Assembly (NCBI GenBank): GCA_937975855.1 | Contig: CALJTT010000004.1 | Coordinates: 5,583 to 69,582 of the forward strand | Source: Minisyncoccota bacterium | GTDB lineage: Bacteria > Patescibacteriota > Minisyncoccia > Phycocordibacterales > UBA918 | Length of the DNA stretch: 64,000 nt | Direction: 5' to 3' | Part shown: in pieces, positions 1-64,000 of the stretch | How positions within the stretch are numbered: the first letter of the stretch is position 1 | Layout: every line of letters begins with the position of its first letter | Translations under genes and position numbers: made by a program | Notes under the pieces: generated by a model | Told to the model about the DNA's origin: nothing | The model's input: only the letters and a program-made list of their open reading frames with translations | Databases searched by the model: none

Positions 1-2506
1 TGTTGGCCAAACCAGAAGTCGCGTCTATGGAGCCAAACTCACTGATCGCCAAGCTGGTCAAAGTGTGACTGCCAACGTTTGAACTTAGGATGAATTGCCC
101 GCCTAAATAAATTGAAGAGACATCGGTATCAACAGTTGCAATAAGTGCGCCAGTTGAACTTGCTGTTATATCTGCATTAATGGTGACTTGCGGATACACG
201 TCGTATACACCCAGCTCGACTCCATTGTCAGTCAACCTAAAACAATATGTAGTCCCTTCAACGGCAAGTGCGGTAGCTTGGATCGAATATTCTAGCTCCA
301 AAAACTGAGTGACCGTCATAGTAGTCGCCGCCACAGTGTCGCTAATATCTTTTGTGGCCGCATTAGGTGTGAGGAAAGAAACGTTCTCGTCGGTCACACC
401 ACCTATCGCCACAGCGATATTTGTAGTGTCTGTACCGTCAGTCAGATTTACTGAATCAAACATTTCAAACTCGTCACCTACAGTATCAATTGCCGACCAG
501 CCAGAGCTAAGTTCACAGGTGGCACCAGCGACAGCAAATTCCAATTGGTAAGCCATGGGATCAGATGTAGTAGAACCTTCCACCGAAACACCCAGACGTA
601 ACCGCTTAGGGGAAAGTATCTGCAAGGCATCTATAGACGTGTCTTCTGCGCCACCGGTTGCAGAAGTGGCTGCGGACTCTAAACCATCGTCGTTTCGCCA
701 ATGATAATGGGTCAAAGTCACGTCAGGACTGACAATCGTAGTTGAACCAGCCAAGGCGACAGGCGCGTCAGGAAAAGGATCAGTTCCTGTGATTCCAATA
801 TCGATCAATGGGTTGGCTATCTGTAGGTCGAATGTAGATCCGTCTGCAGCCATGTTAGTAGCATCAAACACAACGTACCCACAAAACGTTGTCGTTGGAT
901 TCAATACAACAGCGGCCCCAGAGAACGTACTTGTTCCGTTAGCCGAACTGAACCCGTCTGAATCCGTTGCGCCAAATTGTAATTCTCCGCCAGCGTACGT
1001 TTCAGAATCACAGTCATAAGGCGACGTTGTATCCAGATCGTAAAACACTTTTACGTTTTCAATGCCAGCATTAGCGTCCAAAGTACCAGTCTCGGTTAAT
1101 GTCAAAGACGACAATGTGTTTGGGACGAGAGATTCAATCACAAATGTACCACCTGCATAATTGTCGGAAGTGTTAGCTTTTACAACGGCTGCTTGCGTAC
1201 CTGTAGCGCTCACCTTAATGTCAGGCCCGATGTTGTCCAGAGTCTCGCCAAAACGATCGTCAGTAGCGGCCTCCCACCAGGTGACGTAAAGACGCTCGAA
1301 ATTACTTGGGTCAAGGGCGGGTTTGCGAATATCGCCCGGCGAAGCGTTAACAGGGCCAATCTCACTTCCCCATGATGTCATGCCATCCGTAGATTGTTTG
1401 TAGTAAATATTTGCCGTTGAAACATCGCCAGCCGTGTCCTGGATAGCATAAGCGGCGTAAACATGGCCGTTGTTTTGGTCAATTGCAACTGCTACATCCA
1501 ACAATCCTCGGCCAACTTGGTTGGTAATGGCGTCTGACATTGTTGTCCAGGCTGATCCATCGTAAACAGCACTTTGGACATCATCATTATCGTCAGTCAG
1601 AATGTCATTGTCAGCCGCATATATTAAATAAATGTAACCAGTAGACTGGTCAATGGTGGCAGACATGCCGCCGTCGTACTCTGCGCTCTCAGACACACTT
1701 GTGTCGACATTGCTCCAACTAGCAGACCAACTTACACCATTCCAAATTTTACTTCGAATGAGGTTTGCTGAAATGTCACGATTGATCGCCATTACATCAC
1801 CACCAGCAAGAGGCATCAAGATGGTGTGGTCGTTTCGTAAGTCGAACGGGCTGACGCCTACTTCGTTCCAATTCGCTACATTGTTGCAAGTTGCACTACA
1901 AGAAACAGCATATGAGTCGCTGTTGTCGTTTGCGGCGGCGTACAGCGTGCCATCGGTCGCTTTAGTAAACGCCAAAGTGTTTATTGAGGCAGAGAAAGTT
2001 GGAACCTGCAGCGAGTTACTGCTGATATTCGTCGGAGCTGCACCTGAGAGCAAAGTGTCTGTAGTTGTGTCGAGCCGGTTGTAGAACAAGTCGTCGTCGC
2101 TAGTGTCCATTGTAACGATATGAATATTCACACCAGCATCACCAGGCGTCCACTTGTCGTACCAGACACCGATTCGTATGCAGTCCGTCTGACTGTCCAC
2201 CAACACCGTAGTACCCCATGTGGCGCCGGCATCTGTGGATTTTCTGTATACACATTGCCCTGTGCTATCGCGATAAAACGAGTACCCTATCTGGTCAGTT
2301 ACAAAAACGGTTTGCGTACCGGTATTGTTGTTAGTCCGAGCGTTAGTGCTACTTGTAGTGTCTATAGTAACAACAGCGGCCTCGGCGCTGGTCGGCGAAA
2401 AAAGTGGATTCAATAATTGCGTCCCAAGTAAATCAAACACTAGCAAAAACACCAGCCAAGAACTGAGTCCATTTTGTAGAATAGTAAAACCTCGCAGTTG
2501 TTTCAT
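1..2506 (-). CDS. Secreted BNR/Asp-box-repeat (sialidase-like beta-propeller) protein, 3'-partial (stop lies beyond window start). Absent from supplied ORF track. The C-terminal part carries a W-R-N-D-D-G ... C-F-R-L-T-D-N-G domain also present in the giant protein.
   Basis: Manual minus-strand translation from ATG at 2506 (MKQLRGFTILQNGLSSWLVFLLV..., signal/TM) reads open to position 1. No competing ORF of 60 aa or more exists except short plus-strand ones. Perfect Asp-boxes S-T-D-A-G-A-T-W (~2215-2250) and S-T-D-G-M-T-S-W (~1370-1400). Motifs HYHWRNDDG and YCFRLTDNG parallel FRWRNDDG / LCFRVTDQG in the giant protein. Confidence 0.55.
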   Translation of the reverse strand, partial: MKQLRGFTILQNGLSSWLVFLLVFDLLGTQLLNPLFSPTSAEAAVVTIDTTSSTNARTNNNTGTQTVFVTDQIGYSFYRDSTGQCVYRKSTDAGATWGTTVLVDSQTDCIRIGVWYDKWTPGDAGVNIHIVTMDTSDDDLFYNRLDTTTDTLLSGAAPTNISSNSLQVPTFSASINTLAFTKATDGTLYAAANDNSDSYAVSCSATCNNVANWNEVGVSPFDLRNDHTILMPLAGGDVMAINRDISANLIRSKIWNGVSWSASWSNVDTSVSESAEYDGGMSATIDQSTGYIYLIYAADNDILTDDNDDVQSAVYDGSAWTTMSDAITNQVGRGLLDVAVAIDQNNGHVYAAYAIQDTAGDVSTANIYYKQSTDGMTSWGSEIGPVNASPGDIRKPALDPSNFERLYVTWWEAATDDRFGETLDNIGPDIKVSATGTQAAVVKANTSDNYAGGTFVIESLVPNTLSSLTLTETGTLDANAGIENVKVFYDLDTTSPYDCDSETYAGGELQFGATDSDGFSSANGTSTFSGAAVVLNPTTTFCGYVVFDATNMAADGSTFDLQIANPLIDIGITGTDPFPDAPVALAGSTTIVSPDVTLTHYHWRNDDGLESAATSATGGAEDTSIDALQILSPKRLRLGVSVEGSTTSDPMAYQLEFAVAGATCELSSGWSAIDTVGDEFEMFDSVNLTDGTDTTNIAVAIGGVTDENVSFLTPNAATKDISDTVAATTMTVTQFLELEYSIQATALAVEGTTYCFRLTDNGVELGVYDVYPQVTINADITASSTGALIATVDTDVSSIYLGGQFILSSNVGSHTLTSLAISEFGSIDATSGLAN

Positions 2507-2546
2507 GACTCCGTCCTTATATAGTAACGTACTGTTGCCGTTAACT

Positions 2547-4466
2547 TTATTGGCTCTGTGAACTGGTAGAAGTGGTGGTTGAAGAATCCAAAATCAACGT
2601 ATCATCATCGCTATACAGTTCTTCCACCACGGGGATATTTGGGGTACTTAGGTCAAGATCAAAATCTTCGCCTAGCGCACTGGTAGATGTTGTAGCAGCA
2701 GAAGTGGCGGAAGTGCTCAAGTCTAATGTTCCAACAGCCGGGTCTTCATTTTCAAAATTTGTATCAATGGTCGGGTCTGGGCCAGCAACCTCTTCAGTTT
2801 CATCCTGAACGACCTTAGGTGCAGAAGGTGCAACTAGTGCTCTTGTTTCCCCTGTGGACTCTGGCTCAGGCAATTTGTCAGGCAACTCCACCGGCAACTG
2901 ACCCAAAGGAATGATTTCACCCGTCACAAGGTCAAAACCTTTTGTAGCAGTGTCGCCGTTTCCGTATATGGCGTCGTACACAACAACCATTCGAGGGTTC
3001 GAGACAGCCACTCCGTCGGAGTCAGAAATTTCGTTATAAGTTTTGCTTACAGTGTCATAAGTCATCAAAGACTGAGAACCGTCACTAGCCCGAACGTTCC
3101 AAATTACCAAACTCCCTCGTACATGTGGAGCGATGTCGTGCTCTGGAGATTCAGTAAGCCTGCTTAGCGAGCCTGACTCGAGGAGCATAATTTCCCAGTT
3201 ATTGTCAATCCAGCGTTGCCAAACGGTAGTATTGCCAGCACGAGTTGGCTGCATGTTGTTTACGCTTGTTGTAGTCAAAACTTGCTCTTCACCACTATCC
3301 ACATCATAAGCAACAATTTGGTAACGATCGTCTATCAAACGATGCCATACAATCGTATGTGAAACTGCGTCGTAATAAGGTGAAGAATCATCGACCAAGT
3401 TATCGGTTATCTTTTGTTCAATATTATTTCTGCGTAAGAAAAGTTCAAGATCTCCATCCGAGTCTGGTGCAGCAAAAAGATCGTCTTTCAAGAAAGAACT
3501 GTCAGAAGAATTCTTTTTACAATAAAAGCTGCCGTCGTCCACGGTTGTACATTCTGTCTCGTTGAAACTAAATGGAGACGAACGCTCGATAAACTGCACT
3601 ACTGTCGGATCGACATTATCAGGTGTGGAACTTGCAGTCGATGTGGCTATCTCTTGAATTGTTGAAGTAGAAACTTCCACACTTTCAGATTCAGGCTCAG
3701 GCTCCTTCTTACTGCTGGAAAAATCTTGCTTCACTTCCGACACTGTAGTGGTCGAGAGAGTTGTTGTAGCTACATCATTATTATCATTGTCGCTTACAGC
3801 TACAGCTTCGGATGTCGTTGCATTACTCGAGGAAGATATTTGAGATTCTGGGGTGTGATCCAAAACTTCCGATACCAAAACTGGTTCGCTGGTGCTGGCC
3901 AAAGTGGTCGTGGCGCTGTCAAGAGAATCCACAGTGGCTTCAGAAGCTGACGATGTAGCAGTGCCTGAAACAGCGGGCTTATCAGGTGGCACCTCATCCA
4001 ATGAAACTGCTGTTACAACTGTATCGGAGACAGAGTCAGTTTCGGTCTGGAACTCTGATAATTCACCGTCCAAAGCAGATTCATCTGGAGCAGCTAGTTC
4101 TTCTACTGAAATAGCGGTTTCATCTGTCACTTCACTATCCTGCTCTTCTTCTATTTCTATTGTATCCAGCAAATCTAAAGTGATTTCATCTTCTGTATCA
4201 ACAATATCTATAACTTCTGCTGTAGCAATGGCGGGCAATTCATCTTCGTTTGCATGCACAAACAGAGGCTGCATCAGCAAAGAAAGCAGCAAGAAAACTG
4301 CACAGAGTGTATACACAACGTTGAAACGAGAATTAGAACTGGCAGGTATTGAAGATGCCATATCCGCGGAAAAGTTTTCTAATTTGGTGAGTCGTGTAGA
4401 AGTATTGTTATATAAGGTTATTTTGTTTCTTTTGAGTGCCATAAATTTGACGTGGCAAAATGCCAT
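2547..4466 (-). CDS. Secreted acidic Ser/Thr-rich protein with C-terminal beta-propeller-like (TolB/DPP-IV-like) region. Probable true start is at the internal Met (MASSIPASS..., ~4361), giving a signal peptide.
   Basis: 639-aa ORF. Hydrophobic segment VVYTLCAVFLLLSLLMQPLFVHA then a D/E/S/T-rich low-complexity half. The C-terminal half has repeated hydrophobic/W-containing strands. Confidence 0.5.
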   Translation of the reverse strand: MAFCHVKFMALKRNKITLYNNTSTRLTKLENFSADMASSIPASSNSRFNVVYTLCAVFLLLSLLMQPLFVHANEDELPAIATAEVIDIVDTEDEITLDLLDTIEIEEEQDSEVTDETAISVEELAAPDESALDGELSEFQTETDSVSDTVVTAVSLDEVPPDKPAVSGTATSSASEATVDSLDSATTTLASTSEPVLVSEVLDHTPESQISSSSNATTSEAVAVSDNDNNDVATTTLSTTTVSEVKQDFSSSKKEPEPESESVEVSTSTIQEIATSTASSTPDNVDPTVVQFIERSSPFSFNETECTTVDDGSFYCKKNSSDSSFLKDDLFAAPDSDGDLELFLRRNNIEQKITDNLVDDSSPYYDAVSHTIVWHRLIDDRYQIVAYDVDSGEEQVLTTTSVNNMQPTRAGNTTVWQRWIDNNWEIMLLESGSLSRLTESPEHDIAPHVRGSLVIWNVRASDGSQSLMTYDTVSKTYNEISDSDGVAVSNPRMVVVYDAIYGNGDTATKGFDLVTGEIIPLGQLPVELPDKLPEPESTGETRALVAPSAPKVVQDETEEVAGPDPTIDTNFENEDPAVGTLDLSTSATSAATTSTSALGEDFDLDLSTPNIPVVEELYSDDDTLILDSSTTTSTSSQSQ

Positions 4467-4548
4467 GTCTAAACACTATTCCCATCACACAATAATTTTA
4501 GCAACCTATATACGGTAATGCAGGTGTTATCAACAGAAAATCAACAGT

Positions 4549-5307
4549 TTATTGGTTGAAAAAGTCTGCAAGGATAATCGAAAAATCTCGGAAGCTCATT
4601 CTTCCATCACCGTTGAAATCCATTGTTTGCGATCTGCTGCTCCAGGCACCCATAAATGCACTTATGTCCTTCAGAGTTATCTTCCCATCGCCATTGACGT
4701 CTGTTTTTGCAAAATCTTTAACAGCAAAATTAATACTAGAAAAATCAGTGTTTTCGTCAAAATTAAGTAAAGAAAGCCGCATTCTGTCATCATCCATGGA
4801 AAGCACCTCAGTACCCTCTCCATCTCCCGCAACAAAATTGACATCTTTAACCTCTATGGTGTATTGCCCTGGTTCCAAGGCTCTGAAATTCAAAGTTGCG
4901 ATCTGATGTTTACCCAAAAAACCTCTTTTAAAGGTTCCTCCACTAAGCTTTACCGATGTGGTGTCTATTTCTGGATCTGCAGTCCAGATAGTGAGTACTG
5001 ATTGACCACGGTCAACTCCAAACACATCGACTTTACTTTTGGTGAATTCTACAGTTATTTCTACTGCATTAACTGGTGTAGTAACATCAGCATAAACAAC
5101 CACGGGAAAAACTGAACCCACTTCGATGGTGTTGGTTGCTGTCTCAAAATATACAGATGACATGTTGGACGAACCGGTTAAGGCGAGCAAGCTAGCAGTT
5201 GCAAGGCCGGTTAGAATTGCTGGGAACATAAACTTCACAGTAGAACTCGCTCGTCGTCTGTACATCAAGTTTTGAAAATATCTTTTGGTTTTAGCCCAGA
5301 AAAACAT
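4549..5307 (-). CDS. Secreted protein with cohesin-like domain plus C-terminal dockerin (adaptor-type cohesin+dockerin protein)
   Basis: Signal/TM (FPAILTGLATASLLALTG). The central ~130 aa match the cohesin-like pattern shared with 5999..7768 and 35159..36697 (VNAVEITVEF...SVLTIWTADP). C-terminal duplicated Ca-binding dockerin repeats DVNGDGKITLKDISAF / DFNGDGRMSFRDFSIIL. Confidence 0.5.
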   Translation of the reverse strand: MFFWAKTKRYFQNLMYRRRASSTVKFMFPAILTGLATASLLALTGSSNMSSVYFETATNTIEVGSVFPVVVYADVTTPVNAVEITVEFTKSKVDVFGVDRGQSVLTIWTADPEIDTTSVKLSGGTFKRGFLGKHQIATLNFRALEPGQYTIEVKDVNFVAGDGEGTEVLSMDDDRMRLSLLNFDENTDFSSINFAVKDFAKTDVNGDGKITLKDISAFMGAWSSRSQTMDFNGDGRMSFRDFSIILADFFNQ

Positions 5308-5313
5308 ATTCGA

Positions 5314-5988
5314 TTACAGTGCGGTTAGTTCTGCCCTAAGTTTATCTGCTTGTGTTTTAGAAAGAATCAAAGCTTCTTTAGTTTCTCTAACCTGAGAAAG
5401 AATAACGCCAATTTCCTCAGAGTCAGCTGCTCTTCCCTCTAACAAAGTGTCGATGATTTTCTTTTGTGAGCGCACAAGAGTCGAAAACAAATCGCTCTGA
5501 ACTTCTTCGTTGGCAATAAGAGATTTCCACTGGTCAAGAGAGTAGTTGTCGTTCTGCTTTTTACCAGTTAGTGACGAAAGTTGTTCTACGTAAGATCCGT
5601 AAACACCAATCTCGCGTGCAAATCTAGAAACCATCACAGCTTTTCGTTCTGAATAAAAATTTCCGCAAAGTACAAAGAGCTGCTCTAACTCAATCAATTC
5701 GTAACGCGGTAACACACTGTCGAGCGAGCCCAAGAGTTTGTTAAACCTACTTCTGTCATCAATGGCACAATCACGCACGATTGATTCTGTGATGCTGTCC
5801 GCGCCATTTCTAGCTGTCGTTTCTGCAATGGTCGATAGAAGAGCCTGTTGTTCGGCCAACTGTATTCTGATTGTAGATTCTAGATCTTCAGTCCGCTGGT
5901 TGACGATGTACGAGCTGAGTAAGGCTACTAATAATAAGAAAAGGATTCCCAATAAGAACCATTTATATTTGTGAGCACTTTCGATCAT
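5314..5988 (-). CDS. N-terminally membrane-anchored helical/coiled-coil protein of unknown function
   Basis: 224-aa ORF with single N-terminal TM (WFLLGILFLLLVALLSSYIV). The remainder is predicted helical. Tight spacing with flanking genes. Confidence 0.45.
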   Translation of the reverse strand: MIESAHKYKWFLLGILFLLLVALLSSYIVNQRTEDLESTIRIQLAEQQALLSTIAETTARNGADSITESIVRDCAIDDRSRFNKLLGSLDSVLPRYELIELEQLFVLCGNFYSERKAVMVSRFAREIGVYGSYVEQLSSLTGKKQNDNYSLDQWKSLIANEEVQSDLFSTLVRSQKKIIDTLLEGRAADSEEIGVILSQVRETKEALILSKTQADKLRAELTAL

Positions 5989-5998
5989 ACTGAATTGT

Positions 5999-7768
5999 TT
6001 AGTCTTTTTCGGCTAGTTTTGTAACATCTTGGATTTCCTTTTCGACTGCTCGCTGTGAATTTTGAAGCGCCTTGTCGAATGTTTCTATCATAGCAGCTTC
6101 TGCCTTGGTTAGCTTGTTGGTTTTACGAGATTTGCGCAGGTTTGCCTCTTGCGACTGCAGGTCGGTTTGCAGGCTTGCGAATTCACGATGCAGAATATCC
6201 AAGGCTTCAGAAGATTCTCGCCCCACAGCTCCACGGAATTTTTGAAAAACGAAGAGGAGATACCAAATTCCGAAGAACAATAACATCGTTAACAGAAGTA
6301 ACGGAACAAGAATAGACATTGCGTTAACCACCTGACTTCCTAACCTGATGTACCCGGGCTCTTGAACAGCGATACGCTTAATTTCTGAAATTTCGCTTTG
6401 CGCACCGTGCTGGTCGATAGACTGTGCAGATACTTCGTATACGCCAGAATACAGAACTCCTTCTGGAATAAAGGCAAATTCTCCGGCTTCGTTCGCTGTG
6501 ATCTCGTAGACATTGGGTTCACTACCAACGCGTTTGAAAAAAATCGTTATCGTAGAGTTCGGCCTAGAAATTCCTTTAATCACTGGTATCACGTCACCAC
6601 TCATCTCTGTTGGAACATCGGTGAAGGCGGGCTTTTCAAAAGACTCGATAGTGAAAGAATGGGTCGCAATCAGACTATTGCCAGCGTGGTCAAAAGCCTC
6701 GATGATAACTGTGTGGTAACCAGGATCTAACCTGGGCAAAGTAAGAGTGCCAGATGCAGTTTTATCCGTAAATTCATAAGGTTCTTCGTTATCCAGCTTT
6801 ACAAGATAACGGTTAATTCCAGATGTAGAATCCTTAGCGACGAGATTTAGTGTCTGTTCTGGCGCAGACATGTCAGCGTCTTGTGGCGAAAGAATTTCAA
6901 AACTAGCAGGTGCCATAGTGTCAACTGCCAAGCGATAGCTCGACACCTTACCCCAACCATCTGCATTCTTGAACTGGATATGGAAATAAGAAATTCCCTC
7001 TTCGAGTTCTGTTAGTGTGATTGTTCTGATAGGATTTTCGTAAACCTTGGTTGGAACAGTTGACGGTGAACCATTGAGCAGCGTACGAACTGCAGTAACG
7101 CCTGTGGGTAACGACCACGACAGCAGAGCTGTATTAGTCGCATGCCAAGCTGCTGGATTATCATGAGTCTTAGAGACAATCTTTGGGGCTGCAGGAGTGT
7201 TGGCCGGGGCGATATATTCAATAATCCGTTCTGGCTCGGGCGCAGTTGTCGGTGCTTGGATTGTAAAAGATCCACCATTCATGGCCGTCAGAACGTTAGT
7301 GCCGCGGCCGTCATTGGCCAGAACAGAGCCGTTGCTAAACGTGACTCTTGGGGATCCTGCATTTTTTGCCCTAAATGTTATAGACAAAACTGTTCCCACA
7401 CTGCCAGAGTAACCGGCAGGAACACCGCCGCTAAAGGTAACCGTACCAGCCGCGTTAGAAAAGGCTGGTTCAGCCACCCAAAGATTAAAAATCGAACCAG
7501 AGCGATTGATAGAAACGACCGAAAGCTCGTTTGGATTAAAATTTATCGTACCTTCTGCTGCGTTAACCGGATCACCATTGGTAACAACCTGGACTCTAGC
7601 CGTAAAAGTTGCACCGGCATTATAAACACCAGTGTCAGGATTTAAACGCAAAGACGCAGCTTCTGCTGTGTTCGCAAAAAAACTGAATGCAGCTAAAACT
7701 GCGGCGAAAAATATGTGCGGCGTGGTTTTATTGGATATTGTCATAGTGGCGATCGTTAGGGTCTTCAA
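5999..7768 (-). CDS. Type-I membrane protein: signal peptide, N-terminal cohesin-like domain, Ig/FN3-like domains, C-terminal TM helix and conserved cytoplasmic coiled-coil tail (cohesin-bearing cell-surface anchor)
   Basis: Signal (FFAAVLAAFSFFANTAEA). Cohesin-like block LRLNPDTGVYNAGATFTARVQVV...VNAAEGTINFNPNELSVVSI..SIFNLWVAEP...TVTFSGGVPAGYSG. TM (AMSILVPLLLLTMLLFFGIWYLLFVF) followed by a charged helical tail. Paralog of 35159..36697 and 7728..8792. Confidence 0.55.
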   Translation of the reverse strand: MKTLTIATMTISNKTTPHIFFAAVLAAFSFFANTAEAASLRLNPDTGVYNAGATFTARVQVVTNGDPVNAAEGTINFNPNELSVVSINRSGSIFNLWVAEPAFSNAAGTVTFSGGVPAGYSGSVGTVLSITFRAKNAGSPRVTFSNGSVLANDGRGTNVLTAMNGGSFTIQAPTTAPEPERIIEYIAPANTPAAPKIVSKTHDNPAAWHATNTALLSWSLPTGVTAVRTLLNGSPSTVPTKVYENPIRTITLTELEEGISYFHIQFKNADGWGKVSSYRLAVDTMAPASFEILSPQDADMSAPEQTLNLVAKDSTSGINRYLVKLDNEEPYEFTDKTASGTLTLPRLDPGYHTVIIEAFDHAGNSLIATHSFTIESFEKPAFTDVPTEMSGDVIPVIKGISRPNSTITIFFKRVGSEPNVYEITANEAGEFAFIPEGVLYSGVYEVSAQSIDQHGAQSEISEIKRIAVQEPGYIRLGSQVVNAMSILVPLLLLTMLLFFGIWYLLFVFQKFRGAVGRESSEALDILHREFASLQTDLQSQEANLRKSRKTNKLTKAEAAMIETFDKALQNSQRAVEKEIQDVTKLAEKD

Positions 7769-8792
7769 AAGACTGGGCTGCTGCTTCTGGCTGTGTTCTA
7801 AGTGACTCGATTTCTTTGTCTACACGGCGCTTTTTGTAACGCTTAAATACAGTAAACGCGAACACGAAAGCCATCAGGAATAATCCAAGGTAAAGTATGT
7901 AACTAAGGATTTGGTAAGGTGTAATTGTTCGAAGTTCTGGATCGGGAATGTAATTTGCGATGTACTCGTTCCCCGCTTTATCTATCGCCTTGACACGAAC
8001 TACACTGTTAAGTGATTGATCTTCCAGCACATAAGGGCTTCTAGACTCGATCCAAGGTGCGTCAGCTCTCCCCCACAAAAACGCGCTAGTTTGTGACAAC
8101 GGTTCCTCCATAACCTCGTAGTGGTCGATTCCAGTTTCTTTGTCAGTCGTGTTGAAACTAATATAGTACTTGCCGCTAAAGGCTTTTTCTTCTTTATCTA
8201 GAATGATACCAAAGGCTTGAGGATCGTTATCATCAGCCGAAATTCTGTCAGTCCATGGGTCGGAAACAACCGCACTGGCGCCAGCCAGTATCGTTAACGT
8301 GGTAGGCAGCAATGTTGTTTTGGCGACAGTGCCAAAACCGTCGTTCAAATAAACCATAGTGTCCTTTGAAAAATCAACGACTGCAGCTTCCTCTTGTCCA
8401 GACTCCACATCAGAACGAACAACTATTTCGAATAACGTATTGGTTAAACTTGGATCGCCGTCAATTCTGCCACAATAGCCGTTTGGTATACCTCCAGCAA
8501 AAGAAATCTGATTTGATTCCGGGTTCAAAGTTGGTGGCTCCACCCACATTGAAAAAATTGACTCGCCAGAAGACACATCAACCGCGTTTATAGGGCCATC
8601 CAGGGAAAGCACACCTGAAGCGGCGTTGATACATTCATTCACAGACTCGTCAGTGTCGATTCTGACCTTAAGTATGAGCGCATCCCCTCTTCCTAAAGTT
8701 TTGGTCGCAGGGTCGATATACAAAGTAGCCGCCTCAACCTGCGCAGCAAGAAAAAAAGGCAGTACAAAAAACGGAACCAAACGACGTAGCAT
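7728..8792 (-). CDS. Type-I membrane protein with N-terminal cohesin-like domain and C-terminal TM anchor (shorter paralog)
   Basis: Signal (LVPFFVLPFFLAAQVEAA). LYIDPATKTLGRGDALILKVRID...INAVDVSSGESIFSMWVEPP...ISFAGGIPNGYCG aligns with the other cohesin-like domains. C-terminal TM (ILSYILYLGLFLMAFVFAFTVF) plus basic tail. Confidence 0.5.
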   Translation of the reverse strand: MLRRLVPFFVLPFFLAAQVEAATLYIDPATKTLGRGDALILKVRIDTDESVNECINAASGVLSLDGPINAVDVSSGESIFSMWVEPPTLNPESNQISFAGGIPNGYCGRIDGDPSLTNTLFEIVVRSDVESGQEEAAVVDFSKDTMVYLNDGFGTVAKTTLLPTTLTILAGASAVVSDPWTDRISADDNDPQAFGIILDKEEKAFSGKYYISFNTTDKETGIDHYEVMEEPLSQTSAFLWGRADAPWIESRSPYVLEDQSLNSVVRVKAIDKAGNEYIANYIPDPELRTITPYQILSYILYLGLFLMAFVFAFTVFKRYKKRRVDKEIESLRTQPEAAAQSFEDPNDRHYDNIQ

Positions 8793-8840
8793 GGCAAAAT
8801 TATAACAACTTTTTGCACTGAAAATCCCTCATATGCACAA

Positions 8841-8866
8841 ACAAAAAACCCACCTCGTGGTGGGAG
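8841..8866 (-). terminator. Rho-independent terminator downstream of the WxL-like gene 8912..10042 (minus-strand sense: cccacc-acga-ggtggg then UUUUUUGU)
   Basis: Plus strand aaaaaacccacctcgtggtgggagatagg. The revcomp gives the hairpin followed directly by a T6 run. Confidence 0.7.
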
Positions 8867-8911
8867 ATAGGATTTTTTGTTTGTAACTCCAAGCTTAGAG
8901 TCCAGTTTCGG

Positions 8912-10042
8912 CTAAAAAACTGGTGTTGCTACGTATGTCAGCGTAGCGGTGTAGTCGTCTGCAGCCTCCTGCAGAGCAGTAACTTCTACTTTGTAGATGA
9001 CATTGGCTGTCCCTTCACCAGCAACAGACCCGTCTGTTGGTCCGTCGTGTCGAAACACTTCAACTGGTGACGATGAGGCCGAAACGAAGTTCGCTCCTCC
9101 AGCGTATAGGTCAGTCAAACCTGATGTAAGAGTTGTGTCATCTGATGATAGTCCCCAGTGACCAGCTTCGTTTTCAAGTCCGGGCGTAGCACCTGGAGCT
9201 GCCCACGCAGTTGGTGTTCCTGTGTAACTACCATCAACGAATCCGTCAATATCAGCACCTGTTGCTGATGACAGCTGTTGATCTGCAGCGACTGTTACCA
9301 CAAAACCATTTGAAGCGTTTGTAGACACTTCTAGACTTTGAGCAGCAGTACTGGCAGTATCGGCAGCCAATTCACCAAACGGAATAGTTGTAGACGAAGT
9401 GTCACCACCAGTGGTGTCACTTCCTACAACCGTTCCAGCTGCAACTCCGTTGATTGTGAAAGTGAAAATCGTATCAACTGTAGCAGTAACTGTTACTGAA
9501 TTTACAATTGCTACTCTAGTTTCACCCGTATCAGCAGAGCCAGAAGTAACGTTAATCTCGTATGAACCTTCTGTAGCTGGATTTGTGATCTGGTTTACGC
9601 CAGCGTCTGCATTTGTACCGATTTGAATTGTCACTGTAGCGTTAGCTGCAATAACACCGGTTCCAGATGTCAGAGTAATGACTTGACCAGCTGCGCCTAC
9701 TCCCCATGTAGCTGCTGCTGGAGCGGCTGCAAGAGTTTCGTCGACGCCGTCGACCGCAAGGTCGACATCACCGAACGCGATACCTGCAACACCAGTGAAC
9801 GCTGGATCAAGTGTAACTGTAATAGTTTCACCTGCTGCTACACCGGTTGGTGCAACGAATTCAATGGTGTGATCTGAGACTACGCTGGGCGCAGAATCAG
9901 TAAGGGTATCGCTAAAAGTTGTGACATTTGCCGCTTCTGCGAACTGCAGAACTGGGAAGCCTAGTGACCATAGGATCACAGCAAGACTTGCCACTGCGGC
10001 GATTGCTTGGAGTACTGAGAACGCATGATTTTTGCGCGTCAT
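8912..10042 (-). CDS. Secreted Thr/Ala/Gly-rich surface protein with WxL-like C-terminal domain (G-H-W-G-L ... T-L-T-Y-V-A-T-P) and conserved N-terminal T-x-F-S-D-T-L-T-D-S motif. Likely an abundant, monocistronic structural/surface protein.
   Basis: 376-aa ORF with N-terminal hydrophobic signal/anchor. C-terminus has GHWGL then a terminal YTATLTYVATPVF resembling the two-motif WxL cell-wall-binding domain. Strong intrinsic terminator immediately downstream (8841..8866) and a 240-nt leader upstream. Paralog at 40864..41991. Confidence 0.5.
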   Translation of the reverse strand: MTRKNHAFSVLQAIAAVASLAVILWSLGFPVLQFAEAANVTTFSDTLTDSAPSVVSDHTIEFVAPTGVAAGETITVTLDPAFTGVAGIAFGDVDLAVDGVDETLAAAPAAATWGVGAAGQVITLTSGTGVIAANATVTIQIGTNADAGVNQITNPATEGSYEINVTSGSADTGETRVAIVNSVTVTATVDTIFTFTINGVAAGTVVGSDTTGGDTSSTTIPFGELAADTASTAAQSLEVSTNASNGFVVTVAADQQLSSATGADIDGFVDGSYTGTPTAWAAPGATPGLENEAGHWGLSSDDTTLTSGLTDLYAGGANFVSASSSPVEVFRHDGPTDGSVAGEGTANVIYKVEVTALQEAADDYTATLTYVATPVF

Positions 10043-10283
10043 AGTACTCTACGTTGTATTAGTTCATAGTTGTCGCGTGTGTGGTACACGCATGTGACAA
10101 TTTCTCCAACAAGGTCTCCACTCCGAATCGGAGAAAACCACGAACGCATTCACAGAGCCACACCGGCTGAAGTGCTCGCGCAAAAAGCGCTTAGTACCAC
10201 TAATTGAGTACTACCTCCATGAATACTCCCCTATTGTACTTTGGTCAGTTAAGACAAACTTCGATTATGCACAAAAACTGCTG

Positions 10284-11423
10284 CTATCCAGTCCAGTTAA
10301 ACAACAAAATTGAGAAGTCTTCAAGTCCCACGTTGCCGTTTTGGTTTATGTCAGCCGGAGGATCAGAATCTCCACCGTTTGATTGCCACCAGAAAATTAA
10401 AATCGAGAAGTCTATCAGGTTTATAAAAGTGTCTCTGTTGAGGTCAGACGGCTGTGTTGCTTGACCATCAACCCCTACAAACAACTGTAGCGATGTGCTG
10501 AAGCCACTCTCCAGGGTCAAAGGCGGGTTTCCAACCAATGAGCGCGCTCGTAGAATATGCTCTGCAATAGCAAGCGTTCCTGTATCGAGCAAAAACGACC
10601 AATCACCATCTGCATTTGTTTGTACAGTTTCAACAACATCACTATCGTCTATGTGAATTTCTATTTGTGCGTCGGGTGGACCCTGTCCTTCAATCAGAAC
10701 CTGGCTGCCAGGGTCTGCGTTCTGATTTTCCGCACGCAACGTAGGAGGCAGTATGATTCCTGACAAATTCGTGATCGCGCCTTGTGTGACGTCAAAAGTG
10801 TTATTTTGGGTGATCGATCTAACGTTTTCGTTGTCAGTAGACCAAACACCAACCGTTGCAGTTCCTGGTTCAGCTTCAACAGAGAACTCAAATTCGCCGT
10901 CATTGTCAGCCCTTACTGTTCCGACACTTTCTGTATCCAAAAGAAAGTTTATGGTGCTGCCTGGATACCCGGTACCACGGATATTAATAATAGTATCTCC
11001 CAGTTCGACTTCGGAACCACCGCCTGAAGAACCGCCGCCTGAAGAACCACCACCACCAGTACCAGCAGGCTCTACCGTACAAGACGAGGAACAGAAATCG
11101 CCGTCATCGTTATTGCCGTCGTCACATTCCTCCGCAAAGACAGTTTGTAAAATACCATCCCCACAGTACGGGCCGAATTCGCACATAGAGTCACATTGTC
11201 GGCCAGCGATTGTCTGGCTGTATGCGCCAATTTCTGCTGGCACGACATCACACTCTTCATTACTGTCGACAACACCGTCACCACAAATACTAATTTCCAA
11301 AGTGGTAGTTGCCACCCGTTGAGCCGCTACAATGTGCGGGAAAATTATGAATAGAATGATTGTAAATAAAAAGTAACGACTCATGTTAACGACCTTTCTG
11401 TTTTCGACGCACGAACACGACAT
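10284..11423 (-). CDS. Secreted protein with Cys-rich CGDG...EECDDGN repeats (Myxococcus-type cysteine-rich repeat), Gly/Ser linker, Ig-like region and C-terminal dockerin. Probable start at the internal Met (MSRYFLF..., ~11384).
   Basis: Signal peptide FLFTIILFIIFPHIVAAQ. Repeats CGDGVVDSNEECD and CGDGILQTVFAEECDDGNNDDGDFCSSSCT. Linker GGGGSSGGGSSGGGS. Dockerin repeats DLNRDTFINLIDFSILIF / DINQNGNVGLEDFSILLFNWTG. Confidence 0.55.
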   Translation of the reverse strand: MSCSCVENRKVVNMSRYFLFTIILFIIFPHIVAAQRVATTTLEISICGDGVVDSNEECDVVPAEIGAYSQTIAGRQCDSMCEFGPYCGDGILQTVFAEECDDGNNDDGDFCSSSCTVEPAGTGGGGSSGGGSSGGGSEVELGDTIINIRGTGYPGSTINFLLDTESVGTVRADNDGEFEFSVEAEPGTATVGVWSTDNENVRSITQNNTFDVTQGAITNLSGIILPPTLRAENQNADPGSQVLIEGQGPPDAQIEIHIDDSDVVETVQTNADGDWSFLLDTGTLAIAEHILRARSLVGNPPLTLESGFSTSLQLFVGVDGQATQPSDLNRDTFINLIDFSILIFWWQSNGGDSDPPADINQNGNVGLEDFSILLFNWTG

Positions 11424-12333
11424 AAAGTATCGCGATCAAAATGGCAAACACCGGGAGCAAAATCGAAATCTTGTGTGCCAAAGACAAACCAACAAATCCA
11501 AAGTTAGCCGCCTGTACTGTGCCAGCAGGTAAAACAGTCAACGACAGGTCACCCTCCTGCTTAAGCTCGTCGCTGTTGAACACCCTATATCTGGCAATAT
11601 AACTACCGGCCGGCAATCGTGTCGGCAAAGATGCTGATACAGTTTCTGTGTTGTACGGTGAGATCTTGGTAATCTTCCCCACATTAGAAGTCTCCTCCAG
11701 TAAGACTTCGCCAGTTTTATCATAAATTCTGAACTCAACATCTGAAGGTGAGATTTCTACGTTACCAGTGTTCTCTATCAACATGTCGAAAACGATTTTT
11801 CCAGGGAAGAACAACCAAGCAAGTTTGGAACCTTCGTTCAGATCCGATACAGAAATTTTTCTGACTCTAAAATCTTCAATCTTTTTATCTATAACGGAAA
11901 GATTTATATCGACCCGCGCTCCTAATGAAATGTTAACTGCACCCTGTGTAACAACCCCGTCGGATGGCACAGTTCTGATTCTAATGGCACCTCCATACTC
12001 GGTAAATCCTGCGTCAGGCGGAACGCTGACACGAACCGTCATCGGCACTTTTTGAACACCGGCGGGTAATATGATCTCTTCGCCTTCAGCAATCTGAAGC
12101 CAACCTTCGAGGTCAGGGGCATCAATGGTTATCTCTGCCTTCTGCTCATCAGACGGATCGCTTCGGACCAATAGAATCTGTTGTTCGTAAATGGAGTTTC
12201 TGGTCAAGCTAGTGTTGCGCACGTACGGAGGAGTAATACCGAAGCCCGCTTGAACTACACTAATTTCAAGCGCAAGAAAAGCGACAAAGGTAAACACCAA
12301 AAAAAGCCAACTCTTCCGCTTCGATAAAATCAT
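11386..12333 (-). CDS. Cell-surface protein with signal peptide and C-terminal TM anchor plus basic tail, DUF916/CscA-like (partner of WxL-like proteins)
   Basis: 315-aa ORF with signal (LFLVFTFVAFLALEISVVQA). The ectodomain has the alternating-hydrophobic pattern typical of DUF916 (GFGITPPYV...ILLV.SDPS...ITIDAPD..W). C-terminal TM ILLPVFAILIAILYVVFV followed by RRKQKGR. Paralog at 39685..40749. Confidence 0.4.
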   Translation of the reverse strand: MILSKRKSWLFLVFTFVAFLALEISVVQAGFGITPPYVRNTSLTRNSIYEQQILLVRSDPSDEQKAEITIDAPDLEGWLQIAEGEEIILPAGVQKVPMTVRVSVPPDAGFTEYGGAIRIRTVPSDGVVTQGAVNISLGARVDINLSVIDKKIEDFRVRKISVSDLNEGSKLAWLFFPGKIVFDMLIENTGNVEISPSDVEFRIYDKTGEVLLEETSNVGKITKISPYNTETVSASLPTRLPAGSYIARYRVFNSDELKQEGDLSLTVLPAGTVQAANFGFVGLSLAHKISILLPVFAILIAILYVVFVRRKQKGR

Positions 12334-12426
12334 GACAGTGTATCTATTATCGTTAATATGACCTTAAAACGCAACAACCACTGCTGGATAACAGTGGTTG
12401 TTGAAAAACATGTTTAGGTGCGTGAA

Positions 12427-14328
12427 CTACCAGTCAACAGCTTCTGCAATAACGGCTGTAAATGTGTTCAATCCTTCGTAGCTACCAGCTACTGTAATCG
12501 GAGTCGGGTCAGCGCCACCAGGAACATAGATACCCCAGTAAGTTGTTCCCCTAGATGCTGTTGTGGTAGCCGTTGTTGTTGACTTCAGAACATCAAGTTC
12601 AAGTTCTTGGTTTGTAGTTGATGACAATACAAGTCCAGTTGTATTATATGCAACAGTTGTGTCAGAGAACTCCTGGTAAGTGGAGTCTATCGTCGAAGAG
12701 GAAGCTCCTCCACAAGGTGTTCCGACACTGAAGTTTGGACACATTGATTCACCTCTTACTTCTTGGTCAATACCGGTATTTCCGATGTTAATTATTTCAG
12801 AAGTAGTCGTGCCCGCGTCGCCACCTAGCAATGTATATCCATCACCTGGAGCGAGTGCGCCGTAAGGAATTTCAGCTGTTGCAAGGTCAAGGGCTGCAAA
12901 TTGAAGTACTTCGACACCGATGTTTGAAGCCACTAGACTACTAGTTGCAAAGTTGTCATCACTAGGAGCTACTGCTGCAAGCCAGTTTTCTGCCTCAAAC
13001 GGTGAAGCGACAGATCCGTTATCAGTTGCGTCAGCGACAAACCAAAGTGGGAATGTACAGTTAAACTCTTGCGTGTCATCAGTGATCCCAGTACAGCTAG
13101 TTGTAGAGGCTGTACATGTCAGATTCCAAGTAGAAGTTGCAACTCCGCTGGTGTAACAATTGTTTGGGTCGTAATCAGGAGTACCTGAGTTACAGCTGGT
13201 TGTCCCTATACCTGAACGATATACAGATACTTCAAAGCCAACAATTTCACTAGATGTGGCACCTGAACTGTTAATGCAGCTGTTTCCATCAGACGCAGTG
13301 AAGTCAAGCGAGAAGCCAGGGGTCTGATCACCAGGAACAGTCAGTGCTATATCAGCACCACCGTTAAGGTTAATGTTAGCCCCCAGAATCGTTGGAGCAA
13401 CGTTGTTGATGTCAAAAGAACCAACAATTGGAGCAGATGCTTCGTGTCCATGTTCGTCAACCAAGAAACCGACTGCGGGGTATGTTCCGTCACGGACCGG
13501 CGAACTAACTGCATAAGAAGAGGTGGCGTTAATTATGCCGTTGAAGGTTGAACTTCCAAGGGAGTTCGTAACACAGCTGTTAGTAGTAGTGCTGTAGTCG
13601 ATAGCTTGCTGACAAACTACAAGTGTTAGTGTGTCCGAAGCATCCACAATGTCAGGGTCAGTCGAAGTAGAGAAGAAGTTTAGAGTAGCTCCTGGATCAA
13701 CCGGTCCATCGTTGTAGAAGTCAGTTAGAACTGGTCGGCTGTTCATGTGGAAAGGAGGAGCTGTATCATCGGTAGTCGTACCTTGTGTTGCTATAGTTGT
13801 ACATTCAGGTTGTACCAAATCACCATCACAAACCCAAGCGAACCAGTCGTTTGATTCTGAGAATTGTGTACCAGGATCGTCAGCAAGCTCAACTGTGGTT
13901 GTTGAAACTAGTGCTACTGTGTCAGATGGTGTCGCTGTGGATACTCCCCACTGAACTCCTCCACCACAAGTTGGCGCCGCCCCGATCTGTGGTGTAGGCG
14001 AAGCGTTGGTGCTACATATCAATAAATAGTAGTCAGCCCCGTTGGCGTCGCTACCAACTGCTGTCCATTGAATTTCCTCACCAGAGTTAGTGGGAGTTGA
14101 AGTTGAAGACCCTCCGATTTCAAAAGGCTGAACAACAAAAGTTGGAGGAGTGTTCAAAACAGTCAAACTGGTGGTAGCGGTTTGCGCCGACACTCGCTGT
14201 AATTCTTGGTTACCCACATCCACCATCAAGGCAAACATGAAAACACAAACTCCTACTACGGCAGAAAGAATCGATATTCTTCCGGCTGTTTTGGCAAAAC
14301 GTGGCAATTCATCTAAGTTGTACGACAT
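12427..14328 (-). CDS. Secreted/N-anchored Thr/Ser-rich surface protein. It ends with the same Y-W-G-I...N-x-F-T-A C-terminal tag as the giant protein.
   Basis: 633-aa ORF with N-terminal TM (ISILSAVVGVCVFMFALMV). The C-terminus ...LELDVLKSTTTATTT..TTYWGIYVPGGADPTPITVAGSYEGLNTFTAVIAEAVDW parallels the giant protein end ...LELDLSKPTTTTPGVTDNLYWGIEVPFGSASRPHTGINSFTAIGD. Confidence 0.5.
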   Translation of the reverse strand: MSYNLDELPRFAKTAGRISILSAVVGVCVFMFALMVDVGNQELQRVSAQTATTSLTVLNTPPTFVVQPFEIGGSSTSTPTNSGEEIQWTAVGSDANGADYYLLICSTNASPTPQIGAAPTCGGGVQWGVSTATPSDTVALVSTTTVELADDPGTQFSESNDWFAWVCDGDLVQPECTTIATQGTTTDDTAPPFHMNSRPVLTDFYNDGPVDPGATLNFFSTSTDPDIVDASDTLTLVVCQQAIDYSTTTNSCVTNSLGSSTFNGIINATSSYAVSSPVRDGTYPAVGFLVDEHGHEASAPIVGSFDINNVAPTILGANINLNGGADIALTVPGDQTPGFSLDFTASDGNSCINSSGATSSEIVGFEVSVYRSGIGTTSCNSGTPDYDPNNCYTSGVATSTWNLTCTASTTSCTGITDDTQEFNCTFPLWFVADATDNGSVASPFEAENWLAAVAPSDDNFATSSLVASNIGVEVLQFAALDLATAEIPYGALAPGDGYTLLGGDAGTTTSEIINIGNTGIDQEVRGESMCPNFSVGTPCGGASSSTIDSTYQEFSDTTVAYNTTGLVLSSTTNQELELDVLKSTTTATTTASRGTTYWGIYVPGGADPTPITVAGSYEGLNTFTAVIAEAVDW

Positions 14329-14423
14329 ACGTATAAAATATTACTAATTTTCCTACTTATTGTAACGTTATTAACTGGGTAAATCACAGGTTATACACAG
14401 CTAATACACAGGATTTACATTGG

Positions 14424-15638
14424 TTATTCGTACCTAATCGCATCCAGTGGGTTCAAAGTAGAAGCTCGTCTTGCGGGAAATATTCCTGTTAGGTACCCAA
14501 CGGCAGCTGAGAATATAGCAATGAAAGCTAGGAAGTCCAAAGGAAAAGCAAATAATGAAACTGCCTGTCCACCATACTGACCCGCAATAAAGTTGAGGAA
14601 CAGGTTAACCGTTACCCCCAATATAACTCCCATCAAAATACCAGTCACTCCCCCTAGGAAACCTACAACGATTGATTCTGAAACAAAGAGATACTTCACG
14701 TCGTTTGGAGAGGCGCCAATTGTACGCATGATACCGATTTCTTTGGTCCGCTCTAGCAAGGTAACAGTCATGGTGTTGAACATACCGATAGCTGACACAA
14801 TAAGTGCAATTCCTCCAAATGTGGCCAAAACAGCCTGAATACCTTTGAAGATCTGCGTTGCTTGCTCAACAGTTTTTGATAAAGCGGTCACACGGTAACC
14901 TTCTTCAACTAGCCAAGCTTCCACCAAGGGTAGATTTTCGTTGTCCACAACATTAACCTGCACTCTTTCATATTCGTCGATGCCTACGTATTCACGCAAC
15001 TCTGGCAACATCATCAATGCGTTAAGAACGCCCTCTTCTTTGGTGATACCTTTTACTATGTATTCTTTGTCCAGAATAATCTCGTTGACCAAATCAGTTC
15101 CGTCATCCGCCGGTACCAGTAGACGAAAAGACACTCTTTCTCCAATAAAAGATTCGGCATCTTCGTCTTCAATTCCAAATAGTTTAAGCACCGCCGGTGA
15201 AAGCATGATCGACGAAGCGTCATTGATATCTTCTTCTACAAAAGCCTCTCCGGCACTAGGGGTAATACCGGCATATCGCAGATAGGCTGGCTCGGCACCT
15301 TGAACAAAAACGTTACCTGTCAGGCCTTTGTATGTGACCAAAGCTGGGAATCGCGCCAGCGGCGCTGCATCAACCACAGCCTCGTTTGCTTCAAATTTTT
15401 GAACAATTTCAGGTGTAAGGGTAAGACCTTGTGCGCCTGTAGCAGAAACACCTAATGACAACAAAGAGTCACCAAATACAATCTGCTCTAAGATAATTTG
15501 CTGCAAACCAAACCCTAGACCCACCAAAATAACCACTGCACCAGTTCCTACACCCATACCCAAAATCGTCAACCATGTACGCAACGGGTTGGTTTTAAAC
15601 ATTCGAGTGGATAGTTGCGCTAGGTCTTGAACTCGCAT
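14424..15638 (-). CDS. ABC transporter permease, MacB/FtsX family (N-terminal TM, large extracytoplasmic domain, C-terminal FtsX 3-TM bundle)
   Basis: 404-aa ORF. N-terminal TM LTILGMGVGTGAVVILVGLGFG. The C-terminus has FtsX-like helices (LATFGGIALIVSAIGMFNTMTVTLLERTKEIGIMRTIGA...). Placed 1 nt from the upstream ATPase gene. Confidence 0.7.
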   Translation of the reverse strand: MRVQDLAQLSTRMFKTNPLRTWLTILGMGVGTGAVVILVGLGFGLQQIILEQIVFGDSLLSLGVSATGAQGLTLTPEIVQKFEANEAVVDAAPLARFPALVTYKGLTGNVFVQGAEPAYLRYAGITPSAGEAFVEEDINDASSIMLSPAVLKLFGIEDEDAESFIGERVSFRLLVPADDGTDLVNEIILDKEYIVKGITKEEGVLNALMMLPELREYVGIDEYERVQVNVVDNENLPLVEAWLVEEGYRVTALSKTVEQATQIFKGIQAVLATFGGIALIVSAIGMFNTMTVTLLERTKEIGIMRTIGASPNDVKYLFVSESIVVGFLGGVTGILMGVILGVTVNLFLNFIAGQYGGQAVSLFAFPLDFLAFIAIFSAAVGYLTGIFPARRASTLNPLDAIRYE

Positions 15639-15639
15639 A

Positions 15640-16962
15640 TTACAGTTTGTAGCTTACGTCTACTCCTTGGGCAATAATTTTTTCGAAATATCTGGTCATG
15701 TCGTCGGCTTCGTTTTCTGAAAGCGCTAATCCTTTAGATCTGATCCCTTTCATTAACCTACTGTTGAACTCTTCGTCATTCGCTACACCAGTTACACGAT
15801 CAGCAATCAACTCGGTCATGTTTTCGTTTTGCTGTTTACTGAGCTTGATTCTGTGGTGATTTGCCAAGTGTTCACTCATGCGCTCGGCTAACTTGTCTTG
15901 CGAGAAGAAAATCGCGTCATTGTCTTTCCGCGCTCGGAAACGGCGAATATCATCAGAGTTTTTGATGATTCTTTCTGCCACTTTTGCCATACGCTTTGCT
16001 TCGTCTTCTGGAACCTCCACTCCCCCTCTTTCGCTTGGCTGCATAAGGCTTTTAATGAAAGAATCCCGATTGATTTTACCTTCGATGAACAAACCAACGG
16101 CGTGCTCCAGTCTGGCAATTTGTGAAAAAGTGTAGTCTTGTGTCAAAAAGTTGATCATACTTTTAACTCGCCAAGTTTCCACAGAGTCATATGGATACAA
16201 GCGTGCCAGCTGTTCTAGCTCAGTCACAATAGTCTCACCTTCACGAACAGGTTTGATCTGTTTTCGTTGTGGGTTAACCACTTCACGTAGGATTTTTCCG
16301 TCTTTGAGGTAATACACGCGGTGGGCGTAACTAAGGTGAGCCGCGTTATGTGACACCATAATAATAGTTCGTCGGTCGAACGTGTTAATTTCGTCAATCT
16401 TGTCCATCACCTGCTGGGTAGACACCGAGTCGAGGTTACCAGTCGGCTCGTCGGCCAGAAGAATCTTGGGATCGTTAACCATGCTGCGCGACACCGATAC
16501 ACGCTGCTGCTGACCTCCAGAAAGCATAGCGGGAATTTTGCCTGAGACGTGACCTACACCAAAGCGATCAAGCAGAGACTGGGCCCGGCGATCTCTGGTA
16601 GTTTTGTCAGCATCACAAAAAATCATCGGCAAAGCCACATTGTCGAGAACAGACAACGACATAATGAGGTTGAAGGACTGGAAAATAATACCCATCACGT
16701 GGCGCTGGAAGTAAACTCGCTCAGATGGAGGGTAAGAATAAACGTCATCCCCTTTTACCAACAAAGTGCCTTCACCTGGCGGTAGTGACCCCTGGATCGA
16801 ATACATGAGCGTGGATTTACCACACCCAGACGGACCAAAAAGAATGATGTATTCACCTTCGAAGATATCAGTGTTCACACCAGAAAGAGCCTTGAATTCA
16901 TTGCTTTTTCCTTGGTTATAGATGATCGATAGATCACGCGCTACGATAAGAGGCTTCGCCAT
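15640..16962 (-). CDS. ABC transporter ATP-binding protein (MacB/LolD-like) with an unusual ~200-aa C-terminal helical extension
   Basis: Walker A GPSGCGKST, signature LSGGQQQRVSVSRS, Walker B ILLADEPTGNLD, H-loop VSHN. After ~residue 235 there is an extra charged helical domain not typical of LolD/MacB ATPases. Confidence 0.75.
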   Translation of the reverse strand: MAKPLIVARDLSIIYNQGKSNEFKALSGVNTDIFEGEYIILFGPSGCGKSTLMYSIQGSLPPGEGTLLVKGDDVYSYPPSERVYFQRHVMGIIFQSFNLIMSLSVLDNVALPMIFCDADKTTRDRRAQSLLDRFGVGHVSGKIPAMLSGGQQQRVSVSRSMVNDPKILLADEPTGNLDSVSTQQVMDKIDEINTFDRRTIIMVSHNAAHLSYAHRVYYLKDGKILREVVNPQRKQIKPVREGETIVTELEQLARLYPYDSVETWRVKSMINFLTQDYTFSQIARLEHAVGLFIEGKINRDSFIKSLMQPSERGGVEVPEDEAKRMAKVAERIIKNSDDIRRFRARKDNDAIFFSQDKLAERMSEHLANHHRIKLSKQQNENMTELIADRVTGVANDEEFNSRLMKGIRSKGLALSENEADDMTRYFEKIIAQGVDVSYKL

Positions 16963-16965
16963 AAA

Positions 16966-18507
16966 CTATGCGCCAATCTTATTAACCCAACCAAACGTCG
17001 ATTCAAAGTTCTCGATAATCAAGTCGATGATGTTCTTTTCTTGGATCGGAGTGAACAGTACGAACTTTTCACTCTGAACTTGGTTACTCGCTTCGTCAAA
17101 ACAATTTAGCCAGAAAGTGTATACAGTTGCTGGAGCGAAGTCGATTATTACCTCGACATGTGTAGTGTTGTATTCGACCAACTCTTTCTCGATTTCGAAT
17201 TGCTCAGACGCACCAGAGGCTCCTTCTTCATACGTCATGATACAGCTAGCCGGTTCGTCAGTGACCCATTCAACAATCGTTTGAATACGCGATTCGCTAC
17301 CAGGGAACAAGGTCGAATCGTTAGTTACGTTAGTGATGATTGGTGGCTGTACGTCACGAACTGTAATGAACTGAATCGGCTGACTACGCACGCGGTCTCC
17401 GCCTGAGTTCTCGACGTTTACAAAAGCGACGTATCGGGTACCGAGCGTCAGGTCGGCAAGTCGCATTTGGTGAGTGGTAGCAAGGGTTGGCCGCCCAACA
17501 GAGTTCTGTGCCCCGGTGGTTTGGTCCTGGAAATCAATTAGGGCTTTGGTAGGAACGTTTGTGTCCCAAGCTAGAGTAGCGGCGTTTTCTTCAACTTTAA
17601 CTACACGAAGATTGCGGATTTCCGGTGCAGTGGCTTTGGTTTGAAAATCGTACACTCGACTTTCGCCAGTAATACCAAATTCGTCAGTTGAAAGTACCTT
17701 GAAACTATACTGGACAAAGGGATTTAGTCCGATGAGGCGGATTTCGTGGTCAGTAGTTTGCCCCTGTGTAGACGACTGGGAAAACTCAAAGTTCGTACCA
17801 TCAAACTGTGCTGTCGGTGAAAATAGTACTTCTGAACTGGCAGGCCGATCTGTTATCCATTTTACTAACGCAGTGTTGGTCTCAGGAATAACCGTCGGAG
17901 GACCAACAATAGTCAGATCCTCGGTGATACCCTTAATAGCCTTGACCGTTTCGTTGACAATTTCTTGCAAAACCTGAGGATTGGTAATTTCTTTGATTTC
18001 TTCGATGATTTCTTCAGATTTGATTTGTTCGTTGAATTTACCTGGCCCAATACCTGAACCGCTGCCGTCAGCCTCACCTGACTTTGGCGCTCCTGTTGTG
18101 TCGATGCGGTAGTCAGCAGAAATACCCTGGTTACCAAACTCGTCCGACGACACAACGCGGAAAAAGTAAGTACGACCAGGCTCCAAATCGTCTAAAGTTA
18201 TGGAGTGTTGCGTCTTATCAGCGACGGGAACACGGCTGATCCCATAGTTTGGCTGCAACCCGTAGTTAATTGCAGAGTCAGCTTCTTCGTCAGTTTCCCA
18301 AGTTATTTGCAGAGTTGATTCATCCACATTAATGATCTGCAGATTGGAGATTTCTGGCGGATCACGATCGTCTGATTGTGCAATAGCAAGACTTGGCATA
18401 CTCACTTGCAAAAGCAGCAAGAAAATTAAGAAGGTGTCTATAAAGAACCGGGATCTCATTGTTCTAATCCTAGCATGTGCTTGGTTGTGATTTAATAAGT
18501 AATTCAT
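16966..18507 (-). CDS. Secreted protein with ~4 fibronectin type III-like domains
   Basis: Signal (FLIFLLLLQVSMPSLAIAQS). Repeated FN3-like modules (PPEISNLQIINVDESTLQITWETD..., APEIRNLRVVKVEENAATLAWDT..., PPIITNVTNDS...IVEWVTDEP). Confidence 0.55.
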   Translation of the reverse strand: MNYLLNHNQAHARIRTMRSRFFIDTFLIFLLLLQVSMPSLAIAQSDDRDPPEISNLQIINVDESTLQITWETDEEADSAINYGLQPNYGISRVPVADKTQHSITLDDLEPGRTYFFRVVSSDEFGNQGISADYRIDTTGAPKSGEADGSGSGIGPGKFNEQIKSEEIIEEIKEITNPQVLQEIVNETVKAIKGITEDLTIVGPPTVIPETNTALVKWITDRPASSEVLFSPTAQFDGTNFEFSQSSTQGQTTDHEIRLIGLNPFVQYSFKVLSTDEFGITGESRVYDFQTKATAPEIRNLRVVKVEENAATLAWDTNVPTKALIDFQDQTTGAQNSVGRPTLATTHQMRLADLTLGTRYVAFVNVENSGGDRVRSQPIQFITVRDVQPPIITNVTNDSTLFPGSESRIQTIVEWVTDEPASCIMTYEEGASGASEQFEIEKELVEYNTTHVEVIIDFAPATVYTFWLNCFDEASNQVQSEKFVLFTPIQEKNIIDLIIENFESTFGWVNKIGA

Positions 18508-18510
18508 AGG

Positions 18511-21500
18511 TTAATCGCCGATTGCGGTAAATGAGTTGATGCCCGTATGGGGCCTGCTGGCTGAGCCGAACGGTACTTCAATACCCCAATATAAATTGTC
18601 AGTTACGCCAGGAGTTGTCGTTGTTGGCTTACTGAGATCAAGTTCAAGATTGGCTGGAGTTACAGTAAGTGCGCTACATCCCACACATGCTGCGTAGTTA
18701 AATGTACTAGTGGCGTACCTCTGCTGGGCTGCTGCGATCACAGAACTGGCGCCATCAGACATGTCAGTTCCTGCTATTTGTACGTCGATGGACTCGTTTC
18801 CGATGTTATGTAGGGTTACTGCCGGGTTGAAAGCCCCAGTGTTATTGGTCACCTCGACAACACCGTAGGCAATGCTGTTTTGTATATCTAGCGCTCGCAA
18901 CGTCAGCAACTCAACGCCGGTTGATGTCACAAAGTCTACCGCGCCAGTGGTGTCCTCGACCTCCATAAACGCAAACCATTCTTCTGCGCCATCTAGGTCA
19001 GTTGGATCGGCGTGGTAGACAATCGGCGCACTACACTGCAACGAACAAGCGTTAGTTGTACAGTTGGTGTAAGTACAGCTGCTGGTGGCCACATAACAAT
19101 TATTGTCATCTGGCGAACAAGCGGCTCCCACAGAAGTTTTGTAGAAAGTTGTTGTGGCGCTCACGATGTCCGCAATCCCGTTTAGATCAGTAACAGTTGT
19201 AGAGGCGATGATTTCTGTTGTAGTCCCGGCAGATAGTGAAATATCCAGTCCGTCGTTAAGAGAGAGTGAGCCGAGAACCGGATCGAAGCGCAATGTCAGT
19301 TCTGCAACCTCTAGATAAGTATCAAGTTCTGTACCTTGGTCGGTAACTCTGAAGCATAAATTCTGGTCGTCAACATTAATAGTTGGTGTGATTACATACT
19401 CGATTTCGGTGTACTCGAACATAGCGATATCCAAATCCCCAGTCTCATTTGACGGATCTTCCCTAAGCTCGCCAGCGGTGAATTGACCAGACACGTCGTT
19501 TAGCAGGTCGACAGTGGTTTCTCCATTAGTAACTTCGGTTGAAGTTTGCATACAGACTGGCGACAAGCCACAACTACTTTGAACAGGAACGTCCAAATAA
19601 CCAGCGGTCGACACAGCTTCACAACTTGGCGCTGACCCCTTTGGCACATATTCAAGTGCGAAGCGCTGAGCGGTGATCGCTCCACCGCTGTTTTCGACGG
19701 CCAATCGTAGCCTGGCAGTGTCGCCAGCCTCAAAGGTAGCGGCGGTATTTTGTTCAGCAGCCCATGTTGCTCCCCCGTCTGACTGCTCTGCACCAAAGCG
19801 AACGTTTGGCTTGCTAGTCATTGTCGGTCGTGAACTAAAGCTGTCCCAACCTCCGTTATGGAACCAGAATGTAAATCCATACCCACCAGTTGTGTAAGTA
19901 GAGTCCGAGGCTGAAAATGAAGTCACTTGTGTGCCGGCGTCGTTATACAATCGAAGGTCGAATGTGTCGTTCGTCCGCCAGTCAACTTCCACCTCGTACC
20001 AACCTGTTGTGTACGTAACAGTAGAAGAGCCAATGATGGTTCCTGACGCATCGTTCTCGACCGCGTCACGCACCAATGTGATACGGTCTGTTCCAAATTG
20101 CTCGATACACACAGCATAATTTTCGTTGGTGGATCCAGGAGACTGCACACCAAACAAGACACAGGTTTCGTCACTAGTACCTGCGCTGGTGTCGACATAC
20201 TGCTGGTAGCGGATTGTCTCACCTTGACTGACACTCTGGTCAAAGCGGTACATACCACCCAAAGTTGCCCGACTACTCTCATTGCCTGCGTTCCCAAGTC
20301 CGTACGTACCATCAAATGCGAAAGAAGCATCTGTAGCAAACAAAGCAGTTTGGCCAGTGTATTCTGCAATATCGTTGTCTTCAAAATCGTCAGCCGCGAC
20401 AAAAACTTGCTCGAGGTCGCTAGAGGACGTGGCAGACGGATTGTTGTAGTACATGTACAAAACGGTGTCAGACTCCGCTGGCATTGTTGGAACTTGAACC
20501 CATACTTCTACAATCGTGCTATCGGTTGAAGATCCGATCCAGTATGGAACCGTCGTGGTTCCGGTGTTGTCGGTGAAGCGCAAGTCGTCAAAGTCAGAGC
20601 GCATATCAGAATCGTAAGGAACTGTTACCTGAACAGCTACATCGGTATAGGTTGCCGCGTCAGCGTTGGTTAGGCGAACCGGCTGACGAGCGGCCCAATC
20701 TGTGTTCATCCATTCAATATCTGGTACCTGGGCGTTACCATCGTCGTTACGCCAACGGAAATCCGTCTGCTGAGTAATCAGACAAGAACTGTCGCCCCAC
20801 CGAACGGATCCACAATCTGTGGCGCCGTCGATATCGTACACTTCACCATCGAGATTTCCGACATGACTGGCAAATGTCCAAACATTACCCGTAACACCCG
20901 ACAGAGTAATGTTGTTACCCGTAATAGACGCCGACGTGGCGAACCGCGAGCCCGTGATAATCAATGACGCGTTGGCGTTAACTGTAGACGAAGACAAAGT
21001 CATCAGCGACCCGCCATCGACAGCCAGCTCGAAGTCACCGTAAGACAGCGAAGAAATAGTTGGCACTCCAGACAACTGCCAGCCGGCGGCATCAGTATTA
21101 CGCACCGAGTAATATAAGGCATTGAGTGCACCTGAGCTTACTGCAAATGAGTAAGTTCCAGATCCTTGATTGGTAATGTTTGTTTCGTTGCCTGCCTCAC
21201 CGACAATCTGTAACGATCCGCCGTCGACAGTTGCACTACTGTTGTCAGCCAACCGCACAGTCACGACACGCTCGCTGCCCGATAGGTCAGTACCATCAAA
21301 GTCAGTGGCGTAGCTCCAATATTCAGTTGTTGTAGAAATATGATAATCACCGTAAATATTCAAGTCTCCGTCAGCGCCAGCGTGGTCTTGGGAATACCAC
21401 GATGATGAACTTGGCACACTGACAGTTGTCGCGCTGCTGTTCCAGCTGGAGATGTCCGTATTTTCTCCCAAAACGAGTGTGTCATAAGCTTCGGTCGGGA

Positions 21501-24500
21501 TGGTCTTGTCGTTTGTTTCGTACTCGTTTGAACCGTCAAGTACTAATGTTGTGCTTGTCCAGGTTGTAGCTGCTCCACCGACGTCGTTGCTGAACACGCC
21601 ACCAACATACAGCACGCTGCCTGGAACCACTGTAAACGAACCAGCGTTACTCAAACTAAAGTTGTTAGTTGTGGTCGCGCTATCAGTCAAAGTCCAGCCA
21701 CCAGTACCAGCAATTACAACATTATAAAGGTCGTTAGCGCCAGGATCGATAAACTCGCCAGCGTCATTGGAATTAAATAATAGTGTGCCGGACGCGTGAC
21801 TGTACGTCCCGCCCGACACATCAAACGATCCGCCGATTGCCAACGTGCCGGTACCAACCGTAAATGTGCCACCGGTCAAAGTTAGGGAATCTAACAAACT
21901 AGCTGACATGTCAATCAGAGTGTAGTCACCGGCTGCAGCGGCGATCGTTAGACTGTTTAGGTCATTCCCAGAAAGCGTTACAAGGTTACCTCCGGTCGTA
22001 CTTGTTAACACAACCTCGCCGCCGGCGTGTGCAATTGTGCCATCGACCACAAAATCACCAGCCACAGTCAGCGTACCTGTAGGCAGCGTAACTGTTCCAT
22101 CGACAACTATAAACGAAGCTGTTGCTGTGGCTGTCGTGTCAGACATCGTCCAGGTCCCAGGACCCGAGAACAACACTTCGTTAGCGTCAGACCCACCAAA
22201 AGTTACGGTTTTACCGGCGACGGCCGAGTCAAAAAGTAAAGTTCCGCTGTTAGCGTCAAAGGCTCCGCCACTGTTTACAAACGACCCGCTGACAGTTGTC
22301 GTAGAGCTTGGCAGAGTCACAGTACCGTCAGTGATCAAGAAATTGTTATTGATGTCACCGTCAAGCATTGTCCAGTCACCACTGCCAGCGAATGCCAAAT
22401 TGTAGAAACCACTGTCGTTAGTGTCTACAGTCCGTCCCGCAGATGACGACGTAAAGGTTGTGCTAGAAGTTTGTGCATCAAAAGTTGCATCGGTTTCAGA
22501 AATAAGACTACCACCCAGGCTGTATACCTCGGCTGCCCCGCCGTCAAAGGTAGAGCCAGAGAGCAGTTTAAGAGTACCGTCGTAGTCCAGAGCACTGCCG
22601 CCGGTTACGGTCATGTCTCCTTGTGGTGCAAATGTTTTGTCTGTCCAGACTATCAATCCAAAGCCACTATCAACCGTCAACGTGTCTGGAGCAGAGTCAA
22701 CCGCTGTAAACGGAATAGCGGCGTCGTCTGAAGAGTCCCACACTGACATATCAGCAATCGTTAACGGGTCAGTTGCTTCGTGGCGCACAATTACGCGGTT
22801 TTGGTAAATATCGAAGTTGCTTATGTTCGAAACCGGGTCGGCTGTGACTGTAGCCCCTTCTTCGCCGGTAGCTGGCAGGAGATACGCAATGATTGAGTCC
22901 CCGGGTGAATATGTCACACCTGTCACGCTGTAAACACCACTACCGTCACAGGTAGAGCTATAAGTCGTCAAGCCAGCGACGACAACATTCACCGCTGTAG
23001 TTGCGCCATCACACACAGACGCGCCGGCGGTGGTTACACCTTCATCAGAGTACACCGTACCGGAAATAGTAATGTTTGCTGCCGAGTCGTCCCACGAAAC
23101 GTAACCTGGGTCGCCGTCAGGGTCTACGTCAAATCCTTCTCCAGCGATATCGCCGTAGTGGTTTGTGAAGCGCCATGAACTGACACTCGTGCCGGTCGCT
23201 GTTGCGCCAAAGCCACTAGCTGCGCCGTCGAGATACAGCTGATTAAGCGTAAACGCTTTGGCCGGATTGGCAGTAATAGCTGTTCCACCCACTGTCACCG
23301 CGCTACCTCCAGTTTGTGACACTCCGATAGAACCATGCGACAAAGAGCCGATCGACGCCGAGCCAGTGATAACTAAACCATCAATGTTCAAATCGCTTAA
23401 TGTGTAGTAGTCAAAAGTACTAGACGCCGTCCCGCCGATCGTCAATGCGTACGTGCCAGAACCTTGATTTTCTACAGTACTTGATGCACTTGCAGATCCT
23501 AGTACAGACAGCTGTCCGCCGGTGATGGTCACGCTACCGTTGTCAGCTATGTAAACCGAGGCTATGCGCTCACTGCCAGCTAGGCTGGTTCCGTCAAAGT
23601 CAGTAGCGTAGCTCCAGTGATCGTTAGCTGCTGTCTGGTTATACGATCCCCAGATGTACAGGTCGCCATCTACATTAGAGTGATCCTGAGAATACAACGA
23701 GGCTGTTGTGTCGACAGTATAACTAAGAGCGTCACTATTCCACATCCTGACCTGAGTTGTGCCGTCCACCTCAAGTGTCGCGTACGAGTCAGCGGTGGTA
23801 GATGCGTTAATGGCGTAATTGTTGCCTCCGTATAGTCGCAATGTGGAACCTGTCCACGTTGTGGGTGCTCCACCAATGTCGTTAAAGAACGTTCCGCCAA
23901 CAGACAGCGTTTGCCCGGAATTCAAAGTAAATGTATTTGCGTCGGTTAACAACCAGCTGTCTGTGGCTGTGGCATGTTCAGTTACTGTTACGTCGCCCGT
24001 AGCGTCGATAACAACATTTGCGAAATCACTGCTACCAGCAGCAACAGAGATCGCGCCCGACCCATCAAAAGTCAAAGTTCCTGTGCCGGCGGTTAGTACG
24101 CCATTATTGTCATAACTGCCAGCAATAGTGGTCGTGGCTAAGTCACTAAGTACCCAAACGCCATTTGATTCTATTGTCACGTCGCCATTTATGTCGAACT
24201 GCGGATCGTTGGTAGTTTGATCAAAAGTCGTGGCGGCCACACCTGCAATCACCAAATCGTTGTCGACAATAATACCTGGTGTACCCGTAGTGTATGTTGC
24301 CGGCGCGCCACTGGCTGCCAACGTCAGATTGTAATATTCGGTAGCGAGAACTTCCGAGCCGGGCCCGCTGTAGACAACTGTGCTGGTATCCGCCAAGAAC
24401 GTCCCCTCCTCCACAAAGACTACACCCGTGCCAGCCAAATCCCAGATAGTCGACCCGGCGTCAAGGAAGTGAGCCATCTCGATAGTCAAGACCCCACCGA

Positions 24501-27500
24501 TTGTGGTGGTGCTTGTAAACAGCGGTGTTGTTGTGCCGACTGACAAGGTGTCACCCAACTGCAAATTATGGAAAGTCCACGAACCAGCCCCACCAAGATT
24601 ATTGGCTACGGCCATTGTAGTTGTGCCGCCATTTAGCAACACCGTTCCTGCACCAGCAAAGTCGCCACTTTCAACATAGATATCACCATTGCCGGACAAT
24701 ACACCGTCAGTCATAAGTACATCACCGAGCACGCGAATATCAGCCGTCAAAGCCCAACCGCCGCCTGCACCATCAAACGTAAGATTGTTGAAAGTGACCT
24801 CATCGCCAGCCGTGATAAGTTTGCCAGTGGTCGAAGCGTTCATTAATACTGTGGTGCTGGCAGCATTGAATGTACTGCTCGCACCAAGAGTAAACCGCCC
24901 ACCGATAGCCAAAGTTGATGTAGCAAAAGCATTGAATGTAGCATTGTCGGCCAAAGTTAGTGAACCATCGTAACTGGTGCCAGCACCTTCGCCGGCCAGG
25001 GTCACTTCTCCGCCTGGAGTAAAGGTAGTGGAAGCCCAAACATACAACTCGTTTCCAGACAGCACAGTCAAGGTGTCAGAGTCTGTGTTCGTGGCAGCGA
25101 CAAATTGCAAATCGACATCTTCACTATTGTCGCGCACGGCCAGTTGATTAATTGTCAATGCTGCCAAATCTTCGTGACGGACAATCACACGGTTCGCATA
25201 AATATCGGCATCAAGAATGTTGGCCGTCGGTGTGCGAGTGATGATGCTTCCCTGTTCGCCGCCTGCCGCGTTGTTTAGATAGATGGTCAAGGCGGGGTCT
25301 CCAACAATGGTAATACCGCTGATACTGTAAGCCCCGGTGCCGGCATCACACGATCCTGTGTAGGGTGCTGGATTTCCTTCCACATAGACATTTACAACCG
25401 CGGTAGCCCCGTCACAGGTAGGTCCTCCCAAAGGTGTAACGCCCGCGTCAGCATAAACAGTTCCTGCCATGGTGATCACCAACAAACTGTCGTCGAAGCG
25501 TATAGACCCCGGGTCACCTGTGTCGCTGTCGTTTGATTCACCATACAAGTTTCCGGCGCCACTTCTGAACCACCAATATGACAAAGGTGTTCCGTCCGTC
25601 TGGGACACGTTGGTAGCAAATATCGCCGAAGTTGTGGAGAAGGAAATTTCGTATAGTTGATTAGCCGGATTTGCATCAATAGTAGTCGAAGAAAGCGTAA
25701 GCGCCGTCCCAGCCACGGCGTCGACTTGGTAAGAACCATTTTCGAATACCCCAACTGAGACCGCGTCCAGTAGTGACAGACCCGTGCTACCCAGGTTACT
25801 AAACGTATGATATTGCGCGTCGAATGTACCGCCAGAAACAGTGACGTTGTAAGTTCCACTTCCTTGATTGGCAACAGTTGTCGATGCCGCAAAGTCGCCG
25901 ATGATTTCGAAAGTCACAGAGTCGAAATCTGCGCTGGCGCCATCGGCAAATCGCACGTTCGCTTGCCTTTGTGCCGAAAGTGCTGCGAGATCAGTTCCGT
26001 CAAAGTCAGTAGCGTAGCTCCAGTACTCATTGCCGCCGGCTATGTTGTAATTTCCAAATATATATAAGTCACCATCGATCGCACCGTGGTCTTGTGAATA
26101 AAGCGAGCCAGTAGCGTCAACGTCATAGACAACAGCATCTGAGTTCCACATTTTGATGTCAGTGTCGTTTGCCACCCTTATCGTGCCATAGGTATCTCCA
26201 GGGTCTGTTTCGTTGTTTATGCTATAGGCACCAGCCTCGAGAGACAACGTGCTGCCTGTCCAGGTCGTAGAAGCTCCGCCCACATAGTTGTGAAATTCCC
26301 CTGCTACCGAAAGTGATTCCCCTGACTGCATCGTGAAGTCGCTGCTGCTAGCGAGGGTAAATGTGCCAGTTGTAGTTGCCGACGACACAACAGTCCAGCC
26401 GCCAGTCTCACTGGCGATCAGCACGTCATGGAGTGGATCTGCGCCAAAGTCGATAGTCTCTCCATTGTCGAGCGAGTCAAAGACTACCAAGCTTGTACCT
26501 GCACTCACGGTTGCCTGGTTGTCGTACGACCCACCGATTGTGAATGTGTCAGGTAAAGTCAGCGCACCGCCGTAAACAAACAGATCGCCAGTCGCCAGAG
26601 CGTTGGTGTCAGAGAAACTCCAGCTGCCAATTCCGTCAAACACCACGTTGTTGAAACTAGAGCCACTGGTGGTCAAGACTTCTGCGACACTACTATAGAA
26701 ACGTGTAGTTCCGGTTCCGCCATCAAAACTGCCCGAGTCCGCCACCAATGACCCACCAATAGCAAACACGCCGCTTGGGAACAAGACACTGCCCTGGAGA
26801 ATATTTACATCATTGGTGGAAGTAGCGTTTGTATCGGTCATAGTCCAGGTACCAGCACCTTCGAAAGTCATGTTGTGAGCCACATTTGTAAACTCGGCAC
26901 CGTCGAATGTGATGTTTTCTGGGCCGTCGGACGTAAAGTACAGTACGCCGTTATTATGCAAAAACGCACCGCCGGTTGAGTCAAACGAACCGTCAATTGT
27001 AGTGGTAGCAGTCGGTAGGGTCACCGTTCCAGTTGCAATGGTGAGATTATTGTTAACGAACACTTCCGTTTCAGCAAAGGACCATGAGCCCCCAACCCCA
27101 GTGAAAGACAGATCATAAAACGCGTCGGCTGCCGAAATGATCACATGACTGGTCGTCGTTGCAACAAAGAACACCTCACCTTGCCTAGCTACAAAAGCGT
27201 TATTGTTAGTCCAGTCGCCGTACACGTACAGATCGTAGTTGTTTGATGACGCGTCTAGAGTGTCGTCAATACCAATGGTTATCGACTGCGCAGCAACATC
27301 ACTGCCCAAGGAGATTATTTTTGAACTACCGTCAATCACAACATGTCCGATATTTTGTAGCGTTACATTTTTGTCTGACCAAATAGATGCAGAGTTTCCA
27401 TCCAGAGTGGTCGTGCCAATACCTGTCCAAAAACCAGTTGCGCCAGTAGTTATGTCTCCCACAACATTAATGCTGGTTGTAGCCCGAGCAAGGGTTCCAG

Positions 27501-30500
27501 TTTCAACGGTCAGATTACCATTAACGTCAAGCAAGGGTGACACTGTCCAAATCGCACTACTGGTAGTCGAACCAAAGGTCAGGCTGCCAAACGTAGTCGT
27601 TGCGCCAGTGTTGTCAATCACCTCATTTCCGACCAAGGCGCTAAATAAAACTGTCGAGTCGCTTAGGCTTGTTGTTGCACTATTTTCCCATGAACCAGAA
27701 ACTTCCATCGAATGCGTTTCCAGCGTGAAGGAGCCGTTATTTTCAAAGTCATGAGTGATAATGTCACCCTCTGGCTGATAAAGCGCGCCAGACTTTATAT
27801 AAAGTTCAGCATCAGTACAACCGGCGTCAGCACAAGTATTTAATACACTACCAGAGAGGGACAAGAACACGTCTTCATCGTTAGTAAAGGTGTAGCTGCC
27901 AATATCAAGGTTGGTAAGCGGTGTCGAAGTTGCGTCGTTAGAGCCAATACTGACATGCCTTTCATATAACTCGAATCCGTCTATGTCGCCAATTCCGTCA
28001 TATAAAGTAACACCAACAGCCTCAGCTGCGTCTGCAGCCCCAGAGACAAATACTGTAACGATGTCACCGGGGAAAACTGTGACATTGTCGATTGACCAGA
28101 CTCCCGCGGAAATAGTCCCGACCTTACCAGCCTGCAGCACACCATTAACAGCCACGACGACGTTACCGCTAGTCACGTTGGTGGATTGATCGTAACCTTG
28201 GGCAGTTCCTGAAATCGTCAATCCTGCCGCCCAGGTTACAGCCCAGTCGTACATTTCTGGACAGTTACCCGAACCATCACAAGCCAGCTCTGCAAATGGA
28301 CGAACTACGTTGTATGTAAATCGGTCTAGACCCGACAAGTCAATTGGGCTAGTGGTGGTTCCAAGCTCGTTAACCGGCAGGTCGCTTGGTGGGATCATCT
28401 GCCAGCTATTGGTAGCGGACAAATATTGTACAAAGTAGCGTATTTCACTTGTGCCGGGCTGGAAATCGTTCCAGGCAAATTCTTGCCAGTACGGACCGGT
28501 TCCGTCTTCAAAATAAACTGGCGGACTGACAATCGTGCTACCTGTGCTACCTGGCTGACGAGCACCTATATCGTACGGACGACCGTACGGGCTAGTGTCT
28601 ACAGACACATTTGTAACCAGATCAACAGTCGTGCTCCAGCTAGATCCATTCCAAGTAGAGAAGCGCAACGTGTCGTTAGCGTTGTCCAAAAATGCACCAA
28701 GAATGAGACCTTCGCCCATACGCTCTAGCTGCATAGTGGCGGTATTAATGATTGTGTTCACTTGAGTCTCGGCACTCCAGGCTGTATTGTTGTACGTTTG
28801 GTAGTTAGTGGCCGTAGCATCGCTGTACGTCAACATGATGTGATTGTCGCGGCCGGAAGTTGTCTCGAAAGAACAGTCAAAGCTGGGCTCAGTCTTTACA
28901 CTGGCTGTTTCTAGATTATCGTCGAGCGTCCAGGCTGCTCCATCCCACCTTACGACCGCAATATCACTAGTATCATCAACCAGACAAAGGGCCATGTCGT
29001 CAGAACCTTCGTCTCGTACGAGCGACCCCCACTCAAAGTCGTTACCAATAGTTTGATTCGCCGCAGCGCTCCAAGCGGTGCCGTTCCAACTACTCCAGGT
29101 GAAGCGGGCTGGATTACCATCAGAAGCAACTATCACAGCCTGGCCACCACTCTCTTCGTATTCCAAAGCCATACCGGCATACGCCGATTCAGTAATTCGA
29201 CCAAGCGTAGTTGGGTTACCCCAAGCAGACCCATCCCACACCTGAGCTTCAAATGGGTTCCCGTCTGACCCACGCACCATAATCACCATTTCGTCAGATG
29301 TTGGATTGGCGGCCAGTTCTATCCAGGTACAGTTGGTTGTCTCGGCTACATTTATAGTCCCACCACTGGTCCAGGTCGTGCCGTCCCACACATAATAAGA
29401 TGGATCAGCGTCACCATCACAATATACGGCAATTGCATCACCCGATAATGTTTCGTACTCGACATCAAACCCACGGGCACTGATGTCGCTAACACTGGTT
29501 GTGAGTTCTTGTTGGCTGCGCCATTCTCCAATTGTGTAAGTTTGAGCATTGATGTCAGCGTCAGTTCCAAGTGTTACAGCAATATACTCTTCCCGTGTAG
29601 GAGCAGCTTTCACTACAGACCATTTTAGTGGTGCTGAGATGTCTAACAATGTCCCCTCCTCAGACAAAACTGTACCTGTCCACAACCGATAACGCGGTTC
29701 GGTTTCAATTCCTTCACCATAGACAATCATCGCCTCGGTAGCGGTGGTCGCCACGGTCAAATACCCAGCTTCAGTCGAAATAGTACCGGAAAGAATATCA
29801 GTATCGAATTGATCTTTTGTGGTTTGGAACCAGGTCGAGACGTCAGTTCCGGGAATAACGGTCAGGCTGCGCTCAACCGTCCAAAATGAATAGACATTGT
29901 CACCAGTTGGATCTTTGGCTCGGACGCGCCACCAATATGTGGTCGTACCAGTCAAAGCATCAGCTGGTTGGATCTCAAAGCGAATGCGCTCGTTAGCGTT
30001 GAAAGGGCTGGTGTCAGCGCCAGTTACGATATTGGTAAACCCACCGTCGACATCTGATGTGCGGGTAGTTGATGCTGCAAAATCACGGTCTGTTGACCAG
30101 GAAATTTGGTAAGTCAAATCTTCGCTTTGCGGATCGTCTGCCACAAACTCAAAGGTTGGAGTTGTCGTTCCTACCTGCTCGTTGGCAAACAAACTGAAAA
30201 TAGTTGGTGTCTCTACTTTGTAACCCCAATTAATAGTCCAGTCTTGCAAAGTTGGAGAACCGCCACTGTTAGTGAAAGTGGCGACCACTCGCAAGGTGTC
30301 GTACTCGCCGGTATCAACATCCAGTAAGGGCACGGGCGAGGTGCCGAACCCGCTACTATTTCCAGGCAGTGCAGAATCAGGAACTAGGGACCAGGCGCTG
30401 CCGTCGTAATATTCGATTTGATAAGAAATGCTGCCCGTGGTTTCAACGTCGGTAAAAACAAAGTCCTCCCAAACTGTTCCGTTAACGCCGTCAAAGAACA

Positions 30501-33500
30501 CAATTGATTCACTAGTTAAAGTTCCAGTTGTTGATCCAGTTATCAATTGAACAGAATCGCCAGACACCTCTACACCATCAAGAGCACCAGCTTGGAACTG
30601 CTCGTTTTCTGTCTGGAACCAAGCAGTGGCCAGTAATGTCGCATCTACAGTAAAGTTATAGATCTCTGACCAGTTACCCCAACTATTTGAACCTTCTGGG
30701 TCGCGAGCTTGAATGCGCCAGTAGTACGTAGTGCCGTCTGTAAAAGAGACTACTGGGGTGAACTTCATCTGCTCGCCATGCCTGAATGGAGCTTTGTCAG
30801 CCACAAGCACCTGGTTCTCGAACTGTGAAGAGTTTGAAATGGTATTTTTGGCAACCAGCGGAGAACCAAACGCAGGATCATCGTCGATCTCAATAGAGTA
30901 ATGTACGTTGTCACCCTCGTCATCAAACGCAGTGAAGTAGAACTCTTGGGTAGTGCTGGCGGTCTTTTCACTTATAAATGGCTTATCCAGAGTTAAAGTG
31001 TCTGGCGAAAAATTCGTTAACAGTTGCGGGTAGTGATTATAGGAAAAGAAAACTGTTCCGTCAGCTTGAACCAGCCGAAAACAATACTGCGTACCGGCCG
31101 AGGCACCATTGTGCTCTAATACAAAGTCCCATTCCCCTACGTCGCTAACTGCTATTTCGTTTGGCGTTGACGAAGCAAGCGCGTCCTCTTCATAGGTCGC
31201 CACCACCGTAGAAGAAGACAATAACGTCGATGGTAAAGTTGCGCCGTCAGCAATACCGCCAACGTTGTATCCACGCCAAATCGCTGCAGAGGCCACATCT
31301 CCCACATCAGTCCAGGTTGCAGCAAAACTACAAACGCTAGCTTCAGCAAATTGTAATTTAAAGTCAGACCCAATAGTAGAAGTGGCGTTTGTGACCTCGG
31401 TGTTTAAACGCAAGCGAACCACATCGCCATCTGCCACAGGTGTGCTGGTGGCAGTGATCGGCTCGCGCTCTATTAGATCTACTCCCCCGCCATCATTTGG
31501 CCAAGGTTCAGTCGGAGTCAAACTGGCTGCATTTGCATACCATCGTGAAGATAACTGCGTGTAAACCGGATCAACTCCCTGACGTTTTCCGAATCGCACC
31601 GTTACATACGGCGGCAGATGGTCGTCAGTTGAGAAGTCGGTAGCGTCAACCTGGTGAGTATGTGCACCAGCCGAACCAGAACTGCCCGAACGAGCATTGA
31701 TCGTCGCACTTGGGCCCGACGATGTTATTCCCAGCGCGTCAGCATGTGTATGACTTTGAACGTCACCAGTTGCGCCATATGTAGCAGCCGCTTTGATAAA
31801 CCGATTTGAAAACGCGTCGCCGTCATCAGAAACAGACACCCAGCCTCCATCGACATCTTCATCCCACATGGCAATCAGTCCGTTTGGTGGTGCGTCGTCA
31901 GCACTTAGTTCAGCCAGTAGAATCTCGATGAACGGAGGCTGATTATCAACACTGTCACTGTTCGAGTTAACGGTGTGATTGTGGGTGTCAGTTGCCCCTG
32001 ACTGTTGTGACCCACCACCTCGAATTCTGGTTCCTGCGCCGGCTGCGTTAGCTGTAGTCCCTGTAATACCATGCGTGTGAGTGTTGGATCCAGCAGTGGT
32101 ACCTGGAGTATCTTCGCCGTAGACGTACTTGCCGTCTTGTGCCGCGTAGCGATTCCAGCCAGCAGGCAGGCTAGAGGAAGCCGTGTCGAACATAGCAATT
32201 GCGCCGGCTGGAATAGTTGTTGGTTCACCAGCAGCCACATCGTAGCGAATAACCCGCAGCTGTCTATATTCGGGAAGGTTTGATTCTGAACTGATGGTTG
32301 GTGTGTACGTATGAGTATGACTGACAGGCGCAACCGCTCCAGAACCACTTTCTGTAGACGCTGCTGCAGAACCCAAAACCGAACCAACGGCAGTGTGCGT
32401 GTGAGTAGCAGCGCCACCAGTGTTGTTGTAAGTGGAGCTGGCGACAATAAAGCGCTGGTAAAAAGGATCAGCCGGGGCACAAGATACACACACCCAGTCG
32501 GTCGGGATACTGGCGCCAGAGTCCCAGAAAAGCAACATCTTACCAACTGCATCTGATGCGATTTGCCATTGCCGATGCTCTACAAACGAGATGTTAGAAG
32601 AACCTGTGGTACTGGCAGTGCGAACAACATCACCCTGCAACTCTGCTGCTCCCAGCACAAACAGGAATGGAGATATGTCAGGGGCGTCAAACTGATAAGA
32701 GACCTCAATCGATTCCCCTGCAGACACAGACACGTCCCAGGTCAAAACCTGATCGTCATTGTCGATAGTAATTGAAGCGTCCGTATCGAATATTTCAAAA
32801 TCTTTGGGGACTCGTTCGGTTAATGTTCCATCAAAACCCGCGCTACTGTCGACAGTTAGAATCATCGGGTACGCAGCTGGTGGATAAATACGAGTAGGCC
32901 CTTCTCGCGAAATAGACACATCTTGCGTTTCAACCACCCTAAAGGTGTCGCTGGTGAAACTAAGAACCTCACCATCGTCGCTTAGTCGTTCTAGATAAAG
33001 TTTATATTCGCCGGGTATACCAGCAGTTGAACTAGCCAGGAAATCTGGCACGTCGATTACGTTATTGCCATCACACAAGCCAGATTCGACTACCGGCAGA
33101 CGCTCGATCACACCCGCAGGATCAGTTACATACAAGTCGATGTTCGCTGAACAGATGGTGTGTCCAGTAGGGGTAATTGCACCAACAGAGAAATTGACAG
33201 ACTCGCCGGTAGCGTATTCTGTCTTGTTAGAGTTGATTGTCAAAATTCCCCACTGAAAACTGAAAGTGTCGATTGTCTGCTTGCCTCCTTCGTTCAGGGT
33301 CAGTTCGATTTCGTATTCACCAGGACGTAAATTTACGAGTTGCGCATCAGGAATTTTTATATCGAACTTACCATCTGGTGTCACCGACACCTCTGGTTGT
33401 AGTGGCATCGGTCCATAAGACTTGTGACTAACCAGAACATTCTCCACTTCTACCATGTCTGACCTGAGTATTGATCTGAACCCTCGCACTAGCGCGTTGC

Positions 33501-35061
33501 GCTGTGAAATGTATTGCAAGGTGAACTCGGGAGCCTCACTTCTAGTAAAGTTTAATTTTTTACTGATCATTGACGCTGCTTCGGGAATTTTCAGGTGCTG
33601 CAAATTTTCTGGTGAACCACGCCGTTCGATATCTTCATTTGTGACAACCTTGGTTTGCAGCTCTATCCAAGCCGCGTCCAAGAACATACCATCTAGCAGA
33701 TCAACATCCCCGCGATATACAACCGAAATAGAGATATCTTCCAGATCGGTGAGCGAAGTTACGTCCGGTAGTGCAAACAAGAAATAACCACCATTGAGAG
33801 CGTTTGAAATTTCTTCCTCCAAAAGAACCACACCAACAGTTTGTTGTGTGGTTGAAGCGCCATAGAGAACTTCGATATAAGGAGCTTCACCGTCTGCTGC
33901 AGGAGTTTTGAGTTTGGCCGCCATAGAAACGCGCAACTGGGCGTCGGTGATGAACTGGCCAGGTTGAAGTTTAGGTAGATCAAAATCAGTCACAACCAAT
34001 TCGCTCTCAACAGGGTCAATCCGCTCGTCAGATTCACCTGTATTTATGTTGGTTGTTTGCGAATCTAATGATTCAGTCGGTAGCACTTCGGTAGTTGTGG
34101 CTGCTTGAGATGAAGTTGTTGATCCTAACGGTTCTTCAGGAACAAAATCCACCACATTATCAACCAGTTCTGAATCAACAGCATTCGCGACTGAGACCTC
34201 TTCTTCAGGAACAACATCGGTTGAAGTGGCAGAAGTGACATCATTAGCTGCAACTTCTTCAGGTAAAGATTCATTGTCTGTCTCTATCACCGCAATCTCT
34301 GGCGTTGAAGTTTCCGAATCCTGCACTTCCTCTTGTTCAAGGGTTTCTTCGTCAACTACCAGATCGTCTGTTGTTGATGTTGCAATATCAACCAACAAAG
34401 GATATTTGCCAACCGATGGTCTAATTGTTTGCGACAAGTACCATGGTGTCTGATAAAGCGCCTGGGAAGTTGTGGCGGAAAAATCTTCGATCTCAGTCTT
34501 ATCCTCCTGAACTTGTTCGTCTGTAACTTCAACAGTCTGTACTTCTTCAGGAATCGCGGCAGTGTTTGAAACAGTTTCTTGTAGCTGCTCTTGTAGGCCA
34601 GAATCAGAGGACGAAGAGACGACGGGCTCTATCTCTAAATCGTTTACAACTGTCGAAGGTTCGACAGTATCTCGCTTTTTAGCTGTTGGAATGACAATTC
34701 GTTCTTGAGCTATAAACGATGAATTTTTTGCAGTGAAGTTTTGATAAAGACTGTCATTATCAAGATCGCGCACCAGCGCACGCTTGGAAGAAGCCCATGA
34801 ATCTGCCTCGGTTTCTGTTGGGTAAACCTCAACCGCAACATCAGAACCAAAGCTGATCGGTTCGCGCTTTGAGTACGCAGCTTCGGGTTCAAGAATAGAT
34901 ATTAAAAATACAACAACCAGAGTAAGAGCCAGCGATTTTGCAAAATAGTGACCAACACTAAAAGGCGAAATTAAACCATTTCGCGCTGTATTAACAGTAT
35001 TTATTTGTACTTCGTTTCTTTGGTTGTCGAGTTTATTCGTACCCACAAAGATAATGGCCAA
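18511..35061 (-). CDS. Giant (5516 aa) membrane-anchored surface protein/adhesin. Layout: N-terminal TM, acidic S/T/E/V-rich stalk, two FN3-like modules, six-bladed W-D/N-G-x-x-W beta-propeller, three tandem ~770-800-aa super-repeats of beta-helix-like units, DUF2341/LamG-like domain, Cys-containing C-terminal region ending in a Y-W-G-I tag.
   Basis: Uninterrupted 16,551-nt ORF. TM LALTLVVVFLISIL. FN3-like TTYYWRIQARDPEG (~30691-30740) and TTYWWRVRAKDP (~29911-29950). Blades VWDGTTW (29371-29420) to TWNGSSW (~28631-28665). Repeated ...SLYSQDH..DGDLYI.G.Y...WSYATDFDGT at ~26090, ~23690, ~21400. RWRNDDGN at 20711-20760 followed by D-F-D-D-L-R-F...Y-W...VWVQVP...YMYYNN (DUF2341 signature, ~20330-20700). 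Confidence 0.8.
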   Translation of the reverse strand: MAIIFVGTNKLDNQRNEVQINTVNTARNGLISPFSVGHYFAKSLALTLVVVFLISILEPEAAYSKREPISFGSDVAVEVYPTETEADSWASSKRALVRDLDNDSLYQNFTAKNSSFIAQERIVIPTAKKRDTVEPSTVVNDLEIEPVVSSSSDSGLQEQLQETVSNTAAIPEEVQTVEVTDEQVQEDKTEIEDFSATTSQALYQTPWYLSQTIRPSVGKYPLLVDIATSTTDDLVVDEETLEQEEVQDSETSTPEIAVIETDNESLPEEVAANDVTSATSTDVVPEEEVSVANAVDSELVDNVVDFVPEEPLGSTTSSQAATTTEVLPTESLDSQTTNINTGESDERIDPVESELVVTDFDLPKLQPGQFITDAQLRVSMAAKLKTPAADGEAPYIEVLYGASTTQQTVGVVLLEEEISNALNGGYFLFALPDVTSLTDLEDISISVVYRGDVDLLDGMFLDAAWIELQTKVVTNEDIERRGSPENLQHLKIPEAASMISKKLNFTRSEAPEFTLQYISQRNALVRGFRSILRSDMVEVENVLVSHKSYGPMPLQPEVSVTPDGKFDIKIPDAQLVNLRPGEYEIELTLNEGGKQTIDTFSFQWGILTINSNKTEYATGESVNFSVGAITPTGHTICSANIDLYVTDPAGVIERLPVVESGLCDGNNVIDVPDFLASSTAGIPGEYKLYLERLSDDGEVLSFTSDTFRVVETQDVSISREGPTRIYPPAAYPMILTVDSSAGFDGTLTERVPKDFEIFDTDASITIDNDDQVLTWDVSVSAGESIEVSYQFDAPDISPFLFVLGAAELQGDVVRTASTTGSSNISFVEHRQWQIASDAVGKMLLFWDSGASIPTDWVCVSCAPADPFYQRFIVASSTYNNTGGAATHTHTAVGSVLGSAAASTESGSGAVAPVSHTHTYTPTISSESNLPEYRQLRVIRYDVAAGEPTTIPAGAIAMFDTASSSLPAGWNRYAAQDGKYVYGEDTPGTTAGSNTHTHGITGTTANAAGAGTRIRGGGSQQSGATDTHNHTVNSNSDSVDNQPPFIEILLAELSADDAPPNGLIAMWDEDVDGGWVSVSDDGDAFSNRFIKAAATYGATGDVQSHTHADALGITSSGPSATINARSGSSGSAGAHTHQVDATDFSTDDHLPPYVTVRFGKRQGVDPVYTQLSSRWYANAASLTPTEPWPNDGGGVDLIEREPITATSTPVADGDVVRLRLNTEVTNATSTIGSDFKLQFAEASVCSFAATWTDVGDVASAAIWRGYNVGGIADGATLPSTLLSSSTVVATYEEDALASSTPNEIAVSDVGEWDFVLEHNGASAGTQYCFRLVQADGTVFFSYNHYPQLLTNFSPDTLTLDKPFISEKTASTTQEFYFTAFDDEGDNVHYSIEIDDDPAFGSPLVAKNTISNSSQFENQVLVADKAPFRHGEQMKFTPVVSFTDGTTYYWRIQARDPEGSNSWGNWSEIYNFTVDATLLATAWFQTENEQFQAGALDGVEVSGDSVQLITGSTTGTLTSESIVFFDGVNGTVWEDFVFTDVETTGSISYQIEYYDGSAWSLVPDSALPGNSSGFGTSPVPLLDVDTGEYDTLRVVATFTNSGGSPTLQDWTINWGYKVETPTIFSLFANEQVGTTTPTFEFVADDPQSEDLTYQISWSTDRDFAASTTRTSDVDGGFTNIVTGADTSPFNANERIRFEIQPADALTGTTTYWWRVRAKDPTGDNVYSFWTVERSLTVIPGTDVSTWFQTTKDQFDTDILSGTISTEAGYLTVATTATEAMIVYGEGIETEPRYRLWTGTVLSEEGTLLDISAPLKWSVVKAAPTREEYIAVTLGTDADINAQTYTIGEWRSQQELTTSVSDISARGFDVEYETLSGDAIAVYCDGDADPSYYVWDGTTWTSGGTINVAETTNCTWIELAANPTSDEMVIMVRGSDGNPFEAQVWDGSAWGNPTTLGRITESAYAGMALEYEESGGQAVIVASDGNPARFTWSSWNGTAWSAAANQTIGNDFEWGSLVRDEGSDDMALCLVDDTSDIAVVRWDGAAWTLDDNLETASVKTEPSFDCSFETTSGRDNHIMLTYSDATATNYQTYNNTAWSAETQVNTIINTATMQLERMGEGLILGAFLDNANDTLRFSTWNGSSWSTTVDLVTNVSVDTSPYGRPYDIGARQPGSTGSTIVSPPVYFEDGTGPYWQEFAWNDFQPGTSEIRYFVQYLSATNSWQMIPPSDLPVNELGTTTSPIDLSGLDRFTYNVVRPFAELACDGSGNCPEMYDWAVTWAAGLTISGTAQGYDQSTNVTSGNVVVAVNGVLQAGKVGTISAGVWSIDNVTVFPGDIVTVFVSGAADAAEAVGVTLYDGIGDIDGFELYERHVSIGSNDATSTPLTNLDIGSYTFTNDEDVFLSLSGSVLNTCADAGCTDAELYIKSGALYQPEGDIITHDFENNGSFTLETHSMEVSGSWENSATTSLSDSTVLFSALVGNEVIDNTGATTTFGSLTFGSTTSSAIWTVSPLLDVNGNLTVETGTLARATTSINVVGDITTGATGFWTGIGTTTLDGNSASIWSDKNVTLQNIGHVVIDGSSKIISLGSDVAAQSITIGIDDTLDASSNNYDLYVYGDWTNNNAFVARQGEVFFVATTTSHVIISAADAFYDLSFTGVGGSWSFAETEVFVNNNLTIATGTVTLPTATTTIDGSFDSTGGAFLHNNGVLYFTSDGPENITFDGAEFTNVAHNMTFEGAGTWTMTDTNATSTNDVNILQGSVLFPSGVFAIGGSLVADSGSFDGGTGTTRFYSSVAEVLTTSGSSFNNVVFDGIGSWSFSDTNALATGDLFVYGGALTLPDTFTIGGSYDNQATVSAGTSLVVFDSLDNGETIDFGADPLHDVLIASETGGWTVVSSATTTGTFTLASSSDFTMQSGESLSVAGEFHNYVGGASTTWTGSTLSLEAGAYSINNETDPGDTYGTIRVANDTDIKMWNSDAVVYDVDATGSLYSQDHGAIDGDLYIFGNYNIAGGNEYWSYATDFDGTDLAALSAQRQANVRFADGASADFDSVTFEIIGDFAASTTVANQGSGTYNVTVSGGTFDAQYHTFSNLGSTGLSLLDAVSVGVFENGSYQVDAVAGTALTLSSTTIDANPANQLYEISFSTTSAIFATNVSQTDGTPLSYWWFRSGAGNLYGESNDSDTGDPGSIRFDDSLLVITMAGTVYADAGVTPLGGPTCDGATAVVNVYVEGNPAPYTGSCDAGTGAYSISGITIVGDPALTIYLNNAAGGEQGSIITRTPTANILDADIYANRVIVRHEDLAALTINQLAVRDNSEDVDLQFVAATNTDSDTLTVLSGNELYVWASTTFTPGGEVTLAGEGAGTSYDGSLTLADNATFNAFATSTLAIGGRFTLGASSTFNAASTTVLMNASTTGKLITAGDEVTFNNLTFDGAGGGWALTADIRVLGDVLMTDGVLSGNGDIYVESGDFAGAGTVLLNGGTTTMAVANNLGGAGSWTFHNLQLGDTLSVGTTTPLFTSTTTIGGVLTIEMAHFLDAGSTIWDLAGTGVVFVEEGTFLADTSTVVYSGPGSEVLATEYYNLTLAASGAPATYTTGTPGIIVDNDLVIAGVAATTFDQTTNDPQFDINGDVTIESNGVWVLSDLATTTIAGSYDNNGVLTAGTGTLTFDGSGAISVAAGSSDFANVVIDATGDVTVTEHATATDSWLLTDANTFTLNSGQTLSVGGTFFNDIGGAPTTWTGSTLRLYGGNNYAINASTTADSYATLEVDGTTQVRMWNSDALSYTVDTTASLYSQDHSNVDGDLYIWGSYNQTAANDHWSYATDFDGTSLAGSERIASVYIADNGSVTITGGQLSVLGSASASSTVENQGSGTYALTIGGTASSTFDYYTLSDLNIDGLVITGSASIGSLSHGSIGVSQTGGSAVTVGGTAITANPAKAFTLNQLYLDGAASGFGATATGTSVSSWRFTNHYGDIAGEGFDVDPDGDPGYVSWDDSAANITISGTVYSDEGVTTAGASVCDGATTAVNVVVAGLTTYSSTCDGSGVYSVTGVTYSPGDSIIAYLLPATGEEGATVTADPVSNISNFDIYQNRVIVRHEATDPLTIADMSVWDSSDDAAIPFTAVDSAPDTLTVDSGFGLIVWTDKTFAPQGDMTVTGGSALDYDGTLKLLSGSTFDGGAAEVYSLGGSLISETDATFDAQTSSTTFTSSSAGRTVDTNDSGFYNLAFAGSGDWTMLDGDINNNFLITDGTVTLPSSTTTVSGSFVNSGGAFDANSGTLLFDSAVAGKTVTFGGSDANEVLFSGPGTWTMSDTTATATASFIVVDGTVTLPTGTLTVAGDFVVDGTIAHAGGEVVLTSTTGGNLVTLSGNDLNSLTIAAAAGDYTLIDMSASLLDSLTLTGGTFTVGTGTLAIGGSFDVSGGTYSHASGTLLFNSNDAGEFIDPGANDLYNVVIAGTGGWTLTDSATTTNNFSLSNAGSFTVVPGSVLYVGGVFSNDVGGAATTWTSTTLVLDGSNEYETNDKTIPTEAYDTLVLGENTDISSWNSSATTVSVPSSSSWYSQDHAGADGDLNIYGDYHISTTTEYWSYATDFDGTDLSGSERVVTVRLADNSSATVDGGSLQIVGEAGNETNITNQGSGTYSFAVSSGALNALYYSVRNTDAAGWQLSGVPTISSLSYGDFELAVDGGSLMTLSSSTVNANASLIITGSRFATSASITGNNITLSGVTGNVWTFASHVGNLDGEVYDIDGATDCGSVRWGDSSCLITQQTDFRWRNDDGNAQVPDIEWMNTDWAARQPVRLTNADAATYTDVAVQVTVPYDSDMRSDFDDLRFTDNTGTTTVPYWIGSSTDSTIVEVWVQVPTMPAESDTVLYMYYNNPSATSSSDLEQVFVAADDFEDNDIAEYTGQTALFATDASFAFDGTYGLGNAGNESSRATLGGMYRFDQSVSQGETIRYQQYVDTSAGTSDETCVLFGVQSPGSTNENYAVCIEQFGTDRITLVRDAVENDASGTIIGSSTVTYTTGWYEVEVDWRTNDTFDLRLYNDAGTQVTSFSASDSTYTTGGYGFTFWFHNGGWDSFSSRPTMTSKPNVRFGAEQSDGGATWAAEQNTAATFEAGDTARLRLAVENSGGAITAQRFALEYVPKGSAPSCEAVSTAGYLDVPVQSSCGLSPVCMQTSTEVTNGETTVDLLNDVSGQFTAGELREDPSNETGDLDIAMFEYTEIEYVITPTINVDDQNLCFRVTDQGTELDTYLEVAELTLRFDPVLGSLSLNDGLDISLSAGTTTEIIASTTVTDLNGIADIVSATTTFYKTSVGAACSPDDNNCYVATSSCTYTNCTTNACSLQCSAPIVYHADPTDLDGAEEWFAFMEVEDTTGAVDFVTSTGVELLTLRALDIQNSIAYGVVEVTNNTGAFNPAVTLHNIGNESIDVQIAGTDMSDGASSVIAAAQQRYATSTFNYAACVGCSALTVTPANLELDLSKPTTTTPGVTDNLYWGIEVPFGSASRPHTGINSFTAIGD
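20700..28500 (-). repeat. Three tandem in-frame super-repeats (~2.3-2.4 kb each, ~770-800 aa) inside the giant gene, each composed of shorter ~45-50-aa beta-helix-like sub-repeats
   Basis: Anchor motif (S/W)LYSQDH..(V/I)DGDL(Y/N)I.G.Y.......(Y/H)WSYATDFDGT(D/S)L recurs at ~26090, ~23690, ~21400. Flanking segments align over hundreds of residues (e.g., SGTVY(A/S)D.GVT..G..CDGAT.AVNV.V and IYANRVIVRHE(D/A)). Confidence 0.75.
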
Positions 35062-35094
35062 GCCTCATAAGATAGAGACGTGAGCCATTCTAAA

Positions 35095-35131
35095 GTATAA
35101 CGCGCGACTCCAAAGGAATCGCGCGTTATAC
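35095..35131 (-). promoter_or_regulatory. Perfect 13-bp inverted repeat hairpin (gtataacgcgcga / tcgcgcgttatac, 11-nt loop) between the cohesin-anchor gene end and the giant gene start. Either a terminator/insulator or a 5'-leader structure.
   Basis: Read directly. Located 34 nt upstream of the giant gene start codon and 28 nt downstream of the 35159 gene stop. Confidence 0.4.
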
Positions 35132-35158
35132 TCAGTTTTGTTGATTACTAGGCCTGCT

Positions 35159-36697
35159 TTACTTCAGAATCGCCTTTACATCACTGATTTCTTTTTCAAT
35201 CAAGGTTTCAGATACCTCTAGTGCTTGAGTCAAGCCTTGGACCGCTTCTCTTTCCTTTTCGGTTAGACGCTTGCGTTTTGTAATATGATTAACCTGATCG
35301 TAAATTTCGTCTCGTAAGGCAGAGAAAATTTTCTCCATCTGGTCTTGTATTTCGCGGGTTTCTCTGCGTAGTTTTTCTTCTTTGATACGCAGTTGCTTGT
35401 GTTCGTACCAAACGTAGATCAGCAGTAAGAGTATTGTAAGGAATAGGAAGAAGATCAGCAGGTTAATGAAGGTGAAGTAATCCCAGAACGACCATTCTTC
35501 AACTAGTTCTACTGGCTTAGTCCACCCAGCGGTAATCAAAGCTGCAGCGGTTGTCTCCCTGGAATTGCCCGCCATATCGTAGGCAGTTACGTATACAGAG
35601 TATGTACCGTCTTCCAACTCGCCCAGTAAGTAACCCAGCTCTGCCTGCTGTGGAGTCACAGTGATTGGCTCCCCTCCATCAATAACTAATTTATAGTAGT
35701 CGATGCCGGAAGTAGAATCATTCGCAGCAAAGGTGAGGGTCGGGAACGAGTCTCGGGAAGGGCCCGGGTTTACACCAATGGTAAATGGTTCCGGTTCGGT
35801 TGTATCAATTTTCAACTGACGATTGGTCGTTGCACCCCAACCAACCTGGTTCTTAAAGTTGATACTGACATACTGAATCCCGTCAGTCGTGTTATCTGAA
35901 CTGACAACAAATTCATCAGTTGGTGGATCGATGATCGCTTCAAAGTTGTCTTGAGGAATGTTCTCAGGATCAGTACTAACTTCAACTGCAACCGCACTAA
36001 CATCAAACGGAAGTGTCCAGGCAAAGACACCGTCTGTGCTGTTGTACCAAATTTCAGAGTCGAGGAATATAGGTGATCCGATTTCTGGTGGTCGTGGAGG
36101 GTCACCGAAGATAATTGCTTCTTCAGAATCTTGGGCAGGCTGTGCAGCCGGTGCAGGTGCTTCTGCAGGTTCAGGTGTAGGGGCAGGCGGAGGTGTTGCC
36201 GCACCGCTCAGGGAATAATTACCACCAGTTCCGTTCTCAAAAACATCTGTACCACGACCGTCAGCTGCTAGTACAGAAGCTTCACCAAAATCCACTACAG
36301 CGTCACCTTCCCCAACGACTCTGAATGTCACATTAACCAGGTTAGATGTGGTAGTAAAAGGAGTTGGGCTACCGCCACCAAAGGTCACAGTTCCAGCGCT
36401 ATTAGAAAAGGTTGGCTCTGTAGTCCAAAGTGAGAAAACTGAACCTGACTTACTAACACTAACGACAGAAAGTTTACTAGCATCAAATGAAAGAGTTGAT
36501 TCGACAGCATTAACACTATCTCCACCTGGAACCGCACGAACAGTCACGGTAAAAGTTTGTCCGGAGGAATAAGAGCCTGTACTAGGTGAGACCACTAGAT
36601 CAGCCGCCAAAGAAAAATGGGCGCTCAGGAAAAATAATAAAATCGCTATTAGGGATAAGACGATTTGTTTTGGAAAGAACTGCTTTTGTTGAATCAT
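35159..36697 (-). CDS. Type-I membrane protein: signal peptide, N-terminal cohesin-like domain, Pro/Ala-rich linker, Ig-like domains, C-terminal TM helix and conserved cytoplasmic coiled-coil tail (paralog of 5999..7768)
   Basis: Signal (LSLIAILLFFLSAHFSLAA). Cohesin-like block LVVSPSTGSYSSGQTFTVTVRAV...VNAVESTLSFDASKLSVVSV..SVFSLWTTEP...TVTFGGGSP. Linker PPPAPTPEPAEAPAPAAQPAQ. TM FINLLIFFLFLTILLLLIYVWY. The tail ends ...TLIEKEISDVKAILK (compare ...AVEKEIQDVTKLAEKD in the paralog). Confidence 0.55.
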   Translation of the reverse strand: MIQQKQFFPKQIVLSLIAILLFFLSAHFSLAADLVVSPSTGSYSSGQTFTVTVRAVPGGDSVNAVESTLSFDASKLSVVSVSKSGSVFSLWTTEPTFSNSAGTVTFGGGSPTPFTTTSNLVNVTFRVVGEGDAVVDFGEASVLAADGRGTDVFENGTGGNYSLSGAATPPPAPTPEPAEAPAPAAQPAQDSEEAIIFGDPPRPPEIGSPIFLDSEIWYNSTDGVFAWTLPFDVSAVAVEVSTDPENIPQDNFEAIIDPPTDEFVVSSDNTTDGIQYVSINFKNQVGWGATTNRQLKIDTTEPEPFTIGVNPGPSRDSFPTLTFAANDSTSGIDYYKLVIDGGEPITVTPQQAELGYLLGELEDGTYSVYVTAYDMAGNSRETTAAALITAGWTKPVELVEEWSFWDYFTFINLLIFFLFLTILLLLIYVWYEHKQLRIKEEKLRRETREIQDQMEKIFSALRDEIYDQVNHITKRKRLTEKEREAVQGLTQALEVSETLIEKEISDVKAILK

Positions 36698-36700
36698 AAA

Positions 36701-37231
36701 TTAATCTTTAGCTCTTTTAGTACTCTTTTTCCTAACCACCCTTCTCTTTACTTTAGCTTTTGCGTTTGAACCTTGTGCTCTGCGGCCACCGCTTACTTTA
36801 AGAGTAACCTTTTCCTTTTCACTAGGTTTCAAGAGTGGCAACATTAGTATAAGTACACCATTTTTTATTTTAGCGTCAGCCTTTTCTATGTTTACACTTT
36901 CTGGGAGAATGATCCGTCGGTAAAAATCTCCCCAGACGCATTCTTCCGCCACAAAAGAGCCCTGCACTTTTTTGCCTGGAAAAGCTATGTATTCTGGCCT
37001 GATCCTTTTTCCTTCTATCAAGACTATATCTGCATCACCCTCAATTGAGACACGTACGTCATTCATATCCGCCCCCGCTGACTGGGCGTAGACCACAATC
37101 ATGCGTTCGGTTTGGTACACGTCAACGTGCAACTGAGCAACTTTGTCCGCAGCAGTTTCTTCAGCGTCTGACAACAACCCCTGATCCTGGTTACGAACAC
37201 CCCTACCTTTAAGTCTCTGTAGAAAGGACAT
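36701..37231 (-). CDS. Small heat-shock protein, Hsp20/alpha-crystallin family, with Lys/Arg-rich C-terminal tail
   Basis: ACD-like core LHVDVYQTERMIVVYAQSAGADMNDVRVSIEGD.DIVLIEGKR and ...NIEKADAKIKNGVLILMLPL. C-terminal KAKVKRRVVRKKSTKRAKD. Confidence 0.65.
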   Translation of the reverse strand: MSFLQRLKGRGVRNQDQGLLSDAEETAADKVAQLHVDVYQTERMIVVYAQSAGADMNDVRVSIEGDADIVLIEGKRIRPEYIAFPGKKVQGSFVAEECVWGDFYRRIILPESVNIEKADAKIKNGVLILMLPLLKPSEKEKVTLKVSGGRRAQGSNAKAKVKRRVVRKKSTKRAKD

Positions 37232-37282
37232 ATACGACTATTATACTTAATTACAGGAAGCGCGTTTGTGGTTTACCCACAA

Positions 37283-39238
37283 CTAGCCAGTCCAGTTAAA
37301 CAAGAGAATCGAGAAGTCTGTCAGACTGACTCTGCCATCTTGGTTTATATCTGCCGGTGGATCTGAATCCCCACCATCAGTTTCCCACCAAAATAACATG
37401 ATGGAAAAGTCTATCAAGTTAACAAACCCGTCACGGTTCAGGTCAGGATGAAGTGGTAGGTCGGCGCTCTGTCCAATTCCATAAAATTCATAATCCGAAA
37501 AGTTAGTAAAGGCAGCACCTTCTTGTTGTGCTTTTGCTCGAACTCTATATGTATCGCGTGCAAAACCAGTAGTTGTCAGTGTTGTACTGTACGACCCACT
37601 ACTGTCAGAAACTGCTACCAACTGAACAGTATTGGCACCGCTACTACGACCCGTTTCTAGTGTAATTGTTGCGTTGGGCAATGCGTACCCAGAAATAGTG
37701 ACAACCTCCCCCGCTTCCGCCGGATCAGGATCGACGTTGATTGATGGTGTGATATTAATATTGGAAAGTCTGGATGCTCTAGCTCCACTTATGGTAAATG
37801 ATGTGCTGTATGTACCTGAAAAATCACCAGTCCGATCCGTCGCGTACACGCCAAAAGTGTAGGCTCCACGTGCAATTTCGTCGATTATAATCGAGTACGA
37901 CCCGTCTGCTTTGGCGGTTACTGTATCGGCAATCTGTCCATCTACTAATATAGTGACCTCTGAGCCAGGAAAAGCCATACCAGAGAGAATAAGTCTACCG
38001 TCGCCACTTTCGTACGGACCGTCGCCGTCCTCAAAACCACCACCTGAGCCACCACCTGAGCCACCGCCTGAGCCACCGCCACCACCGGAGGACCCACCAC
38101 TAGAACCTGTAGAGCCGCCCACGTTTCCAGGGTCAGTTCCGTCACCGGCACCGGTACCATCTGTATTACCGCTACCGGTATCCCCACTTCCTGTACCGCC
38201 ATCTCCCAACCCTGCTCCTGGACCTCCAATTTCACCGTCTTCGTTAGGGGTTCCTGTGTTATTAGTGTCCGCCACTATGAACTGAATCAAATAGTCGTCG
38301 ATGTTCTCATTACCTTCATCATCGATACATCTGACGTACACCTGCACTACGGAAGCTGGAGTAATAGGAACGACGGCTGTGTGGGTAATCAGACCTGTGT
38401 TGTCAAACGAATTTGGTTGTGAAAAATATGGTGTACCAGATGCACTACTCCATCGACAGATGGCAAATTCGTCTGTTTCCAAAGAAACTTCAATAGACAA
38501 ACTGGTGCCAGGGAAAACCGCCAGCGTGCCCGAGGCTGTCGTTGTAGGCTGACCGTTAAAACGAAGTGGTGGGATCGTTTCTGTGGTGTCTGCGTTGACA
38601 GAAATTTTTTGATTCAAAAAAACCAGAAACCGAGCATCTGCGATACTTGTGCCGTCAACAATTTTTAAAGGAATCGAATGCGAACCTAGTACCGAACTGT
38701 TTTTAATTGGCTCAATATCTGTAACAGTTGTGGTTCCAGCAGAAAATCCATGAAGGGAACCTGACGTATGCTCACCGACCCGAAGTTCGACGCGAGCGCC
38801 TGGCGAAATTGTTAAATCGCTTGCCAATGTGTATCGCACAACACCGCCTGCACCCCTTGTAATATCAACGCGATCCACTCCGACACCAAGCACACTGTCG
38901 GCAGCCCGGGCAGAACCGTTTACATACAACTCGACGTTTCGGGCAGAAAAAGCACTGGTCGAGGCTGTTACTTCAAAGGTTGCCGGAAAGGTTGCTTCAA
39001 TATATGAACCAGGATTAATGGTCACATCTGGAACAAAGGAGAATGTATGGTTTGAAAATTGGCCCGGCCCTGAGTCAGACAGCGTGTCAGAGTATTGGGT
39101 AATATTAACAGCCAAAGCCTCAGTACCAGTTAAGGCCCAAAGACACAGTGTTACAAAAAATAAGATACGAACAGGCCGCAACATACGTGAATATGTATAT
39201 TGTACCGTGCGATACTCAAAAAAAACTGTGCTACCCAC
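37283..39238 (-). CDS. Secreted dockerin-bearing protein. Its N-terminal module has the same Y-S-D-T-L-S-D-S motif as the WxL-like proteins. Then a Gly/Ser/Asp/Thr-rich linker, Ig-like domains and a C-terminal dockerin. Probable start at the internal Met (~39184).
   Basis: Signal (ILFFVTLCLWALTGTEALA). AVNITQYSDTLSDSGPGQFSNHTFSF parallels ANVTTFSDTLTDSAPSVVSDHTIEF of 8912..10042. Low-complexity GTGSGDTGSGNTDGTGAGDG...GGSGGGSGGG. Dockerin DLNRDGFVNLIDFSIMLFWWETDGGDSDPPADINQDGRVSLTDFSILLFNWTG. Confidence 0.55.
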   Translation of the reverse strand: MGSTVFFEYRTVQYTYSRMLRPVRILFFVTLCLWALTGTEALAVNITQYSDTLSDSGPGQFSNHTFSFVPDVTINPGSYIEATFPATFEVTASTSAFSARNVELYVNGSARAADSVLGVGVDRVDITRGAGGVVRYTLASDLTISPGARVELRVGEHTSGSLHGFSAGTTTVTDIEPIKNSSVLGSHSIPLKIVDGTSIADARFLVFLNQKISVNADTTETIPPLRFNGQPTTTASGTLAVFPGTSLSIEVSLETDEFAICRWSSASGTPYFSQPNSFDNTGLITHTAVVPITPASVVQVYVRCIDDEGNENIDDYLIQFIVADTNNTGTPNEDGEIGGPGAGLGDGGTGSGDTGSGNTDGTGAGDGTDPGNVGGSTGSSGGSSGGGGGSGGGSGGGSGGGFEDGDGPYESGDGRLILSGMAFPGSEVTILVDGQIADTVTAKADGSYSIIIDEIARGAYTFGVYATDRTGDFSGTYSTSFTISGARASRLSNINITPSINVDPDPAEAGEVVTISGYALPNATITLETGRSSGANTVQLVAVSDSSGSYSTTLTTTGFARDTYRVRAKAQQEGAAFTNFSDYEFYGIGQSADLPLHPDLNRDGFVNLIDFSIMLFWWETDGGDSDPPADINQDGRVSLTDFSILLFNWTG

Positions 39239-39662
39239 TGGAAAGTGCAGATTCTACACTGGGGCGCGCCTGGCCTCGCGATCGAAGATAATCCAAGGCG
39301 TAATTTAGTACGATCAATATCAGTTGAACAAACAAAACGGCGGCCAGTAAATAGGTAGTTCTATTGTTACTATTTTCGTCCGCCGGTTGAGTTTCTAAGT
39401 TGAGGAAAATTTCTCGATCTTCGATTGTTGCCTCGCGCTGGTCAAGTAACAACTTTTGACGGGTCAACTCAGCAGTTATTGCATTGTATTCGGTTGGAGC
39501 TACAGAAACTGACATGCCTACATTGGCAGCCAAATAGTCGGTGGTTGTATTGAACAGTGCGGTGCTGCGCTCATCTATAAAACCACTCTGAAACATCAGA
39601 ACAGCCCCCATAACAACTGCGGATATACGTAGCACGCGTCTATATGTTTCCTGGGGTCCCAT
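39231..39662 (-). CDS. Small bitopic/2-TM membrane protein of unknown function
   Basis: 143-aa ORF with hydrophobic segments ISAVVMGAVLMF and YLLAAVLFVQLILIVLNYAL. Sits between the dockerin gene and the DUF916-like gene. Confidence 0.35.
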   Translation of the reverse strand: MGPQETYRRVLRISAVVMGAVLMFQSGFIDERSTALFNTTTDYLAANVGMSVSVAPTEYNAITAELTRQKLLLDQREATIEDREIFLNLETQPADENSNNRTTYLLAAVLFVQLILIVLNYALDYLRSRGQARPSVESALSSG

Positions 39663-39684
39663 GTCTGTATTATATCAGTACAGC

Positions 39685-40749
39685 CTAGGCAAAGAGTACC
39701 AACATAACCAACAAGAACAGAGCCAAGACAATGAGGACAGAAACAATGACCAATAAAGTAGCTGAAGATCCACCTTGCCCTTTCCTTCTTATCATTCGTC
39801 GTCCAGCGTTAACCTGTGCCAAAGCCCGCCTGACGTACAACTTAACCCCGATAATAGTCACTAGCAAAATAAACGCCAGAGCTCCCAAGGCAGGACCGAG
39901 TATGTTTAGCGGTAGAATCCAGAAAGTAACTGTGTTACTCATGGTTTTGTAGGCTCCTTGATCGCCATACACTGGACTAAGGATAGCTTCGTAGCGCCCA
40001 AAACCTGCTCCGTCTCCAATCCAGTTAACATCAGCAAACTCACGAGTCTTGCCTGGAAATACACCAGCGCGAGATTCATTAAAAGTAAGCTCGCCTACTC
40101 GTTTTCCAAGTGAGTTGTGAATAACCAGTGGCCCAGCCGGTCGAACCAATACATTACCGTTGTTTTCAATTTTAACGTTAAAGTCAACGTCCTGAGCACT
40201 ATAAATAAATTTACCGGTTGAAAATTGACGAATGCTAGCTTGTTCAACCACGTCACCAGTCACACGAATGCTAAGAATGTTGGCAACCTGATAGCCAACC
40301 GCGGCGCCACTGTTTTCCATCTCAGGAGGATCGGCAGATACAAACACTCCACCGAAGTGACTACCGGGGGATGCGCCTTTTGGGACCTCGAGAGTAAATT
40401 TCACCACCTCTGTTTCACCACCCTGCAGAAAAACACTGTCAGTCGACAAGTTAATCCAGGCAGCTAATTCATAGCCTGTCTCTTCCCAATCGTCGGCAAA
40501 TATAGGAACTCCGCCATCCCCTACTGATCTAATATTACGCGTGAATAAGAAATACTGCTGCGGAGCTGAATGTAAGTTCTGGATTTCAATTTCGAAGTTA
40601 TGAAGCGTGCCAGCATCAAGAGTTTCTTCTATTACCCCCGGAGAAATAGAAACACCAGCTTCTTGTGCCGAGGCAATCGACTGTGCAAATAACAAGAACA
40701 TCAAACAAGCAATTGTGGCAATGGTTTTATAGGGAACGATACGCAGCAT
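39685..40749 (-). CDS. DUF916/CscA-like cell-surface protein with signal peptide and C-terminal TM anchor(s) (paralog of 11386..12333)
   Basis: Signal (IACLMFLLFAQSIASAQEA). VSISPGVIEETLDAGTLHNFEIEIQN... has the same pattern as 11386..12333. C-terminal TM ALGALAFILLVTIIGVKLYV, a basic stretch, then a second hydrophobic helix. Confidence 0.4.
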   Translation of the reverse strand: MLRIVPYKTIATIACLMFLLFAQSIASAQEAGVSISPGVIEETLDAGTLHNFEIEIQNLHSAPQQYFLFTRNIRSVGDGGVPIFADDWEETGYELAAWINLSTDSVFLQGGETEVVKFTLEVPKGASPGSHFGGVFVSADPPEMENSGAAVGYQVANILSIRVTGDVVEQASIRQFSTGKFIYSAQDVDFNVKIENNGNVLVRPAGPLVIHNSLGKRVGELTFNESRAGVFPGKTREFADVNWIGDGAGFGRYEAILSPVYGDQGAYKTMSNTVTFWILPLNILGPALGALAFILLVTIIGVKLYVRRALAQVNAGRRMIRRKGQGGSSATLLVIVSVLIVLALFLLVMLVLFA

Positions 40750-40810
40750 AAATTAATCAATTATATTCAGTCCAGTGTAACAGCTACTTCGTCAAATTAT
40801 TTTTGTTCTC

Positions 40811-40840
40811 AACAACAAAACCTCCCAAAGGGAGGTTTTG
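40811..40840 (-). terminator. Rho-independent terminator downstream of the WxL-like gene 40864..41991 (stem aacctccc/gggaggtt, loop aaa)
   Basis: aacaacaaaacctcccaaagggaggttttgtg read directly. Confidence 0.65.
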
Positions 40841-40863
40841 TGTCAACTTCTAATTAAGGTCAA

Positions 40864-41991
40864 TTAGAAAGTTGGTGTTGCGATGTATGTCAGGATTGTA
40901 TTGTAATCATCACCAGCTTCTTGGAATGATGTAATCTCAATTTTGTACGCTACTTCAGTTTCACCAACGTCTGCAGTTACTCCGTCAGTTGGACCATCGT
41001 GTGAGAAGATCTGACGAGGAGTTGTACTAGCGGCTACGAATAGCTGTGTGCCAAACTCGTCAGTGTTAAGGTCTGAGTCCTCAGATGTGAGTCCCCAGTG
41101 ACCCCATTCGTTTTCACCACCTGCAAGTGTTCCTGTAGGTGGAACCCAGGCTGTTGGTGTGTCAACGTAGGTCCCGTCTGTGAAGCCATCAATATCTGCT
41201 CCAGTTGACGATAGAAGGTTTTGATCTTGTTCAACCGTTACCACAAATCCGTTAATAGCATTGGTTGTAACGTTTAGCTTTTGACCTAAAACTTCTGGTA
41301 CACCAGCTACTAGCTGTGCGTAGTCGATGGTAGTTGCTGTAGTTGAACCAGTTGTTGTTTCCCCGTTAACATCAGTTGATGTTGCCAGTCCAGTTACAAC
41401 GAATTCAAATACTGTGTCTACAATCGCAGTAACGAGTACGTTATCTACGATCGCAACACGTGTACGACCTAAGTCTGCATCAGCGTTAGCTACAGCGACT
41501 TCAATTTCGTATGAGTCTCCGACACCAGCGGCATTAACTTTAGCTGGGTTAGTAATTACTCCGTCCGCGACCACAATCTCTACTACCTGCCCCGCGACCG
41601 CTGTTGCGCCGTCTACCACGATGGTGTCAGCTGTAGCGCTAACGAAAGCTCCACTGGCTACACCATCGACTGTTACTGTCACATCCCCCGCAAGAACGTT
41701 GGCAACGTCTACAAATGACTGTCCGACTGTTCCGTCGTCTTGACTGTCAAACGTAACGGTAATGTTATCAGCTGGTGCGATTCCTACACTACCTACTGGT
41801 ACTGTGAATTGAATCGTGTGACCTGACGTCTCTGATGGTGCAGAGTCTGTCAGTGTGTCGCTGATATTAGTGAGGTTAGCTGCTTGTGCGATTTGGTGAA
41901 AGCCGATAGTAGCTGTCACAACTGCACATGCAACAAGTGTCGTGACCACTCGTTGCGTAACGCCAACTTCTAAAGTTGATTTTACGAACAT
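40864..41991 (-). CDS. Secreted Thr-rich surface protein with WxL-like C-terminal domain (paralog of 8912..10042)
   Basis: N-terminal hydrophobic anchor/signal. ANLTNISDTLTDSAPSETSGHTIQF. C-terminus ...ENEWGHWGLTSEDSDL...DDYNTILTYIATPTF. Strong terminator immediately downstream (40811..40840) and a 330-nt leader upstream. Confidence 0.5.
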   Translation of the reverse strand: MFVKSTLEVGVTQRVVTTLVACAVVTATIGFHQIAQAANLTNISDTLTDSAPSETSGHTIQFTVPVGSVGIAPADNITVTFDSQDDGTVGQSFVDVANVLAGDVTVTVDGVASGAFVSATADTIVVDGATAVAGQVVEIVVADGVITNPAKVNAAGVGDSYEIEVAVANADADLGRTRVAIVDNVLVTAIVDTVFEFVVTGLATSTDVNGETTTGSTTATTIDYAQLVAGVPEVLGQKLNVTTNAINGFVVTVEQDQNLLSSTGADIDGFTDGTYVDTPTAWVPPTGTLAGGENEWGHWGLTSEDSDLNTDEFGTQLFVAASTTPRQIFSHDGPTDGVTADVGETEVAYKIEITSFQEAGDDYNTILTYIATPTF

Positions 41992-42320
41992 GTTTGTTTG
42001 TATTTATTTTTTAAATAACTACGCTCTAGTGGCCGTTGTACTGAACACTTGAACTAACTCGGTAGAGCGTTTATGGAGATGACTACTAGTTTCAAATTAT
42101 GAGAAAAACTCAGCCTGTGAAATTTAGTTGCCCGCTTCTACCGATCTGTCTTTAGTATATTCTGTCTTTATTAAACTGTCCTAAATGTGCTGTTGATAAC
42201 TCTTATTGTGTGACCTTGTGTCGGATAAAATCCTTTGTTTATGAACAGTTTGTGGGCATCTTGTCGGACGTGGCGGATATAACACTTCAAGTACAAATGT
42301 CTGATATTTACTTTAACTGC

Positions 42321-43577
42321 TTAGCTAGCAGTCACAACCGGCACTTCTGACCACTGTGTCGTATAAGAATTACTACGCGCGGCAGACTTGGATTGCCAGA
42401 GAGGTTGCTTTAGGCGCGATCCAACTTGTACCAATTCCCTATCCGCATTTTTGTTTAGTTTATCGAGTGCTGCAAACAAAGGGTCGTTGTCATTTGGAAG
42501 GTCCTTCAGAAAGAGTGAGTTCTGGGTCAAGTCCGTAGACTGAATACCTGAAACTATAACTCCTACGCTCTGATATGGAACCTCTGACTCGTACAGTTCT
42601 ATAAACAATGTTTCCGCGGCTTTTATTATCTCAAAAGTGTCGTTGGTGGAATGCTGCAGGACCAGTTCCTTAGTGCCGCCGCGCAAGAAAAAATCACCAT
42701 GACGACTGGTTTTAAGGGAAACTCTCACTACTGCACTTTTCGCGTTCATAGCGCGCAAATCCAGCGCTACAGAACGTGCATGGTGCGCTAAGGCGTCCAG
42801 TATAATATCCTTATTTTCCGTACTTTTAGAGAAAGAACGTGTACTCATCAGACTCTTCTGCAACGGACGCTTACTACCCACCTGGTGTATATATTCACCG
42901 AGGAGCTCAGCATGCAGACGAGCGCCCACCACGCCATAAATTTGCTGAATTATCGCTTTGTCAGTATTACAAAAGTCAGCAACGGACTTCAGGTCATCTT
43001 GAGCAAATTTTTGAGCTAACTGTCGGCCAACACCCCAAACTGTTGAAAGTTGTAAATCTTCACTTAGGGCAACCCATCCCGACTCTTGTAATACATTTAC
43101 TCCAGAAGCTTTCTTGGCTAGGTCGGTACTAATCTTTGCCAGTGTCTTTGAGGAGGCAACGCCAAGAGACACAGGCACACCGACCTCTCTCAATACTCGA
43201 TCCCTGACATTTTTAAGTGAGCTCAAAGTTTCGTTATTGTTCTCGATCAAGAAGAATGCTTCATCAACAGAGTACTGTTCTACAACAGAAAACTCGTCTC
43301 TCACAATATCAAAAACCCGACGTGAGATATCTCGATACAAAGTTAGATTGCCAGAAAACGTTTGTATACCTTTGTCTTTTATAATGTCCTTGATCTTAAA
43401 GTAAGGGACACCCATTGGTATTCCAATGTCCTTTACTTCCTGAGACCTGGCGACGACACACCCGTCGTTTGACGAAAGTACGAGTGTCGGGTGATTTAGT
43501 AAATCTGGTCGGAACAGTCGTTCGCAAGAAACGAAGAAATTATTACAGTCCACTAATCCAACCGAAACCTTCTTCAT
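42321..43577 (-). CDS. umuC: Y-family translesion DNA polymerase (UmuC/DNA pol V catalytic subunit)
   Basis: MKKVSVGLVDCNNFFVSCERLFRPDLLNHPTLVLSSNDGCVVARSQEVKDIGIPMG... is the canonical Y-family N-terminus. Start chosen at MKKVS (43577), overlapping the umuD stop by 4 nt. Confidence 0.8.
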   Translation of the reverse strand: MKKVSVGLVDCNNFFVSCERLFRPDLLNHPTLVLSSNDGCVVARSQEVKDIGIPMGVPYFKIKDIIKDKGIQTFSGNLTLYRDISRRVFDIVRDEFSVVEQYSVDEAFFLIENNNETLSSLKNVRDRVLREVGVPVSLGVASSKTLAKISTDLAKKASGVNVLQESGWVALSEDLQLSTVWGVGRQLAQKFAQDDLKSVADFCNTDKAIIQQIYGVVGARLHAELLGEYIHQVGSKRPLQKSLMSTRSFSKSTENKDIILDALAHHARSVALDLRAMNAKSAVVRVSLKTSRHGDFFLRGGTKELVLQHSTNDTFEIIKAAETLFIELYESEVPYQSVGVIVSGIQSTDLTQNSLFLKDLPNDNDPLFAALDKLNKNADRELVQVGSRLKQPLWQSKSAARSNSYTTQWSEVPVVTAS

Positions 43578-44014
43578 ACCAAACGCCGCAGAGTGCCAGT
43601 AACCACACCCCATACGTGAACATCATCAGCGTCACCAATGGGAATCGGTGCGTAACCTTCTTTGGCTGAAACCAGCTTACTCTGTGATGAAGTTTTATAT
43701 AACTGCTTAACGACAAGTTCACCGTAGACTGCCGCCACAACTATGGACAGATGTTCCGCTGGAACTGAACGATCTACTACCAAAACATCTCCGTCAAAGA
43801 TTCGCTTTCCTTCCATAGAGTCACCGCTGACACGCACAAAGAAAGTCGCAGTCTCGTTATCGATCATTAGATCATTTAAATTCAAAGGTCTTTCAACCAC
43901 ATCGTCGCCAGGAGTTGGAAAGCCAGCCGCTGGCTGTACGTCGTACAAAGGGGCTTCCACACCATCCACCTCCGCCTTGTTTACCTTTGTGACATTCGAG
44001 TCAGTTACTTTCAT
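43574..44014 (-). CDS. umuD: UmuD-like S24 LexA-family self-cleaving peptidase subunit
   Basis: MKVTDSNVTK... with an A-G cleavage site context (QPAAGFP), the catalytic Ser motif (VSGDSMEG) and a Lys (VVKQLYK). ~146 aa, so UmuD-sized rather than LexA. ATGA overlap with umuC. Confidence 0.7.
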   Translation of the reverse strand: MKVTDSNVTKVNKAEVDGVEAPLYDVQPAAGFPTPGDDVVERPLNLNDLMIDNETATFFVRVSGDSMEGKRIFDGDVLVVDRSVPAEHLSIVVAAVYGELVVKQLYKTSSQSKLVSAKEGYAPIPIGDADDVHVWGVVTGTLRRLV

Positions 44015-44043
44015 TCTTATGAGTATATATGAGTATATAAAAA

Positions 44044-44058
44044 CTGCACTTTGTGCAG
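44044..44058 (-). promoter_or_regulatory. Perfect palindrome CTGCAC-N3-GTGCAG ~30 nt upstream of umuD start. Candidate SOS/LexA-type operator overlapping the promoter. Adjacent tandem direct repeat GAGTATATAT x2 (44021..44040) gives a duplicated TATA-like -10.
   Basis: Read directly: ctgcactttgtgcag. Lies between umuD ATG (44014) and the upstream gene end (44082). Confidence 0.4.
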
Positions 44059-44081
44059 CATCAACACCCACGTAAATTTGA

Positions 44082-45239
44082 CTAGATCACTATTGCCCCG
44101 CTGGTCAAAGTTGTGTGTACAAACCACAGTCCCCCAACCCCGGCCAGCAACGCCAGACTGTAGGCTGCCTGGACATAGTGTAGTCGTCTCACTTCACCAA
44201 CCAACGCTGCGCACAACAGTAGTAAGATCACACCAATAAGGCCAGAGTAGACAACATCCAGCACCAGATTAGGCCTGGTTGCAACTGAAGCTATTGTTGC
44301 TCCAGGGTAACGCTCTTCTATTTTAATTTCCTCGGTGAACATAGCTACCGCTAGTCCCGACGAAGTTGCCAGCTGTGACTGAATGACCAGCACGTCATTA
44401 GCTGGCTTAGGGCGGGCTGGCTCTGTGGCTGGTGGGGCTGGTTCAACAACAGGAAGTTCTGGTTTTATTGTGTCTTCTGCAGACAAAACTACTGTCTCTG
44501 GGGCTGGTTCATTTGCTGGCAGCGTTGGCGTAGATTGCTCTAATTGAACAACTGCCTGTTGCAGTCCTTCCAGCTGAGTCCGAAGTAGTGCTAATTCATC
44601 AGGTGAGGCAGGTGACTGTCCTTGTTGTTGTGGGGCATCTATCGCAGTTGGCAATATTGTCGGCTGAGGTTCTTGCACATTGTCAGCGAGCGCACCAACT
44701 GCAGGCGTACCAAACAGCTGCACAACAAACACTGTGTCATATCCGTCAAATTTTCCCTTGGCAGTTCCAACACCGATCTCTGTGTAATTAGCGTTTACAA
44801 TGTTCTCTTTATGGGCCGGTGAGTCCATCCAAGCGCCGACCAACTCGGCCGAGTCAGTAAAATGGATCGCCAAGTTTTCGCCTGCATGAGCATATTGATA
44901 GCCAACTCCTTCAAAAAAATACCAAGGGGAAGTCCCATCTGGAGCAAAATGCGCAAAGTAGCCTTGTTTTACCATATGTTCAGCCTTTGCTTGGGCGGCG
45001 GCGTCGAGACTAGAATTACGCCGTAAAGGTGCGGCAGCATAACCACCTCGCTCACTATTAGTGAGATCCACCACCACAGCCGGCAAAACTGTACCGACCA
45101 GCCAATCTGAGGATTGCCACAAAAGAGCCTGGATGTTCGTACCGACAAAAGTCAGCACGACAAGCGCCGCCATCAGCGTCACTGCAGCCTTTTCTAACCT
45201 ATCAAGGCTGTGACTATAATCTGGTTCAAACCACTGCAT
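44082..45239 (-). CDS. Membrane-anchored CAP/SCP/PR-1-like (YkwD-type) domain protein with Pro-rich linker and C-terminal TM
   Basis: N-terminal TM (VTLMAALVVLTFVGTNIQALLW). CAP-like core ...AQAKAEHMVKQGYFAH.APDGTSPW......GENLA......ELVGAWMDSPAHKENIVNANYTEIGVG. C-terminal hydrophobic helix. Confidence 0.55.
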   Translation of the reverse strand: MQWFEPDYSHSLDRLEKAAVTLMAALVVLTFVGTNIQALLWQSSDWLVGTVLPAVVVDLTNSERGGYAAAPLRRNSSLDAAAQAKAEHMVKQGYFAHFAPDGTSPWYFFEGVGYQYAHAGENLAIHFTDSAELVGAWMDSPAHKENIVNANYTEIGVGTAKGKFDGYDTVFVVQLFGTPAVGALADNVQEPQPTILPTAIDAPQQQGQSPASPDELALLRTQLEGLQQAVVQLEQSTPTLPANEPAPETVVLSAEDTIKPELPVVEPAPPATEPARPKPANDVLVIQSQLATSSGLAVAMFTEEIKIEERYPGATIASVATRPNLVLDVVYSGLIGVILLLLCAALVGEVRRLHYVQAAYSLALLAGVGGLWFVHTTLTSGAIVI

Positions 45240-45264
45240 ATTGTTGCTATACTAGCACTATTGT

Positions 45265-46638
<1,374 letters not shown>

Positions 46639-46694
46639 TACAAACAAAAACAGCCAGTGACCTTTTGGCCACTGGCTGTTTTTGTTATTTATAG

Positions 46695-49600
46695 TTAGTT
46701 CGCAACTAGCTGTGCGTTGTCAATTTCTAGGAATCCGACTGCTGCTAGGTTGTTGAAGATTGTTACAGTTACAACATCTTCGGGAGTAATAAAGATGTAC
46801 GATGTTTCGTTCCATCCGGCAGATACAGCCAATTGTCCAAGAGTGTCGTAGACAAAGCTTCCATCGTTCATTGTGTATCGCACCACTACGTCAGCCGCCA
46901 CATCGTTTTGGTGTCCGATTGTGAAAGTGTAGCTCGTGCTAGCTGTCACGTTAACGTCTCCAAAGTACCATTTAGCATCACCGCTAGTGTAGTCAGTAAA
47001 CTCAACTCGGGCAGCGTCAGATCCGTCAGGACCGGCTACTGGGTAAGTGAAGACTGCGTCATTGACTCCCCATCCGCCCTGGAGCCAGTTTGTTGGGTTG
47101 TTGGCAGAGCCGGCTTCAAGGTCGCCGTTGACAATCAGGTTCCCTCCCGTTGGTGGAGTAGTTGTACCATTGTCAACTATCAGAGTAATCTCGGTACTTT
47201 GTCCGATATTTCCAGCTTCGTCTTCTGCTTCCACTATTAGTTGGTGTGGACCATTTGTCAGTTCTGTTGTGTCGAGCACAAAGTCATAAGGCGCCACTCC
47301 GTCCGTGTCAGTCACCGCACCGTTCACTAGTAGTCTAGTTTGATCTACTCCGACATTATCAGTCACAGTCGCGTCGATATTCAGTACGCCGCCACGTGTC
47401 TCACCATCTGATAGATTTGTAAGAGTCACAACTGGCGCTTGTGTGTCGTTCGACGTTGTCGTTGTGCCTGTTGTCCCAGTCAGTACCCAATTGTCGATTT
47501 CTAGGAATCCAACTGCTGTCAGGTTGTGGAAGATTGTTACAGATTCTGTGTTTGTCGGCGTTGTGAAAGTACCATTGTTTGTAGTCCACGCAGCTGCAGG
47601 AGCGAGAGAATCTAGGAATCCATACTGGAATGTACCGTCAGTCATTGTGTACTGTGCAACTACTTCGGTTGCCACATCTGACCGGTACTGGTGAGAATAG
47701 CTGTACGCGTCTCCACTGACAACCGCAACTGGCGCAAAGTACCACTTCGCATCACCACTGTTGTAAGCTGTCATTTCGATTCGAGCAACGTCACCACCTT
47801 GTCCGTCAACTGGATAGATGAAGTTTGCAGTATTATCTCCCCATCCGCCCTGGAACCAACCATTTGGCGTTCCGACACCTGCTTCAATGTCGCCGTTGAC
47901 AATCAAGTTGTCGCCAGTTGGAGGGTCGACTGGATCAGTAGTTGTTCCAGTATCGTTCTCAACCACTATTGTCAGCTGATCGGCAGCAGCGTTTGCATTG
48001 GCTGATGCGTCGATAGCTTCAGCTCGCAGTGTATATGTGCCGTTTGCCAGTGAAGTCACATCCACTGCAAATGCATAAGGTGCAGTTGTGTCGGTGTAGA
48101 AAAGCGAAGTTCCAACAATACTAAGAGTTGTTTCTGTGATACCGCTTGCGTCCTCGGCGTCTAGTCGCACTTCAAACGCACCTGACAAGGTTTGTCCATT
48201 TCCGATGTTGGCAATCGCAACATCAGGAGCAACATTGTCGTCATCCACTGGAGTTCCTGCGTCACCAACCAGACTCACATTGTCGATCTCTAGGAAACCA
48301 ACTGCTGCCAGGTTGTGGAAGATTGTTGCCGCAGTAGCGTTTGCTGGTGCAGTAAACTGGAATGTGTTTTCTGTCCATGTTGCTACAGGTGCTTTACTGT
48401 CGATGAATTCGTATTGGAATGTTCCATCAGTCAGAGTGTAAGCAACGACTGTTTCGGTCGTAACGTCAGAACGATAGAAGTTTGTGAACTCGTACACTTC
48501 GTTTGGCGTGATTGCCACTGGAGCAAAGAACCACTTTCCGTCTCCGCTTGTGTATGAAATCATTTCTACTCGCGCTGCGTCTCCGTTTTGTCCTGCAACT
48601 GGATACGTGAATACACGATCGTTAGTTCCCCATCCTCCTTGTGCCCAGTTTGTTGGGTTGTTAGCAGAGCCTGCTTCCAGGTCGCCGTTAGCGATTAGAT
48701 TATCGCCAGTTGGAGGGTCCACAGGATCACCAGTCACTTGTACTAGCGACACGTTGTCGATGTAGCCATAAGAAGGCTGAGTAACATCTACCACTAATGG
48801 TGTGTGGAAGACTGTTACTGTCGCTGCGTTTTCTACTGCTACAAAATCTACTTCGTAACTAGTTAGGTCATTAGGACTATTCGTGTCGTAGGCCGGAGAA
48901 TATCCAAGCAACTCAGCTTGAGTTGTGCCATCAGCCAATGTGTAGAATGCTACAACCTCGTTACTGTTTTTGCTTGAGTAATCAACGCTAAATCGATATG
49001 TCTCGCCAGCAGTTACAGCCACGTCGTCGAATACCCATTTTGCATCGCCCGAAGTGTAGTTAAAGATTTCTACGTAGCCAACATTGTTGCCGGTAGTATC
49101 TTGGAAGACATTGTAGTTGTTGTCGTTGATACCGTAACCACCTTCTCGCCATCCTACTGGATCGCCAGCTGCGTCGAGCACTTCGAATCCGCCGTTATTT
49201 ACCAAGTTATCACCTGGTACAACAACTTGGTTGTCGATCACAATCGAAATTTCTACTGCATCGTTGTTTCCAAATGGATCGTATGAAGTTGCTTTTAGTA
49301 CGTTAGTACCGTTCACAAAGTCAGTTGTGTCAACCACTACTTCGTATGGTGCCGTTGCGTCTTCTACGCCAATTGCATTTCCGTTAAGTGCGAAGAACAC
49401 ACCAACCACTTCAGTTTCGTCGGTAGCAGTCGCTTCAAAAGTTACTGTCCCCGAAACTGTTTCGCCGTCTGTGTGACTCACGATGTTTACTACTGGAGGA
49501 TTTGTTTCTGACTGGTTTCCAGTTGAAGATGCCGTAATAACCACGTCATCGATAGTCAATGTTCCCACTGCACTAATAAGGTGGAATGGTGTCATCGTCA

Positions 49601-52600
49601 CTGCGTTTTCTGGTGCAATGAATGATCCTTCTTCTAATGTCCAGTCTGTTGCTTGTAGAATTTCTTTCCCAATTCCTTGGTAGAAGAATGAGCCGTCAGT
49701 CATTGTGTACTGTGCGATCACGTCTGAAATTGTGTCTGACTTGTAGTACGTACTGAAATTGTACTCAGTTCCCGGTGTCACCGGAATCGGTGTGTGTGCC
49801 CACTTTGAGTCACCACTGTCTGTTACTTCGTATTCGGTAATTACTACCTGCGCAGCATTTCCGCCATTTCGTCCTGGTACTGGGAAGACGTGGTTTCGGG
49901 TGTGAGTTCCCCATCCGCTTGGAGTCCAGTTTTGCGGTGTACCGTCACCGTTTACAAGCTCGAAGTCTCCGTTAAATACTAGATTCGGTTCAGGTTCGAC
50001 TACAATTTCTTTCAAAGAAAGAGAGTACTCGTCAACCTTTACTGTTCCGTTTTGAGCCAAGTCGTGGAAGACTGTCATACTCTGCATACCCTCTGGTACA
50101 ACAATGTCGTAGTTTGTAGTTGTCGGGTCCGCTGCTGGCGGCAATAGGCCTAAACTCTGGTATAGGTACGAACCATCTGGGCGAGCATACTGAATAGTCA
50201 GCTCAGTGTTTACATTAGCTGTATAGAGGTGGCTGAACTCGTAAGTGTTACCTGGCACCACAAACACTGGCGCAAAGTACCATCGAGCAGCACCGGCGCT
50301 GTAGTCGGCCACAGTAAGTTCTGCTGCAGTGTTGCCGCTTAGTCCAATAACTGGATAAGTAAACGTCGGCGTCATACTTCCAAACCAACCAGGAATCCAG
50401 TTCAAGGGCTGAGAAGGAATTATTGGGTCACCAATTTCCATTGAAGGGTTATTGATCAGGTTGCCAGTTCCCCCACCATTGTTTAGGTACATGTTGATAC
50501 TAGTTGTATCAGTCAGGCCGTTCGCGTCGGTGACAGTAAGTTCGATTTCCATGTAAACGTCACTATCGTTATGGTCGTCTGCTACAAAAGTAATTTGTTT
50601 AGTGTCAGAAAACTGCTGCACTGTGTGAGTGTGCACGTTGTGATGCAGGATTACAGTCCAGTCAAACGCACTGGCTGGCAAATTACCGTCCTCAGGATCA
50701 ATAGCGTCACCATTAACAGTAACGTTCTCAAGTGGGAAATACAGAGATCCGCTAGTAGGACTAATGATAGAAGCTGCTGGCTTTTGGTTACCAACTGTAA
50801 CGTCGATACTTTCTGACGCAGATGCGCCAAAACTATCTGTTACTGTAAGGGCTGCAGTGTAAACACCGTTAACGTTGTATGTGTGAGTCGGGTTAGCAAT
50901 ATTTGCCGTTACGCCATCGTCAAAATCCCAAAGGAAATCAACCGCGTCGGCGTCAGGGTCAAATGTGCCAGTACTGTCAAACTGAACAGTCAACGGAGAC
51001 AGACCAGACGTAACATCAGCTGAAGCAGAAACGACCGGTCGTCGATTACCATCAGTGTGAGTTAGTCGGTTAAGTGAACCAAAAGCGATATCAATATAAT
51101 GAACATTACCATCTGCACCAGTGTTGAACTCAACTGGGAAAACAAAGTCGCTCTGGAAGTCTTCAACTGAAGCAACGCTTCCGTCAGCATTTAGAACCAT
51201 TCGCTTGATCCATTGCTGAGCATAGTCACCAATAAACAAACTGCTGTCATACTGGTCTGGATATGCGTCATTAGTACCAAACGATCCGACAATAATAGAT
51301 CCAGCGCCCGAAGCGTTATGCGGATAGTCATAAATGGGGTCGGTGTCAGCTGTCGGATTTGTACAGTTGTAAGGAGAATTATTTGCTCCTTCGCGACATG
51401 GCCATCCGTAGTTGTTACCAGGGTTGATTTCGTTTACTTCTTCCCAGTCACTCCATCCTACGTCTCCACCATAAAGTCGACCTGTTGTTTCGTTGAAGCT
51501 CAGTCGGAACATGTTACGGAATCCGTACGCGTAGACCTTTGAACGGTTTGAGTTTACGTCACCGTCAAAGAAAGGGTTGTCAGTTGGAGCTGTTCCGTCA
51601 GTATTAATTCGAAGCACCTTACCTGCTAGCGAGTCGATATCTTGAGCACGAAAAGCTCGTGGGTCGATCGCTGCAAAGTCAGCGCCGTCTCCAAGAGAAG
51701 CGTATAGCTTTCCATCAGGTCCAAATTTTAGTGCACCAACACTATGACTGTTAGAGTCAGACGCAATACAGTCAGCTGTTACGGCAAAGTCTTCACAAGA
51801 CATGTTGGTTGCATCGCCGCCAACAGTACCAACTAGTACAAATTTACTAGATTCACTAGCAACATCTCCTATCACTGTGACTCTTACAATACGACCAGTT
51901 TTTGGCCCAGAAGGATTTAGACCAGGAGTGTTTTCATAAGAGTACGAAAGATACAAATATCCGTTACTGGAGAAGTTTGGATCAAGCGTCATTCCAATCA
52001 AACCACGGTCACCAAAAGTGTTGATGTCGGTCAACGTGATAACCGGCGTCGGAAGAACCGCGCCGTTTTTTACCACCTTAACTACTCCGTTCTTTTCAGC
52101 AACAAAGATTCGTCCGTCGGCTGCAAAAGCAGTCGCTGTAGGTAGAGAAAATCCACCAGCGATTACTTCACTTTCAAAACCTGGCTCGACGATCTGTGCA
52201 CCTGCAACAGCTGGGATAGCGAGCAGAGTTCCACCCAACACAACAACCATCAGAAGACGTGATACTCCGATAAAGGCAAGTAACGCTGCAGTAGTGCCGC
52301 TTACATACTGTATAGCAGGAGCGAAGAGTCGTGACTTCAACGGATTGTACAGAACAAACGTGATCAGAGCAGCCAAACCAACGCCAACTGGCACAAAGAA
52401 TGTTTCGTTAAAGACTACACTGGACATCGCTGTAAAAAATAGTCCAACTGCCCACTTTAGAGCAATGATCTGTGGCTCGTCAGCTCCGTACTGGAAGCCA
52501 AGGTAGACAGAAAATCCAAATACCGTAAACACGTAGGTCGCCAACACAATAACAATTGCGTAAGAAGCGATCGTGTTCATAATTTTACTTTTGAACCAAC

Positions 52601-52727
52601 CGCCGTGCTTGCCGTGTGTTTGGAAAGCTGAAAGATGTGCGTTGCCTTTAAGTTTGTTCGACAATGCCGCCAGCCCAATAACTGTGAGGTGGAACAACAG
52701 TGAGAATCCAAGAAATGAAAGAAACAT
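46695..52727 (-). CDS. 2010-aa polytopic membrane protein: N-terminal multi-TM region, PQQ-type glucose/sorbosone dehydrogenase (GSDH)-like beta-propeller, PKD domain, ~8 CBM4/9-like ~190-aa repeats interleaved with bacterial Ig-like domains
   Basis: TM helices within the first ~170 aa. GSDH-like GFSLPTATAFAADGRIFVAEKNGVVKVV ... YAYGFRNMFRLSF..GRLYGGDVGWSDWEEVNEI.PGNNYGWP. PKD LTVQFDSTGTFDPDADAVDFLWDFDDGV...NPTHTYNVNGVYTAALTVTDSFG (~50780-51040). Repeated NGD(L/F)E.G....P..W.QGGWG.N...F.YPV.G..GD.ARVE...Y.SGD.KW.FAPV......Y.F...Y.SDV..E.V..YT..DGT..Y.....AVGFLEIDN. Confidence 0.75.
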   Translation of the reverse strand: MFLSFLGFSLLFHLTVIGLAALSNKLKGNAHLSAFQTHGKHGGWFKSKIMNTIASYAIVIVLATYVFTVFGFSVYLGFQYGADEPQIIALKWAVGLFFTAMSSVVFNETFFVPVGVGLAALITFVLYNPLKSRLFAPAIQYVSGTTAALLAFIGVSRLLMVVVLGGTLLAIPAVAGAQIVEPGFESEVIAGGFSLPTATAFAADGRIFVAEKNGVVKVVKNGAVLPTPVITLTDINTFGDRGLIGMTLDPNFSSNGYLYLSYSYENTPGLNPSGPKTGRIVRVTVIGDVASESSKFVLVGTVGGDATNMSCEDFAVTADCIASDSNSHSVGALKFGPDGKLYASLGDGADFAAIDPRAFRAQDIDSLAGKVLRINTDGTAPTDNPFFDGDVNSNRSKVYAYGFRNMFRLSFNETTGRLYGGDVGWSDWEEVNEINPGNNYGWPCREGANNSPYNCTNPTADTDPIYDYPHNASGAGSIIVGSFGTNDAYPDQYDSSLFIGDYAQQWIKRMVLNADGSVASVEDFQSDFVFPVEFNTGADGNVHYIDIAFGSLNRLTHTDGNRRPVVSASADVTSGLSPLTVQFDSTGTFDPDADAVDFLWDFDDGVTANIANPTHTYNVNGVYTAALTVTDSFGASASESIDVTVGNQKPAASIISPTSGSLYFPLENVTVNGDAIDPEDGNLPASAFDWTVILHHNVHTHTVQQFSDTKQITFVADDHNDSDVYMEIELTVTDANGLTDTTSINMYLNNGGGTGNLINNPSMEIGDPIIPSQPLNWIPGWFGSMTPTFTYPVIGLSGNTAAELTVADYSAGAARWYFAPVFVVPGNTYEFSHLYTANVNTELTIQYARPDGSYLYQSLGLLPPAADPTTTNYDIVVPEGMQSMTVFHDLAQNGTVKVDEYSLSLKEIVVEPEPNLVFNGDFELVNGDGTPQNWTPSGWGTHTRNHVFPVPGRNGGNAAQVVITEYEVTDSGDSKWAHTPIPVTPGTEYNFSTYYKSDTISDVIAQYTMTDGSFFYQGIGKEILQATDWTLEEGSFIAPENAVTMTPFHLISAVGTLTIDDVVITASSTGNQSETNPPVVNIVSHTDGETVSGTVTFEATATDETEVVGVFFALNGNAIGVEDATAPYEVVVDTTDFVNGTNVLKATSYDPFGNNDAVEISIVIDNQVVVPGDNLVNNGGFEVLDAAGDPVGWREGGYGINDNNYNVFQDTTGNNVGYVEIFNYTSGDAKWVFDDVAVTAGETYRFSVDYSSKNSNEVVAFYTLADGTTQAELLGYSPAYDTNSPNDLTSYEVDFVAVENAATVTVFHTPLVVDVTQPSYGYIDNVSLVQVTGDPVDPPTGDNLIANGDLEAGSANNPTNWAQGGWGTNDRVFTYPVAGQNGDAARVEMISYTSGDGKWFFAPVAITPNEVYEFTNFYRSDVTTETVVAYTLTDGTFQYEFIDSKAPVATWTENTFQFTAPANATAATIFHNLAAVGFLEIDNVSLVGDAGTPVDDDNVAPDVAIANIGNGQTLSGAFEVRLDAEDASGITETTLSIVGTSLFYTDTTAPYAFAVDVTSLANGTYTLRAEAIDASANANAAADQLTIVVENDTGTTTDPVDPPTGDNLIVNGDIEAGVGTPNGWFQGGWGDNTANFIYPVDGQGGDVARIEMTAYNSGDAKWYFAPVAVVSGDAYSYSHQYRSDVATEVVAQYTMTDGTFQYGFLDSLAPAAAWTTNNGTFTTPTNTESVTIFHNLTAVGFLEIDNWVLTGTTGTTTTSNDTQAPVVTLTNLSDGETRGGVLNIDATVTDNVGVDQTRLLVNGAVTDTDGVAPYDFVLDTTELTNGPHQLIVEAEDEAGNIGQSTEITLIVDNGTTTPPTGGNLIVNGDLEAGSANNPTNWLQGGWGVNDAVFTYPVAGPDGSDAARVEFTDYTSGDAKWYFGDVNVTASTSYTFTIGHQNDVAADVVVRYTMNDGSFVYDTLGQLAVSAGWNETSYIFITPEDVVTVTIFNNLAAVGFLEIDNAQLVAN
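46700..50500 (-). repeat. Intragenic tandem repeats of ~780 nt (CBM-like units). The three 3'-most copies (~46721, ~47497, ~48283) are ~85% identical at the DNA level.
   Basis: Near-identical strings tcgatttctaggaatccaactgctg.caggttgtggaagattgtta at 46721, 47497 and 48283. A second conserved block ccctggagccagtttgttgggttg...gtcgccgttgacaatca recurs at ~47080, ~47860 and ~48640. Confidence 0.8.
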
Positions 52728-52729
52728 AT

Positions 52730-53764
52730 TTAGGTTGTTACAGACTTATTAATAAACCGTTCAGGTTTGAACCACGTCAGGTTCTTACGTCGAAGGAAAA
52801 CTTCAATCACCATTTGTTCTAGGAAAATGTATGAATTGATTACTGCGATGAAAAGATATGGTATCGGCACCAAAATCAACTCCCAACGTTTTTCTCTCCA
52901 CGCAGCGTAGATCGCTAGAATAAAAGCAACTGGAAGATAAGTCAAAAGGAAGTACAAGAAGACCTTCAGGCTCAAGATCGGCAGAATAAATACCATCAGA
53001 GCGAACACTAGACCTTCTGTGTAAAGGATCGTAAGCACAAGACTACTCTTTGGCAAACGACCAGCAAGGCTATGGTGCTTCATGAGACACTGCCATCCAC
53101 CAGCAAGCCATCGGCGCATCTGGTTGATGTAAGAGTGAAGTGTAGCTGGATCCTGGGTGTACACGATCATACGACGGTCATACTGGATCTTTAGATCAAG
53201 TGTGTGCAGTCGGTAAGTAAAATCAAGATCCTCAGTCAAAGTATCGTGTTCAAATGGAATGTAGTTTCGAAAATCTTCAGTTTTGAACACCGCCGCAGCG
53301 CCAGGAATCACAAACAAGAATCCTAGGTGATGTTGCGATAGCTTGTGTAGGTTTTGCCCCACACTGTACTCAAAAGCACGACACGCTGTGATCCAGTTGT
53401 GACGCATGCTGCGCACGTAACCACTAACCGCTGATAGCTCAGGGTCTTTGTTTACGTTTTCCTCAAGATACATAAGGAAATCCTTGTCGAGGACTGTGTC
53501 ACCGTCAGTTGCCACAAAGTAGTCTGAGGTAACGAACTTTAGACCAATTTCTTGGGCGAAGCTTTTGTTCCCAGTTGCCTTAGGCATCGTCAGAACTGTG
53601 ATCTGATCACCGAACTCACGAAGAAGCTCGCCACTACGGTCATTACTACCATCATTAACAATGATGATTTGATCAGCAGGGCGTGTTTGAGCCAAGCATG
53701 AACGAACGCAGTCGGCGATACCAACTTCTTCGTTATAGCATGGGATTAAAATTGAGATTGTCAT
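52730..53764 (-). CDS. Processive family-2 glycosyltransferase (polysaccharide synthase; IcaA/PgaC/NodC/cellulose-synthase-like) with C-terminal TM helices
   Basis: ISILIPCYNEE, DGSNDRS, DGD (DxD), TED and the processive-GT2 signature QMRRW (QxxRW). 3 C-terminal TM segments. Stop is 2 nt from the start of the 2010-aa gene. Confidence 0.7.
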   Translation of the reverse strand: MTISILIPCYNEEVGIADCVRSCLAQTRPADQIIIVNDGSNDRSGELLREFGDQITVLTMPKATGNKSFAQEIGLKFVTSDYFVATDGDTVLDKDFLMYLEENVNKDPELSAVSGYVRSMRHNWITACRAFEYSVGQNLHKLSQHHLGFLFVIPGAAAVFKTEDFRNYIPFEHDTLTEDLDFTYRLHTLDLKIQYDRRMIVYTQDPATLHSYINQMRRWLAGGWQCLMKHHSLAGRLPKSSLVLTILYTEGLVFALMVFILPILSLKVFLYFLLTYLPVAFILAIYAAWREKRWELILVPIPYLFIAVINSYIFLEQMVIEVFLRRKNLTWFKPERFINKSVTT

Positions 53765-53982
53765 ACTTTTTATAATAATTTATTTTCCGAAGCTACTCTC
53801 CTTCACGTAACAAAATGCCCGCCAAAGTGCCGGCGAACTACTCTTTGCTACACAGAGGAGAACAGCTCTACGTCCCAATATATATACTATATAACCACTT
53901 TTGTCAAGGGCTAGAGGTATTATTGTATCGGCTTACTGGAAACCTCTTTATGAGACGTAAAATAACCTTTATTTGTCACCAA

Positions 53983-54612
53983 CTATTCGACCTTTAACTT
54001 AGCAAAAACAACGCGATTGTGCGAATAGCGACTAGTGTCAGAATCGTACCATCCAGAGCAAGTTACGAGGCGTAAACCTGCGTGATCGATGTCGCCATAT
54101 ACTAAACTAGTCGGGAAAGAAGATTGCTCGTATTTCTCGCTGCCAGTTACTTTAAACGTGGCTTCAGAGCCGTCCGACAGGCCTATAACGATGTCGTCAC
54201 CCTTATCTAACTGTCCTAGAGCGTAAAACACTGCGGGTCCGTCCAGGGAGTCCACATGGCCCAAAATCACGGCCGGCCCTAGTTCCCCTGGTACAGGACT
54301 GTGCTTATACCAACCAACTGTCTCATATTCAGCAGGAACCTCCACCTCTTGATTAGATTGCAACCCAAGCGGATTCGTAAAATCAGCCGTCAGACCCAAG
54401 TCTGGGATGCGCAAGGTTGTGGGCAGCAACTCGTCACCAGGCTGAGATACATTATGTTCAGTTTGAACCTGCACCCGATCAGTTGGAGTATGTGACAAAA
54501 CAGCAGATGGAGCGTTTTCGCCAATAGCTATCACCAATGCCACACAAGCCAAAAAAACGCCCAAGGGGGCGTATTTTTTGTAAACGTCAATTAGATTAAG
54601 ACGATTAGACAT
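53983..54612 (-). CDS. Sortase-family transpeptidase (membrane-anchored)
   Basis: N-terminal TM (LGVFLACVALVIAI). Catalytic-triad-like context AVILGHVDS (His), LRLVTCSGW (TLxTC Cys), SRYSHNRVVF (Arg). Overlaps the upstream substrate gene by 8 nt. Confidence 0.6.
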   Translation of the reverse strand: MSNRLNLIDVYKKYAPLGVFLACVALVIAIGENAPSAVLSHTPTDRVQVQTEHNVSQPGDELLPTTLRIPDLGLTADFTNPLGLQSNQEVEVPAEYETVGWYKHSPVPGELGPAVILGHVDSLDGPAVFYALGQLDKGDDIVIGLSDGSEATFKVTGSEKYEQSSFPTSLVYGDIDHAGLRLVTCSGWYDSDTSRYSHNRVVFAKLKVE

Positions 54613-56608
54613 TGACCTTTAGTCGACGAGCACCTAGCACTGCTGCTACAGCAGCTACAAGCATCGCAAACGTCCCAGCTGCTGGAATAGTTGGTGCTGT
54701 GCTACCAGCACCTGCATTTACTCCACCAAATGGTACAGCTGATACTTGTTCTCCAAGCACCATTCCTTGTGGGGCTGAAGCTGAAGAATCTGAGATACCA
54801 GCAACTGTTGGCTGCGCAGTACCAGTACTTAGTCCATCACGGGCACCAACTCGTGTTCCTGAAGATGAGCTTCCGCCGTTACCGTTGTCATCATTGTTAG
54901 CAGATGAACCTCCACCGCTTCCGCCGTTAGATCCACCTGAACCACCGTTTGAAGTAGTTGTTCCATTACCTGAACCGTCTCCTGTTGCAGTCATTGTGTT
55001 GTAGAAGTCAACGCTATATTCAGCATCGTTGATAACAAATCCGTTTGCTTCTCCTACCATTACTTGAGCATCAGTGTCAGACACTGAAAGTTGTGCTTCA
55101 GTAGCTGCAGCTCCGTCTCGCATTGCTGATACGAATTCCCAGCCTGTTTGCATTGATTCTGCTACACGGTACTCGAAAGTGTAAGCATCAGTTGGCTGTA
55201 CGTAAGCTGGTGTCCACTCTGTTCCATCTGTCCAACGTAGGCAGTAGTATCCGCCTGCGTCTGTAGTGTCAGTGTCGATCACGTATGTAAGTACTGTTCC
55301 GTCAGTGTTTGTAATAACCTTACGTAGACTCATATCCCAACCTGAAAGTGGATTTCCGTCAGCGTCATATTTGTAACCTTGGTATTCGCAACCTTCTTCT
55401 GGACTCGCTACTGCTGTGTCCGAACCTCCACCTGTTGTTGAGTCAGTTGTTGTGCCTGATCCATCTTCAGTTGTAGTTCCATTGTCTGTATCTGTCCCGT
55501 CAGGAGTTGTAGTTCCTGTGTCTGTACCGTCGTCACTTGATGATGCAGTGTTATCAGTCGAGGTTGCTGAGTTGTCAGTTGAAGTAGCTGAGTTGTCTGT
55601 GGTAGTTGAATTATCAGTTGTTCCGTCATCAGAAGATGATGCAGAATTGTCAGTTGAAGTTGCAGAGTCTACTGTTGAAGTAGCTGAGTCGTCTGTGGTA
55701 GTTGCCGTCTCGTCTGTTGATGTTGCTGTGTCTTCAGTTGAAGTAGCAGTTTCATCTACCACAACAACGTCGCTAACAGTTACCGTTAGGTCTACTGGAG
55801 CGCCAACAACCGCCCCACCAGTCTCTTCAAGCAAAGTGACAGTTAGTGTGTACTCGCCAGCAACATCGTTGCTGTAGCAAATTCCCTTTTCTGCACCGAT
55901 AACAAACTCGTTGTCAGCGTCTACAACAGGGTTGTTACAAGCACCACCAATTGTGCCGTTGTAGAAAGATCCTGCAGCGCCATTGTCAGAAACAGTTACA
56001 ACTGTTGTTGAGCCGTCAAAACCGTCTTCTGCAGTCACCCCAGCGACAAAGTTAACCAACGCGCCAGTGTCTACTGTAAGAGTCTGTGGTGTTGCGCTTA
56101 GTGTCGCAGTTGGCGGCACTGTTACTACGTCGCTTCCGTCGTCGTATGTTGCAGTAGCGTTAACTACAACACCTGGTTCTGCGTCGAAGTTTCCTGTAGC
56201 AACAACCTCAGCGCCTGCTGCGGTGTTCAATGTGATGCTTTCAGTAGTGTTTCCTAGTGACTCAGCTCCCCAGTCTTCGTCACATCCGAGTCCACCGTTT
56301 AGTGCTTCGTCGTCGTTACGACAAACTGTAAAAGTGTCTCCATCAGCCAAAACTGCAGAGCCGATAACATGGATTCTTCCAGCGTTATCTAGGATCTCCC
56401 AGCCTGTGATGTCAACTTGTTCTGTACCATCATATGAAATAGATACATATTCACCCACTTCCTCTGACAATGGGTCAGGGTCTGCAACTACTGCCAGGGT
56501 AAATGTTCCAGCCGCCGCGTGAAGCGGTTGCATAGGTAACAATACTGCTAAGAGCGATAGGGTTGTGAGCACTGCCCATACGCGTGCAAAAGAAATTCGC
56601 TGAGTCAT
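54605..56608 (-). CDS. Secreted Thr/Ser/Asp-repeat surface protein with C-terminal cell-wall-sorting-like signal (hydrophobic helix plus RRLKVNV tail). Putative sortase substrate.
   Basis: Signal (VLTTLSLLAVLLPMQPLHAAAG). Long A-T-S-T-D-N/E hexapeptide-like repeats (nt ~55430-55760). Gly/Ser/Asn-rich segment. C-terminus ...STAPTIPAAGTFAMLVAAVAAVLGARRLKVNV. Confidence 0.6.
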   Translation of the reverse strand: MTQRISFARVWAVLTTLSLLAVLLPMQPLHAAAGTFTLAVVADPDPLSEEVGEYVSISYDGTEQVDITGWEILDNAGRIHVIGSAVLADGDTFTVCRNDDEALNGGLGCDEDWGAESLGNTTESITLNTAAGAEVVATGNFDAEPGVVVNATATYDDGSDVVTVPPTATLSATPQTLTVDTGALVNFVAGVTAEDGFDGSTTVVTVSDNGAAGSFYNGTIGGACNNPVVDADNEFVIGAEKGICYSNDVAGEYTLTVTLLEETGGAVVGAPVDLTVTVSDVVVVDETATSTEDTATSTDETATTTDDSATSTVDSATSTDNSASSSDDGTTDNSTTTDNSATSTDNSATSTDNTASSSDDGTDTGTTTPDGTDTDNGTTTEDGSGTTTDSTTGGGSDTAVASPEEGCEYQGYKYDADGNPLSGWDMSLRKVITNTDGTVLTYVIDTDTTDAGGYYCLRWTDGTEWTPAYVQPTDAYTFEYRVAESMQTGWEFVSAMRDGAAATEAQLSVSDTDAQVMVGEANGFVINDAEYSVDFYNTMTATGDGSGNGTTTSNGGSGGSNGGSGGGSSANNDDNGNGGSSSSGTRVGARDGLSTGTAQPTVAGISDSSASAPQGMVLGEQVSAVPFGGVNAGAGSTAPTIPAAGTFAMLVAAVAAVLGARRLKVNV

Positions 56609-56742
56609 AAAAACGTTGTTAAATAAGGATATTACTAATATTTTACCACACCACAGACTATAAGAGTTGTTGTGTTACTCGCATCGTACACAATTATGAA
56701 AAAATTGCAAGTCATGCCACTGAATAGCGACTTTGGCAAGAG

Positions 56743-57690
56743 CTACGGATGCAACTGTTCATGCACTCTGCGCACTGCTGCCAGGCCGTGGCACGGACTG
56801 GTTGACGCGATAACTTCTTGCGCACTACTTACCTCCCTTTCAATAGCAATTCGCCTCGCTTCTGCGTCTTCGTGATGTTTGTACATACGGTCAACAAAAA
56901 TTTGCCTCTCTTCACTTATTTGAGCCATTTTTGTTGGTTGGTCAAACATCCACGGGAACACTCCACATCCGTGAAAACTTTTACTTGAAGAGGAAGTTCG
57001 TTGGCCGAGCAATCTAACCTGTAGACCTTTAGATAGAAAGCCCAGGTCTTGTTCAGACAAGTCTGTTGATACGATTTGCCATTGTGCTCCATCAATGTCA
57101 GTAAATTGTATACGGATTGGCGATGTGCTCGCGACACGCACTTGCCTTCCTATGAGACGTCCCTCGTTCGGGTTTTGCCACATCTTGCGTTCCATAGCTG
57201 CCTGCGATGCATACATTGGCGCCACTTGGCCTAACCAGTTGTCCAAAGTCCAGCCAAATCCACCCACATGAAATAGTCCACCCAGGACCAGGCTGAATAC
57301 AAAACTGGACCCGGCCAGAACCGATACAGACTGACGATAGCCGCGCCTGGTGTTGCGCAACTGCCAAACAGCTAGCAACAGCATCCCACCAAAGACCACG
57401 AACCACACGTATGGCAAGGCTTCTAATATAAAAGTGTAGAAATTTTCGTGTGTTGCTTCATAAATATCATAATACCGGTGTGTCGACACAAAGGTCACAA
57501 CCGCAACCGCCAGTCCTCCGAACAAGACCGACAAAGCCCACAATCCCCAAACCAGCCAGTTTAGACACAGGAAATAGTATTTTGAGCGAGGCTGCACATT
57601 AGACTCATCCAGCGCAGCAAAGACGCGATCCTTGACCGAATCTTCAAAATGTTCTGATTGTTGATCTTGTTGTGTCATATCTGGTTTCAT
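56743..57690 (-). CDS. Polytopic membrane protein; putative anti-sigma factor cognate to the upstream ECF sigma
   Basis: Immediately follows the ECF sigma gene (3-nt spacing). Multiple TM helices (LNWLVWGLWALSVLFGGLAVAVVTFV; VWFVVFGGMLLLAVW; FVFSLVLGGLFHVGGFGW), a cytoplasmic N-terminus, and a C-terminal soluble domain. No recognisable anti-sigma motif, so the call is contextual. Confidence 0.35.
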   Translation of the reverse strand: MKPDMTQQDQQSEHFEDSVKDRVFAALDESNVQPRSKYYFLCLNWLVWGLWALSVLFGGLAVAVVTFVSTHRYYDIYEATHENFYTFILEALPYVWFVVFGGMLLLAVWQLRNTRRGYRQSVSVLAGSSFVFSLVLGGLFHVGGFGWTLDNWLGQVAPMYASQAAMERKMWQNPNEGRLIGRQVRVASTSPIRIQFTDIDGAQWQIVSTDLSEQDLGFLSKGLQVRLLGQRTSSSSKSFHGCGVFPWMFDQPTKMAQISEERQIFVDRMYKHHEDAEARRIAIEREVSSAQEVIASTSPCHGLAAVRRVHEQLHP

Positions 57691-57692
57691 AA

Positions 57693-58274
57693 CTATGTAC
57701 GTATTTCGTCACTATTTATGGCACTTGCTAATTGTTTCTTGCCTCGGTGGATGAGTGTACCGACCGAGCCGATGGGAATTTTTAAAATATCGGATATTTC
57801 TTCGTACTCTTTGTGCTCAAAAAATCGCAACAAAAGAACCTCGCAATATTTCTTATCAAGCGACAACAATGCTGTATTCACAACACCAGCATTTAGCTGT
57901 TCGTCAAACTGCACATCGGCCCCCTCGGTCGAAGACGCCAAAAACCCAATGATTTCCTCACTATCGCCGACCAAGTGACCTTCGGGCCGAACGTTCTTTT
58001 TGCGGTACCAGCTAATGGCTTCGTTGTGGGCAATCCGATAAATCCACGACGAAAACTTTAACTTTGGGTCAAAGCCGTTGAGATTTCGGTAGACCTTGAG
58101 GAAAACTTCTTGCAGCACGTCCAGCTGGTCATCAGGATTGTGAACACCTAGTCGGGCGATGTACCGACCGAGTTTTGCTTCATAGCGCTCCATCAACAAG
58201 CCGAATCTTTCTTTGTCGATCAGGGTTTGCCTAACGAGTTCCTCGTCTGTTACTTGTGGTGCATCGTCAATCAC
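57693..58274 (-). CDS. ECF-type sigma-70 family RNA polymerase sigma factor
   Basis: Region 2 DVLQEVFLKVYRNLNGFDPKLKFSSWIYRIAHNEAISWYRKK. Region 4 HTH EYEEISDILKIPIGSVGTLIHRGKKQL. Confidence 0.75.
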   Translation of the reverse strand: MIDDAPQVTDEELVRQTLIDKERFGLLMERYEAKLGRYIARLGVHNPDDQLDVLQEVFLKVYRNLNGFDPKLKFSSWIYRIAHNEAISWYRKKNVRPEGHLVGDSEEIIGFLASSTEGADVQFDEQLNAGVVNTALLSLDKKYCEVLLLRFFEHKEYEEISDILKIPIGSVGTLIHRGKKQLASAINSDEIRT

Positions 58275-58330
58275 CCTACAATAGTGCCATGACTAACAAC
58301 GTAGATGCAACCAACAACTCTGAATTCCCC

Positions 58331-59029
58331 ATGCGCTTAAATAAATTCTTAGCGCATAGCAAAGTAGCCTCCAGACGTGAAGCAGACGAACTGATCGCCA
58401 AGGGCAAAGTTCTCGTCAACGATGTCAAAGCCACCATGGGCCAAAAGGTGGAAGAGACTGACGAAGTGCGAGTGCTCGGCAAGACCAAACCAAAATCGTA
58501 CTATGCGTATTACAAAGGACGCGGTGTGATTACTCACTCGCCGGCTGAAGGCGAGGTTGATATTGCAACTCGTCTAGCCAAAGACTACGGACTGACGCAC
58601 GTAGCGCCGGTGGGGCGACTGGACAAAGACTCGGAAGGGCTGATCATACTCAGCAACGACGGCCGCATCACTGGACCGCTACTAGACCCTGAACACGACC
58701 ACGAAAAAGAATACGAGGTGCTGGTAGACAAAACCATCAACAACATGTTCATCCGCGCCATGGGCACTGGCGTTGATATCGAAGGTTATCGCACCAAGCA
58801 AGCAGTAGTAGAAAAAAATCCCAAGAACGATCGGCGATTCAGCATCATTCTGACCGAGGGCAAAAAACACCAAATTCGGCGCATGTGTGCGGCTCTTGGG
58901 TATCAGATACAATCCCTCAAGCGAGTACGGATAATGAACGTAGAACTCGGGTCACTAAAGCCCAACCAGTACCGCAAGGTCGTCGGGCAGGAATTACACT
59001 CTTTGCTAAAGAAACTGGAAGTAGATTAA
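58331..59029 (+). CDS. Pseudouridine synthase, RsuA/RluB family (S4 domain plus catalytic domain). Start placed at MRLNKFLA; the track ORF starts at 58256 but would overlap the divergent sigma gene.
   Basis: S4-like MRLNKFLAHSKVASRREADELIAKGKVLVND. Catalytic motif VGRLDKDSEGLIILSNDGRIT. C-terminal KHQIRRMCAALGYQI. Confidence 0.7.
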   Translation: MRLNKFLAHSKVASRREADELIAKGKVLVNDVKATMGQKVEETDEVRVLGKTKPKSYYAYYKGRGVITHSPAEGEVDIATRLAKDYGLTHVAPVGRLDKDSEGLIILSNDGRITGPLLDPEHDHEKEYEVLVDKTINNMFIRAMGTGVDIEGYRTKQAVVEKNPKNDRRFSIILTEGKKHQIRRMCAALGYQIQSLKRVRIMNVELGSLKPNQYRKVVGQELHSLLKKLEVD

Positions 59030-59049
59030 AACCTGTGCTGCTAGTGGTA

Positions 59050-59847
59050 CTAGACTCCGGACTGCAGTTGCAGAATTCGCTGTTTTAACAATAGTATTTG
59101 CAATTGCAAACGCAGCTGAGCTATTTGTTGCATAAGCACATCACGATCGACAGTAGGCACCTCTTCTTCAGGTTCGTAGTCCATAAGTTTTTCAATCGCG
59201 CGCGGTAGATCTATATCTTCATCTACAGCCTGTTTGAATACCTCTGGGAACGCATTCAGTAGCAGCTGCGCGTATTCAGCATCATCTCTTCGATCGCGAA
59301 AGATGTCGTCTAGGAAATCCATCTTGTCTTCCAGACTGAACTCTTTGGTCATGCGTGGATAGGGATCATTTGCAACGTCATGCTTGTCTATGGTTTCAAA
59401 ATGCAAATGGTACGAGCCGGGCGCAGCGTTTCCAGTGTCGCCGACTGTGCCGATATAATCGCCGACGTCCAGACGATCGCCGACCTCAATATCGGCCCAT
59501 TCGTCTAGATGAAGATATGCGAACGTCTCACCGCCCGGGTTCGCTGTGTAAACATGTTTACCTGCACTTTCCCACGTGCCAACCCGAGTAACGATGGCTT
59601 TGGTTGGGCTGACAACCGGTGTACCTTTGGGTACCAAAAAGTCTTGCCCTTCGTGAAGACGAGTTCCCCCTCCGCGCGGGTCGCCAAAGTCTGACCGTAC
59701 GTTACTGATATCAACTCCAAACAAAACTGGCACAGCAAATTCTTCTACAATGTCGTCTCCAAGGTTCTCTTTGTCGTTATGGCTAGCAGAGACAAAGACA
59801 GGTGAGAGTAAAAGCAATAGACACGGTAAATATTTCATACCTAACAT
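59050..59847 (-). CDS. Secreted M23-family (LytM-type) metallopeptidase
   Basis: Signal (LPCLLLLLSPVFVSASH). HEGQDF, GTPVVSP..AIVTRVG, YLHLDEW, GTVGDTGNAAPGSYHLHFE (HxH zinc site). Confidence 0.75.
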   Translation of the reverse strand: MLGMKYLPCLLLLLSPVFVSASHNDKENLGDDIVEEFAVPVLFGVDISNVRSDFGDPRGGGTRLHEGQDFLVPKGTPVVSPTKAIVTRVGTWESAGKHVYTANPGGETFAYLHLDEWADIEVGDRLDVGDYIGTVGDTGNAAPGSYHLHFETIDKHDVANDPYPRMTKEFSLEDKMDFLDDIFRDRRDDAEYAQLLLNAFPEVFKQAVDEDIDLPRAIEKLMDYEPEEEVPTVDRDVLMQQIAQLRLQLQILLLKQRILQLQSGV

Positions 59848-59856
59848 TATACAAAG

Positions 59857-60996
59857 CTATTCAACCAAGTCGAAAGGTAGTTTGGGATATGTCTGGCCGT
59901 TGATCTGCAGTTCGATCTCGTGTTTGCCTTGGTGCAACGCTCTGGTCGTCATCGGTCGCAATGGTTGGCGTTTATTGAAACTCAAAGTTTCACCAGGTTG
60001 AATGACGGTCTTAGTAATCTTGAAAGTCTTTGGCGCGCGTTTGCCATTGGCTTTATTAAAATACAGGTGATAGTCGACCAGCAGATTTTGTTTAACAGAC
60101 GCCGTCGACGTAATCTCGAACGAGAACTCTAACGCCTGGCCGACCCGAACAGTTTTATTAGCGATAACAAACTTTGCGAGCTTAACTTCCCCGCTGGCGT
60201 AACCAAGCAATTTTAGAGCACCAGCATGACCTTGCTTCTCCAGTGTGCGCAGGCTGTGTTTAGTGATGAAGTCTAATTCTTTAGCAGTTTGCTTCTTTTC
60301 CTTCTGCCAACGCTCAAGAGTCTTCACCACAATATCTGGATCGACTTTCGAAATATCGTTCATATGGTTCGCCACCGACCGAGTAACATAACGTGTCGAA
60401 TCAGCATGTAGCAAGTCGAGGAACGGCAACGGGTCTCGATAATCAATAATGACGTTCTTGGCCCAAGGCAAGCTCGGCCTGGTTCCCTCACTGACAAGCC
60501 GTCTAACGTGATAGTTATTGTCCGTTGCCCACTTGCTCAGCTCGGCCATTGTTCCTTTAGGAAAAGCATTCAGGAAAGACCGAATCGGAAATTCAACCGA
60601 GAATCGCTTCGTCATTTCTTTTAACGCAGCCAACGAGAAAGATAGATCTTTCTTTGTGCAACCATACTCAGCCACAAACGCCCCGTACGGACCATAAATA
60701 AAATCCCCAAAGTCATCGTCAGACAAAGTTGGGTCTGCGGGTGGCGGTAAAGATTCCAGCAGAATCTTTGCCGCCACCCGATATTCCTCAGGCAAAAACT
60801 CCCGCAAACAATCACGGATCCACAGCAGTCGGTCCATTAGTTCCAATTCAGGAAACTTGCCGACAACTTTGTTAACAAATTTTGTCTTATGAAACTCTGG
60901 ATAAACAGCTTCTATCTCAGCCGCAACAACAGACACCTTCTGTTTGTTGAACAAAGAGTCTTTCAGCGAAAACGTTGGTTCGGCTTTCACCGCCAT
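59857..60996 (-). CDS. Helical-repeat protein, possibly DNA alkylation repair (AlkD-like HEAT) family
   Basis: 379-aa ORF. NYHVRRLVSEGTRPSLPW-type segment and overall helical repeat character. Assignment by weak motif memory only. Confidence 0.3.
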   Translation of the reverse strand: MAVKAEPTFSLKDSLFNKQKVSVVAAEIEAVYPEFHKTKFVNKVVGKFPELELMDRLLWIRDCLREFLPEEYRVAAKILLESLPPPADPTLSDDDFGDFIYGPYGAFVAEYGCTKKDLSFSLAALKEMTKRFSVEFPIRSFLNAFPKGTMAELSKWATDNNYHVRRLVSEGTRPSLPWAKNVIIDYRDPLPFLDLLHADSTRYVTRSVANHMNDISKVDPDIVVKTLERWQKEKKQTAKELDFITKHSLRTLEKQGHAGALKLLGYASGEVKLAKFVIANKTVRVGQALEFSFEITSTASVKQNLLVDYHLYFNKANGKRAPKTFKITKTVIQPGETLSFNKRQPLRPMTTRALHQGKHEIELQINGQTYPKLPFDLVE

Positions 60997-60999
60997 ACG

Positions 61000-61533
61000 C
61001 TATGCCGCTGACCAGTCTTTCTCAAAGTTCTCCATCCAAGCCTTCTTTTCTTCGTCGGAGGCATTTGGAATAACGTCTGGGTGCACTTCCATATAATGGG
61101 CGTACACCTCACCTAGCAACGTGTTGCGACCACCGCTAGTAAACGACACCTCGCACCCGTCGACATAACAAGTAATGGTCTTTTCCGGCAATTCTGGAGC
61201 GTCGTTAAAAGCCTTATTAAAGTCCTCCATCCAGGCCTGGTGCTTTTCTGGCGTGGCAGATTGCATCACATCAGCATGTACTTCTTTGTAGTGCGGCATC
61301 ATCGCCTGCATAACATCCGCTACAACATTTCCTTCGTACATAGTGTCGACGCTCGCGTCGCAATCTGGGCATTTCAATTGTTTCATATATTTACAGTGTA
61401 GCAGACCACTTGCGTTTTTACAGAGAAGCCGTAAAGTTGAATGTATACGAGTCCTTTTCTGTTCATCTTTTTTGCTAGGAGGCAACCGTGGCAGGACCAA
61501 TTCCTCACACTTCTCTTTCGAACGTAACCTCAT
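61000..61533 (-). CDS. Small soluble protein with two tandem DUF1059-like Cys/His-containing modules. Likely start at the internal Met MKQLKCPDCD (~61386).
   Basis: Internal duplication: KCPDCDAS...MPHYKEVHADVM...EKHQAWMEDFNKAF versus CYVDGCEVS...YAHYMEVHPDVI...EEKKAWMENFEKDW. Confidence 0.4.
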   Translation of the reverse strand: MRLRSKEKCEELVLPRLPPSKKDEQKRTRIHSTLRLLCKNASGLLHCKYMKQLKCPDCDASVDTMYEGNVVADVMQAMMPHYKEVHADVMQSATPEKHQAWMEDFNKAFNDAPELPEKTITCYVDGCEVSFTSGGRNTLLGEVYAHYMEVHPDVIPNASDEEKKAWMENFEKDWSAA

Positions 61534-62180
61534 CTGGCAGTGCTACAACTGCAAATTTCCTCAATACCCTGCGTGACAAAAAAACGACACACGCAAGATA
61601 TCGAAGAGCTATGGAGATCCTTGGAGAAAAACTGATCTACGAAATGTTGGATCGAACTCAAACGCACGAAATACAGATCGACACAGCCGTCGCAGAAGCC
61701 GTCAAAGTATCTGTACTGAAGTTCAAAACAGTTGCGATGGTCAGGGTTCTTGGAGCAGGTGAAGGGTTTGCTGCTGGCATATCAAAGATTTTTGAACTCT
61801 TCTTTGAAGTCGAAGATTTGCTACTTGCTATGCATCGTGACGAGACCAACCCTGAGAACCCAACTCCAGTTACCGATTACGAACGAAAGTTGGCAAACTC
61901 CGCGGAAATGGATTTCACTGTACTCTGCGAGCCAATGATTGCGACTGGCCTTAGCTGCATCGAAGCCGTCACTAAACTGAAGAAAGAGGGTGCCAAAAAC
62001 ATCCATATCGTCAGTGTTATCGCCTCAGAAGAAGGTCTTGCGGAGCTATGTGAGGCACATCCCGACGTTGTTATCCATGCGGCGGCAATTGACAAAGAAT
62101 TGAACCTGTATAAATACATTATCCCAGGACTGGGCGATGCGGGTGACAATTTCCTAAACCGTCGCAAGATTGCCGCCTGA
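61488..62180 (+). CDS. upp: Uracil phosphoribosyltransferase
   Basis: LRDKKTTHARYRRAMEILGEKLIYE (PRPP-binding region context), CEPMIATGLSCIEAV (PRTase motif), IIPGLGDAGDNFLN (UPRT signature GLGDAGDR-like). The start may lie slightly downstream of the first ATG. Confidence 0.8.
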   Translation: MAGPIPHTSLSNVTSSGSATTANFLNTLRDKKTTHARYRRAMEILGEKLIYEMLDRTQTHEIQIDTAVAEAVKVSVLKFKTVAMVRVLGAGEGFAAGISKIFELFFEVEDLLLAMHRDETNPENPTPVTDYERKLANSAEMDFTVLCEPMIATGLSCIEAVTKLKKEGAKNIHIVSVIASEEGLAELCEAHPDVVIHAAAIDKELNLYKYIIPGLGDAGDNFLNRRKIAA

Positions 62181-62204
62181 CAAACTAAATCCGAACACAT
62201 GAAA

Positions 62205-62240
62205 AGGGTGCCTCTCGGGGCGCCCTTAACCTTTTTTATA
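62205..62240 (+). terminator. Rho-independent terminator after upp (stem gggtgcc/ggcgccc with one G-U, then T-run)
   Basis: agggtgcctctcggggcgcccttaaccttttttatattt read directly. Confidence 0.6.
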
Positions 62241-62255
62241 TTTAAAACGAAACAA

Positions 62256-62291
62256 GGGCCGGAACAATTATTGCTCCGGCCCTTTTATTTT
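62256..62291. terminator. Bidirectional rho-independent terminator (8-bp GC stem gggccgga/tccggccc, TTTTATTTT tail, A-rich 5' flank)
   Basis: aacaagggccggaacaattattgctccggcccttttattttg read directly. Lies between convergent upp (+) and the 62309..62629 gene (-). Confidence 0.7.
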
Positions 62292-62308
62292 GCACATTAC
62301 GAAACTTT

Positions 62309-62629
62309 TTAGGAAAGAGCTGCCTGCAGAAAAATCGCTTTGACTGCAATTCCGATCATCCAAGTGCAAATAAACGTGGGTATGGAGAACAGCACAACTA
62401 TCCTGAAGGCTGCGTTCTCCTGCACGACATTTCTTTCCGGCGCTCTAGAACCCGGCCTTTGTTTAGTTTTAGAGATCAGGTTTCTCAGTTTTAGGATAAA
62501 CGGCACCCCAAAACCAATAACTCCGGTCAGCCAAATAAACCAATAGTTGATCGAAAGATCAATGAAGAACTCAAACATCGCCTCGAACATTGTGATTCCT
62601 TTCAATTGTTCAAGTTTCTTATAACACAA
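62309..62629 (-). CDS. Small 2-TM membrane protein of unknown function
   Basis: 106-aa ORF. Hydrophobic helices YWFIWLTGVIGFGVPFIL and FRIVVLFSIPTFICTWMIGIAV. Flanked by terminators on both sides. Confidence 0.4.
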   Translation of the reverse strand: MCYKKLEQLKGITMFEAMFEFFIDLSINYWFIWLTGVIGFGVPFILKLRNLISKTKQRPGSRAPERNVVQENAAFRIVVLFSIPTFICTWMIGIAVKAIFLQAALS

Positions 62630-62727
62630 AAATACAATAAATCAATAACCCTCTGACGCACTGAGATTGTCGGCTATGAGCGAATTCTATATTTTATGCA
62701 GGTGTGGCTTAGGAAGTCGCAAAATTA

Positions 62728-62760
62728 TAAAAGCCGAGATATTGAATCTCGGCTTTTATC
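62728..62760. terminator. Bidirectional rho-independent terminator (9-bp stem agccgagat/atctcggct, loop attga) downstream of typA
   Basis: aaaattataaaagccgagatattgaatctcggcttttatcgtt read directly. Confidence 0.7.
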
Positions 62761-62761
62761 G

Positions 62762-64000
62762 TTACCCCTTCTTCCTCTCTCCTTCCTTCAACTTTTGCTT
62801 CCGTAAACGAATACTTTGTGGGCAGACTTCTAGGTACTCGTCGATTAGCATGATTTCTAGTCCAAGTTCGATTGTCAGTGCCTTGTGTGGGACGAGGTTG
62901 ATTGCGTCGTCTGTTCCAGACGATCGGACGTTGGTCAGGTTCTTTCCCTTAGTTGGGTTCACAACCATCTCTTCACCCTTGCTTGTGTTTCCGATGACCA
63001 TTCCTTCGTAGACTTCCTCAGATGCGCCGATGTATAGCTCGCCACGGTCCTGTAGACCAAACAGAGAGAAGCCAAGAGCCTTGCCCGTAACCATTGACGT
63101 CATTGACGCTGTCTTTCGTTTCTTGATCTCGCCTGCGTATGGACGGAACTCTAGGAAGCGTGACGCTAGGATACCTTCACCCTTGGTATCAACCACGAAC
63201 TGGTTCTTGTAGCCCAAGAGTCCTCGTGTCGGACCTTCGAACAATAGTCGAACTTGGTTCTCGTGTGGGATCATGTTTTGCATGATGAAGCCACGGTTTG
63301 ATAGACGCTCGATTACCGCACCTTGGAATTCTGCTGGCACGTCGATGGTTGCCTCTTCAAACGGCTCTGACTTTACTCCGTCGATTTCTTTAACAATTAC
63401 TTCTGGCTGAGAGACAGAAAGTTCGTATCCTTCACGACGCATGTTTTCAAGCAGTACAGCGATGTGCATTTCTCCACGGCCCTTTACGTCAAACGTGTCG
63501 CCATTGCTTTCAACCTGCAGACCAACGTTGATCTCTAGCTCTTTCTGCAGTCGGTCGCCGATCTGTCGTGATGTGACGTACTTCCCTTCACGCCCGGCAA
63601 ACGGACTCGAGTTCACCAGAAACTTCATTGCCACAGTTGGCTCGTCTACCGCAATCGCTGGCAATAGCTCTGCGTCTTCTGACGTCGTCAGCGTTTCTCC
63701 AATATTAATATCTTCTAGTCCGGCAATCAGAACAATGTCGCCTGCAAAGGCTTCGTCCAGCTCGATCTGTGCAACTCCCTTGTAGCCAGACATTTTTACA
63801 ACCTTGCCCTTCTTAGTTTCTTCGCCTTCGGCTCGGATCAATAGTTGCTGACCCTTGCTCATTTTTCCGTTGTAAATTCGCGCAACTGCTAGACGTCCGA
63901 GGAAGTTGTCGTAACCTAGGTTAAACACCTGAGCCCGCAGCTCCTCACCTTCAACATAACCATGTGCTGCTGGTACGTGTTCAAGAATAGTGTCGAGGAC
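62762..64000 (-). CDS. typA: Translational GTPase TypA/BipA, C-terminal portion (5' end beyond window)
   Basis: EF-G/LepA/BipA-like domains. Characteristic BipA C-terminus ...EVCPQSIRLRKQKLKEGERKKG. The reading frame stays open to the window edge. Confidence 0.7.
   Translation of the reverse strand, partial: VLDTILEHVPAAHGYVEGEELRAQVFNLGYDNFLGRLAVARIYNGKMSKGQQLLIRAEGEETKKGKVVKMSGYKGVAQIELDEAFAGDIVLIAGLEDINIGETLTTSEDAELLPAIAVDEPTVAMKFLVNSSPFAGREGKYVTSRQIGDRLQKELEINVGLQVESNGDTFDVKGRGEMHIAVLLENMRREGYELSVSQPEVIVKEIDGVKSEPFEEATIDVPAEFQGAVIERLSNRGFIMQNMIPHENQVRLLFEGPTRGLLGYKNQFVVDTKGEGILASRFLEFRPYAGEIKKRKTASMTSMVTGKALGFSLFGLQDRGELYIGASEEVYEGMVIGNTSKGEEMVVNPTKGKNLTNVRSSGTDDAINLVPHKALTIELGLEIMLIDEYLEVCPQSIRLRKQKLKEGERKKG

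What the first reader, a model, noticed from the sequence alone, without database searches (positions are those of the whole stretch)
18511..35061. 16.5-kb single gene encoding a 5516-aa modular surface protein
One uninterrupted ORF occupies a quarter of the window. Its architecture suggests a cell-surface fibre or adhesin projecting a large beta-helical shaft: an N-terminal TM anchor, a ~400-aa acidic low-complexity stalk, two FN3-like modules, a six-bladed propeller, three ~2.4-kb super-repeats of beta-helix-like units, a DUF2341/LamG-like lectin-type domain and a Cys-containing C-terminal region. Giant proteins of this kind are hallmarks of reduced-genome epibiotic or symbiotic bacteria and are usually uncharacterised. 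The DUF2341 domain is classically found fused to or adjacent to MotA/TolQ/ExbB-type proteins, so finding it embedded here is unusual.
Basis: partly seen in the sequence, partly recalled or inferred. Interest (0 to 1): 0.8.

Follow-up and report, generated by a model that had tools for sequence, protein, structure and literature searches.

The report
Giant CPR cell-surface fibre protein
A real, intact 16.5-kb gene encodes a 5516-residue (about 581 kDa) exported, all-beta modular fibre protein of an ultrasmall Parcubacteria-type (CPR) bacterium; it belongs to a conserved but uncharacterised family of giant "DUF2341 domain-containing" proteins that most likely serve in attachment, so it is a good example of a known kind rather than a new one.

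Summary
The ORF is exactly as described: window 18511-35061, minus strand, 5516 codons, no stops.

It is not a pseudogene or an assembly artefact. Colinear 5.5-6.5-kaa orthologues exist. In 31 of 33 related genomes the frame stays open as far as sequence was fetched. The gene contains no DNA repeats.

Most domain calls hold:
- The only hydrophobic segment is N-terminal, but it looks like a cleavable signal peptide.
- The acidic linker is real.
- The two FN3-like modules are weakly supported.
- DUF2341 is confirmed by Pfam.

Corrections:
- The "propeller" is eight 49-residue repeats, not six, and its fold is untested.
- The shaft holds about 3.5 super-repeat units.
- DUF2341 inside giant Patescibacteria proteins is common, not unusual.

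New points:
- Residues 835-1165 are a compact three-repeat module with six conserved HxH motifs. It is absent from Pfam, matches 3047 protein clusters, and remotely resembles phage tail fibres.
- The gene heads a strictly conserved cluster: giant, FN3 protein, MacB/FtsX-type ABC transporter, then three more surface proteins.

Best reading: a surface adhesion fibre. Novelty: new member of a known kind.

The parts
18511..35061 (-). Giant gene: 5516 codons plus stop, ~581 kDa, pI ~4.05. Start is TTG (35061) or GTG (35046).
   Evidence: Colinear with 5.5-6.5-kaa orthologues.
34876..34956 (-). aa ~36-62: the only hydrophobic segment. Sec signal peptide or signal anchor, followed by EAAYS|KR.
   Evidence: Orthologues share the hydrophobic segment plus an (A/V)-x-(S/A)|K site.
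33982..34674 (-). aa ~131-360: acidic E/T/S/V-rich low-complexity linker. It is the least conserved part (about 21% identity).
32560..33981 (-). aa 361-834: conserved beta-rich region, probably several Ig/transthyretin-like domains. Fold not modelled.
   Evidence: Weak NOMO_6th and Top6b_C hits. PF01835 is recorded for three homologues (position unchecked). 37% identity to orthologues.
31567..32559 (-). aa 835-1165: three tandem ~105-aa repeats, each W..G..P.GW ... HxH ... HxH ... N.PPY. A compact module with six HxH motifs, not in Pfam, remotely like phage tail fibres.
31012..31566 (-). aa 1166-1350: beta domain 'X', copy 1. The same family as aa 5086-5259. It occurs six times in tandem in P0108.
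30610..31011 (-). aa 1351-1484: FN3/Ig-like module A.
30226..30609 (-). aa 1485-1612: domain 'Y', copy 1, contiguous.
   Evidence: 1509-1612 ~ 2171-2277
29791..30225 (-). aa 1613-1757: FN3/Ig-like module B. Ig_Rha78A_N scores 26.9 bits against a cut-off of 27.4.
28597..29772 (-). aa 1764-2155: eight ~49-aa repeats with a W-[DN]-G-x-x-W motif. Presumed beta-propeller, apparently inserted into domain Y copy 2.
   Evidence: No Pfam or PDB family matches. P0273 has a shorter insert here.
28231..28551 (-). aa 2171-2277: C-terminal part of domain 'Y', copy 2.
20770..28230 (-). aa 2278-4764: shaft of diverged super-repeats. Half unit 2278-2803; SR1 2804-3600; SR2 3601-4406; SR3 (first half only) 4407-4764. 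Right-handed beta-helix, at least in the modelled part.
20368..20595 (-). aa 4823-4898: DUF2341 (PF10102).
   Evidence: E 3e-17 and 1e-17
19816..20349 (-). aa ~4905-5082: concanavalin-A-like / LamG / CBM66-like jelly roll.
19285..19806 (-). aa ~5086-5259: beta domain 'X', copy 2.
18514..19284 (-). aa 5260-5516: Cys-rich C-terminal domain(s) with nearly invariant Cys. Homologous to the C-terminus of the neighbouring 633-aa protein and of other CPR surface proteins.
35093..35133 (-). 19-bp hairpin followed by UUUAGAAU, in the 97-nt spacer between the cohesin gene and the giant gene. Terminator-like.
   Evidence: z -6.67. The consensus scan did not flag it.
16966..18507 (-). 513-aa FN3-repeat protein with an N-terminal hydrophobic segment. 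It starts 3 nt after the giant's stop codon.
   Evidence: Syntenic in nearly all related loci at 60-72% identity, ~41% in the four most distant.
15640..16962 (-). 440-aa ABC ATPase of the MacB/LolD/FtsE type with a ~200-aa C-terminal extension.
   Evidence: 70-88% identity in most loci (48% in the three most distant)
14424..15638 (-). 404-aa MacB_PCD + FtsX permease.
   Evidence: 74-87% identity in most loci (58-65% in five)
10284..14328 (-). Three further syntenic genes: p633 (12427-14328, sharing the giant's C-terminal domain), p315 (11386-12333, signal peptide plus C-terminal TM) and a DUF4215/Big_6/dockerin protein (10284-11423).

Best explanation
The gene encodes a Sec-exported, ~581-kDa, strongly acidic, almost entirely beta-structured fibre displayed on or released from a Parcubacteria/Paceibacteria (CPR) cell. 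It most likely works as a long-reach adhesin.

Architecture from N to C:
- a signal peptide or signal anchor and a poorly conserved acidic spacer;
- Ig-like domains;
- a compact three-repeat HxH module;
- two FN3-like modules;
- an eight-repeat presumed propeller nested in a jelly-roll-like domain;
- a ~2500-residue shaft of diverged right-handed beta-helix super-repeats;
- a terminal block of DUF2341, a ConA/CBM66-like lectin domain, an Ig-like domain and a Cys-rich domain.

The shaft would act as a rigid spacer. The lectin-like domain, the propeller and the HxH module would be the candidate ligand-binding (probably glycan-binding) sites for a host or partner cell surface or matrix. The gene is co-organised with an FN3 membrane protein and a MacB/FtsX-type ABC transporter, with gaps of 1-3 nt. 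I infer these help to export, anchor or release the fibre.

Shown: the ORF, its conservation, the export signal, the beta-helix and lectin folds, DUF2341, and the synteny.
Inferred: adhesion, glycan binding, which end is distal, and the role of the ABC system.
For: - Intact ORF.
- End-to-end colinear orthologues of 5515-6510 aa at 41-51% identity.
- Uniform 37-54% identity across all folded modules, against 15-25% in the signal peptide and linker.
- The frame stays open to the edge of the fetched DNA in 31 of 33 genomes, 22 of them with at least 4079 codons.
- One N-terminal hydrophobic segment with a conserved cleavage-like site.
- No cytoplasmic enzyme domains.
- DUF2341 passes the Pfam cut-off.
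- The cluster giant, FN3, ABC, FtsX, p633, p315, dockerin protein keeps its order in about 36 species-level genomes.
- The surrounding genes encode cohesin, dockerin, sortase and other surface proteins.
- Giant DUF2341/FhaB proteins of Patescibacteria have already been proposed as adhesins (PMC11809585), and DUF2341 proteins as pilus-tip adhesin analogues in archaea (PMC4858521).
Against: - There is no experimental evidence for any member: no expression, localisation or ligand data.
- Lectin-fold similarity does not show sugar binding; binding residues were not examined.
- No recognised wall or membrane anchor other than the possibly cleaved N-terminal segment: no C-terminal LPXTG signal and no dockerin. 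Surface retention is therefore unproven.
- Beta-helices with tailspike-like matches can also be polysaccharide-degrading enzymes.
- About 60% of the protein (aa 1-834, 1166-4319) was not modelled.
Confidence: 0.6

Rival explanations
1. It is a secreted or surface-bound polysaccharide-degrading enzyme, like a tailspike depolymerase. The beta-helix super-repeats would carry lyase or hydrolase sites, and the lectin/CBM-like domain would target them to host capsule or EPS.
Against: No glycoside-hydrolase, lyase or Beta_helix Pfam/NCBIfam family matches any part of the giant. The best beta-helix match is a non-enzymatic adhesin passenger (Fap2, then Vag8). No catalytic residues were identified.
Confidence: 0.15
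2. It is a structural envelope or S-layer-like component rather than a specific adhesin. It would form part of the cell coat, held by its conserved C-terminal Cys-rich domain, which neighbouring surface proteins share.
For: The C-terminal ~290 aa are homologous to the C-terminus of the adjacent p633 (E 5e-13) and to several other CPR surface proteins. Conservation is uniform along the whole length, with no hypervariable tip. It lies in a locus full of envelope proteins.
Against: In some homologues the shared domain is internal, not terminal. A single 581-kDa fibre-like chain with a beta-helix shaft is unlike known lattice-forming S-layer proteins. Only a loose Foldseek hit to an S-layer protein was found (TM about 0.1).
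Confidence: 0.15
3. It is a contact-dependent toxin or effector delivery exoprotein of the FhaB/CdiA or RTX type.
For: It has giant size and a beta-helix. Literature on Patescibacteria giants mentions FhaB-type domains.
Against: No TPS domain, no toxin or immunity module, no RTX repeats and no T1SS or TpsB partner were found. The C-terminus is a conserved Cys-rich beta domain rather than a polymorphic toxin tip.
Confidence: 0.04
4. It is a pseudogene or assembly artefact, with collapsed or expanded repeats creating a fortuitous long frame.
For: In two related MAGs the region is broken into several ORFs, and in one metagenome it is three genes.
Against: There are 5516 codons without a stop. It is colinear with independent assemblies. 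The frame is open in 31 of 33 genomes. There is no DNA direct repeat of 30 nt or more in the gene. In one of the two broken MAGs (L003) the neighbouring FN3 gene is split and in the other (L001) the FtsX gene, which suggests indel errors there.
Confidence: 0.02

Closest known systems
Giant 'DUF2341 domain-containing proteins' of Paceibacterota/Parcubacteria (for example MEX0931679.1, 5649 aa)
   Same: Colinear over aa 56-5515 at 43% identity. Other full-length relatives of 5515-6510 aa have the same module order, and the same downstream gene cluster occurs in ~36 related genomes.
   Different: Only sequence divergence: the best C-terminal match in species-representative genomes is 61%. One relative (P0273) has a shorter insert in place of the eight-repeat region. 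One metagenomic relative has the gene split into three.
Very large (>4000 aa) FhaB/DUF2341-containing proteins of Patescibacteria, discussed as putative adhesins (PMC11809585)
   Same: Same phylum-level group, same size class, presence of DUF2341, and the same proposed role in adhesion or host interaction.
   Different: Those authors' own proteins are a different family, and they found no full-length homologues of them. The present family is well conserved, and I could not test for an FhaB (COG3210) match with the available libraries.
Autotransporter beta-helix adhesins (Fusobacterium Fap2 passenger, Bordetella Vag8)
   Different: There is no C-terminal beta-barrel translocator and no outer membrane in this lineage. 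Sequence identity is only 6-11%. Export is by an N-terminal Sec-type signal.
Trimeric phage receptor-binding fibres with HxH metal sites (T4 gp37 tip, 2xgf; tail fibres 9qgo and 9nxk)
Giant Sec-exported surface proteins of wall-bearing bacteria (for example Giant1-5 of Apilactobacillus kunkeei, PMC12863079; SiiE, PMC6272769)
   Same: Same size class, modular beta-rich extracellular architecture, and a presumed role in cell-cell or cell-surface interaction (abstracts listed).
   Different: No sequence relationship was found, and the domain sets and secretion or anchoring systems differ. I compared them by description only.
Archaeal type-IV-pilus-locus DUF2341 proteins (PMC4858521)
   Same: Large extracellular proteins carrying DUF2341 and proposed to be adhesins.
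   Different: No Pfam hit to a pilus gene among the 36 of the window's 50 minus-strand ORFs of 100 aa or more that were scanned. The partner genes here are an FN3 protein and a MacB-type ABC transporter.

Membership tests
DUF2341 (Pfam PF10102) | HMM match above the gathering score | tested here: met
   63.3 and 64.7 bits against a cut-off of 23.4, aa 4823-4898
Giant Paceibacterota 'DUF2341 domain-containing protein' orthologue group | End-to-end colinearity with full-length members | tested here: met
   P0236 83-5647 aligns to giant 56-5515 at 43% identity. P0262, P0247, P0296 and P0346 align over more than 4800 aa. Coverage is 0.97-1.0 for all folded modules except the eight-repeat region (0.86).
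Giant Paceibacterota 'DUF2341 domain-containing protein' orthologue group | Conserved downstream cluster: FN3 protein, ABC ATPase, FtsX permease, p633, p315, dockerin protein | tested here: met
   Same order in L001-L041 wherever the contig extends far enough
Right-handed parallel beta-helix (adhesin or tailspike type) | Structural superposition on solved beta-helix proteins | tested here: met
Concanavalin-A-like lectin / LamG / CBM66 | Jelly-roll fold match | tested here: met
Concanavalin-A-like lectin / LamG / CBM66 | Conserved sugar- or Ca-binding residues | not tested
Fibronectin type III (PF00041) | HMM match above the gathering score in the giant | tested here: not met
   No fn3 hit at E<=0.1. 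The best related hit is Ig_Rha78A_N at 26.9 bits against a cut-off of 27.4.
FN3/Ig-like E-set fold (superfamily level) | Recurrent weak matches of the module family to FN3-type models and structures | tested here: inconclusive
   Ig_Rha78A_N 19/19 members (best 1.9e-7), Pur_ac_phosph_N 9/19, fn3 5/19. PDB leptin receptor and gp130 FN3 domains at E 0.003-0.1. Not modelled.
Beta-propeller | Tandem blade-length repeats | tested here: met
   Eight ~49-aa units, aa 1764-2155. Also eight in P0104 and P0107.
Beta-propeller | Closed propeller fold and a stated blade number of six | tested here: not met
   The blade number of six is contradicted by the eight repeats. The fold itself was not modelled, and no Pfam or PDB sequence family matches.
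Phage tail collar / HxH tail-fibre tip | Significant sequence or structure match to solved tail fibres | tested here: inconclusive
Phage tail collar / HxH tail-fibre tip | His6 metal site formed by three HxH motifs | not testable with these tools
   11 of 12 His are at least 90% conserved, but the geometry could not be inspected.
Two-partner-secretion exoprotein (FhaB/CdiA) | N-terminal TPS domain and a TpsB partner | tested here: not met
   No such Pfam or NCBIfam hit in the giant or its neighbours
Autotransporter | C-terminal beta-barrel translocator | tested here: not met
   The C-terminus models as soluble beta-sandwich domains, and there is no autotransporter Pfam hit.
Sortase-anchored (LPXTG) surface protein | C-terminal LPXTG, hydrophobic segment and basic tail | tested here: not met
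   The only LPATG is internal, at aa 4062. The C-terminus ends ...NSFTAIGD.
Cohesin/dockerin-displayed protein | Dockerin or cohesin domain in the giant | tested here: not met
   None in the giant, although neighbouring genes have them.

The most novel reading that the evidence does not exclude
The three-repeat HxH module (aa 835-1165) is a single-chain, pseudo-threefold copy of the trimeric receptor-binding tip of phage tail fibres. Its six HxH motifs would form two His6 metal sites. It would define a large undescribed family of cellular receptor-binding domains: 3047 clusters, in proteins from ~330-aa stand-alone forms to giants over 7000 aa, seen so far in CPR, DPANN-labelled, Chloroflexota and Geobacter proteins. 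On this reading the giant fibre, together with its strictly co-conserved FN3 protein and MacB-type mechanotransmitting ABC transporter, forms an energised attachment or release apparatus specific to these episymbionts.
Probability: 0.2. Interest if true: 0.6.

Novelty: new member of a known kind. Interest (0 to 1): 0.35.

Why it matters
CPR/Patescibacteria bacteria are thought to live attached to other cells, yet how Parcubacteria-type lineages attach is essentially unknown. This gene takes up about 1.7% of a ~1-Mb genome. It is kept intact, in the same seven-gene cluster, across dozens of species, which argues for an important surface function.

The analysis offers concrete handles for experiments:
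- a confidently modelled lectin-like terminal block and a beta-helix shaft;
- an unannotated but very widespread HxH module with possible metal sites;
- a candidate partner system, the FN3 protein plus the MacB/FtsX ABC transporter.

It does not reveal a new kind of system. Colinear orthologues are already in public databases, and giant DUF2341 proteins of Patescibacteria have already been discussed as adhesins.

Tried and rejected
- **Whole-protein homology search.** I searched three segments instead.
- **Exact look-up of the neighbouring FN3 protein.** Not on record, so this genome itself is not in the collection.
- **phmmer of both halves against PDB sequences.** No hit.
- **NCBIfam on all segments.** No hit for the giant.
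- **Fucose-lectin propeller idea.** From memory, the W-D-G-x-x-W repeats looked like RSL/AAL fucose-lectin propellers. A blade profile found no such PDB match and Pfam found no family, so I dropped the idea.
- **Alignment-based locus search.** A single-protein query worked.
- **Consensus promoter/terminator scan.** It did not flag the upstream hairpin. Folding did.
- **T1SS/RTX, TPS, autotransporter, LPXTG and dockerin display.** I considered each and rejected it; see the membership tests.
Full report
**1. The observation**

The window has one ORF at 18511-35061 on the minus strand: 5516 codons and no internal stop. The first 80 codons contain no ATG. The only candidate starts are TTG at codon 1 and GTG at codon 6. 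The product is ~581 kDa with pI ~4.05. It is rich in T/S/G/A/D and poor in K and R.

A 97-nt spacer separates the gene from the upstream cohesin gene. The spacer holds a 19-bp hairpin followed by a U-rich stretch (z = -6.67). Downstream, the next three genes follow with gaps of 3, 3 and 1 nt, which looks like an operon.

**2. It is a real gene**

- Searches with three segments found many relatives in Parcubacteria-type CPR bacteria, labelled Kaiserbacteria, Nomurabacteria, Paceibacterota or Minisyncoccia.
- A profile search of 1.84 billion representatives returned full-length relatives. They are colinear with the window protein: P0236 (5649 aa, MEX0931679.1, 'DUF2341 domain-containing protein [Candidatus Paceibacterota bacterium]') aligns over aa 56-5515 at 43% identity. 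P0262, P0247, P0296, P0346, P0273 and P0266 (5515-6510 aa) align similarly.
- In a scan of species-representative genomes, 36 bacterial (Patescibacteria-type) genomes carry the C-terminal block at 43-66% identity. They include ~1-Mb complete or near-complete genomes.
- In 31 of 33 loci the frame stays open to the edge of the fetched DNA. In 22 of them that means at least 4079 codons.
- The two exceptions come from MAGs in which a neighbouring gene (FN3 in one, FtsX in the other) is also split, which suggests indel errors.
- Identity to seven full-length orthologues is uniform across all folded modules (37-54%). It is low only in the signal peptide and the acidic linker (15-25%).
- The gene has no DNA direct repeat of 30 nt or more, so collapse or expansion of the super-repeats during assembly is unlikely.

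**3. Anatomy**

*N-terminus.* The only hydrophobic stretch is aa ~36-62. Orthologues share it, followed by an (A/V)-x-(S/A)|K motif. A cleavable Sec signal peptide is therefore at least as likely as a permanent anchor. Residues 61-420 are acidic (D+E 20.6%).

*Pfam.* Only DUF2341 is recognised above threshold, at aa 4823-4898. NCBIfam recognises nothing, and PDB sequences give nothing by phmmer.

*Internal repeats (self-comparison).*
- Three ~105-aa repeats within aa 835-1165.
- A duplicated FN3-like-plus-domain unit (1351-1612 ~ 1614-1785 and 2171-2277).
- Blade-length repeats.
- ~800-aa super-repeats (2804-3600, 3601-4406, 4407-4764), preceded by a half unit (2278-2803).

*FN3-like modules.* The family hits Ig_Rha78A_N in 19/19 members, Pur_ac_phosph_N in 9/19 and fn3 in 5/19. 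Its profile weakly matches cytokine-receptor FN3 domains in the PDB. 'FN3-like' is reasonable, but membership of PF00041 is not met.

*'Propeller'.* It consists of eight, not six, ~49-aa units (aa 1764-2155), and orthologues also have eight. No Pfam or PDB family matches it, and I could not model it. By sequence it sits between the first strands and the remainder of a second copy of the domain at aa 1485-1612, so it looks like a nested insertion. P0273 has a shorter insert there.

**4. The HxH module**

Residues 835-1165 are three repeats, each with the pattern W..G..P.GW ... HxH ... HxH ... N.PPY. These are the only six HxH motifs in the protein, and 11 of the 12 His are at least 90% conserved.

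- The module models as one compact body (pLDDT 85.7, pTM 0.81) with a strand pattern repeated three times.
- It is not in Pfam.
- A profile finds 3047 clusters at 50% identity (511 at E<=1e-30), in proteins of 325-7246 aa, including stand-alone forms.
- Beyond Patescibacteria, sources label members as Woesearchaeota, Chloroflexota and Geobacter.

The similarity to phage tail fibres is remote:
- 9qgo_A 'Tail fiber protein', E 0.0015.
- PHROG 'tail protein' at E 3.4e-5 and 'tail fiber protein' at E 7e-4.
- No tblastn hit in phage genomes.

In trimeric fibres, HxH motifs from three chains bind iron (PMC11705849). Three repeats in one chain could do the same. This is an inference I could not test.

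**5. Context**

The order giant, FN3 protein (513 aa), ABC ATPase (440 aa), MacB_PCD/FtsX permease (404 aa), p633, p315, DUF4215/Big_6/dockerin protein is conserved in essentially all related loci. The transport genes are far better conserved (mostly 70-88%) than the giant.

The ABC system belongs to the MacB/Lol/FtsEX group, but it falls below every equivalog cut-off. p633 shares the giant's C-terminal domain (E 5e-13).

The rest of the window is dominated by envelope genes: two cohesin proteins, three dockerin proteins, a sortase, a 2010-aa GSDH/PKD/CBM protein, an M23 peptidase, a glycosyltransferase and an ECF-type sigma factor.

**6. A variant organisation**

In one metagenomic relative (L002) the same coding sequence is three genes of 2874, 1959 and 1282 aa. 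The breaks fall at equivalent positions in two super-repeats. At each break there is a nearly identical cassette: a stop codon, a 20-nt spacer, ATG, a new signal peptide and a DUF3494/Ice_binding beta-helix domain of ~390 aa.

Four protein clusters carry Ice_binding plus DUF2341. The single ORF is the common state.

**7. Interpretation**

The best reading is an exported fibre more than 100 nm long (rough estimate from domain count and beta-helix rise) that mediates attachment. It has a rigid beta-helix spacer and several candidate ligand-binding modules.

The fold assignments and the conservation are shown. Adhesion, glycan binding, polarity and the role of the ABC system are inferred.

Rivals, in order of weight:
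- a tailspike-like depolymerase;
- an envelope structural protein;
- a toxin-delivery exoprotein (no supporting domains);
- an artefact or pseudogene (refuted).

**8. Novelty**

Colinear orthologues are already deposited and annotated as DUF2341 proteins. A 2024 paper counted 149 Patescibacteria proteins over 4000 aa, 82 of them with FhaB and/or DUF2341 domains, and proposed adhesion (PMC11809585). DUF2341 proteins were proposed as pilus-tip adhesin analogues in archaea (PMC4858521).

The finding is therefore a well-preserved new member of a known, uncharacterised kind.

The HxH module and the conserved ABC-linked cluster are the parts most worth following up.

Noticed in passing
L002 1-13849 (JGI 3300053785, Ga0535658_0000208): In this relative the giant is three genes. 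Each break lies at the same position of a super-repeat, and each carries a nearly identical inserted cassette: stop codon, 20-nt spacer 'cgctataatactcacaagat', ATG, signal peptide and a ~390-aa Ice_binding/DUF3494 domain. This is either gene fission by cassette insertion or its reverse, fusion.
   Followed up: partly
window 35159-36697, 5999-7768 (cohesin); 37283-39238, 10284-11423, 4549-5307 (dockerin): A CPR genome region with two membrane-anchored cohesin proteins and three dockerin proteins, arranged in two paralogous sets that flank the giant operon (coh512~coh589 37%, dock379~dock651 38%, o375b~o376a 47% identity). This suggests cellulosome-style surface display.
   Followed up: partly
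window 46695-52727 (-): A second large gene (2010 aa) combining GSDH (a PQQ-type sugar dehydrogenase propeller), PKD, CBM_4_9 and Big_7 domains. Next to it are a GT2 glycosyltransferase, a sortase and an LTD-domain protein.
   Followed up: no
window 12427-14328 (-): The 633-aa protein with no Pfam match shares its C-terminal ~310 aa, ending YWGI.VP.G...N.FTA, with the giant's Cys-rich C-terminus (E 5e-13). The same domain recurs in other CPR surface proteins. It may be an anchoring or assembly domain.
   Followed up: partly
window 31567-32559 (-) and proteins P0237, P0241, P0335: The HxH three-repeat module also exists as stand-alone ~370-420-aa secreted proteins, and sometimes twice or more in one protein. 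The family has 3047 clusters at 50% identity and no Pfam model.
   Followed up: partly
window 15640-16962 (-): The MacB/LolD/FtsE-type ABC ATPase carries a ~200-aa charged, probably helical C-terminal extension. The extension is absent from the matched NCBIfam models (which cover aa 1-~225) and is conserved in length (440 aa) in relatives.
   Followed up: no
window 35093-35133 (-): A perfect 19-bp hairpin lies between the cohesin gene and the giant gene. The consensus terminator scan missed it, probably because of its loop or tail.
   Followed up: yes
window 35046-35061 (-): The giant gene has no ATG start. Only TTG or GTG is available, and no well-spaced Shine-Dalgarno sequence was seen (GAGG lies 1 nt or 16 nt upstream).
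   Followed up: partly
L001/L010 and L003/L030 (GCA_041389005.1, GCA_041389025.1): In these two MAGs the giant is fragmented, together with the FtsX gene in one and the FN3 gene in the other. This is more consistent with assembly indel errors than with pseudogenisation.
   Followed up: partly
record titles: Many related MAGs are labelled 'uncultured Candidatus Saccharibacteria', and one contig 'Acidimicrobiales'. Yet they share this Parcubacteria-type locus at 45-61% identity, so the labels are probably automatic mislabels.
   Followed up: no

What the first reader, a model, noticed from the sequence alone, without database searches (positions are those of the whole stretch)
20700..28500. Three tandem ~2.4-kb in-frame super-repeats inside the giant gene
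The repeat anchor SLYSQDH...DGDLYI.G.Y...WSYATDFDGT occurs three times at ~2.3-2.4-kb spacing, with long colinear similarity around it. The copies have diverged at the protein level but remain clearly related. This implies ancient duplications, and it is also a classic hotspot for recombination-driven length variation and for assembly collapse.
Basis: seen in the sequence. Interest (0 to 1): 0.55.

Follow-up and report, generated by a model that had tools for sequence, protein, structure and literature searches.

The report
Ancient triplicated block in giant surface protein
A 5,516-residue surface protein of an ultra-small (Patescibacteria) bacterium contains three old, diverged copies of an ~800-residue block, and related genomes keep the same three copies at nearly the same spacing, so it is a stable design feature and not an unstable repeat.

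Summary
One minus-strand ORF (window 18511-35061, 5,516 aa) contains three tandem in-frame copies of a 765-910-aa block. The YSQDH/WSYATDFDGT anchors lie 2,406 and 2,298 nt apart. Copies align colinearly at 33-45% amino-acid identity (BLASTP E 1e-40 to 1e-63), far above shuffled controls.

Each unit is a ~130-aa beta-sandwich-like domain, then a run of ~75-aa sub-repeats predicted as a beta-solenoid, then a ~300-aa conserved "anchor" module. No module matches Pfam or NCBIfam.

"Ancient duplication" is supported. Third codon positions are near saturation (29-37% identity). In 154 of 162 cases an anchor's nearest relative is the same-position anchor of another genome.

"Hotspot for length variation and assembly collapse" is not supported. 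The longest exact DNA words shared between copies are 31, 12 and 11 nt. About 55 related loci in Patescibacteria genomes all have three anchors, spaced 787-815 aa in 53 of 55 loci (units 1-2) and 762-774 aa in all 55 (units 2-3).

My best reading is a fixed-length beta-solenoid shaft in a conserved, membrane-anchored giant surface protein. Its gene neighbourhood (cohesin-like, FN3, MacB-type ABC transporter) is also conserved. Function is inferred, not shown. Interest is modest.

The parts
18511..35061 (-). Giant ORF of 5,516 aa. It has an N-terminal hydrophobic segment (KSLALTLVVVFLISIL), then an acidic low-complexity linker, Ig/FN3-like regions, the three super-repeat units, and a ~750-aa C-terminal region containing DUF2341.
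   Evidence: ORF list and translation. From aa ~400 to the C-terminus it aligns colinearly, with few gaps, to 13 complete related proteins at 44-59% identity.
25465..28194 (-). Super-repeat unit 1 (aa ~2290-3199). Diverged beta-sandwich at aa ~2300-2435 (nt 27757-28161), ~75-aa beta-helix sub-repeats at aa ~2440-2899 (nt 26365-27744), and anchor 1 at aa 2900-3199 (nt 25465-26364).
   Evidence: Self-comparison. HHalign of the upstream beta-sandwich against the m3 domains: probability 98.6%, E 6e-16. Sub-repeat HMM hits. Anchor HMM score 493 bits.
23062..25464 (-). Super-repeat unit 2 (aa 3200-4000). Beta-sandwich plus first coils, called 'm3', at aa 3200-3443 (nt 24733-25464), beta-helix sub-repeats at aa 3444-3701 (nt 23959-24732), and anchor 2 at aa 3702-4000 (nt 23062-23958).
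   Evidence: Anchor 2 is 45% identical to anchor 1.
20767..23061 (-). Super-repeat unit 3 (aa 4001-4765). m3 at aa 4001-4245 (nt 22327-23061), beta-helix sub-repeats at aa 4246-4467 (nt 21661-22326), and anchor 3 at aa 4468-4765 (nt 20767-21660). Anchor 3 carries a position-specific Cys in place of Pro (TDCG for GDPG).
   Evidence: The position-specific P-to-C signature is conserved in at least 85% of related proteins.
20368..20595 (-). DUF2341 domain (aa 4823-4898), immediately downstream of unit 3. It lies in the C-terminal region whose length is conserved: last anchor start to C-terminus is 1,046-1,068 aa in related giants.
   Evidence: Pfam PF10102, E 1.4e-17. Tail-length conservation.
35159..36697 (-). 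Upstream neighbour, a cohesin-like/Big_13 protein (512 aa). Conserved next to the giant gene in the related loci whose fetched DNA reaches that far.
   Evidence: Pfam. tblastn hits immediately upstream of the giant ORF in 12 loci, 54-69% identity.
14424..18507 (-). Downstream conserved neighbours: FN3/purple-acid-phosphatase-N protein (16966-18507), ABC ATPase (15640-16962), and MacB/FtsX-type permease (14424-15638).
   Evidence: Pfam. FN3 protein found downstream in 48 of 71 loci (66-73% identity among the best hits). ABC ATPase found in 44 of 71 loci (80-84% identity among the best hits).

Best explanation
The region encodes three ancient tandem copies of a ~765-910-aa composite block. Each block is a beta-sandwich domain, then a beta-solenoid built from ~75-aa sub-repeats, then a ~300-aa conserved 'anchor' module that is an elaborated part of the same solenoid.

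The block was triplicated in an ancestor of a clade of Patescibacteria (Parcubacteria/Paceibacteria-type) giant surface proteins, starting from a single-anchor architecture. Since then it has been held at three copies with almost invariant unit length.

The most likely role is structural. The three units stack end to end into a rigid shaft of defined length. This shaft holds the conserved C-terminal DUF2341-containing region away from the N-terminal membrane anchor. The three anchors would then be regularly spaced conserved surfaces for ligand, partner or self contacts.

Shown here: the repeats, their age, the conservation of copy number and spacing, the conserved gene neighbourhood, and a confident all-beta prediction. 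Inferred: surface location, the shaft or ruler role, and adhesion or host contact.
For: - Repeats and their significance.
- Hierarchical repeat: about 20 significant matches to a ~75-aa sub-repeat HMM between aa 2440 and 4645, including the start of each anchor.
- Age: third codon positions are 29-37% identical. Same-position anchors of different genomes are nearest neighbours in 154 of 162 cases. Single-anchor paralogues are equidistant from the three positions.
- Length constraint: anchor spacing is 787-815 aa in 53 of 55 loci and 762-774 aa in 55 of 55 loci. 26 of 29 representatives of 5,000 aa or more have three anchors, and the distance from the last anchor to the C-terminus is 1,046-1,068 aa.
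- Conserved protein: colinear alignment with few gaps from aa ~400 onward to 13 complete related proteins.
- Fold: AlphaFold2 of unit 1 from aa 2630 to 3445 has mean pLDDT 80. Its first ~560 residues are mostly above 90 and consist of a short strand about every 8 residues. The anchor alone gives pLDDT 87.8 and pTM 0.85, all-beta. Foldseek lists are dominated by right-handed beta-helix proteins such as tapirin, PL3 and PL6 lyases, tailspikes, Ag43 and Hbp.
- Surface context: an N-terminal hydrophobic segment, and neighbours with cohesin, dockerin, FN3 and Ig domains plus a MacB-type ABC transporter, in a conserved order.
- Literature: Patescibacteria proteins over 4,000 aa that carry FhaB and/or DUF2341 domains have been interpreted as adhesion or host-interaction proteins (PMC11809585).
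Against: - No Foldseek match is significant. The best E-values are 0.025 (whole unit, PDB), 0.072 (anchor, PDB) and 0.018 (anchor, viral), so the beta-helix assignment rests on the AlphaFold2 strand pattern and the composition of the hit lists.
- No model coordinates were available, so shaft continuity and length could not be measured.
- The beta-sandwich/m3 part was modelled poorly: pLDDT is about 55-80 over its first ~90 residues and mostly below 50 after that.
- 34 anchor residues are at least 95% conserved across 162 anchors, including Asp, Glu and Arg (D120, D122, R133, E276, D279). That is more than a passive spacer would seem to need, and it fits binding or catalysis.
- There is no experimental or expression evidence for surface location.
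- Unit number is not absolutely fixed in the wider family: one, two and five or more anchors occur.
Confidence: 0.6

Rival explanations
1. This is a recombination-prone repeat array. The three copies promote unequal homologous recombination, so unit number varies between strains and short-read assemblies may collapse the region.
For: - Tandem in-frame arrangement.
- A 31-nt exact word is shared by units 1 and 2 at the WSYATDFDGT site.
- In a few other genomes, units 2 and 3 are closer to each other than to their same-position counterparts elsewhere (L022 77%, L031 72%, L041 64%), which suggests occasional gene conversion.
- One related locus has two units (L052), and other family members have one, two or at least five anchors.
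Against: - Nucleotide identity between copies is 48-52%, with near-saturated third positions. The longest shared words are 31, 12 and 11 nt.
- About 55 independent assemblies all show three units with near-identical spacing.
- The window's spacing equals the family medians.
- Length differences among the giants map upstream of the first anchor.
Confidence: 0.05
2. The anchors are enzymatic or ligand-binding modules. Each would be a Ca2+-dependent polysaccharide lyase/hydrolase-like or lectin-like site on a beta-helix scaffold, so the protein carries three active sites for attacking or gripping a host cell envelope. Triplication would then serve valency or dosage, not length.
For: - 34 residues are at least 95% conserved across 162 anchors, including D120, F121, D122, G123, R133, E276 and D279, plus a D-x-D...GDPG...WDDS acidic motif.
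- The Foldseek lists contain PL3 pectate lyases, PL6 alginate lyases, chondroitinase B and phage depolymerase tailspikes.
- Known beta-helix lyases use Asp-bound Ca2+ and an Arg or Lys base (established knowledge).
Against: - All structural matches are non-significant (E at least 0.018, TM-scores at most ~0.35).
- There is no Pfam or NCBIfam hit to any lyase, hydrolase or lectin family even at E up to 5.
- No PDB sequence relative was found with the anchor profile.
- Active-site geometry could not be inspected.
- The tight conservation of spacing is not explained by valency alone.
Confidence: 0.2
3. The apparent repeats are compositional or convergent similarity between unrelated T/S/G-rich beta-helix stretches, or an assembly artefact that joined paralogous fragments.
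For: - The region is rich in T, S, G and N, and contains many short beta-helix sub-repeats that could inflate similarity scores.
- Metagenome-derived homologues are often fragmentary.
Against: - Colinear alignments of 300-600 aa reach E 1e-40 to 1e-63 with composition-based statistics on.
- An identical 10-residue word occurs three times.
- Composition-preserving shuffles give a maximum window score of 61 against 165 observed.
- The same three-unit order and spacing recur in about 55 independent assemblies.
- The ORF is uninterrupted and colinear with complete related proteins.
Confidence: 0.01

Closest known systems
Right-handed parallel beta-helix surface proteins and fibres: autotransporter passengers Ag43 and Hbp, TpsA/FHA-type exoproteins, Caldicellulosiruptor tapirins, phage tailspikes
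   Same: Predicted all-beta solenoid made of short stacked strands. Large extracellular adhesin-like context. These proteins dominate the Foldseek lists.
   Different: No significant structural or sequence match. No TPS, haemagglutinin-repeat, autotransporter beta-domain or Beta_helix Pfam hit. The host clade is a Patescibacteria group, whose cells are thought to be monoderm. Here the solenoid is organised as three ~800-aa higher-order units, each with its own beta-sandwich and anchor.
Patescibacteria proteins over 4,000 aa carrying FhaB and/or DUF2341 domains (noted in PMC11809585)
   Same: Same phylum, same size class, a DUF2341 domain is present, and adhesion or host interaction is inferred.
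   Different: That paper found no full-length homologues of its own proteins and proposed rapid domain reshuffling. The family here is the opposite case: colinear and length-conserved across dozens of genomes, with no FhaB domain detected.
Giant repeat adhesins with many near-identical tandem Ig-like repeats (RTX/BAP-type, such as SiiE, LapA, MpIBP, Ebh)
   Same: Giant surface proteins in which tandem repeats act as an extender between the cell anchor and distal binding domains.
   Different: Those proteins have tens to more than 100 repeats of ~100 aa, often more than 90% identical, with known copy-number variation (established knowledge). Here there are three units of ~800 aa at 33-45% identity with a fixed number.
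Omnitrophota giant proteins with large beta-helix segments (bioRxiv 10.1101/2023.11.21.568195)
   Same: Very long genes in uncultivated, possibly host-dependent bacteria, with predicted beta-helix segments.
   Different: Different phylum, much larger proteins (tens of thousands of aa), an antiparallel beta-helix with paired helices, and no homology shown.

Membership tests
Tandem in-frame super-repeat (the finding itself) | At least three colinear homologous blocks, head to tail, in one reading frame, with similarity above chance | tested here: met
   Offsets of 802 and 766 aa, E 1e-40 to 1e-63. Shuffle control: maximum window score 61 against 165 observed.
Recombination-prone or copy-number-variable repeat array | Long stretches of high DNA identity between copies | tested here: not met
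   48-52% nucleotide identity between copies. Longest exact shared words are 31, 12 and 11 nt.
Recombination-prone or copy-number-variable repeat array | Copy number differs among related genomes | tested here: not met
   Three anchors in about 55 related loci, and in 26 of 29 representatives of 5,000 aa or more. Exceptions: L052 has two units and some divergent paralogues differ. Strain-level variation was not testable.
Pectate-lyase-like right-handed beta-helix superfamily | Sequence match to a family HMM (Beta_helix, NosD, Pec_lyase and others) | tested here: not met
   No Pfam or NCBIfam hit in any module at E up to 5.
Pectate-lyase-like right-handed beta-helix superfamily | Three-dimensional fold of stacked three-stranded coils, with a significant structural match | tested here: inconclusive
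   The AlphaFold2 strand pattern fits. Foldseek lists are nearly all beta-helix proteins, but the best E-values are 0.018-0.07.
TpsA/FhaB-type exoproteins | N-terminal TPS (Haemagg_act) domain and filamentous-haemagglutinin repeats | tested here: not met
   No such Pfam hits anywhere in the 5,516-aa protein.
DUF2341-containing proteins (PF10102) | Match to PF10102 above the gathering score | tested here: met
   64.3 bits against a cutoff of 23.4, at aa 4823-4898. The domain lies outside the super-repeats.
Conserved Patescibacteria giant-protein orthologue group (defined here) | Order m3-helix-anchor repeated three times, a ~1,050-aa tail after the last anchor start, and the neighbours cohesin-like, FN3 and ABC/FtsX | tested here: met
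   The window has spacings of 802 and 766 aa and a tail of 1,049 aa. The neighbours are present and syntenic with the related loci.

The most novel reading that the evidence does not exclude
The three-unit shaft, the conserved ~1,050-aa C-terminal region and the conserved cohesin-like, FN3 and MacB-type ABC neighbours together encode a previously undescribed, clade-wide surface organelle of Paceibacteria-type episymbionts. In this reading the fixed unit number and length act as a molecular ruler that sets the distance to the host cell. The three invariant anchor surfaces would be catalytic or docking sites that engage the host envelope.
Probability: 0.2. Interest if true: 0.65.

Novelty: new member of a known kind. 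Interest (0 to 1): 0.35.

Why it matters
Patescibacteria have genomes of roughly 1 Mb (general knowledge). A 16.5-kb gene kept colinear and length-conserved across dozens of species is therefore a large investment, and it is a plausible handle on how these mostly uncultivated, host-dependent cells contact their hosts.

The result also corrects an easy misreading. Tandem repeats in giant genes are usually flagged as unstable or as assembly risks. Here the repeat is one of the most length-stable parts of the protein.

The three modules have no Pfam or NCBIfam model. The alignments made here (anchor profile A3: 479 representative clusters at E up to 1e-3) could seed new domain families.

Tried and rejected
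- Whole-protein BLASTP against itself returned only the identity hit. I replaced it with chunked BLASTP with the query chunk masked.
- Pfam and NCBIfam scans of the whole protein and of individual modules found nothing in the repeats.
- A PDB sequence search with the anchor profile gave only noise, with E at least 0.35.
- Foldseek of the whole unit and of the anchor against PDB and BFVD gave no significant match.
- An exact-sequence lookup of the neighbouring FN3 protein, meant to identify the source contig, found no record.
- A metagenome scan for near-identical relatives, meant to test strain-level copy number, found nothing closer than 60% identity.
- Tandem Repeats Finder cannot see the super-repeat, because its longest period is 500 nt and the copies are too diverged.
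- I first read unit 3 as truncated because it seemed to lack the m3 module. I rejected that after HHalign showed a diverged m3-like domain upstream of unit 1, which re-phases the array into three complete units.
- I rejected a rank-49 Foldseek hit to NosD of the NosDFY ABC system as evidence for a link to the adjacent ABC transporter. It is a generic beta-helix match with E 1.9.
- Literature searches found no description of this family.
Full report
**Observation.** The finding lies inside one minus-strand ORF, window 18511-35061, encoding 5,516 aa. The quoted anchor motif occurs three times. YSQDH is at aa 2988, 3790 and 4556 (nt 26100, 23694, 21396), and WSYATDFDGT is at aa 3014, 3816 and 4582. 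The spacings are 802 aa (2,406 nt) and 766 aa (2,298 nt), so all copies are in frame.

Chunked BLASTP of the protein against itself gives long colinear matches at offsets of about 800, 766 and 1,568 aa, with 33-45% identity and E 1e-40 to 1e-63. A BLOSUM62 diagonal scan ranks offsets 1568, 802, 765 and 766 first. Shuffles of the same region reach a maximum window score of 61, against 165 observed, and at most 15 high-scoring windows per offset, against 107-154 observed. The DNA repeat finder recovers the same 2,298 and 2,406 nt spacing as short 64-82% identical patches. The only literal deviation is that copy 3 reads SWYSQDH...DGDLNIYGDY.

**Anatomy.** A three-way alignment and module HMMs show that each unit has three parts:
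- a ~245-aa module ("m3"), whose first ~130 aa look like a beta-sandwich and whose last ~100 aa already match the sub-repeats;
- a run of ~75-aa sub-repeats (F.NL.F.G.G.W...GT.TLP...T..GSF...G.F...G.L.F), also seen as 228-nt DNA periodicity (family D3);
- a ~300-aa highly conserved anchor. Its first ~70 aa are again a sub-repeat, so it is an elaborated stretch of the same solenoid and not a separate globular insert.

About 20 significant sub-repeat matches lie between aa 2440 and 4645. The array is therefore hierarchical: a sub-repeat of ~75 aa inside a super-repeat of ~800 aa.

At first unit 3 seemed to lack m3. However, a profile of the region upstream of unit 1 (aa ~2300-2435) aligns to the m3 beta-sandwich profiles with 98.6% probability (E 6e-16). 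Phased as [m3 - helix - anchor], there are three complete units:
- aa 2290-3199 (nt 25465-28194)
- aa 3200-4000 (nt 23062-25464)
- aa 4001-4765 (nt 20767-23061)

Pfam and NCBIfam find nothing in any module. The only confident Pfam domain nearby is DUF2341 at aa 4823-4898.

**Age of the duplication.** Codon-aligned nucleotide identity between units is 48-52%. Third positions are 29-37% identical, which is near saturation. The longest exact shared DNA words are 31 nt (units 1-2), 12 nt (units 1-3) and 11 nt (units 2-3).

A scan of one genome per species (GTDB-based collection) with the anchor alignment found 169 relatives, of which 71 loci were fetched. All but two carry Patescibacteria-type labels: Kaiserbacteria, Paceibacteria, Parcubacteria, Adlerbacteria, Lloydbacteria, Elulimicrobium, and many binner-labelled "Saccharibacteria". 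The two exceptions are labelled Neomarinimicrobiota and Gammaproteobacteria and are probably mis-binned.

HMM mapping on the stop-to-stop ORFs of these loci shows the order anchor-m3-anchor-m3-anchor in about 55 of them. The ORFs that lie wholly within the fetched DNA are about 5,440-5,910 aa. Among the 54 proteins with three regularly spaced anchors (53 loci plus the window), the nearest neighbour of an anchor is the same-position anchor of another genome in 154 of 162 cases. Single-anchor paralogues, which have C-terminal tails of 420-460 or 630-720 aa, score about equally against positions 1, 2 and 3. The triplication therefore happened inside the giant-protein lineage and predates the divergence of all these genomes.

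**Stability.** Anchor 1-2 spacing is 787-815 aa in 53 of 55 loci (median 798). Anchor 2-3 spacing is 762-774 aa in 55 of 55 loci (median 768). The two outliers in 1-2 spacing (L032 and L060) have the first anchor split by about 300-330 aa of inserted sequence.

An exhaustive profile search of 1.84 billion representative proteins found 479 clusters at E up to 1e-3. Of the 29 representatives of 5,000 aa or more, 26 have three anchors at the same spacing, and the distance from the last anchor to the C-terminus is 1,046-1,068 aa. Total length ranges from 5,310 to 7,696 aa because the part upstream of the first anchor varies.

The window protein aligns colinearly, with few gaps, from aa ~400 to the end with 13 complete related proteins at 44-59% identity. 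This is the opposite of a length-variable hotspot, and the window's own spacing matches the family medians, which argues against assembly collapse.

Four qualifications apply:
- Units 2 and 3 are unusually similar to each other in L022, L031 and L041 (64-77% identity), which suggests occasional gene conversion.
- L052 has only two units, with a normal ~1,055-aa tail.
- More distant family members have one, two or at least five anchors.
- No relative closer than ~60% identity was found in the metagenome collection, so within-species variation is untested.

**Structure and context.** AlphaFold2 of the stretch aa 2630-3445 (the sub-repeat run and anchor of unit 1 plus the m3 of unit 2), using 39 aligned sequences, gave mean pLDDT 80. 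Its first ~560 residues are mostly above 90 and consist of a short strand about every 8 residues. The m3 part was modelled poorly. The anchor alone gave pLDDT 87.8 and pTM 0.85, is all-beta, and includes a long hairpin.

Foldseek against PDB and BFVD found no significant match (best E 0.025, 0.072 and 0.018). The lists are nonetheless almost entirely right-handed beta-helix proteins: tapirin, PL3 and PL6 lyases, tailspikes, Ag43 and Hbp. The beta-solenoid assignment is therefore likely but not proven.

The protein starts with a single hydrophobic segment followed by an acidic low-complexity linker. It has no LPXTG-like C-terminus.

The gene order is conserved: cohesin-like protein, giant gene, FN3/PAP_N protein, ABC ATPase, MacB/FtsX permease. 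The FN3 protein is found in 48 of 71 loci and the ABC ATPase in 44 of 71 loci, the latter at 80-84% identity among the best hits. The rest of the window is rich in cohesin, dockerin, Ig-like, sortase and other envelope-related genes.

**Interpretation.** The best-supported reading is an anciently triplicated structural block forming a fixed-length beta-solenoid shaft in a conserved, membrane-anchored giant surface protein. This protein is probably part of the host-contact apparatus of these ultra-small bacteria.

The repeats, their age, their stability and the synteny are shown. Surface location, shaft geometry and adhesion are inferred. The main live rival is that the anchors are binding or catalytic sites. 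It rests on 34 residues that are at least 95% conserved across 162 anchors, including acidic residues and an Arg, and on the lyase-rich but non-significant Foldseek lists.

Published work notes that Patescibacteria proteins over 4,000 aa often carry FhaB and/or DUF2341 domains and may be adhesins, but it found no conserved full-length family (PMC11809585). I found no description of this particular family.

**Verdict.** The "recombination hotspot or assembly-collapse" reading is not supported. As a kind of feature it is ordinary: an internal block duplication in a giant repetitive surface protein. What is worth noting is how strictly the unit number and unit length are conserved across a broad uncultivated clade, and that all three modules are unannotated. 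Interest 0.35.

Noticed in passing
window ~31590-32650 (-), aa ~804-1156 of the giant protein: A separate set of ~110-aa internal repeats (offsets 108 and ~220 aa, E 1e-5 to 1e-7). They carry His-rich motifs (THTHT, THTHG, THNHT, SHTHA, AHTHQ), each followed by an LP.Y/PPF/PPY motif. From memory this resembles phage tail-collar or HxH fibre motifs, but there is no Pfam hit.
   Followed up: partly
window ~29700-31010 (-), aa ~1351-1785; also aa 1509-1612 against aa 2171-2277: A duplicated ~263-aa block (E 4e-18) containing Ig/FN3-like domains (Ig_Rha78A_N, E 6e-7). A ~105-aa segment is repeated 662 aa downstream (E 2e-12), just before super-repeat unit 1.
   Followed up: partly
window ~28930-29470 (-), aa ~1864-2044: Trp-rich ~50/99-aa repeats (W.G..W motifs such as YVWDGTTWTSG, QVWDGSAWGNP, WNGTAWSAA, RWDGAAWTLD) that suggest a beta-propeller-like domain. 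No Pfam match.
   Followed up: no
window 14424-18507 and 35159-36697; loci L001-L071: The gene order cohesin-like, giant gene, FN3/PAP_N protein, ABC ATPase (440 aa), MacB/FtsX permease is conserved across many Patescibacteria genomes. The ABC ATPase is 80-84% identical among the best hits, much more conserved than the giant protein.
   Followed up: partly
L032 aa 1784-2397; L060 aa 884-1510; P0059, P0065, P0068, P0070: In some lineages anchor 1 is split by about 300-330 aa of inserted sequence (L032, L060), which raises anchor 1-2 spacing. Spacings of 1,113-1,244 aa are seen in L032 and in P0059, P0065, P0068 and P0070; L060 reaches 1,501 aa. Anchor 2-3 spacing stays at ~765 aa.
   Followed up: partly
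L022, L031, L041 (anchors 2 and 3); L040 (anchors 1 and 2); L062 (anchors 2 and 3): In these genomes, anchors within one protein are more similar to each other (64-77%) than to same-position anchors of other genomes. This suggests lineage-specific gene conversion or re-duplication.
   Followed up: partly
L069 (contig labelled Gammaproteobacteria) and L052: L069 encodes a relative with at least five anchors at irregular spacing of ~1,280-1,480 aa. L052 encodes a two-unit version with the normal ~1,055-aa tail. The 'Gammaproteobacteria' and many 'Saccharibacteria' labels are probably binning or taxonomy artefacts.
   Followed up: partly
window 45688-45747 (+), inside ORF 45265-46638: A perfect CCAGAA x10 hexanucleotide repeat, in frame as (Pro-Glu)10, in a protein with a weak GH26 match. 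Unlike the super-repeats, this is a true slippage-prone simple repeat.
   Followed up: no
window 46695-52727 (-): A second large gene (2,010 aa) with GSDH beta-propeller, PKD, CBM_4_9, Big_7 x3 and Big_13 domains. It is followed by a family-2 glycosyltransferase, a sortase and a Lamin-tail-domain protein that contains a 21-nt tandem repeat (55640-55749).
   Followed up: no
window 42321-44071 (-): A UmuC-like (IMS/IMS_C/DUF4113) and UmuD-like (Peptidase_S24) gene pair, that is, an SOS-type translesion polymerase operon in a reduced genome.
   Followed up: no
window 27239-27754 (+): A 171-aa antisense ORF inside unit 1 of the giant gene. It is most likely spurious, because the opposite strand is the conserved coding frame.
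   Followed up: no

What the first reader, a model, noticed from the sequence alone, without database searches (positions are those of the whole stretch)
18511..18700. Shared C-terminal Y-W-G-I...G-x-N-x-F-T-A tag on the giant protein and the 633-aa secreted protein, related to the WxL-like ends of the 375-aa proteins
The giant protein ends ...LELDLSKPTTTTPGVTDNLYWGIEVPFGSASRPHTGINSFTAIGD*. The protein 12427..14328 ends ...LELDVLKSTTTATTT..TTYWGIYVPGGADPTPITVAGSYEGLNTFTAVIAEAVDW*. The two 375-aa proteins carry GHWGL(S/T) in the equivalent position but continue to a second T-L-T-Y-(V/I)-A-T-P motif. W-x-L motifs define the Firmicutes WxL non-covalent cell-wall-binding domain. A common short C-terminal tag on otherwise unrelated surface proteins suggests a shared anchoring, sorting or partner-binding signal. 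The binding partner is possibly the DUF916-like membrane proteins.
Basis: seen in the sequence. Interest (0 to 1): 0.75.

Follow-up and report, generated by a model that had tools for sequence, protein, structure and literature searches.

The report
Shared C-terminal docking domain, CPR surface proteins
The "tag" is real, but it is the last two strands of a roughly 150-residue folded domain. This domain ends more than a thousand otherwise different surface proteins of Parcubacteria-type ultrasmall bacteria, including giant ones, and always sits in one conserved operon next to a pilin-like gene and a membrane-anchored two-domain gene. It therefore most likely plugs these proteins into a cell-surface filament or anchor system.

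Summary
**Observation: confirmed.**
- Both proteins end as quoted.
- The similarity is far beyond chance. An HMM built only from foreign orthologues scores the giant's C-terminus at 81.8 bits, and only 2 of 470 window ORFs hit.

**It is not a short tag.**
- It is the end of a ~150-aa beta-sandwich domain (CTD). In most carriers a second shared beta domain comes directly before it.
- An exhaustive profile search finds 1,275 protein clusters carrying the CTD.
- In 141 of 144 inspected, the domain ends within 10 residues of the C-terminus.
- Host proteins range from 94 to 7,440 aa and show at least 24 different N-terminal architectures. Nearly all come from Patescibacteria.

**Context is rigid.**
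- In 26 of 26 genome loci the ~625-aa CTD protein is followed directly by the 315-aa "DUF916-like" signal-peptide/TM gene.
- In 19 of 20 loci a giant CTD protein lies upstream.
- In 19 of 19 loci the 376-aa protein lies downstream.
- The 376-aa protein has the architecture of the recently described CPR Pam pilins and gives sub-threshold NCBIfam Pam-pilin hits.

**Family tests.**
- No member hits the Pfam WxL model.
- The CTD also fails the Pam-pilin model.
- Homology between the CTD and the pilin C-terminal domain is not demonstrable, and two alignment registers compete.

**Best reading:** a new C-terminal docking domain in a WxL-/Pam-like display system. The mechanism is inferred, not shown.

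The parts
18511..18591 (-). By alignment to the modelled 633-aa CTD, these are the last two beta strands of the CTD.
   Evidence: Translation. Motif position. Strand assignment by alignment to the 633-aa model, strands 294-302 and 322-328.
18514..18948 (-). C-terminal domain (CTD, ~145 aa) of the giant protein.
   Evidence: 33% identical to the 633-aa CTD over the whole domain. Scores 81.8 bits against an HMM built without the window proteins.
18937..19272 (-). Cys-containing beta domain directly upstream of the CTD in the giant (aa 5264-5375), shared with the 633-aa protein.
   Evidence: HMM of the upstream domain gives E=5e-20. BLASTP alignment.
18511..35061 (-). Giant surface protein, 5,516 aa. 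It has an N-terminal hydrophobic anchor or signal, one DUF2341 domain, and the CTD at the extreme C-terminus.
   Evidence: ORF list, N-terminus, Pfam. Orthologous giants in L001 and L002 end in the same CTD.
12430..12936 (-). CTD (169 aa) of the 633-aa protein.
   Evidence: AF2 model pLDDT 91.4 with seven main strands. 57 orthologues keep YWGI..VP..IT.AG.Y.G.NTF.
12427..14328 (-). 633-aa secreted protein. It has a cleavable AxA signal peptide and a conserved mature N-terminus TATTS(L/V)TVLNTPP. It is the conserved 'small' CTD protein of the operon.
   Evidence: It forms a 54-member N-terminal cluster.
11386..12333 (-). 315-aa 'DUF916-like' protein: signal peptide, beta-rich ectodomain of about 260 aa and a C-terminal TM helix. 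This is the candidate partner or chaperone of the CTD.
   Evidence: Sequence. Immediately downstream of the CTD gene in 26 of 26 loci. Family has more than 1,915 clusters. Only weak Pfam hits.
8912..10042 (-). 376-aa Pam-pilin-like protein: nine-strand N-terminal sandwich, a lone conserved linker strand (DTIFTFTI) and a seven-strand C-terminal domain carrying GHWGLSS and TLTYVATPVF.
   Evidence: AF2. NCBIfam NF058581 sub-threshold hit in 30 of 36 family members. More than 1,898 family clusters.
40864..41991 (-). 375-aa paralogue of the pilin-like protein (49% identity).
39685..40749 (-). 354-aa paralogue of the DUF916-like protein, next to the second pilin gene.
   Evidence: Hit by an HMM of the 315-aa family that included this paralogue, E=7e-76; it is only ~21% identical to the 315-aa protein. 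Pfam WxLIP_PGBD E=0.0067, below the cutoff.
14424..16962 (-). MacB/FtsX-type ABC transporter (permease 14424..15638, ATPase 15640..16962), lying between the two CTD genes.
   Evidence: Pfam families of the orthologues. Conserved position.
16966..18507 (-). 513-aa secreted FN3-repeat protein, a conserved operon member.
   Evidence: Pfam fn3 / Pur_ac_phosph_N. Synteny.
37283..39238 (-). 651-aa protein: pilin-type N-terminal domain, then Big_6, then dockerin.
   Evidence: Pilin HMM positions 13-202, E=1e-13. Pfam.

Best explanation
**What it is.** The Y-W-G-I ... G-x-N-x-F-T-A 'tag' is the last beta-hairpin of a previously uncatalogued beta-sandwich domain of about 150 residues (CTD). The CTD sits at the extreme C-terminus of secreted surface proteins of Parcubacteria/Paceibacteria-type CPR bacteria.

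**What it does.** It is a docking module. The variable N-terminal part, from a few hundred to more than 7,000 residues, is the payload and is presumably adhesive. The CTD fixes that payload non-covalently to a surface apparatus encoded in the same operon.

**Most likely partner.** The signal-peptide / two-beta-domain / C-terminal-TM protein encoded immediately downstream (the 315-aa 'DUF916-like' family). Its architecture matches WxLIP of Firmicutes and the membrane-anchored chaperones PamC/PamD of the CPR Pam pilus.

**Proposed mechanism.** The partner binds the CTD by beta-strand complementation. It then either retains the protein at the membrane (the WxL model) or hands it to the filament built from the 376-aa Pam-like pilin, where the CTD proteins would sit at the distal end (the Pam/FimH model).

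**Shown versus inferred.**
- Shown: the domain, its C-terminal position, its spread across different proteins and its rigid gene neighbourhood.
- Inferred: the binding partner, strand complementation and the position on a filament.
For: **A real domain.**
- 28% identity over about 310 aa, E=1e-12.
- An independent HMM scores 81.8 bits.
- The AF2 model has pLDDT 91.4 and pTM 0.86 and shows two beta domains.

**A portable C-terminal module.**
- 1,275 representative clusters hit, 763 of them at E<=1e-10.
- 141 of 144 hits end within 10 residues of the C-terminus, in proteins of 94-7,440 aa.
- The 85 full-length carriers fall into 24 N-terminal clusters.
- The 633-aa family has cleavable AxA signal peptides and no other anchor.

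**Conserved neighbourhood.**
- 26 of 26 genome loci have the DUF916-like gene directly after the ~625-aa CTD gene.
- 19 of 20 have a large CTD protein upstream.
- 19 of 19 have the pilin-like gene downstream.
- Simpler triads (large CTD + ~570-aa CTD + DUF916-like) occur without the ABC genes in L007/L008 and L010.
- This mirrors the published WxL cluster rule of two WxL proteins plus one WxLIP (PMC10599100).

**A Pam-like pilin.**
- NF058581 hits 30 of 36 family members, best E=1.1e-7.
- AF2 shows nine N-terminal strands, a lone linker strand and a seven-strand C-terminal domain. This is the PamA/B architecture described in bioRxiv 10.64898/2026.03.03.709456.

**Other support.**
- The window's second cluster pairs a pilin paralogue with a DUF916-like paralogue. 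The DUF916-like family therefore accompanies both pilin and CTD proteins.
- The best Foldseek PDB hits of the CTD model are donor-strand-complemented CfaB/CfaE pilins (E=5e-5).
Against: **No interaction has been shown.**

**The fold evidence is weak.**
- TM-scores of the CfaB hits are only 0.30-0.35.
- So the fold says 'beta sandwich', not 'pilin'.

**The CTD matches no known family model.**
- It does not match the Pam-pilin C model: 0 of 50 and 0 of 22 members.
- It does not match Pfam WxL.
- CTD versus pilin C-terminal domain by hhalign gives probability 4-5%.

**The partner's family assignment is also weak.**
- The 315-aa family has only sub-threshold WxLIP hits: 2 of 37 for PGBD and 1 of 37 for HBD.
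- Its profile does not find the solved WxLIP structure 9i1y.

**Other points.**
- The AF2 monomer model of the CTD is confident and looks self-sufficient. That does not suggest a missing strand.
- One locus (L009) has the CTD pair without an adjacent DUF916-like gene.
- Mirror-tree co-evolution was non-discriminating.
Confidence: 0.5

Rival explanations
1. The CTD is a divergent but true WxL domain. It would anchor the proteins non-covalently to peptidoglycan, as originally proposed for Firmicutes WxL proteins.
For: - C-terminal position, with a large payload N-terminal to it.
- Cluster of two carriers plus one signal-peptide/two-Ig/TM protein, matching the WxL cluster definition.
- One W-x-[IL] motif is present.
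- The 354-aa paralogue gives a weak WxLIP_PGBD hit, E=0.0067.
Against: - No PF13731 hit at E<=10 in 23 CTD or 36 pilin-family sequences.
- The second motif is F-T-A, not W-x-L.
- It lies about 25 residues after the first, against about 68-106 residues in WxL domains.
- WxL domains are over 91% Firmicutes, whereas this family is Patescibacteria.
Confidence: 0.1
2. The CTD is a sorting or secretion signal recognised by the MacB/FtsX-type ABC transporter encoded between the two CTD genes. This would be analogous to the beta-sandwich CTD of type IX secretion cargo or to C-terminal type I signals, and the CTD might be removed after export.
For: - The FN3-ABC-FtsX block lies between the giant and the ~625-aa CTD gene in the window, in L001, L002, L004 and L005, and in most genome loci.
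- The ABC proteins are unusually conserved, about 85% identity.
- Like T9SS CTDs, this domain is a beta sandwich at the extreme C-terminus of cargo of very different sizes (my own knowledge of T9SS).
Against: - Both carrier types have N-terminal Sec-type signals or anchors.
- CTD pairs with the DUF916-like gene occur without any adjacent ABC genes in L007/L008, L010 and L017.
- CPR cells are monoderm, so there is no outer membrane to cross.
- MacB-type pumps are not known to read folded C-terminal domains (my own knowledge).
Confidence: 0.15
3. The CTD is a homologue of the pilin C-terminal (acceptor) domain. It would bind the pilin's linker donor strand directly. The giant and 633-aa proteins would then be true tip subunits, with the DUF916-like protein acting only as a transient chaperone.
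For: - Motifs occur in the same order in both domains. These are IP[YF]G.L; N..(N/T)G[FI]...V; [FW](A/G)(T/L)SS; S(S/A)(S/T)TP.E[LV]; an aromatic-rich penultimate strand; and Y.(G/A).(N/L)T[FY].A.
- Both have seven main strands.
- The pilin gene lies in the same operon in 19 of 19 loci.
- PamT, an acceptor-only tip subunit, is a precedent.
Against: - hhalign probability is only 4-5%.
- A second register (YWGI=HWGL, NTFTA=NFVSA) scores equally well.
- The Pam pilin C model does not hit any CTD.
- L007/L008 lack a detectable pilin within 5.7 kb downstream.
Confidence: 0.2
4. The resemblance is a chance or compositional similarity between Thr-rich C-termini.
For: The region is Thr/Ser-rich and the visible motif is short.
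Against: - E=1e-12 by BLASTP with composition adjustment.
- 81.8 bits against an independent HMM.
- 1,275 family members.
- Conserved across orthologous giants.
Confidence: 0.01

Closest known systems
Large WxL proteins (Lwp/CscC) with WxLIP (DUF916-DUF3324-TM) in Lactobacillales and Listeria gene clusters
   Same: - A C-terminal beta-rich domain of about 150-180 aa carries conserved aromatic motifs in its last strands.
- Variable adhesin-like N-terminal payloads.
- Clusters contain two carrier proteins plus one signal-peptide/two-Ig-domain/C-terminal-TM protein.
- AF2 predicts strand insertion between partner and carrier (PMC9772566, PMC10599100).
   Different: - No match to the Pfam WxL model.
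- No dual W-x-L motif.
- Partner hits to the WxLIP models are only sub-threshold.
- The host is Patescibacteria, not Firmicutes.
- The operon also holds a Pam-like pilin, cohesin/dockerin proteins and a MacB-type ABC transporter.
- Payloads reach 5,000-7,000 aa.
Pam pilus of CPR bacteria (PamA/B pilins, PamT tip subunit, PamC/D membrane-anchored chaperones; bioRxiv 10.64898/2026.03.03.709456)
   Same: - CPR host.
- The 376-aa neighbour has the PamA/B architecture and size: nine-strand N-terminal domain, linker strand and C-terminal domain, against 38.7 kDa for PamB. It also gives weak NF058581 hits.
- A chaperone-like protein with a C-terminal TM helix is encoded alongside.
- An acceptor-only tip subunit (PamT) is a precedent for a domain that docks without donating a strand.
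   Different: - The preprint reports Pam mainly in Saccharimonadia and Microgenomatia. This locus is Parcubacteria/Paceibacteria-type.
- NF058581 scores are far below its cutoff: 21.8 bits for the window's own 376-aa protein (best family member E=1.1e-7), against a cutoff of 55.
- The CTD itself does not hit the Pam model.
- No giant protein with a shared C-terminal domain is described for the pam operon.
- There are no ATP synthase genes next to this locus in the window.
Two-domain tip adhesins of chaperone-usher pili (FimH, PapG, CfaE)
   Same: - An N-terminal binding part plus a C-terminal Ig-like pilin domain that joins the fibre by strand complementation.
- The best Foldseek PDB hits of the CTD model are CfaB-CfaB and CfaE-CfaB fusions.
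   Different: - TM-scores are only about 0.3.
- There is no usher and no outer membrane.
- The payload is up to 50 times larger.
- There is no evidence that the CTD fold is incomplete.
Type IX secretion C-terminal domain (CTD) of Bacteroidota cargo
   Same: A beta-sandwich domain at the extreme C-terminus, shared by cargo proteins of very different size and function.
   Different: - Different phylum and envelope.
- No T9SS genes.
- No sequence relation detected: Pfam and NCBIfam scans found nothing.

Membership tests
WxL domain (Pfam PF13731) | Significant match to the WxL profile | tested here: not met
   No PF13731 hit at E<=1 for the window proteins. None at E<=10 for 36 pilin-family members or 23 CTD members.
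WxL domain (Pfam PF13731) | Two conserved W-x-L motifs about 68 (large) or 106 (small) residues apart at the C-terminal end | tested here: not met
   The CTD has one W-G-[IL], then F-T-A about 25 residues later. The pilin-like proteins have W-G-L, then Y-V-A 74 residues later, so a partial resemblance only. The definition is from PMC9772566.
WxL domain (Pfam PF13731) | [quoted passage not shown] | tested here: met
   141 of 144 hits end within 10 residues of the C-terminus. Signal peptides are present.
WxL domain (Pfam PF13731) | Encoded in a cluster with at least two carriers and one WxLIP (DUF916+DUF3324+TM) | tested here: inconclusive
   The arrangement of two CTD genes plus one signal-peptide/beta/TM gene is met in 19 of the 20 genome loci with enough upstream sequence. 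The partner, however, matches WxLIP_PGBD in only 2 of 37 members (E=0.0067) and WxLIP_HBD in 1 of 37, all below the cutoffs. Its profile does not find PDB 9i1y.
WxL domain (Pfam PF13731) | Non-covalent binding to peptidoglycan | not testable with these tools
   Needs binding assays with recombinant CTD.
Pam pilus system (NCBIfam NF058581, CPR_Pam_pilin_C) | Match to the Pam pilin C-terminal domain model above its cutoff (55 bits) | tested here: not met
   CTD: 0 of 50 and 0 of 22 members hit. The 376-aa family hits in 30 of 36 members, but the window's own protein scores only 21.8 bits against the cutoff of 55 and covers mainly profile positions 2-41 of 148; best family E=1.1e-7.
Pam pilus system (NCBIfam NF058581, CPR_Pam_pilin_C) | Pilin architecture: nine-strand N-terminal sandwich, single linker (donor) strand, C-terminal open Ig-like domain | tested here: met
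   This holds for the 376-aa protein only. AF2 DSSP shows nine strands at 44-179, a lone strand at 193-199 with invariant F193 and F195, and seven strands at 231-375. The CTD proteins lack the N-terminal domain and linker.
Pam pilus system (NCBIfam NF058581, CPR_Pam_pilin_C) | Operon encodes PapD/FimC-like chaperones with a C-terminal TM helix | tested here: inconclusive
   The 315-aa and 354-aa proteins have a signal peptide, a beta-rich ectodomain and a C-terminal TM helix.
Pam pilus system (NCBIfam NF058581, CPR_Pam_pilin_C) | Subunits assemble into a donor-strand-exchanged filament | not testable with these tools
   Needs multimer prediction or cryo-EM.
Chaperone-usher pilin domain | Incomplete Ig fold lacking the G strand, completed by a donor strand | tested here: inconclusive

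The most novel reading that the evidence does not exclude
The CTD is the acceptor (pilin-type) domain that mounts giant adhesins of 5,000-7,000 residues as the tip subunits of a Pam-type donor-strand-exchange filament in Parcubacteria. The CTD, the Pam pilin C-terminal domain and the Firmicute WxL domain, together with their membrane-anchored two-Ig partners (the 315-aa family, PamC/D and WxLIP), would then form one ancient monoderm 'anchored-chaperone' display superfamily. This would give a concrete, testable answer to how CPR episymbionts attach host-binding payloads to their filaments. The Pam preprint leaves that question open.
Probability: 0.2. Interest if true: 0.8.

Novelty: new variant of a known kind. 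Interest (0 to 1): 0.55.

Why it matters
**Biology.** Parcubacteria/Paceibacteria are among the most abundant uncultured bacteria, and how they hold on to hosts or surfaces is unknown. This domain marks a whole class of their surface proteins: more than 1,200 clusters, including some of their largest genes. It ties them to one conserved operon together with a Pam-like pilin.

**Practical uses.**
- It gives a sequence handle (a profile) for cataloguing the candidate adhesin repertoire of any such genome.
- It names a specific protein pair, the CTD and the 315-aa membrane protein, to test for binding.
- It offers a possible bridge between two systems described separately, WxL clusters of Firmicutes and Pam pili of CPR.

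**Annotation gap.** Neither Pfam nor NCBIfam currently covers the domain.

Tried and rejected
1. **Pfam and NCBIfam scans of the CTD.** Single sequences and 23-, 50- and 22-member sets gave no family.
2. **Sequence searches of PDB.** The proteins and the profiles A2, A3, A4 and A5 found no relatives, not even WxLIP 9i1y.
3. **hhalign of CTD against the pilin C-terminal domain.** I used small and enlarged profiles, local and global modes, and added AF2-derived secondary structure. Probability never exceeded 5%. The local and global modes gave two different registers for the C-terminal half.
4. **hmmsearch --max in both directions.** Only weak hits, in both registers.
5. **Foldseek against afdb50.** The library was not available, so Firmicute WxL models could not be compared.
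   - CTD model: weak CfaB hits and generic Ig-like hits.
   - Pilin model: two-Ig MSCRAMM, integrin and cohesin-dyad hits. No Pam or WxL entries were in the PDB copy.
7. **Mirror-tree / partial Mantel co-evolution.** I compared CTD, DUF916-like, pilin and FN3 with ABC proteins as control, across 12 loci. All pairs were positive (r 0.25-0.79), so the test did not discriminate.
8. **First genome-contig scan with the 23-sequence alignment.** It was repeated with 6 sequences, so the 26 loci are biased towards the ~625-aa family.
9. **Literature.** No paper on Parcubacteria cohesin/dockerin-pilin operons or on this domain was found. The WxL supplement holds no sequences, so no direct WxL profile could be built.
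Full report
**1. Observation**

All genes discussed lie on the minus strand.
- The giant ORF 18511..35061 (5,516 aa) ends ...LELDLSKPTTTTPGVTDNLYWGIEVPFGSASRPHTGINSFTAIGD*.
- ORF 12427..14328 (633 aa) ends ...TTYWGIYVPGGADPTPITVAGSYEGLNTFTAVIAEAVDW*.
- The 376-aa (8912..10042) and 375-aa (40864..41991) proteins contain GHWGLSS / GHWGLTS and end TLTYVATPVF / ILTYIATPTF.
- [YFHW]WG[ILV] occurs four times in all ORFs of 100 aa or more in the window, always near the C-terminus of these four proteins.

The quoted sequences and coordinates are correct.

**2. The tag is the end of a domain**

- BLASTP of the giant's last 430 aa against the 633-aa protein aligns about 310 columns at 28% identity, E=1e-12.
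- The C-terminal half of the 633-aa protein has 57 orthologues that keep K-(T/S)-rich loop-YWGI.VP..IT.AG.Y.G.NTF.
- AlphaFold2 on that half, with a 50-sequence alignment, gives pLDDT 91.4 and pTM 0.86. It shows two beta domains. One is a Cys-containing domain at residues ~14-158. The other is the terminal domain at ~175-334, whose last two strands are TTYWGIYVP and NTFTAVI.
- A CTD-only alignment places the giant's last 145 residues along the whole domain at 33% identity. Shared motifs are I.YG, N.GN..ID, Q.Y, LELD..K, YWGI.VP and G.N.FTA.
- An HMM built from foreign sequences only scores the giant at 81.8 bits over positions 4-149 of 156. It hits nothing else among 470 window ORFs.

**3. Distribution**

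- An exhaustive HMMER search of 1.84 billion representative proteins with the CTD profile returned 1,275 proteins at E<=1e-3, 763 of them at E<=1e-10.
- Among the 144 new proteins listed, 141 carry the domain within 10 residues of their C-terminus. Host proteins are 94-7,440 aa.
- Long examples end ...YWGIEVPFGTASNPHTGVNTFTAVPD (7,440 aa) and ...YWGINVPIGSEPESYTGTNYFVATAPGG (6,513 aa).
- The N-terminal parts of 85 full-length carriers fall into 24 clusters. The largest, with 54 members, is the 633-aa family. The giant clusters with the 6,513-aa and 7,440-aa proteins.
- 56 of 78 full-length carriers also have the upstream Cys-containing domain directly before the CTD.
- In a scan of one genome per species, 24 of 26 loci come from records titled Kaiserbacteria, Paceibacteria/Paceibacterota, Parcubacteria, Patescibacteria group, Elulimicrobium or (in third-party TPA-assembled bins) Saccharibacteria. 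The other two are short contigs in non-CPR bins. One of these is 100% identical to the window and is probably mis-binned.

**4. Context**

The gene order around the CTD genes is conserved:
1. giant protein ending in the CTD (4,400-5,400 aa, DUF2341)
2. FN3 protein (~510 aa)
3. ABC ATPase (440 aa)
4. MacB/FtsX permease (~400 aa)
5. ~575-630-aa CTD protein
6. 315-aa family
7. dockerin protein (~380 aa)
8. 376-aa family
9. ~345-aa protein
10. TM-anchored cohesin protein

The giants of L001 and L002 end in the same CTD.

Mapping three HMMs on 26 genome loci gave:

| Feature | Loci |
|---|---|
| 315-aa-family gene directly after the ~625-aa CTD gene | 26 of 26 |
| Second, large CTD ORF about 4.2 kb upstream (loci with at least 6 kb upstream) | 19 of 20 |
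| 376-aa-family gene 1.3-2.5 kb downstream (loci with at least 2.5 kb downstream) | 19 of 19 |

- Other architectures form the same triad without the ABC block: 1,024 aa + 587 aa + 330 aa in L007/L008, and 895 + 563 + 312 in L010.
- L009 has a 1,381 + 552 pair without the third gene.

**5. The neighbours**

*The 376-aa protein.*
- It belongs to a very large and very conserved family: more than 1,898 clusters at 60-70% identity across candidate phyla.
- 30 of 36 members give sub-threshold hits to NCBIfam NF058581, 'Pam pilus system pilin subunit' (best E=1.1e-7, cutoff not reached).
- Its AF2 model (pLDDT 84.7, pTM 0.49) has nine N-terminal strands, a lone strand at 193-199 within the invariant segment VDTIFTFT, and a seven-strand C-terminal domain.
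- This is the architecture reported for PamA/PamB of Ca. Mycosynbacter: a nine-strand N-terminal domain, a donated linker strand and an open Ig-like C-terminal domain, with PamB at 38.7 kDa (bioRxiv 10.64898/2026.03.03.709456).

*The 315-aa protein and its 354-aa paralogue.*
- Both have a signal peptide, a beta-rich ectodomain and a C-terminal TM helix.
- The family is as large and as conserved as the pilin family.
- Its Pfam matches are weak:

| Pfam model | Members hit (of 37) | Best E |
|---|---|---|
| WxLIP_PGBD | 2 | 0.0067 |
| WxLIP_HBD | 1 | 0.029 |
| TcfC E-set | 13 | 7e-4 |
| CopC | 18 | 1.2e-3 |

- Its profile does not find the solved WxLIP structure.
- The architecture matches both WxLIP (PMC10599100) and PamC/PamD.

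*The second cluster.* The window's second cluster (35159..41991) pairs a pilin paralogue with a 315-family paralogue. It adds a 651-aa protein whose N-terminal half is a pilin N-terminal domain, fused to Big_6 and dockerin.

**6. Is the CTD related to the pilin ends, to WxL or to Pam?**

- The Pfam WxL model hits none of the sequences tested.
- NF058581 hits none of 72 CTD sequences.
- hhalign of CTD against the pilin C-terminal domain gives P~0.01 and probability 4-5%. The seed is the IP[YF]G.L motif at the start of both domains. It extends over the next two strands when AF2 secondary structure is supplied.

For the C-terminal half two registers compete:
1. **Colinear register.** QEFSDT pairs with GHWGLSS, LSSTTNQELELDV with FVSASSSPVEVF, TYWGIYVP with VIYKVEVT, and YEGLNTFTAV with YTATLTYVATP. 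Supporting points:
   - it comes from the MAC extension of the local hit
   - both models have seven main strands
   - the hairpin loop is of similar length in both
YWGI pairs with HWGL and Y.G.NTFTA with YAGGANFVSA. It is found by global hhalign at P=0.057.

Unfiltered hmmsearch gives weak hits in both registers. I favour the colinear register but cannot prove either.

Structure searches do not settle the matter:
- Foldseek puts donor-strand-complemented CfaB/CfaE pilins on top, but with TM 0.30-0.35.
- The PDB copy holds no Pam or WxL-domain structures, and the AlphaFold-database library was unavailable.

**7. Mechanism**

What is shown:
- The domain is portable, strictly C-terminal and folded.
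- It sits on secreted proteins. The 633-aa family has cleavable AxA signal peptides and no other anchor. The giant has an N-terminal hydrophobic segment.
- It is always co-encoded with a signal-peptide/two-domain/TM protein and a Pam-like pilin.

The simplest reading is that the CTD docks the variable payload onto this apparatus. I take the 315-aa protein as the direct partner for three reasons:
- It is the most constant neighbour. It persists in the minimal triads that lack the ABC genes and a nearby pilin.
- Its paralogue accompanies the pilin paralogue.
- The two analogous systems, WxLIP-WxL and PamC/D-pilin, both work or are predicted to work by strand insertion from such a protein.

Whether the CTD proteins stay on that membrane protein or are passed to the tip of the pilin filament is open. 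Rivals are listed separately with their tests. They are a true WxL peptidoglycan anchor, a sorting signal for the MacB-type ABC system, and a direct pilin-type acceptor.

**8. Novelty**

- The domain is absent from Pfam and NCBIfam.
- I found no paper describing it.
- The system it belongs to resembles two known kinds, WxL clusters and Pam pili, without passing the sequence membership test of either.
- I therefore file it as a new variant of a known kind. The domain and its context are well supported. The mechanism is inferred.

Noticed in passing
window 5999..35061 and 35159..41991 (minus strand): There are two paralogous surface-protein clusters. Both contain a pilin-like gene, a DUF916-like gene, a dockerin protein and a TM-anchored cohesin protein. 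Only the first carries the two CTD proteins, the FN3 protein and the ABC transporter. The second also holds an Hsp20-like gene (36701..37231) and a 143-aa TM protein.
   Followed up: partly
window 37283..39238 (minus strand): A 651-aa protein whose N-terminal half matches the pilin N-terminal domain (pilin HMM positions 13-202, E=1e-13). It is followed by a Gly/Ser-rich linker, Big_6 and a dockerin. A pilin-type domain fused to a dockerin, next to membrane-anchored cohesins, could be a filament-to-membrane adaptor.
   Followed up: partly
window 5999..7768, 7728..8792, 35159..36697 (cohesin-like, C-terminal TM); 10284..11423 and 37283..39238 (dockerin): Cohesin-dockerin pairs sit in a CPR surface operon. 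Pfam Cohesin gives E=1e-5 and 4e-6; Dockerin_1 gives E=7e-4 and 1.5e-6. The pairs are conserved in the orthologous loci. ORFs 5999..7768 and 7728..8792 overlap by 41 bases.
   Followed up: partly
window 14424..16962 (minus strand): A MacB/FtsX-type ABC transporter is embedded between the two CTD genes. The ATPase is 440 aa, with a C-terminal extension of about 200 aa. Both proteins are about 85% identical across 12 loci, whereas the surface proteins are 54-72% identical (CTDs 54-56%, FN3 72%).
   Followed up: partly
window 18592..18640 and 12520..12570 (approximate; loop before the YWGI strand): A Thr/Ser-rich loop (KPTTTTPG, KSTTTATTTA; family consensus K-T-T-S-T-S-T-P) lies directly before the penultimate strand of the CTD. 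It is a possible O-glycosylation site. The Pam preprint reports a modification on Ser356 of PamA.
   Followed up: no
window 14150..14328 (N-terminus of the 633-aa protein) and orthologues: The 633-aa family has a cleavable AxA signal peptide. It is followed by a strongly conserved mature N-terminus, (Q/D)TATT(S/T)VTVLNTPP.W, with an alternating strand-like pattern. It could be an N-terminal donor strand or simply the first strand of the first domain.
   Followed up: no
L012 (CALDTK010000123.1) and L037 (PXAT01000168.1): Contigs carrying this Patescibacteria operon are deposited in bins named Saprospiraceae and Ectothiorhodospiraceae. The 6.2-kb Saprospiraceae contig is 100% identical to the window. 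This is probably mis-binning.
   Followed up: no
window 46695..52727 (minus strand): A 2,010-aa secreted protein combining a glucose/sorbosone dehydrogenase beta-propeller, PKD, CBM_4_9 and Big_7 repeats. It has no CTD.
   Followed up: no
window 42321..44071 (minus strand): A pair of genes: an S24 LexA/UmuD-like peptidase (GDSM motif) and a Y-family-polymerase-like gene, directly upstream of the second pilin cluster. The assignment is by motif recognition only.
   Followed up: no
L009 2235..8069: A pair of CTD proteins (1,381 aa and 552 aa) with no adjacent member of the 315-aa family. The flanking 329-aa gene is unrelated. This is the only locus seen that breaks the triad rule.
   Followed up: partly
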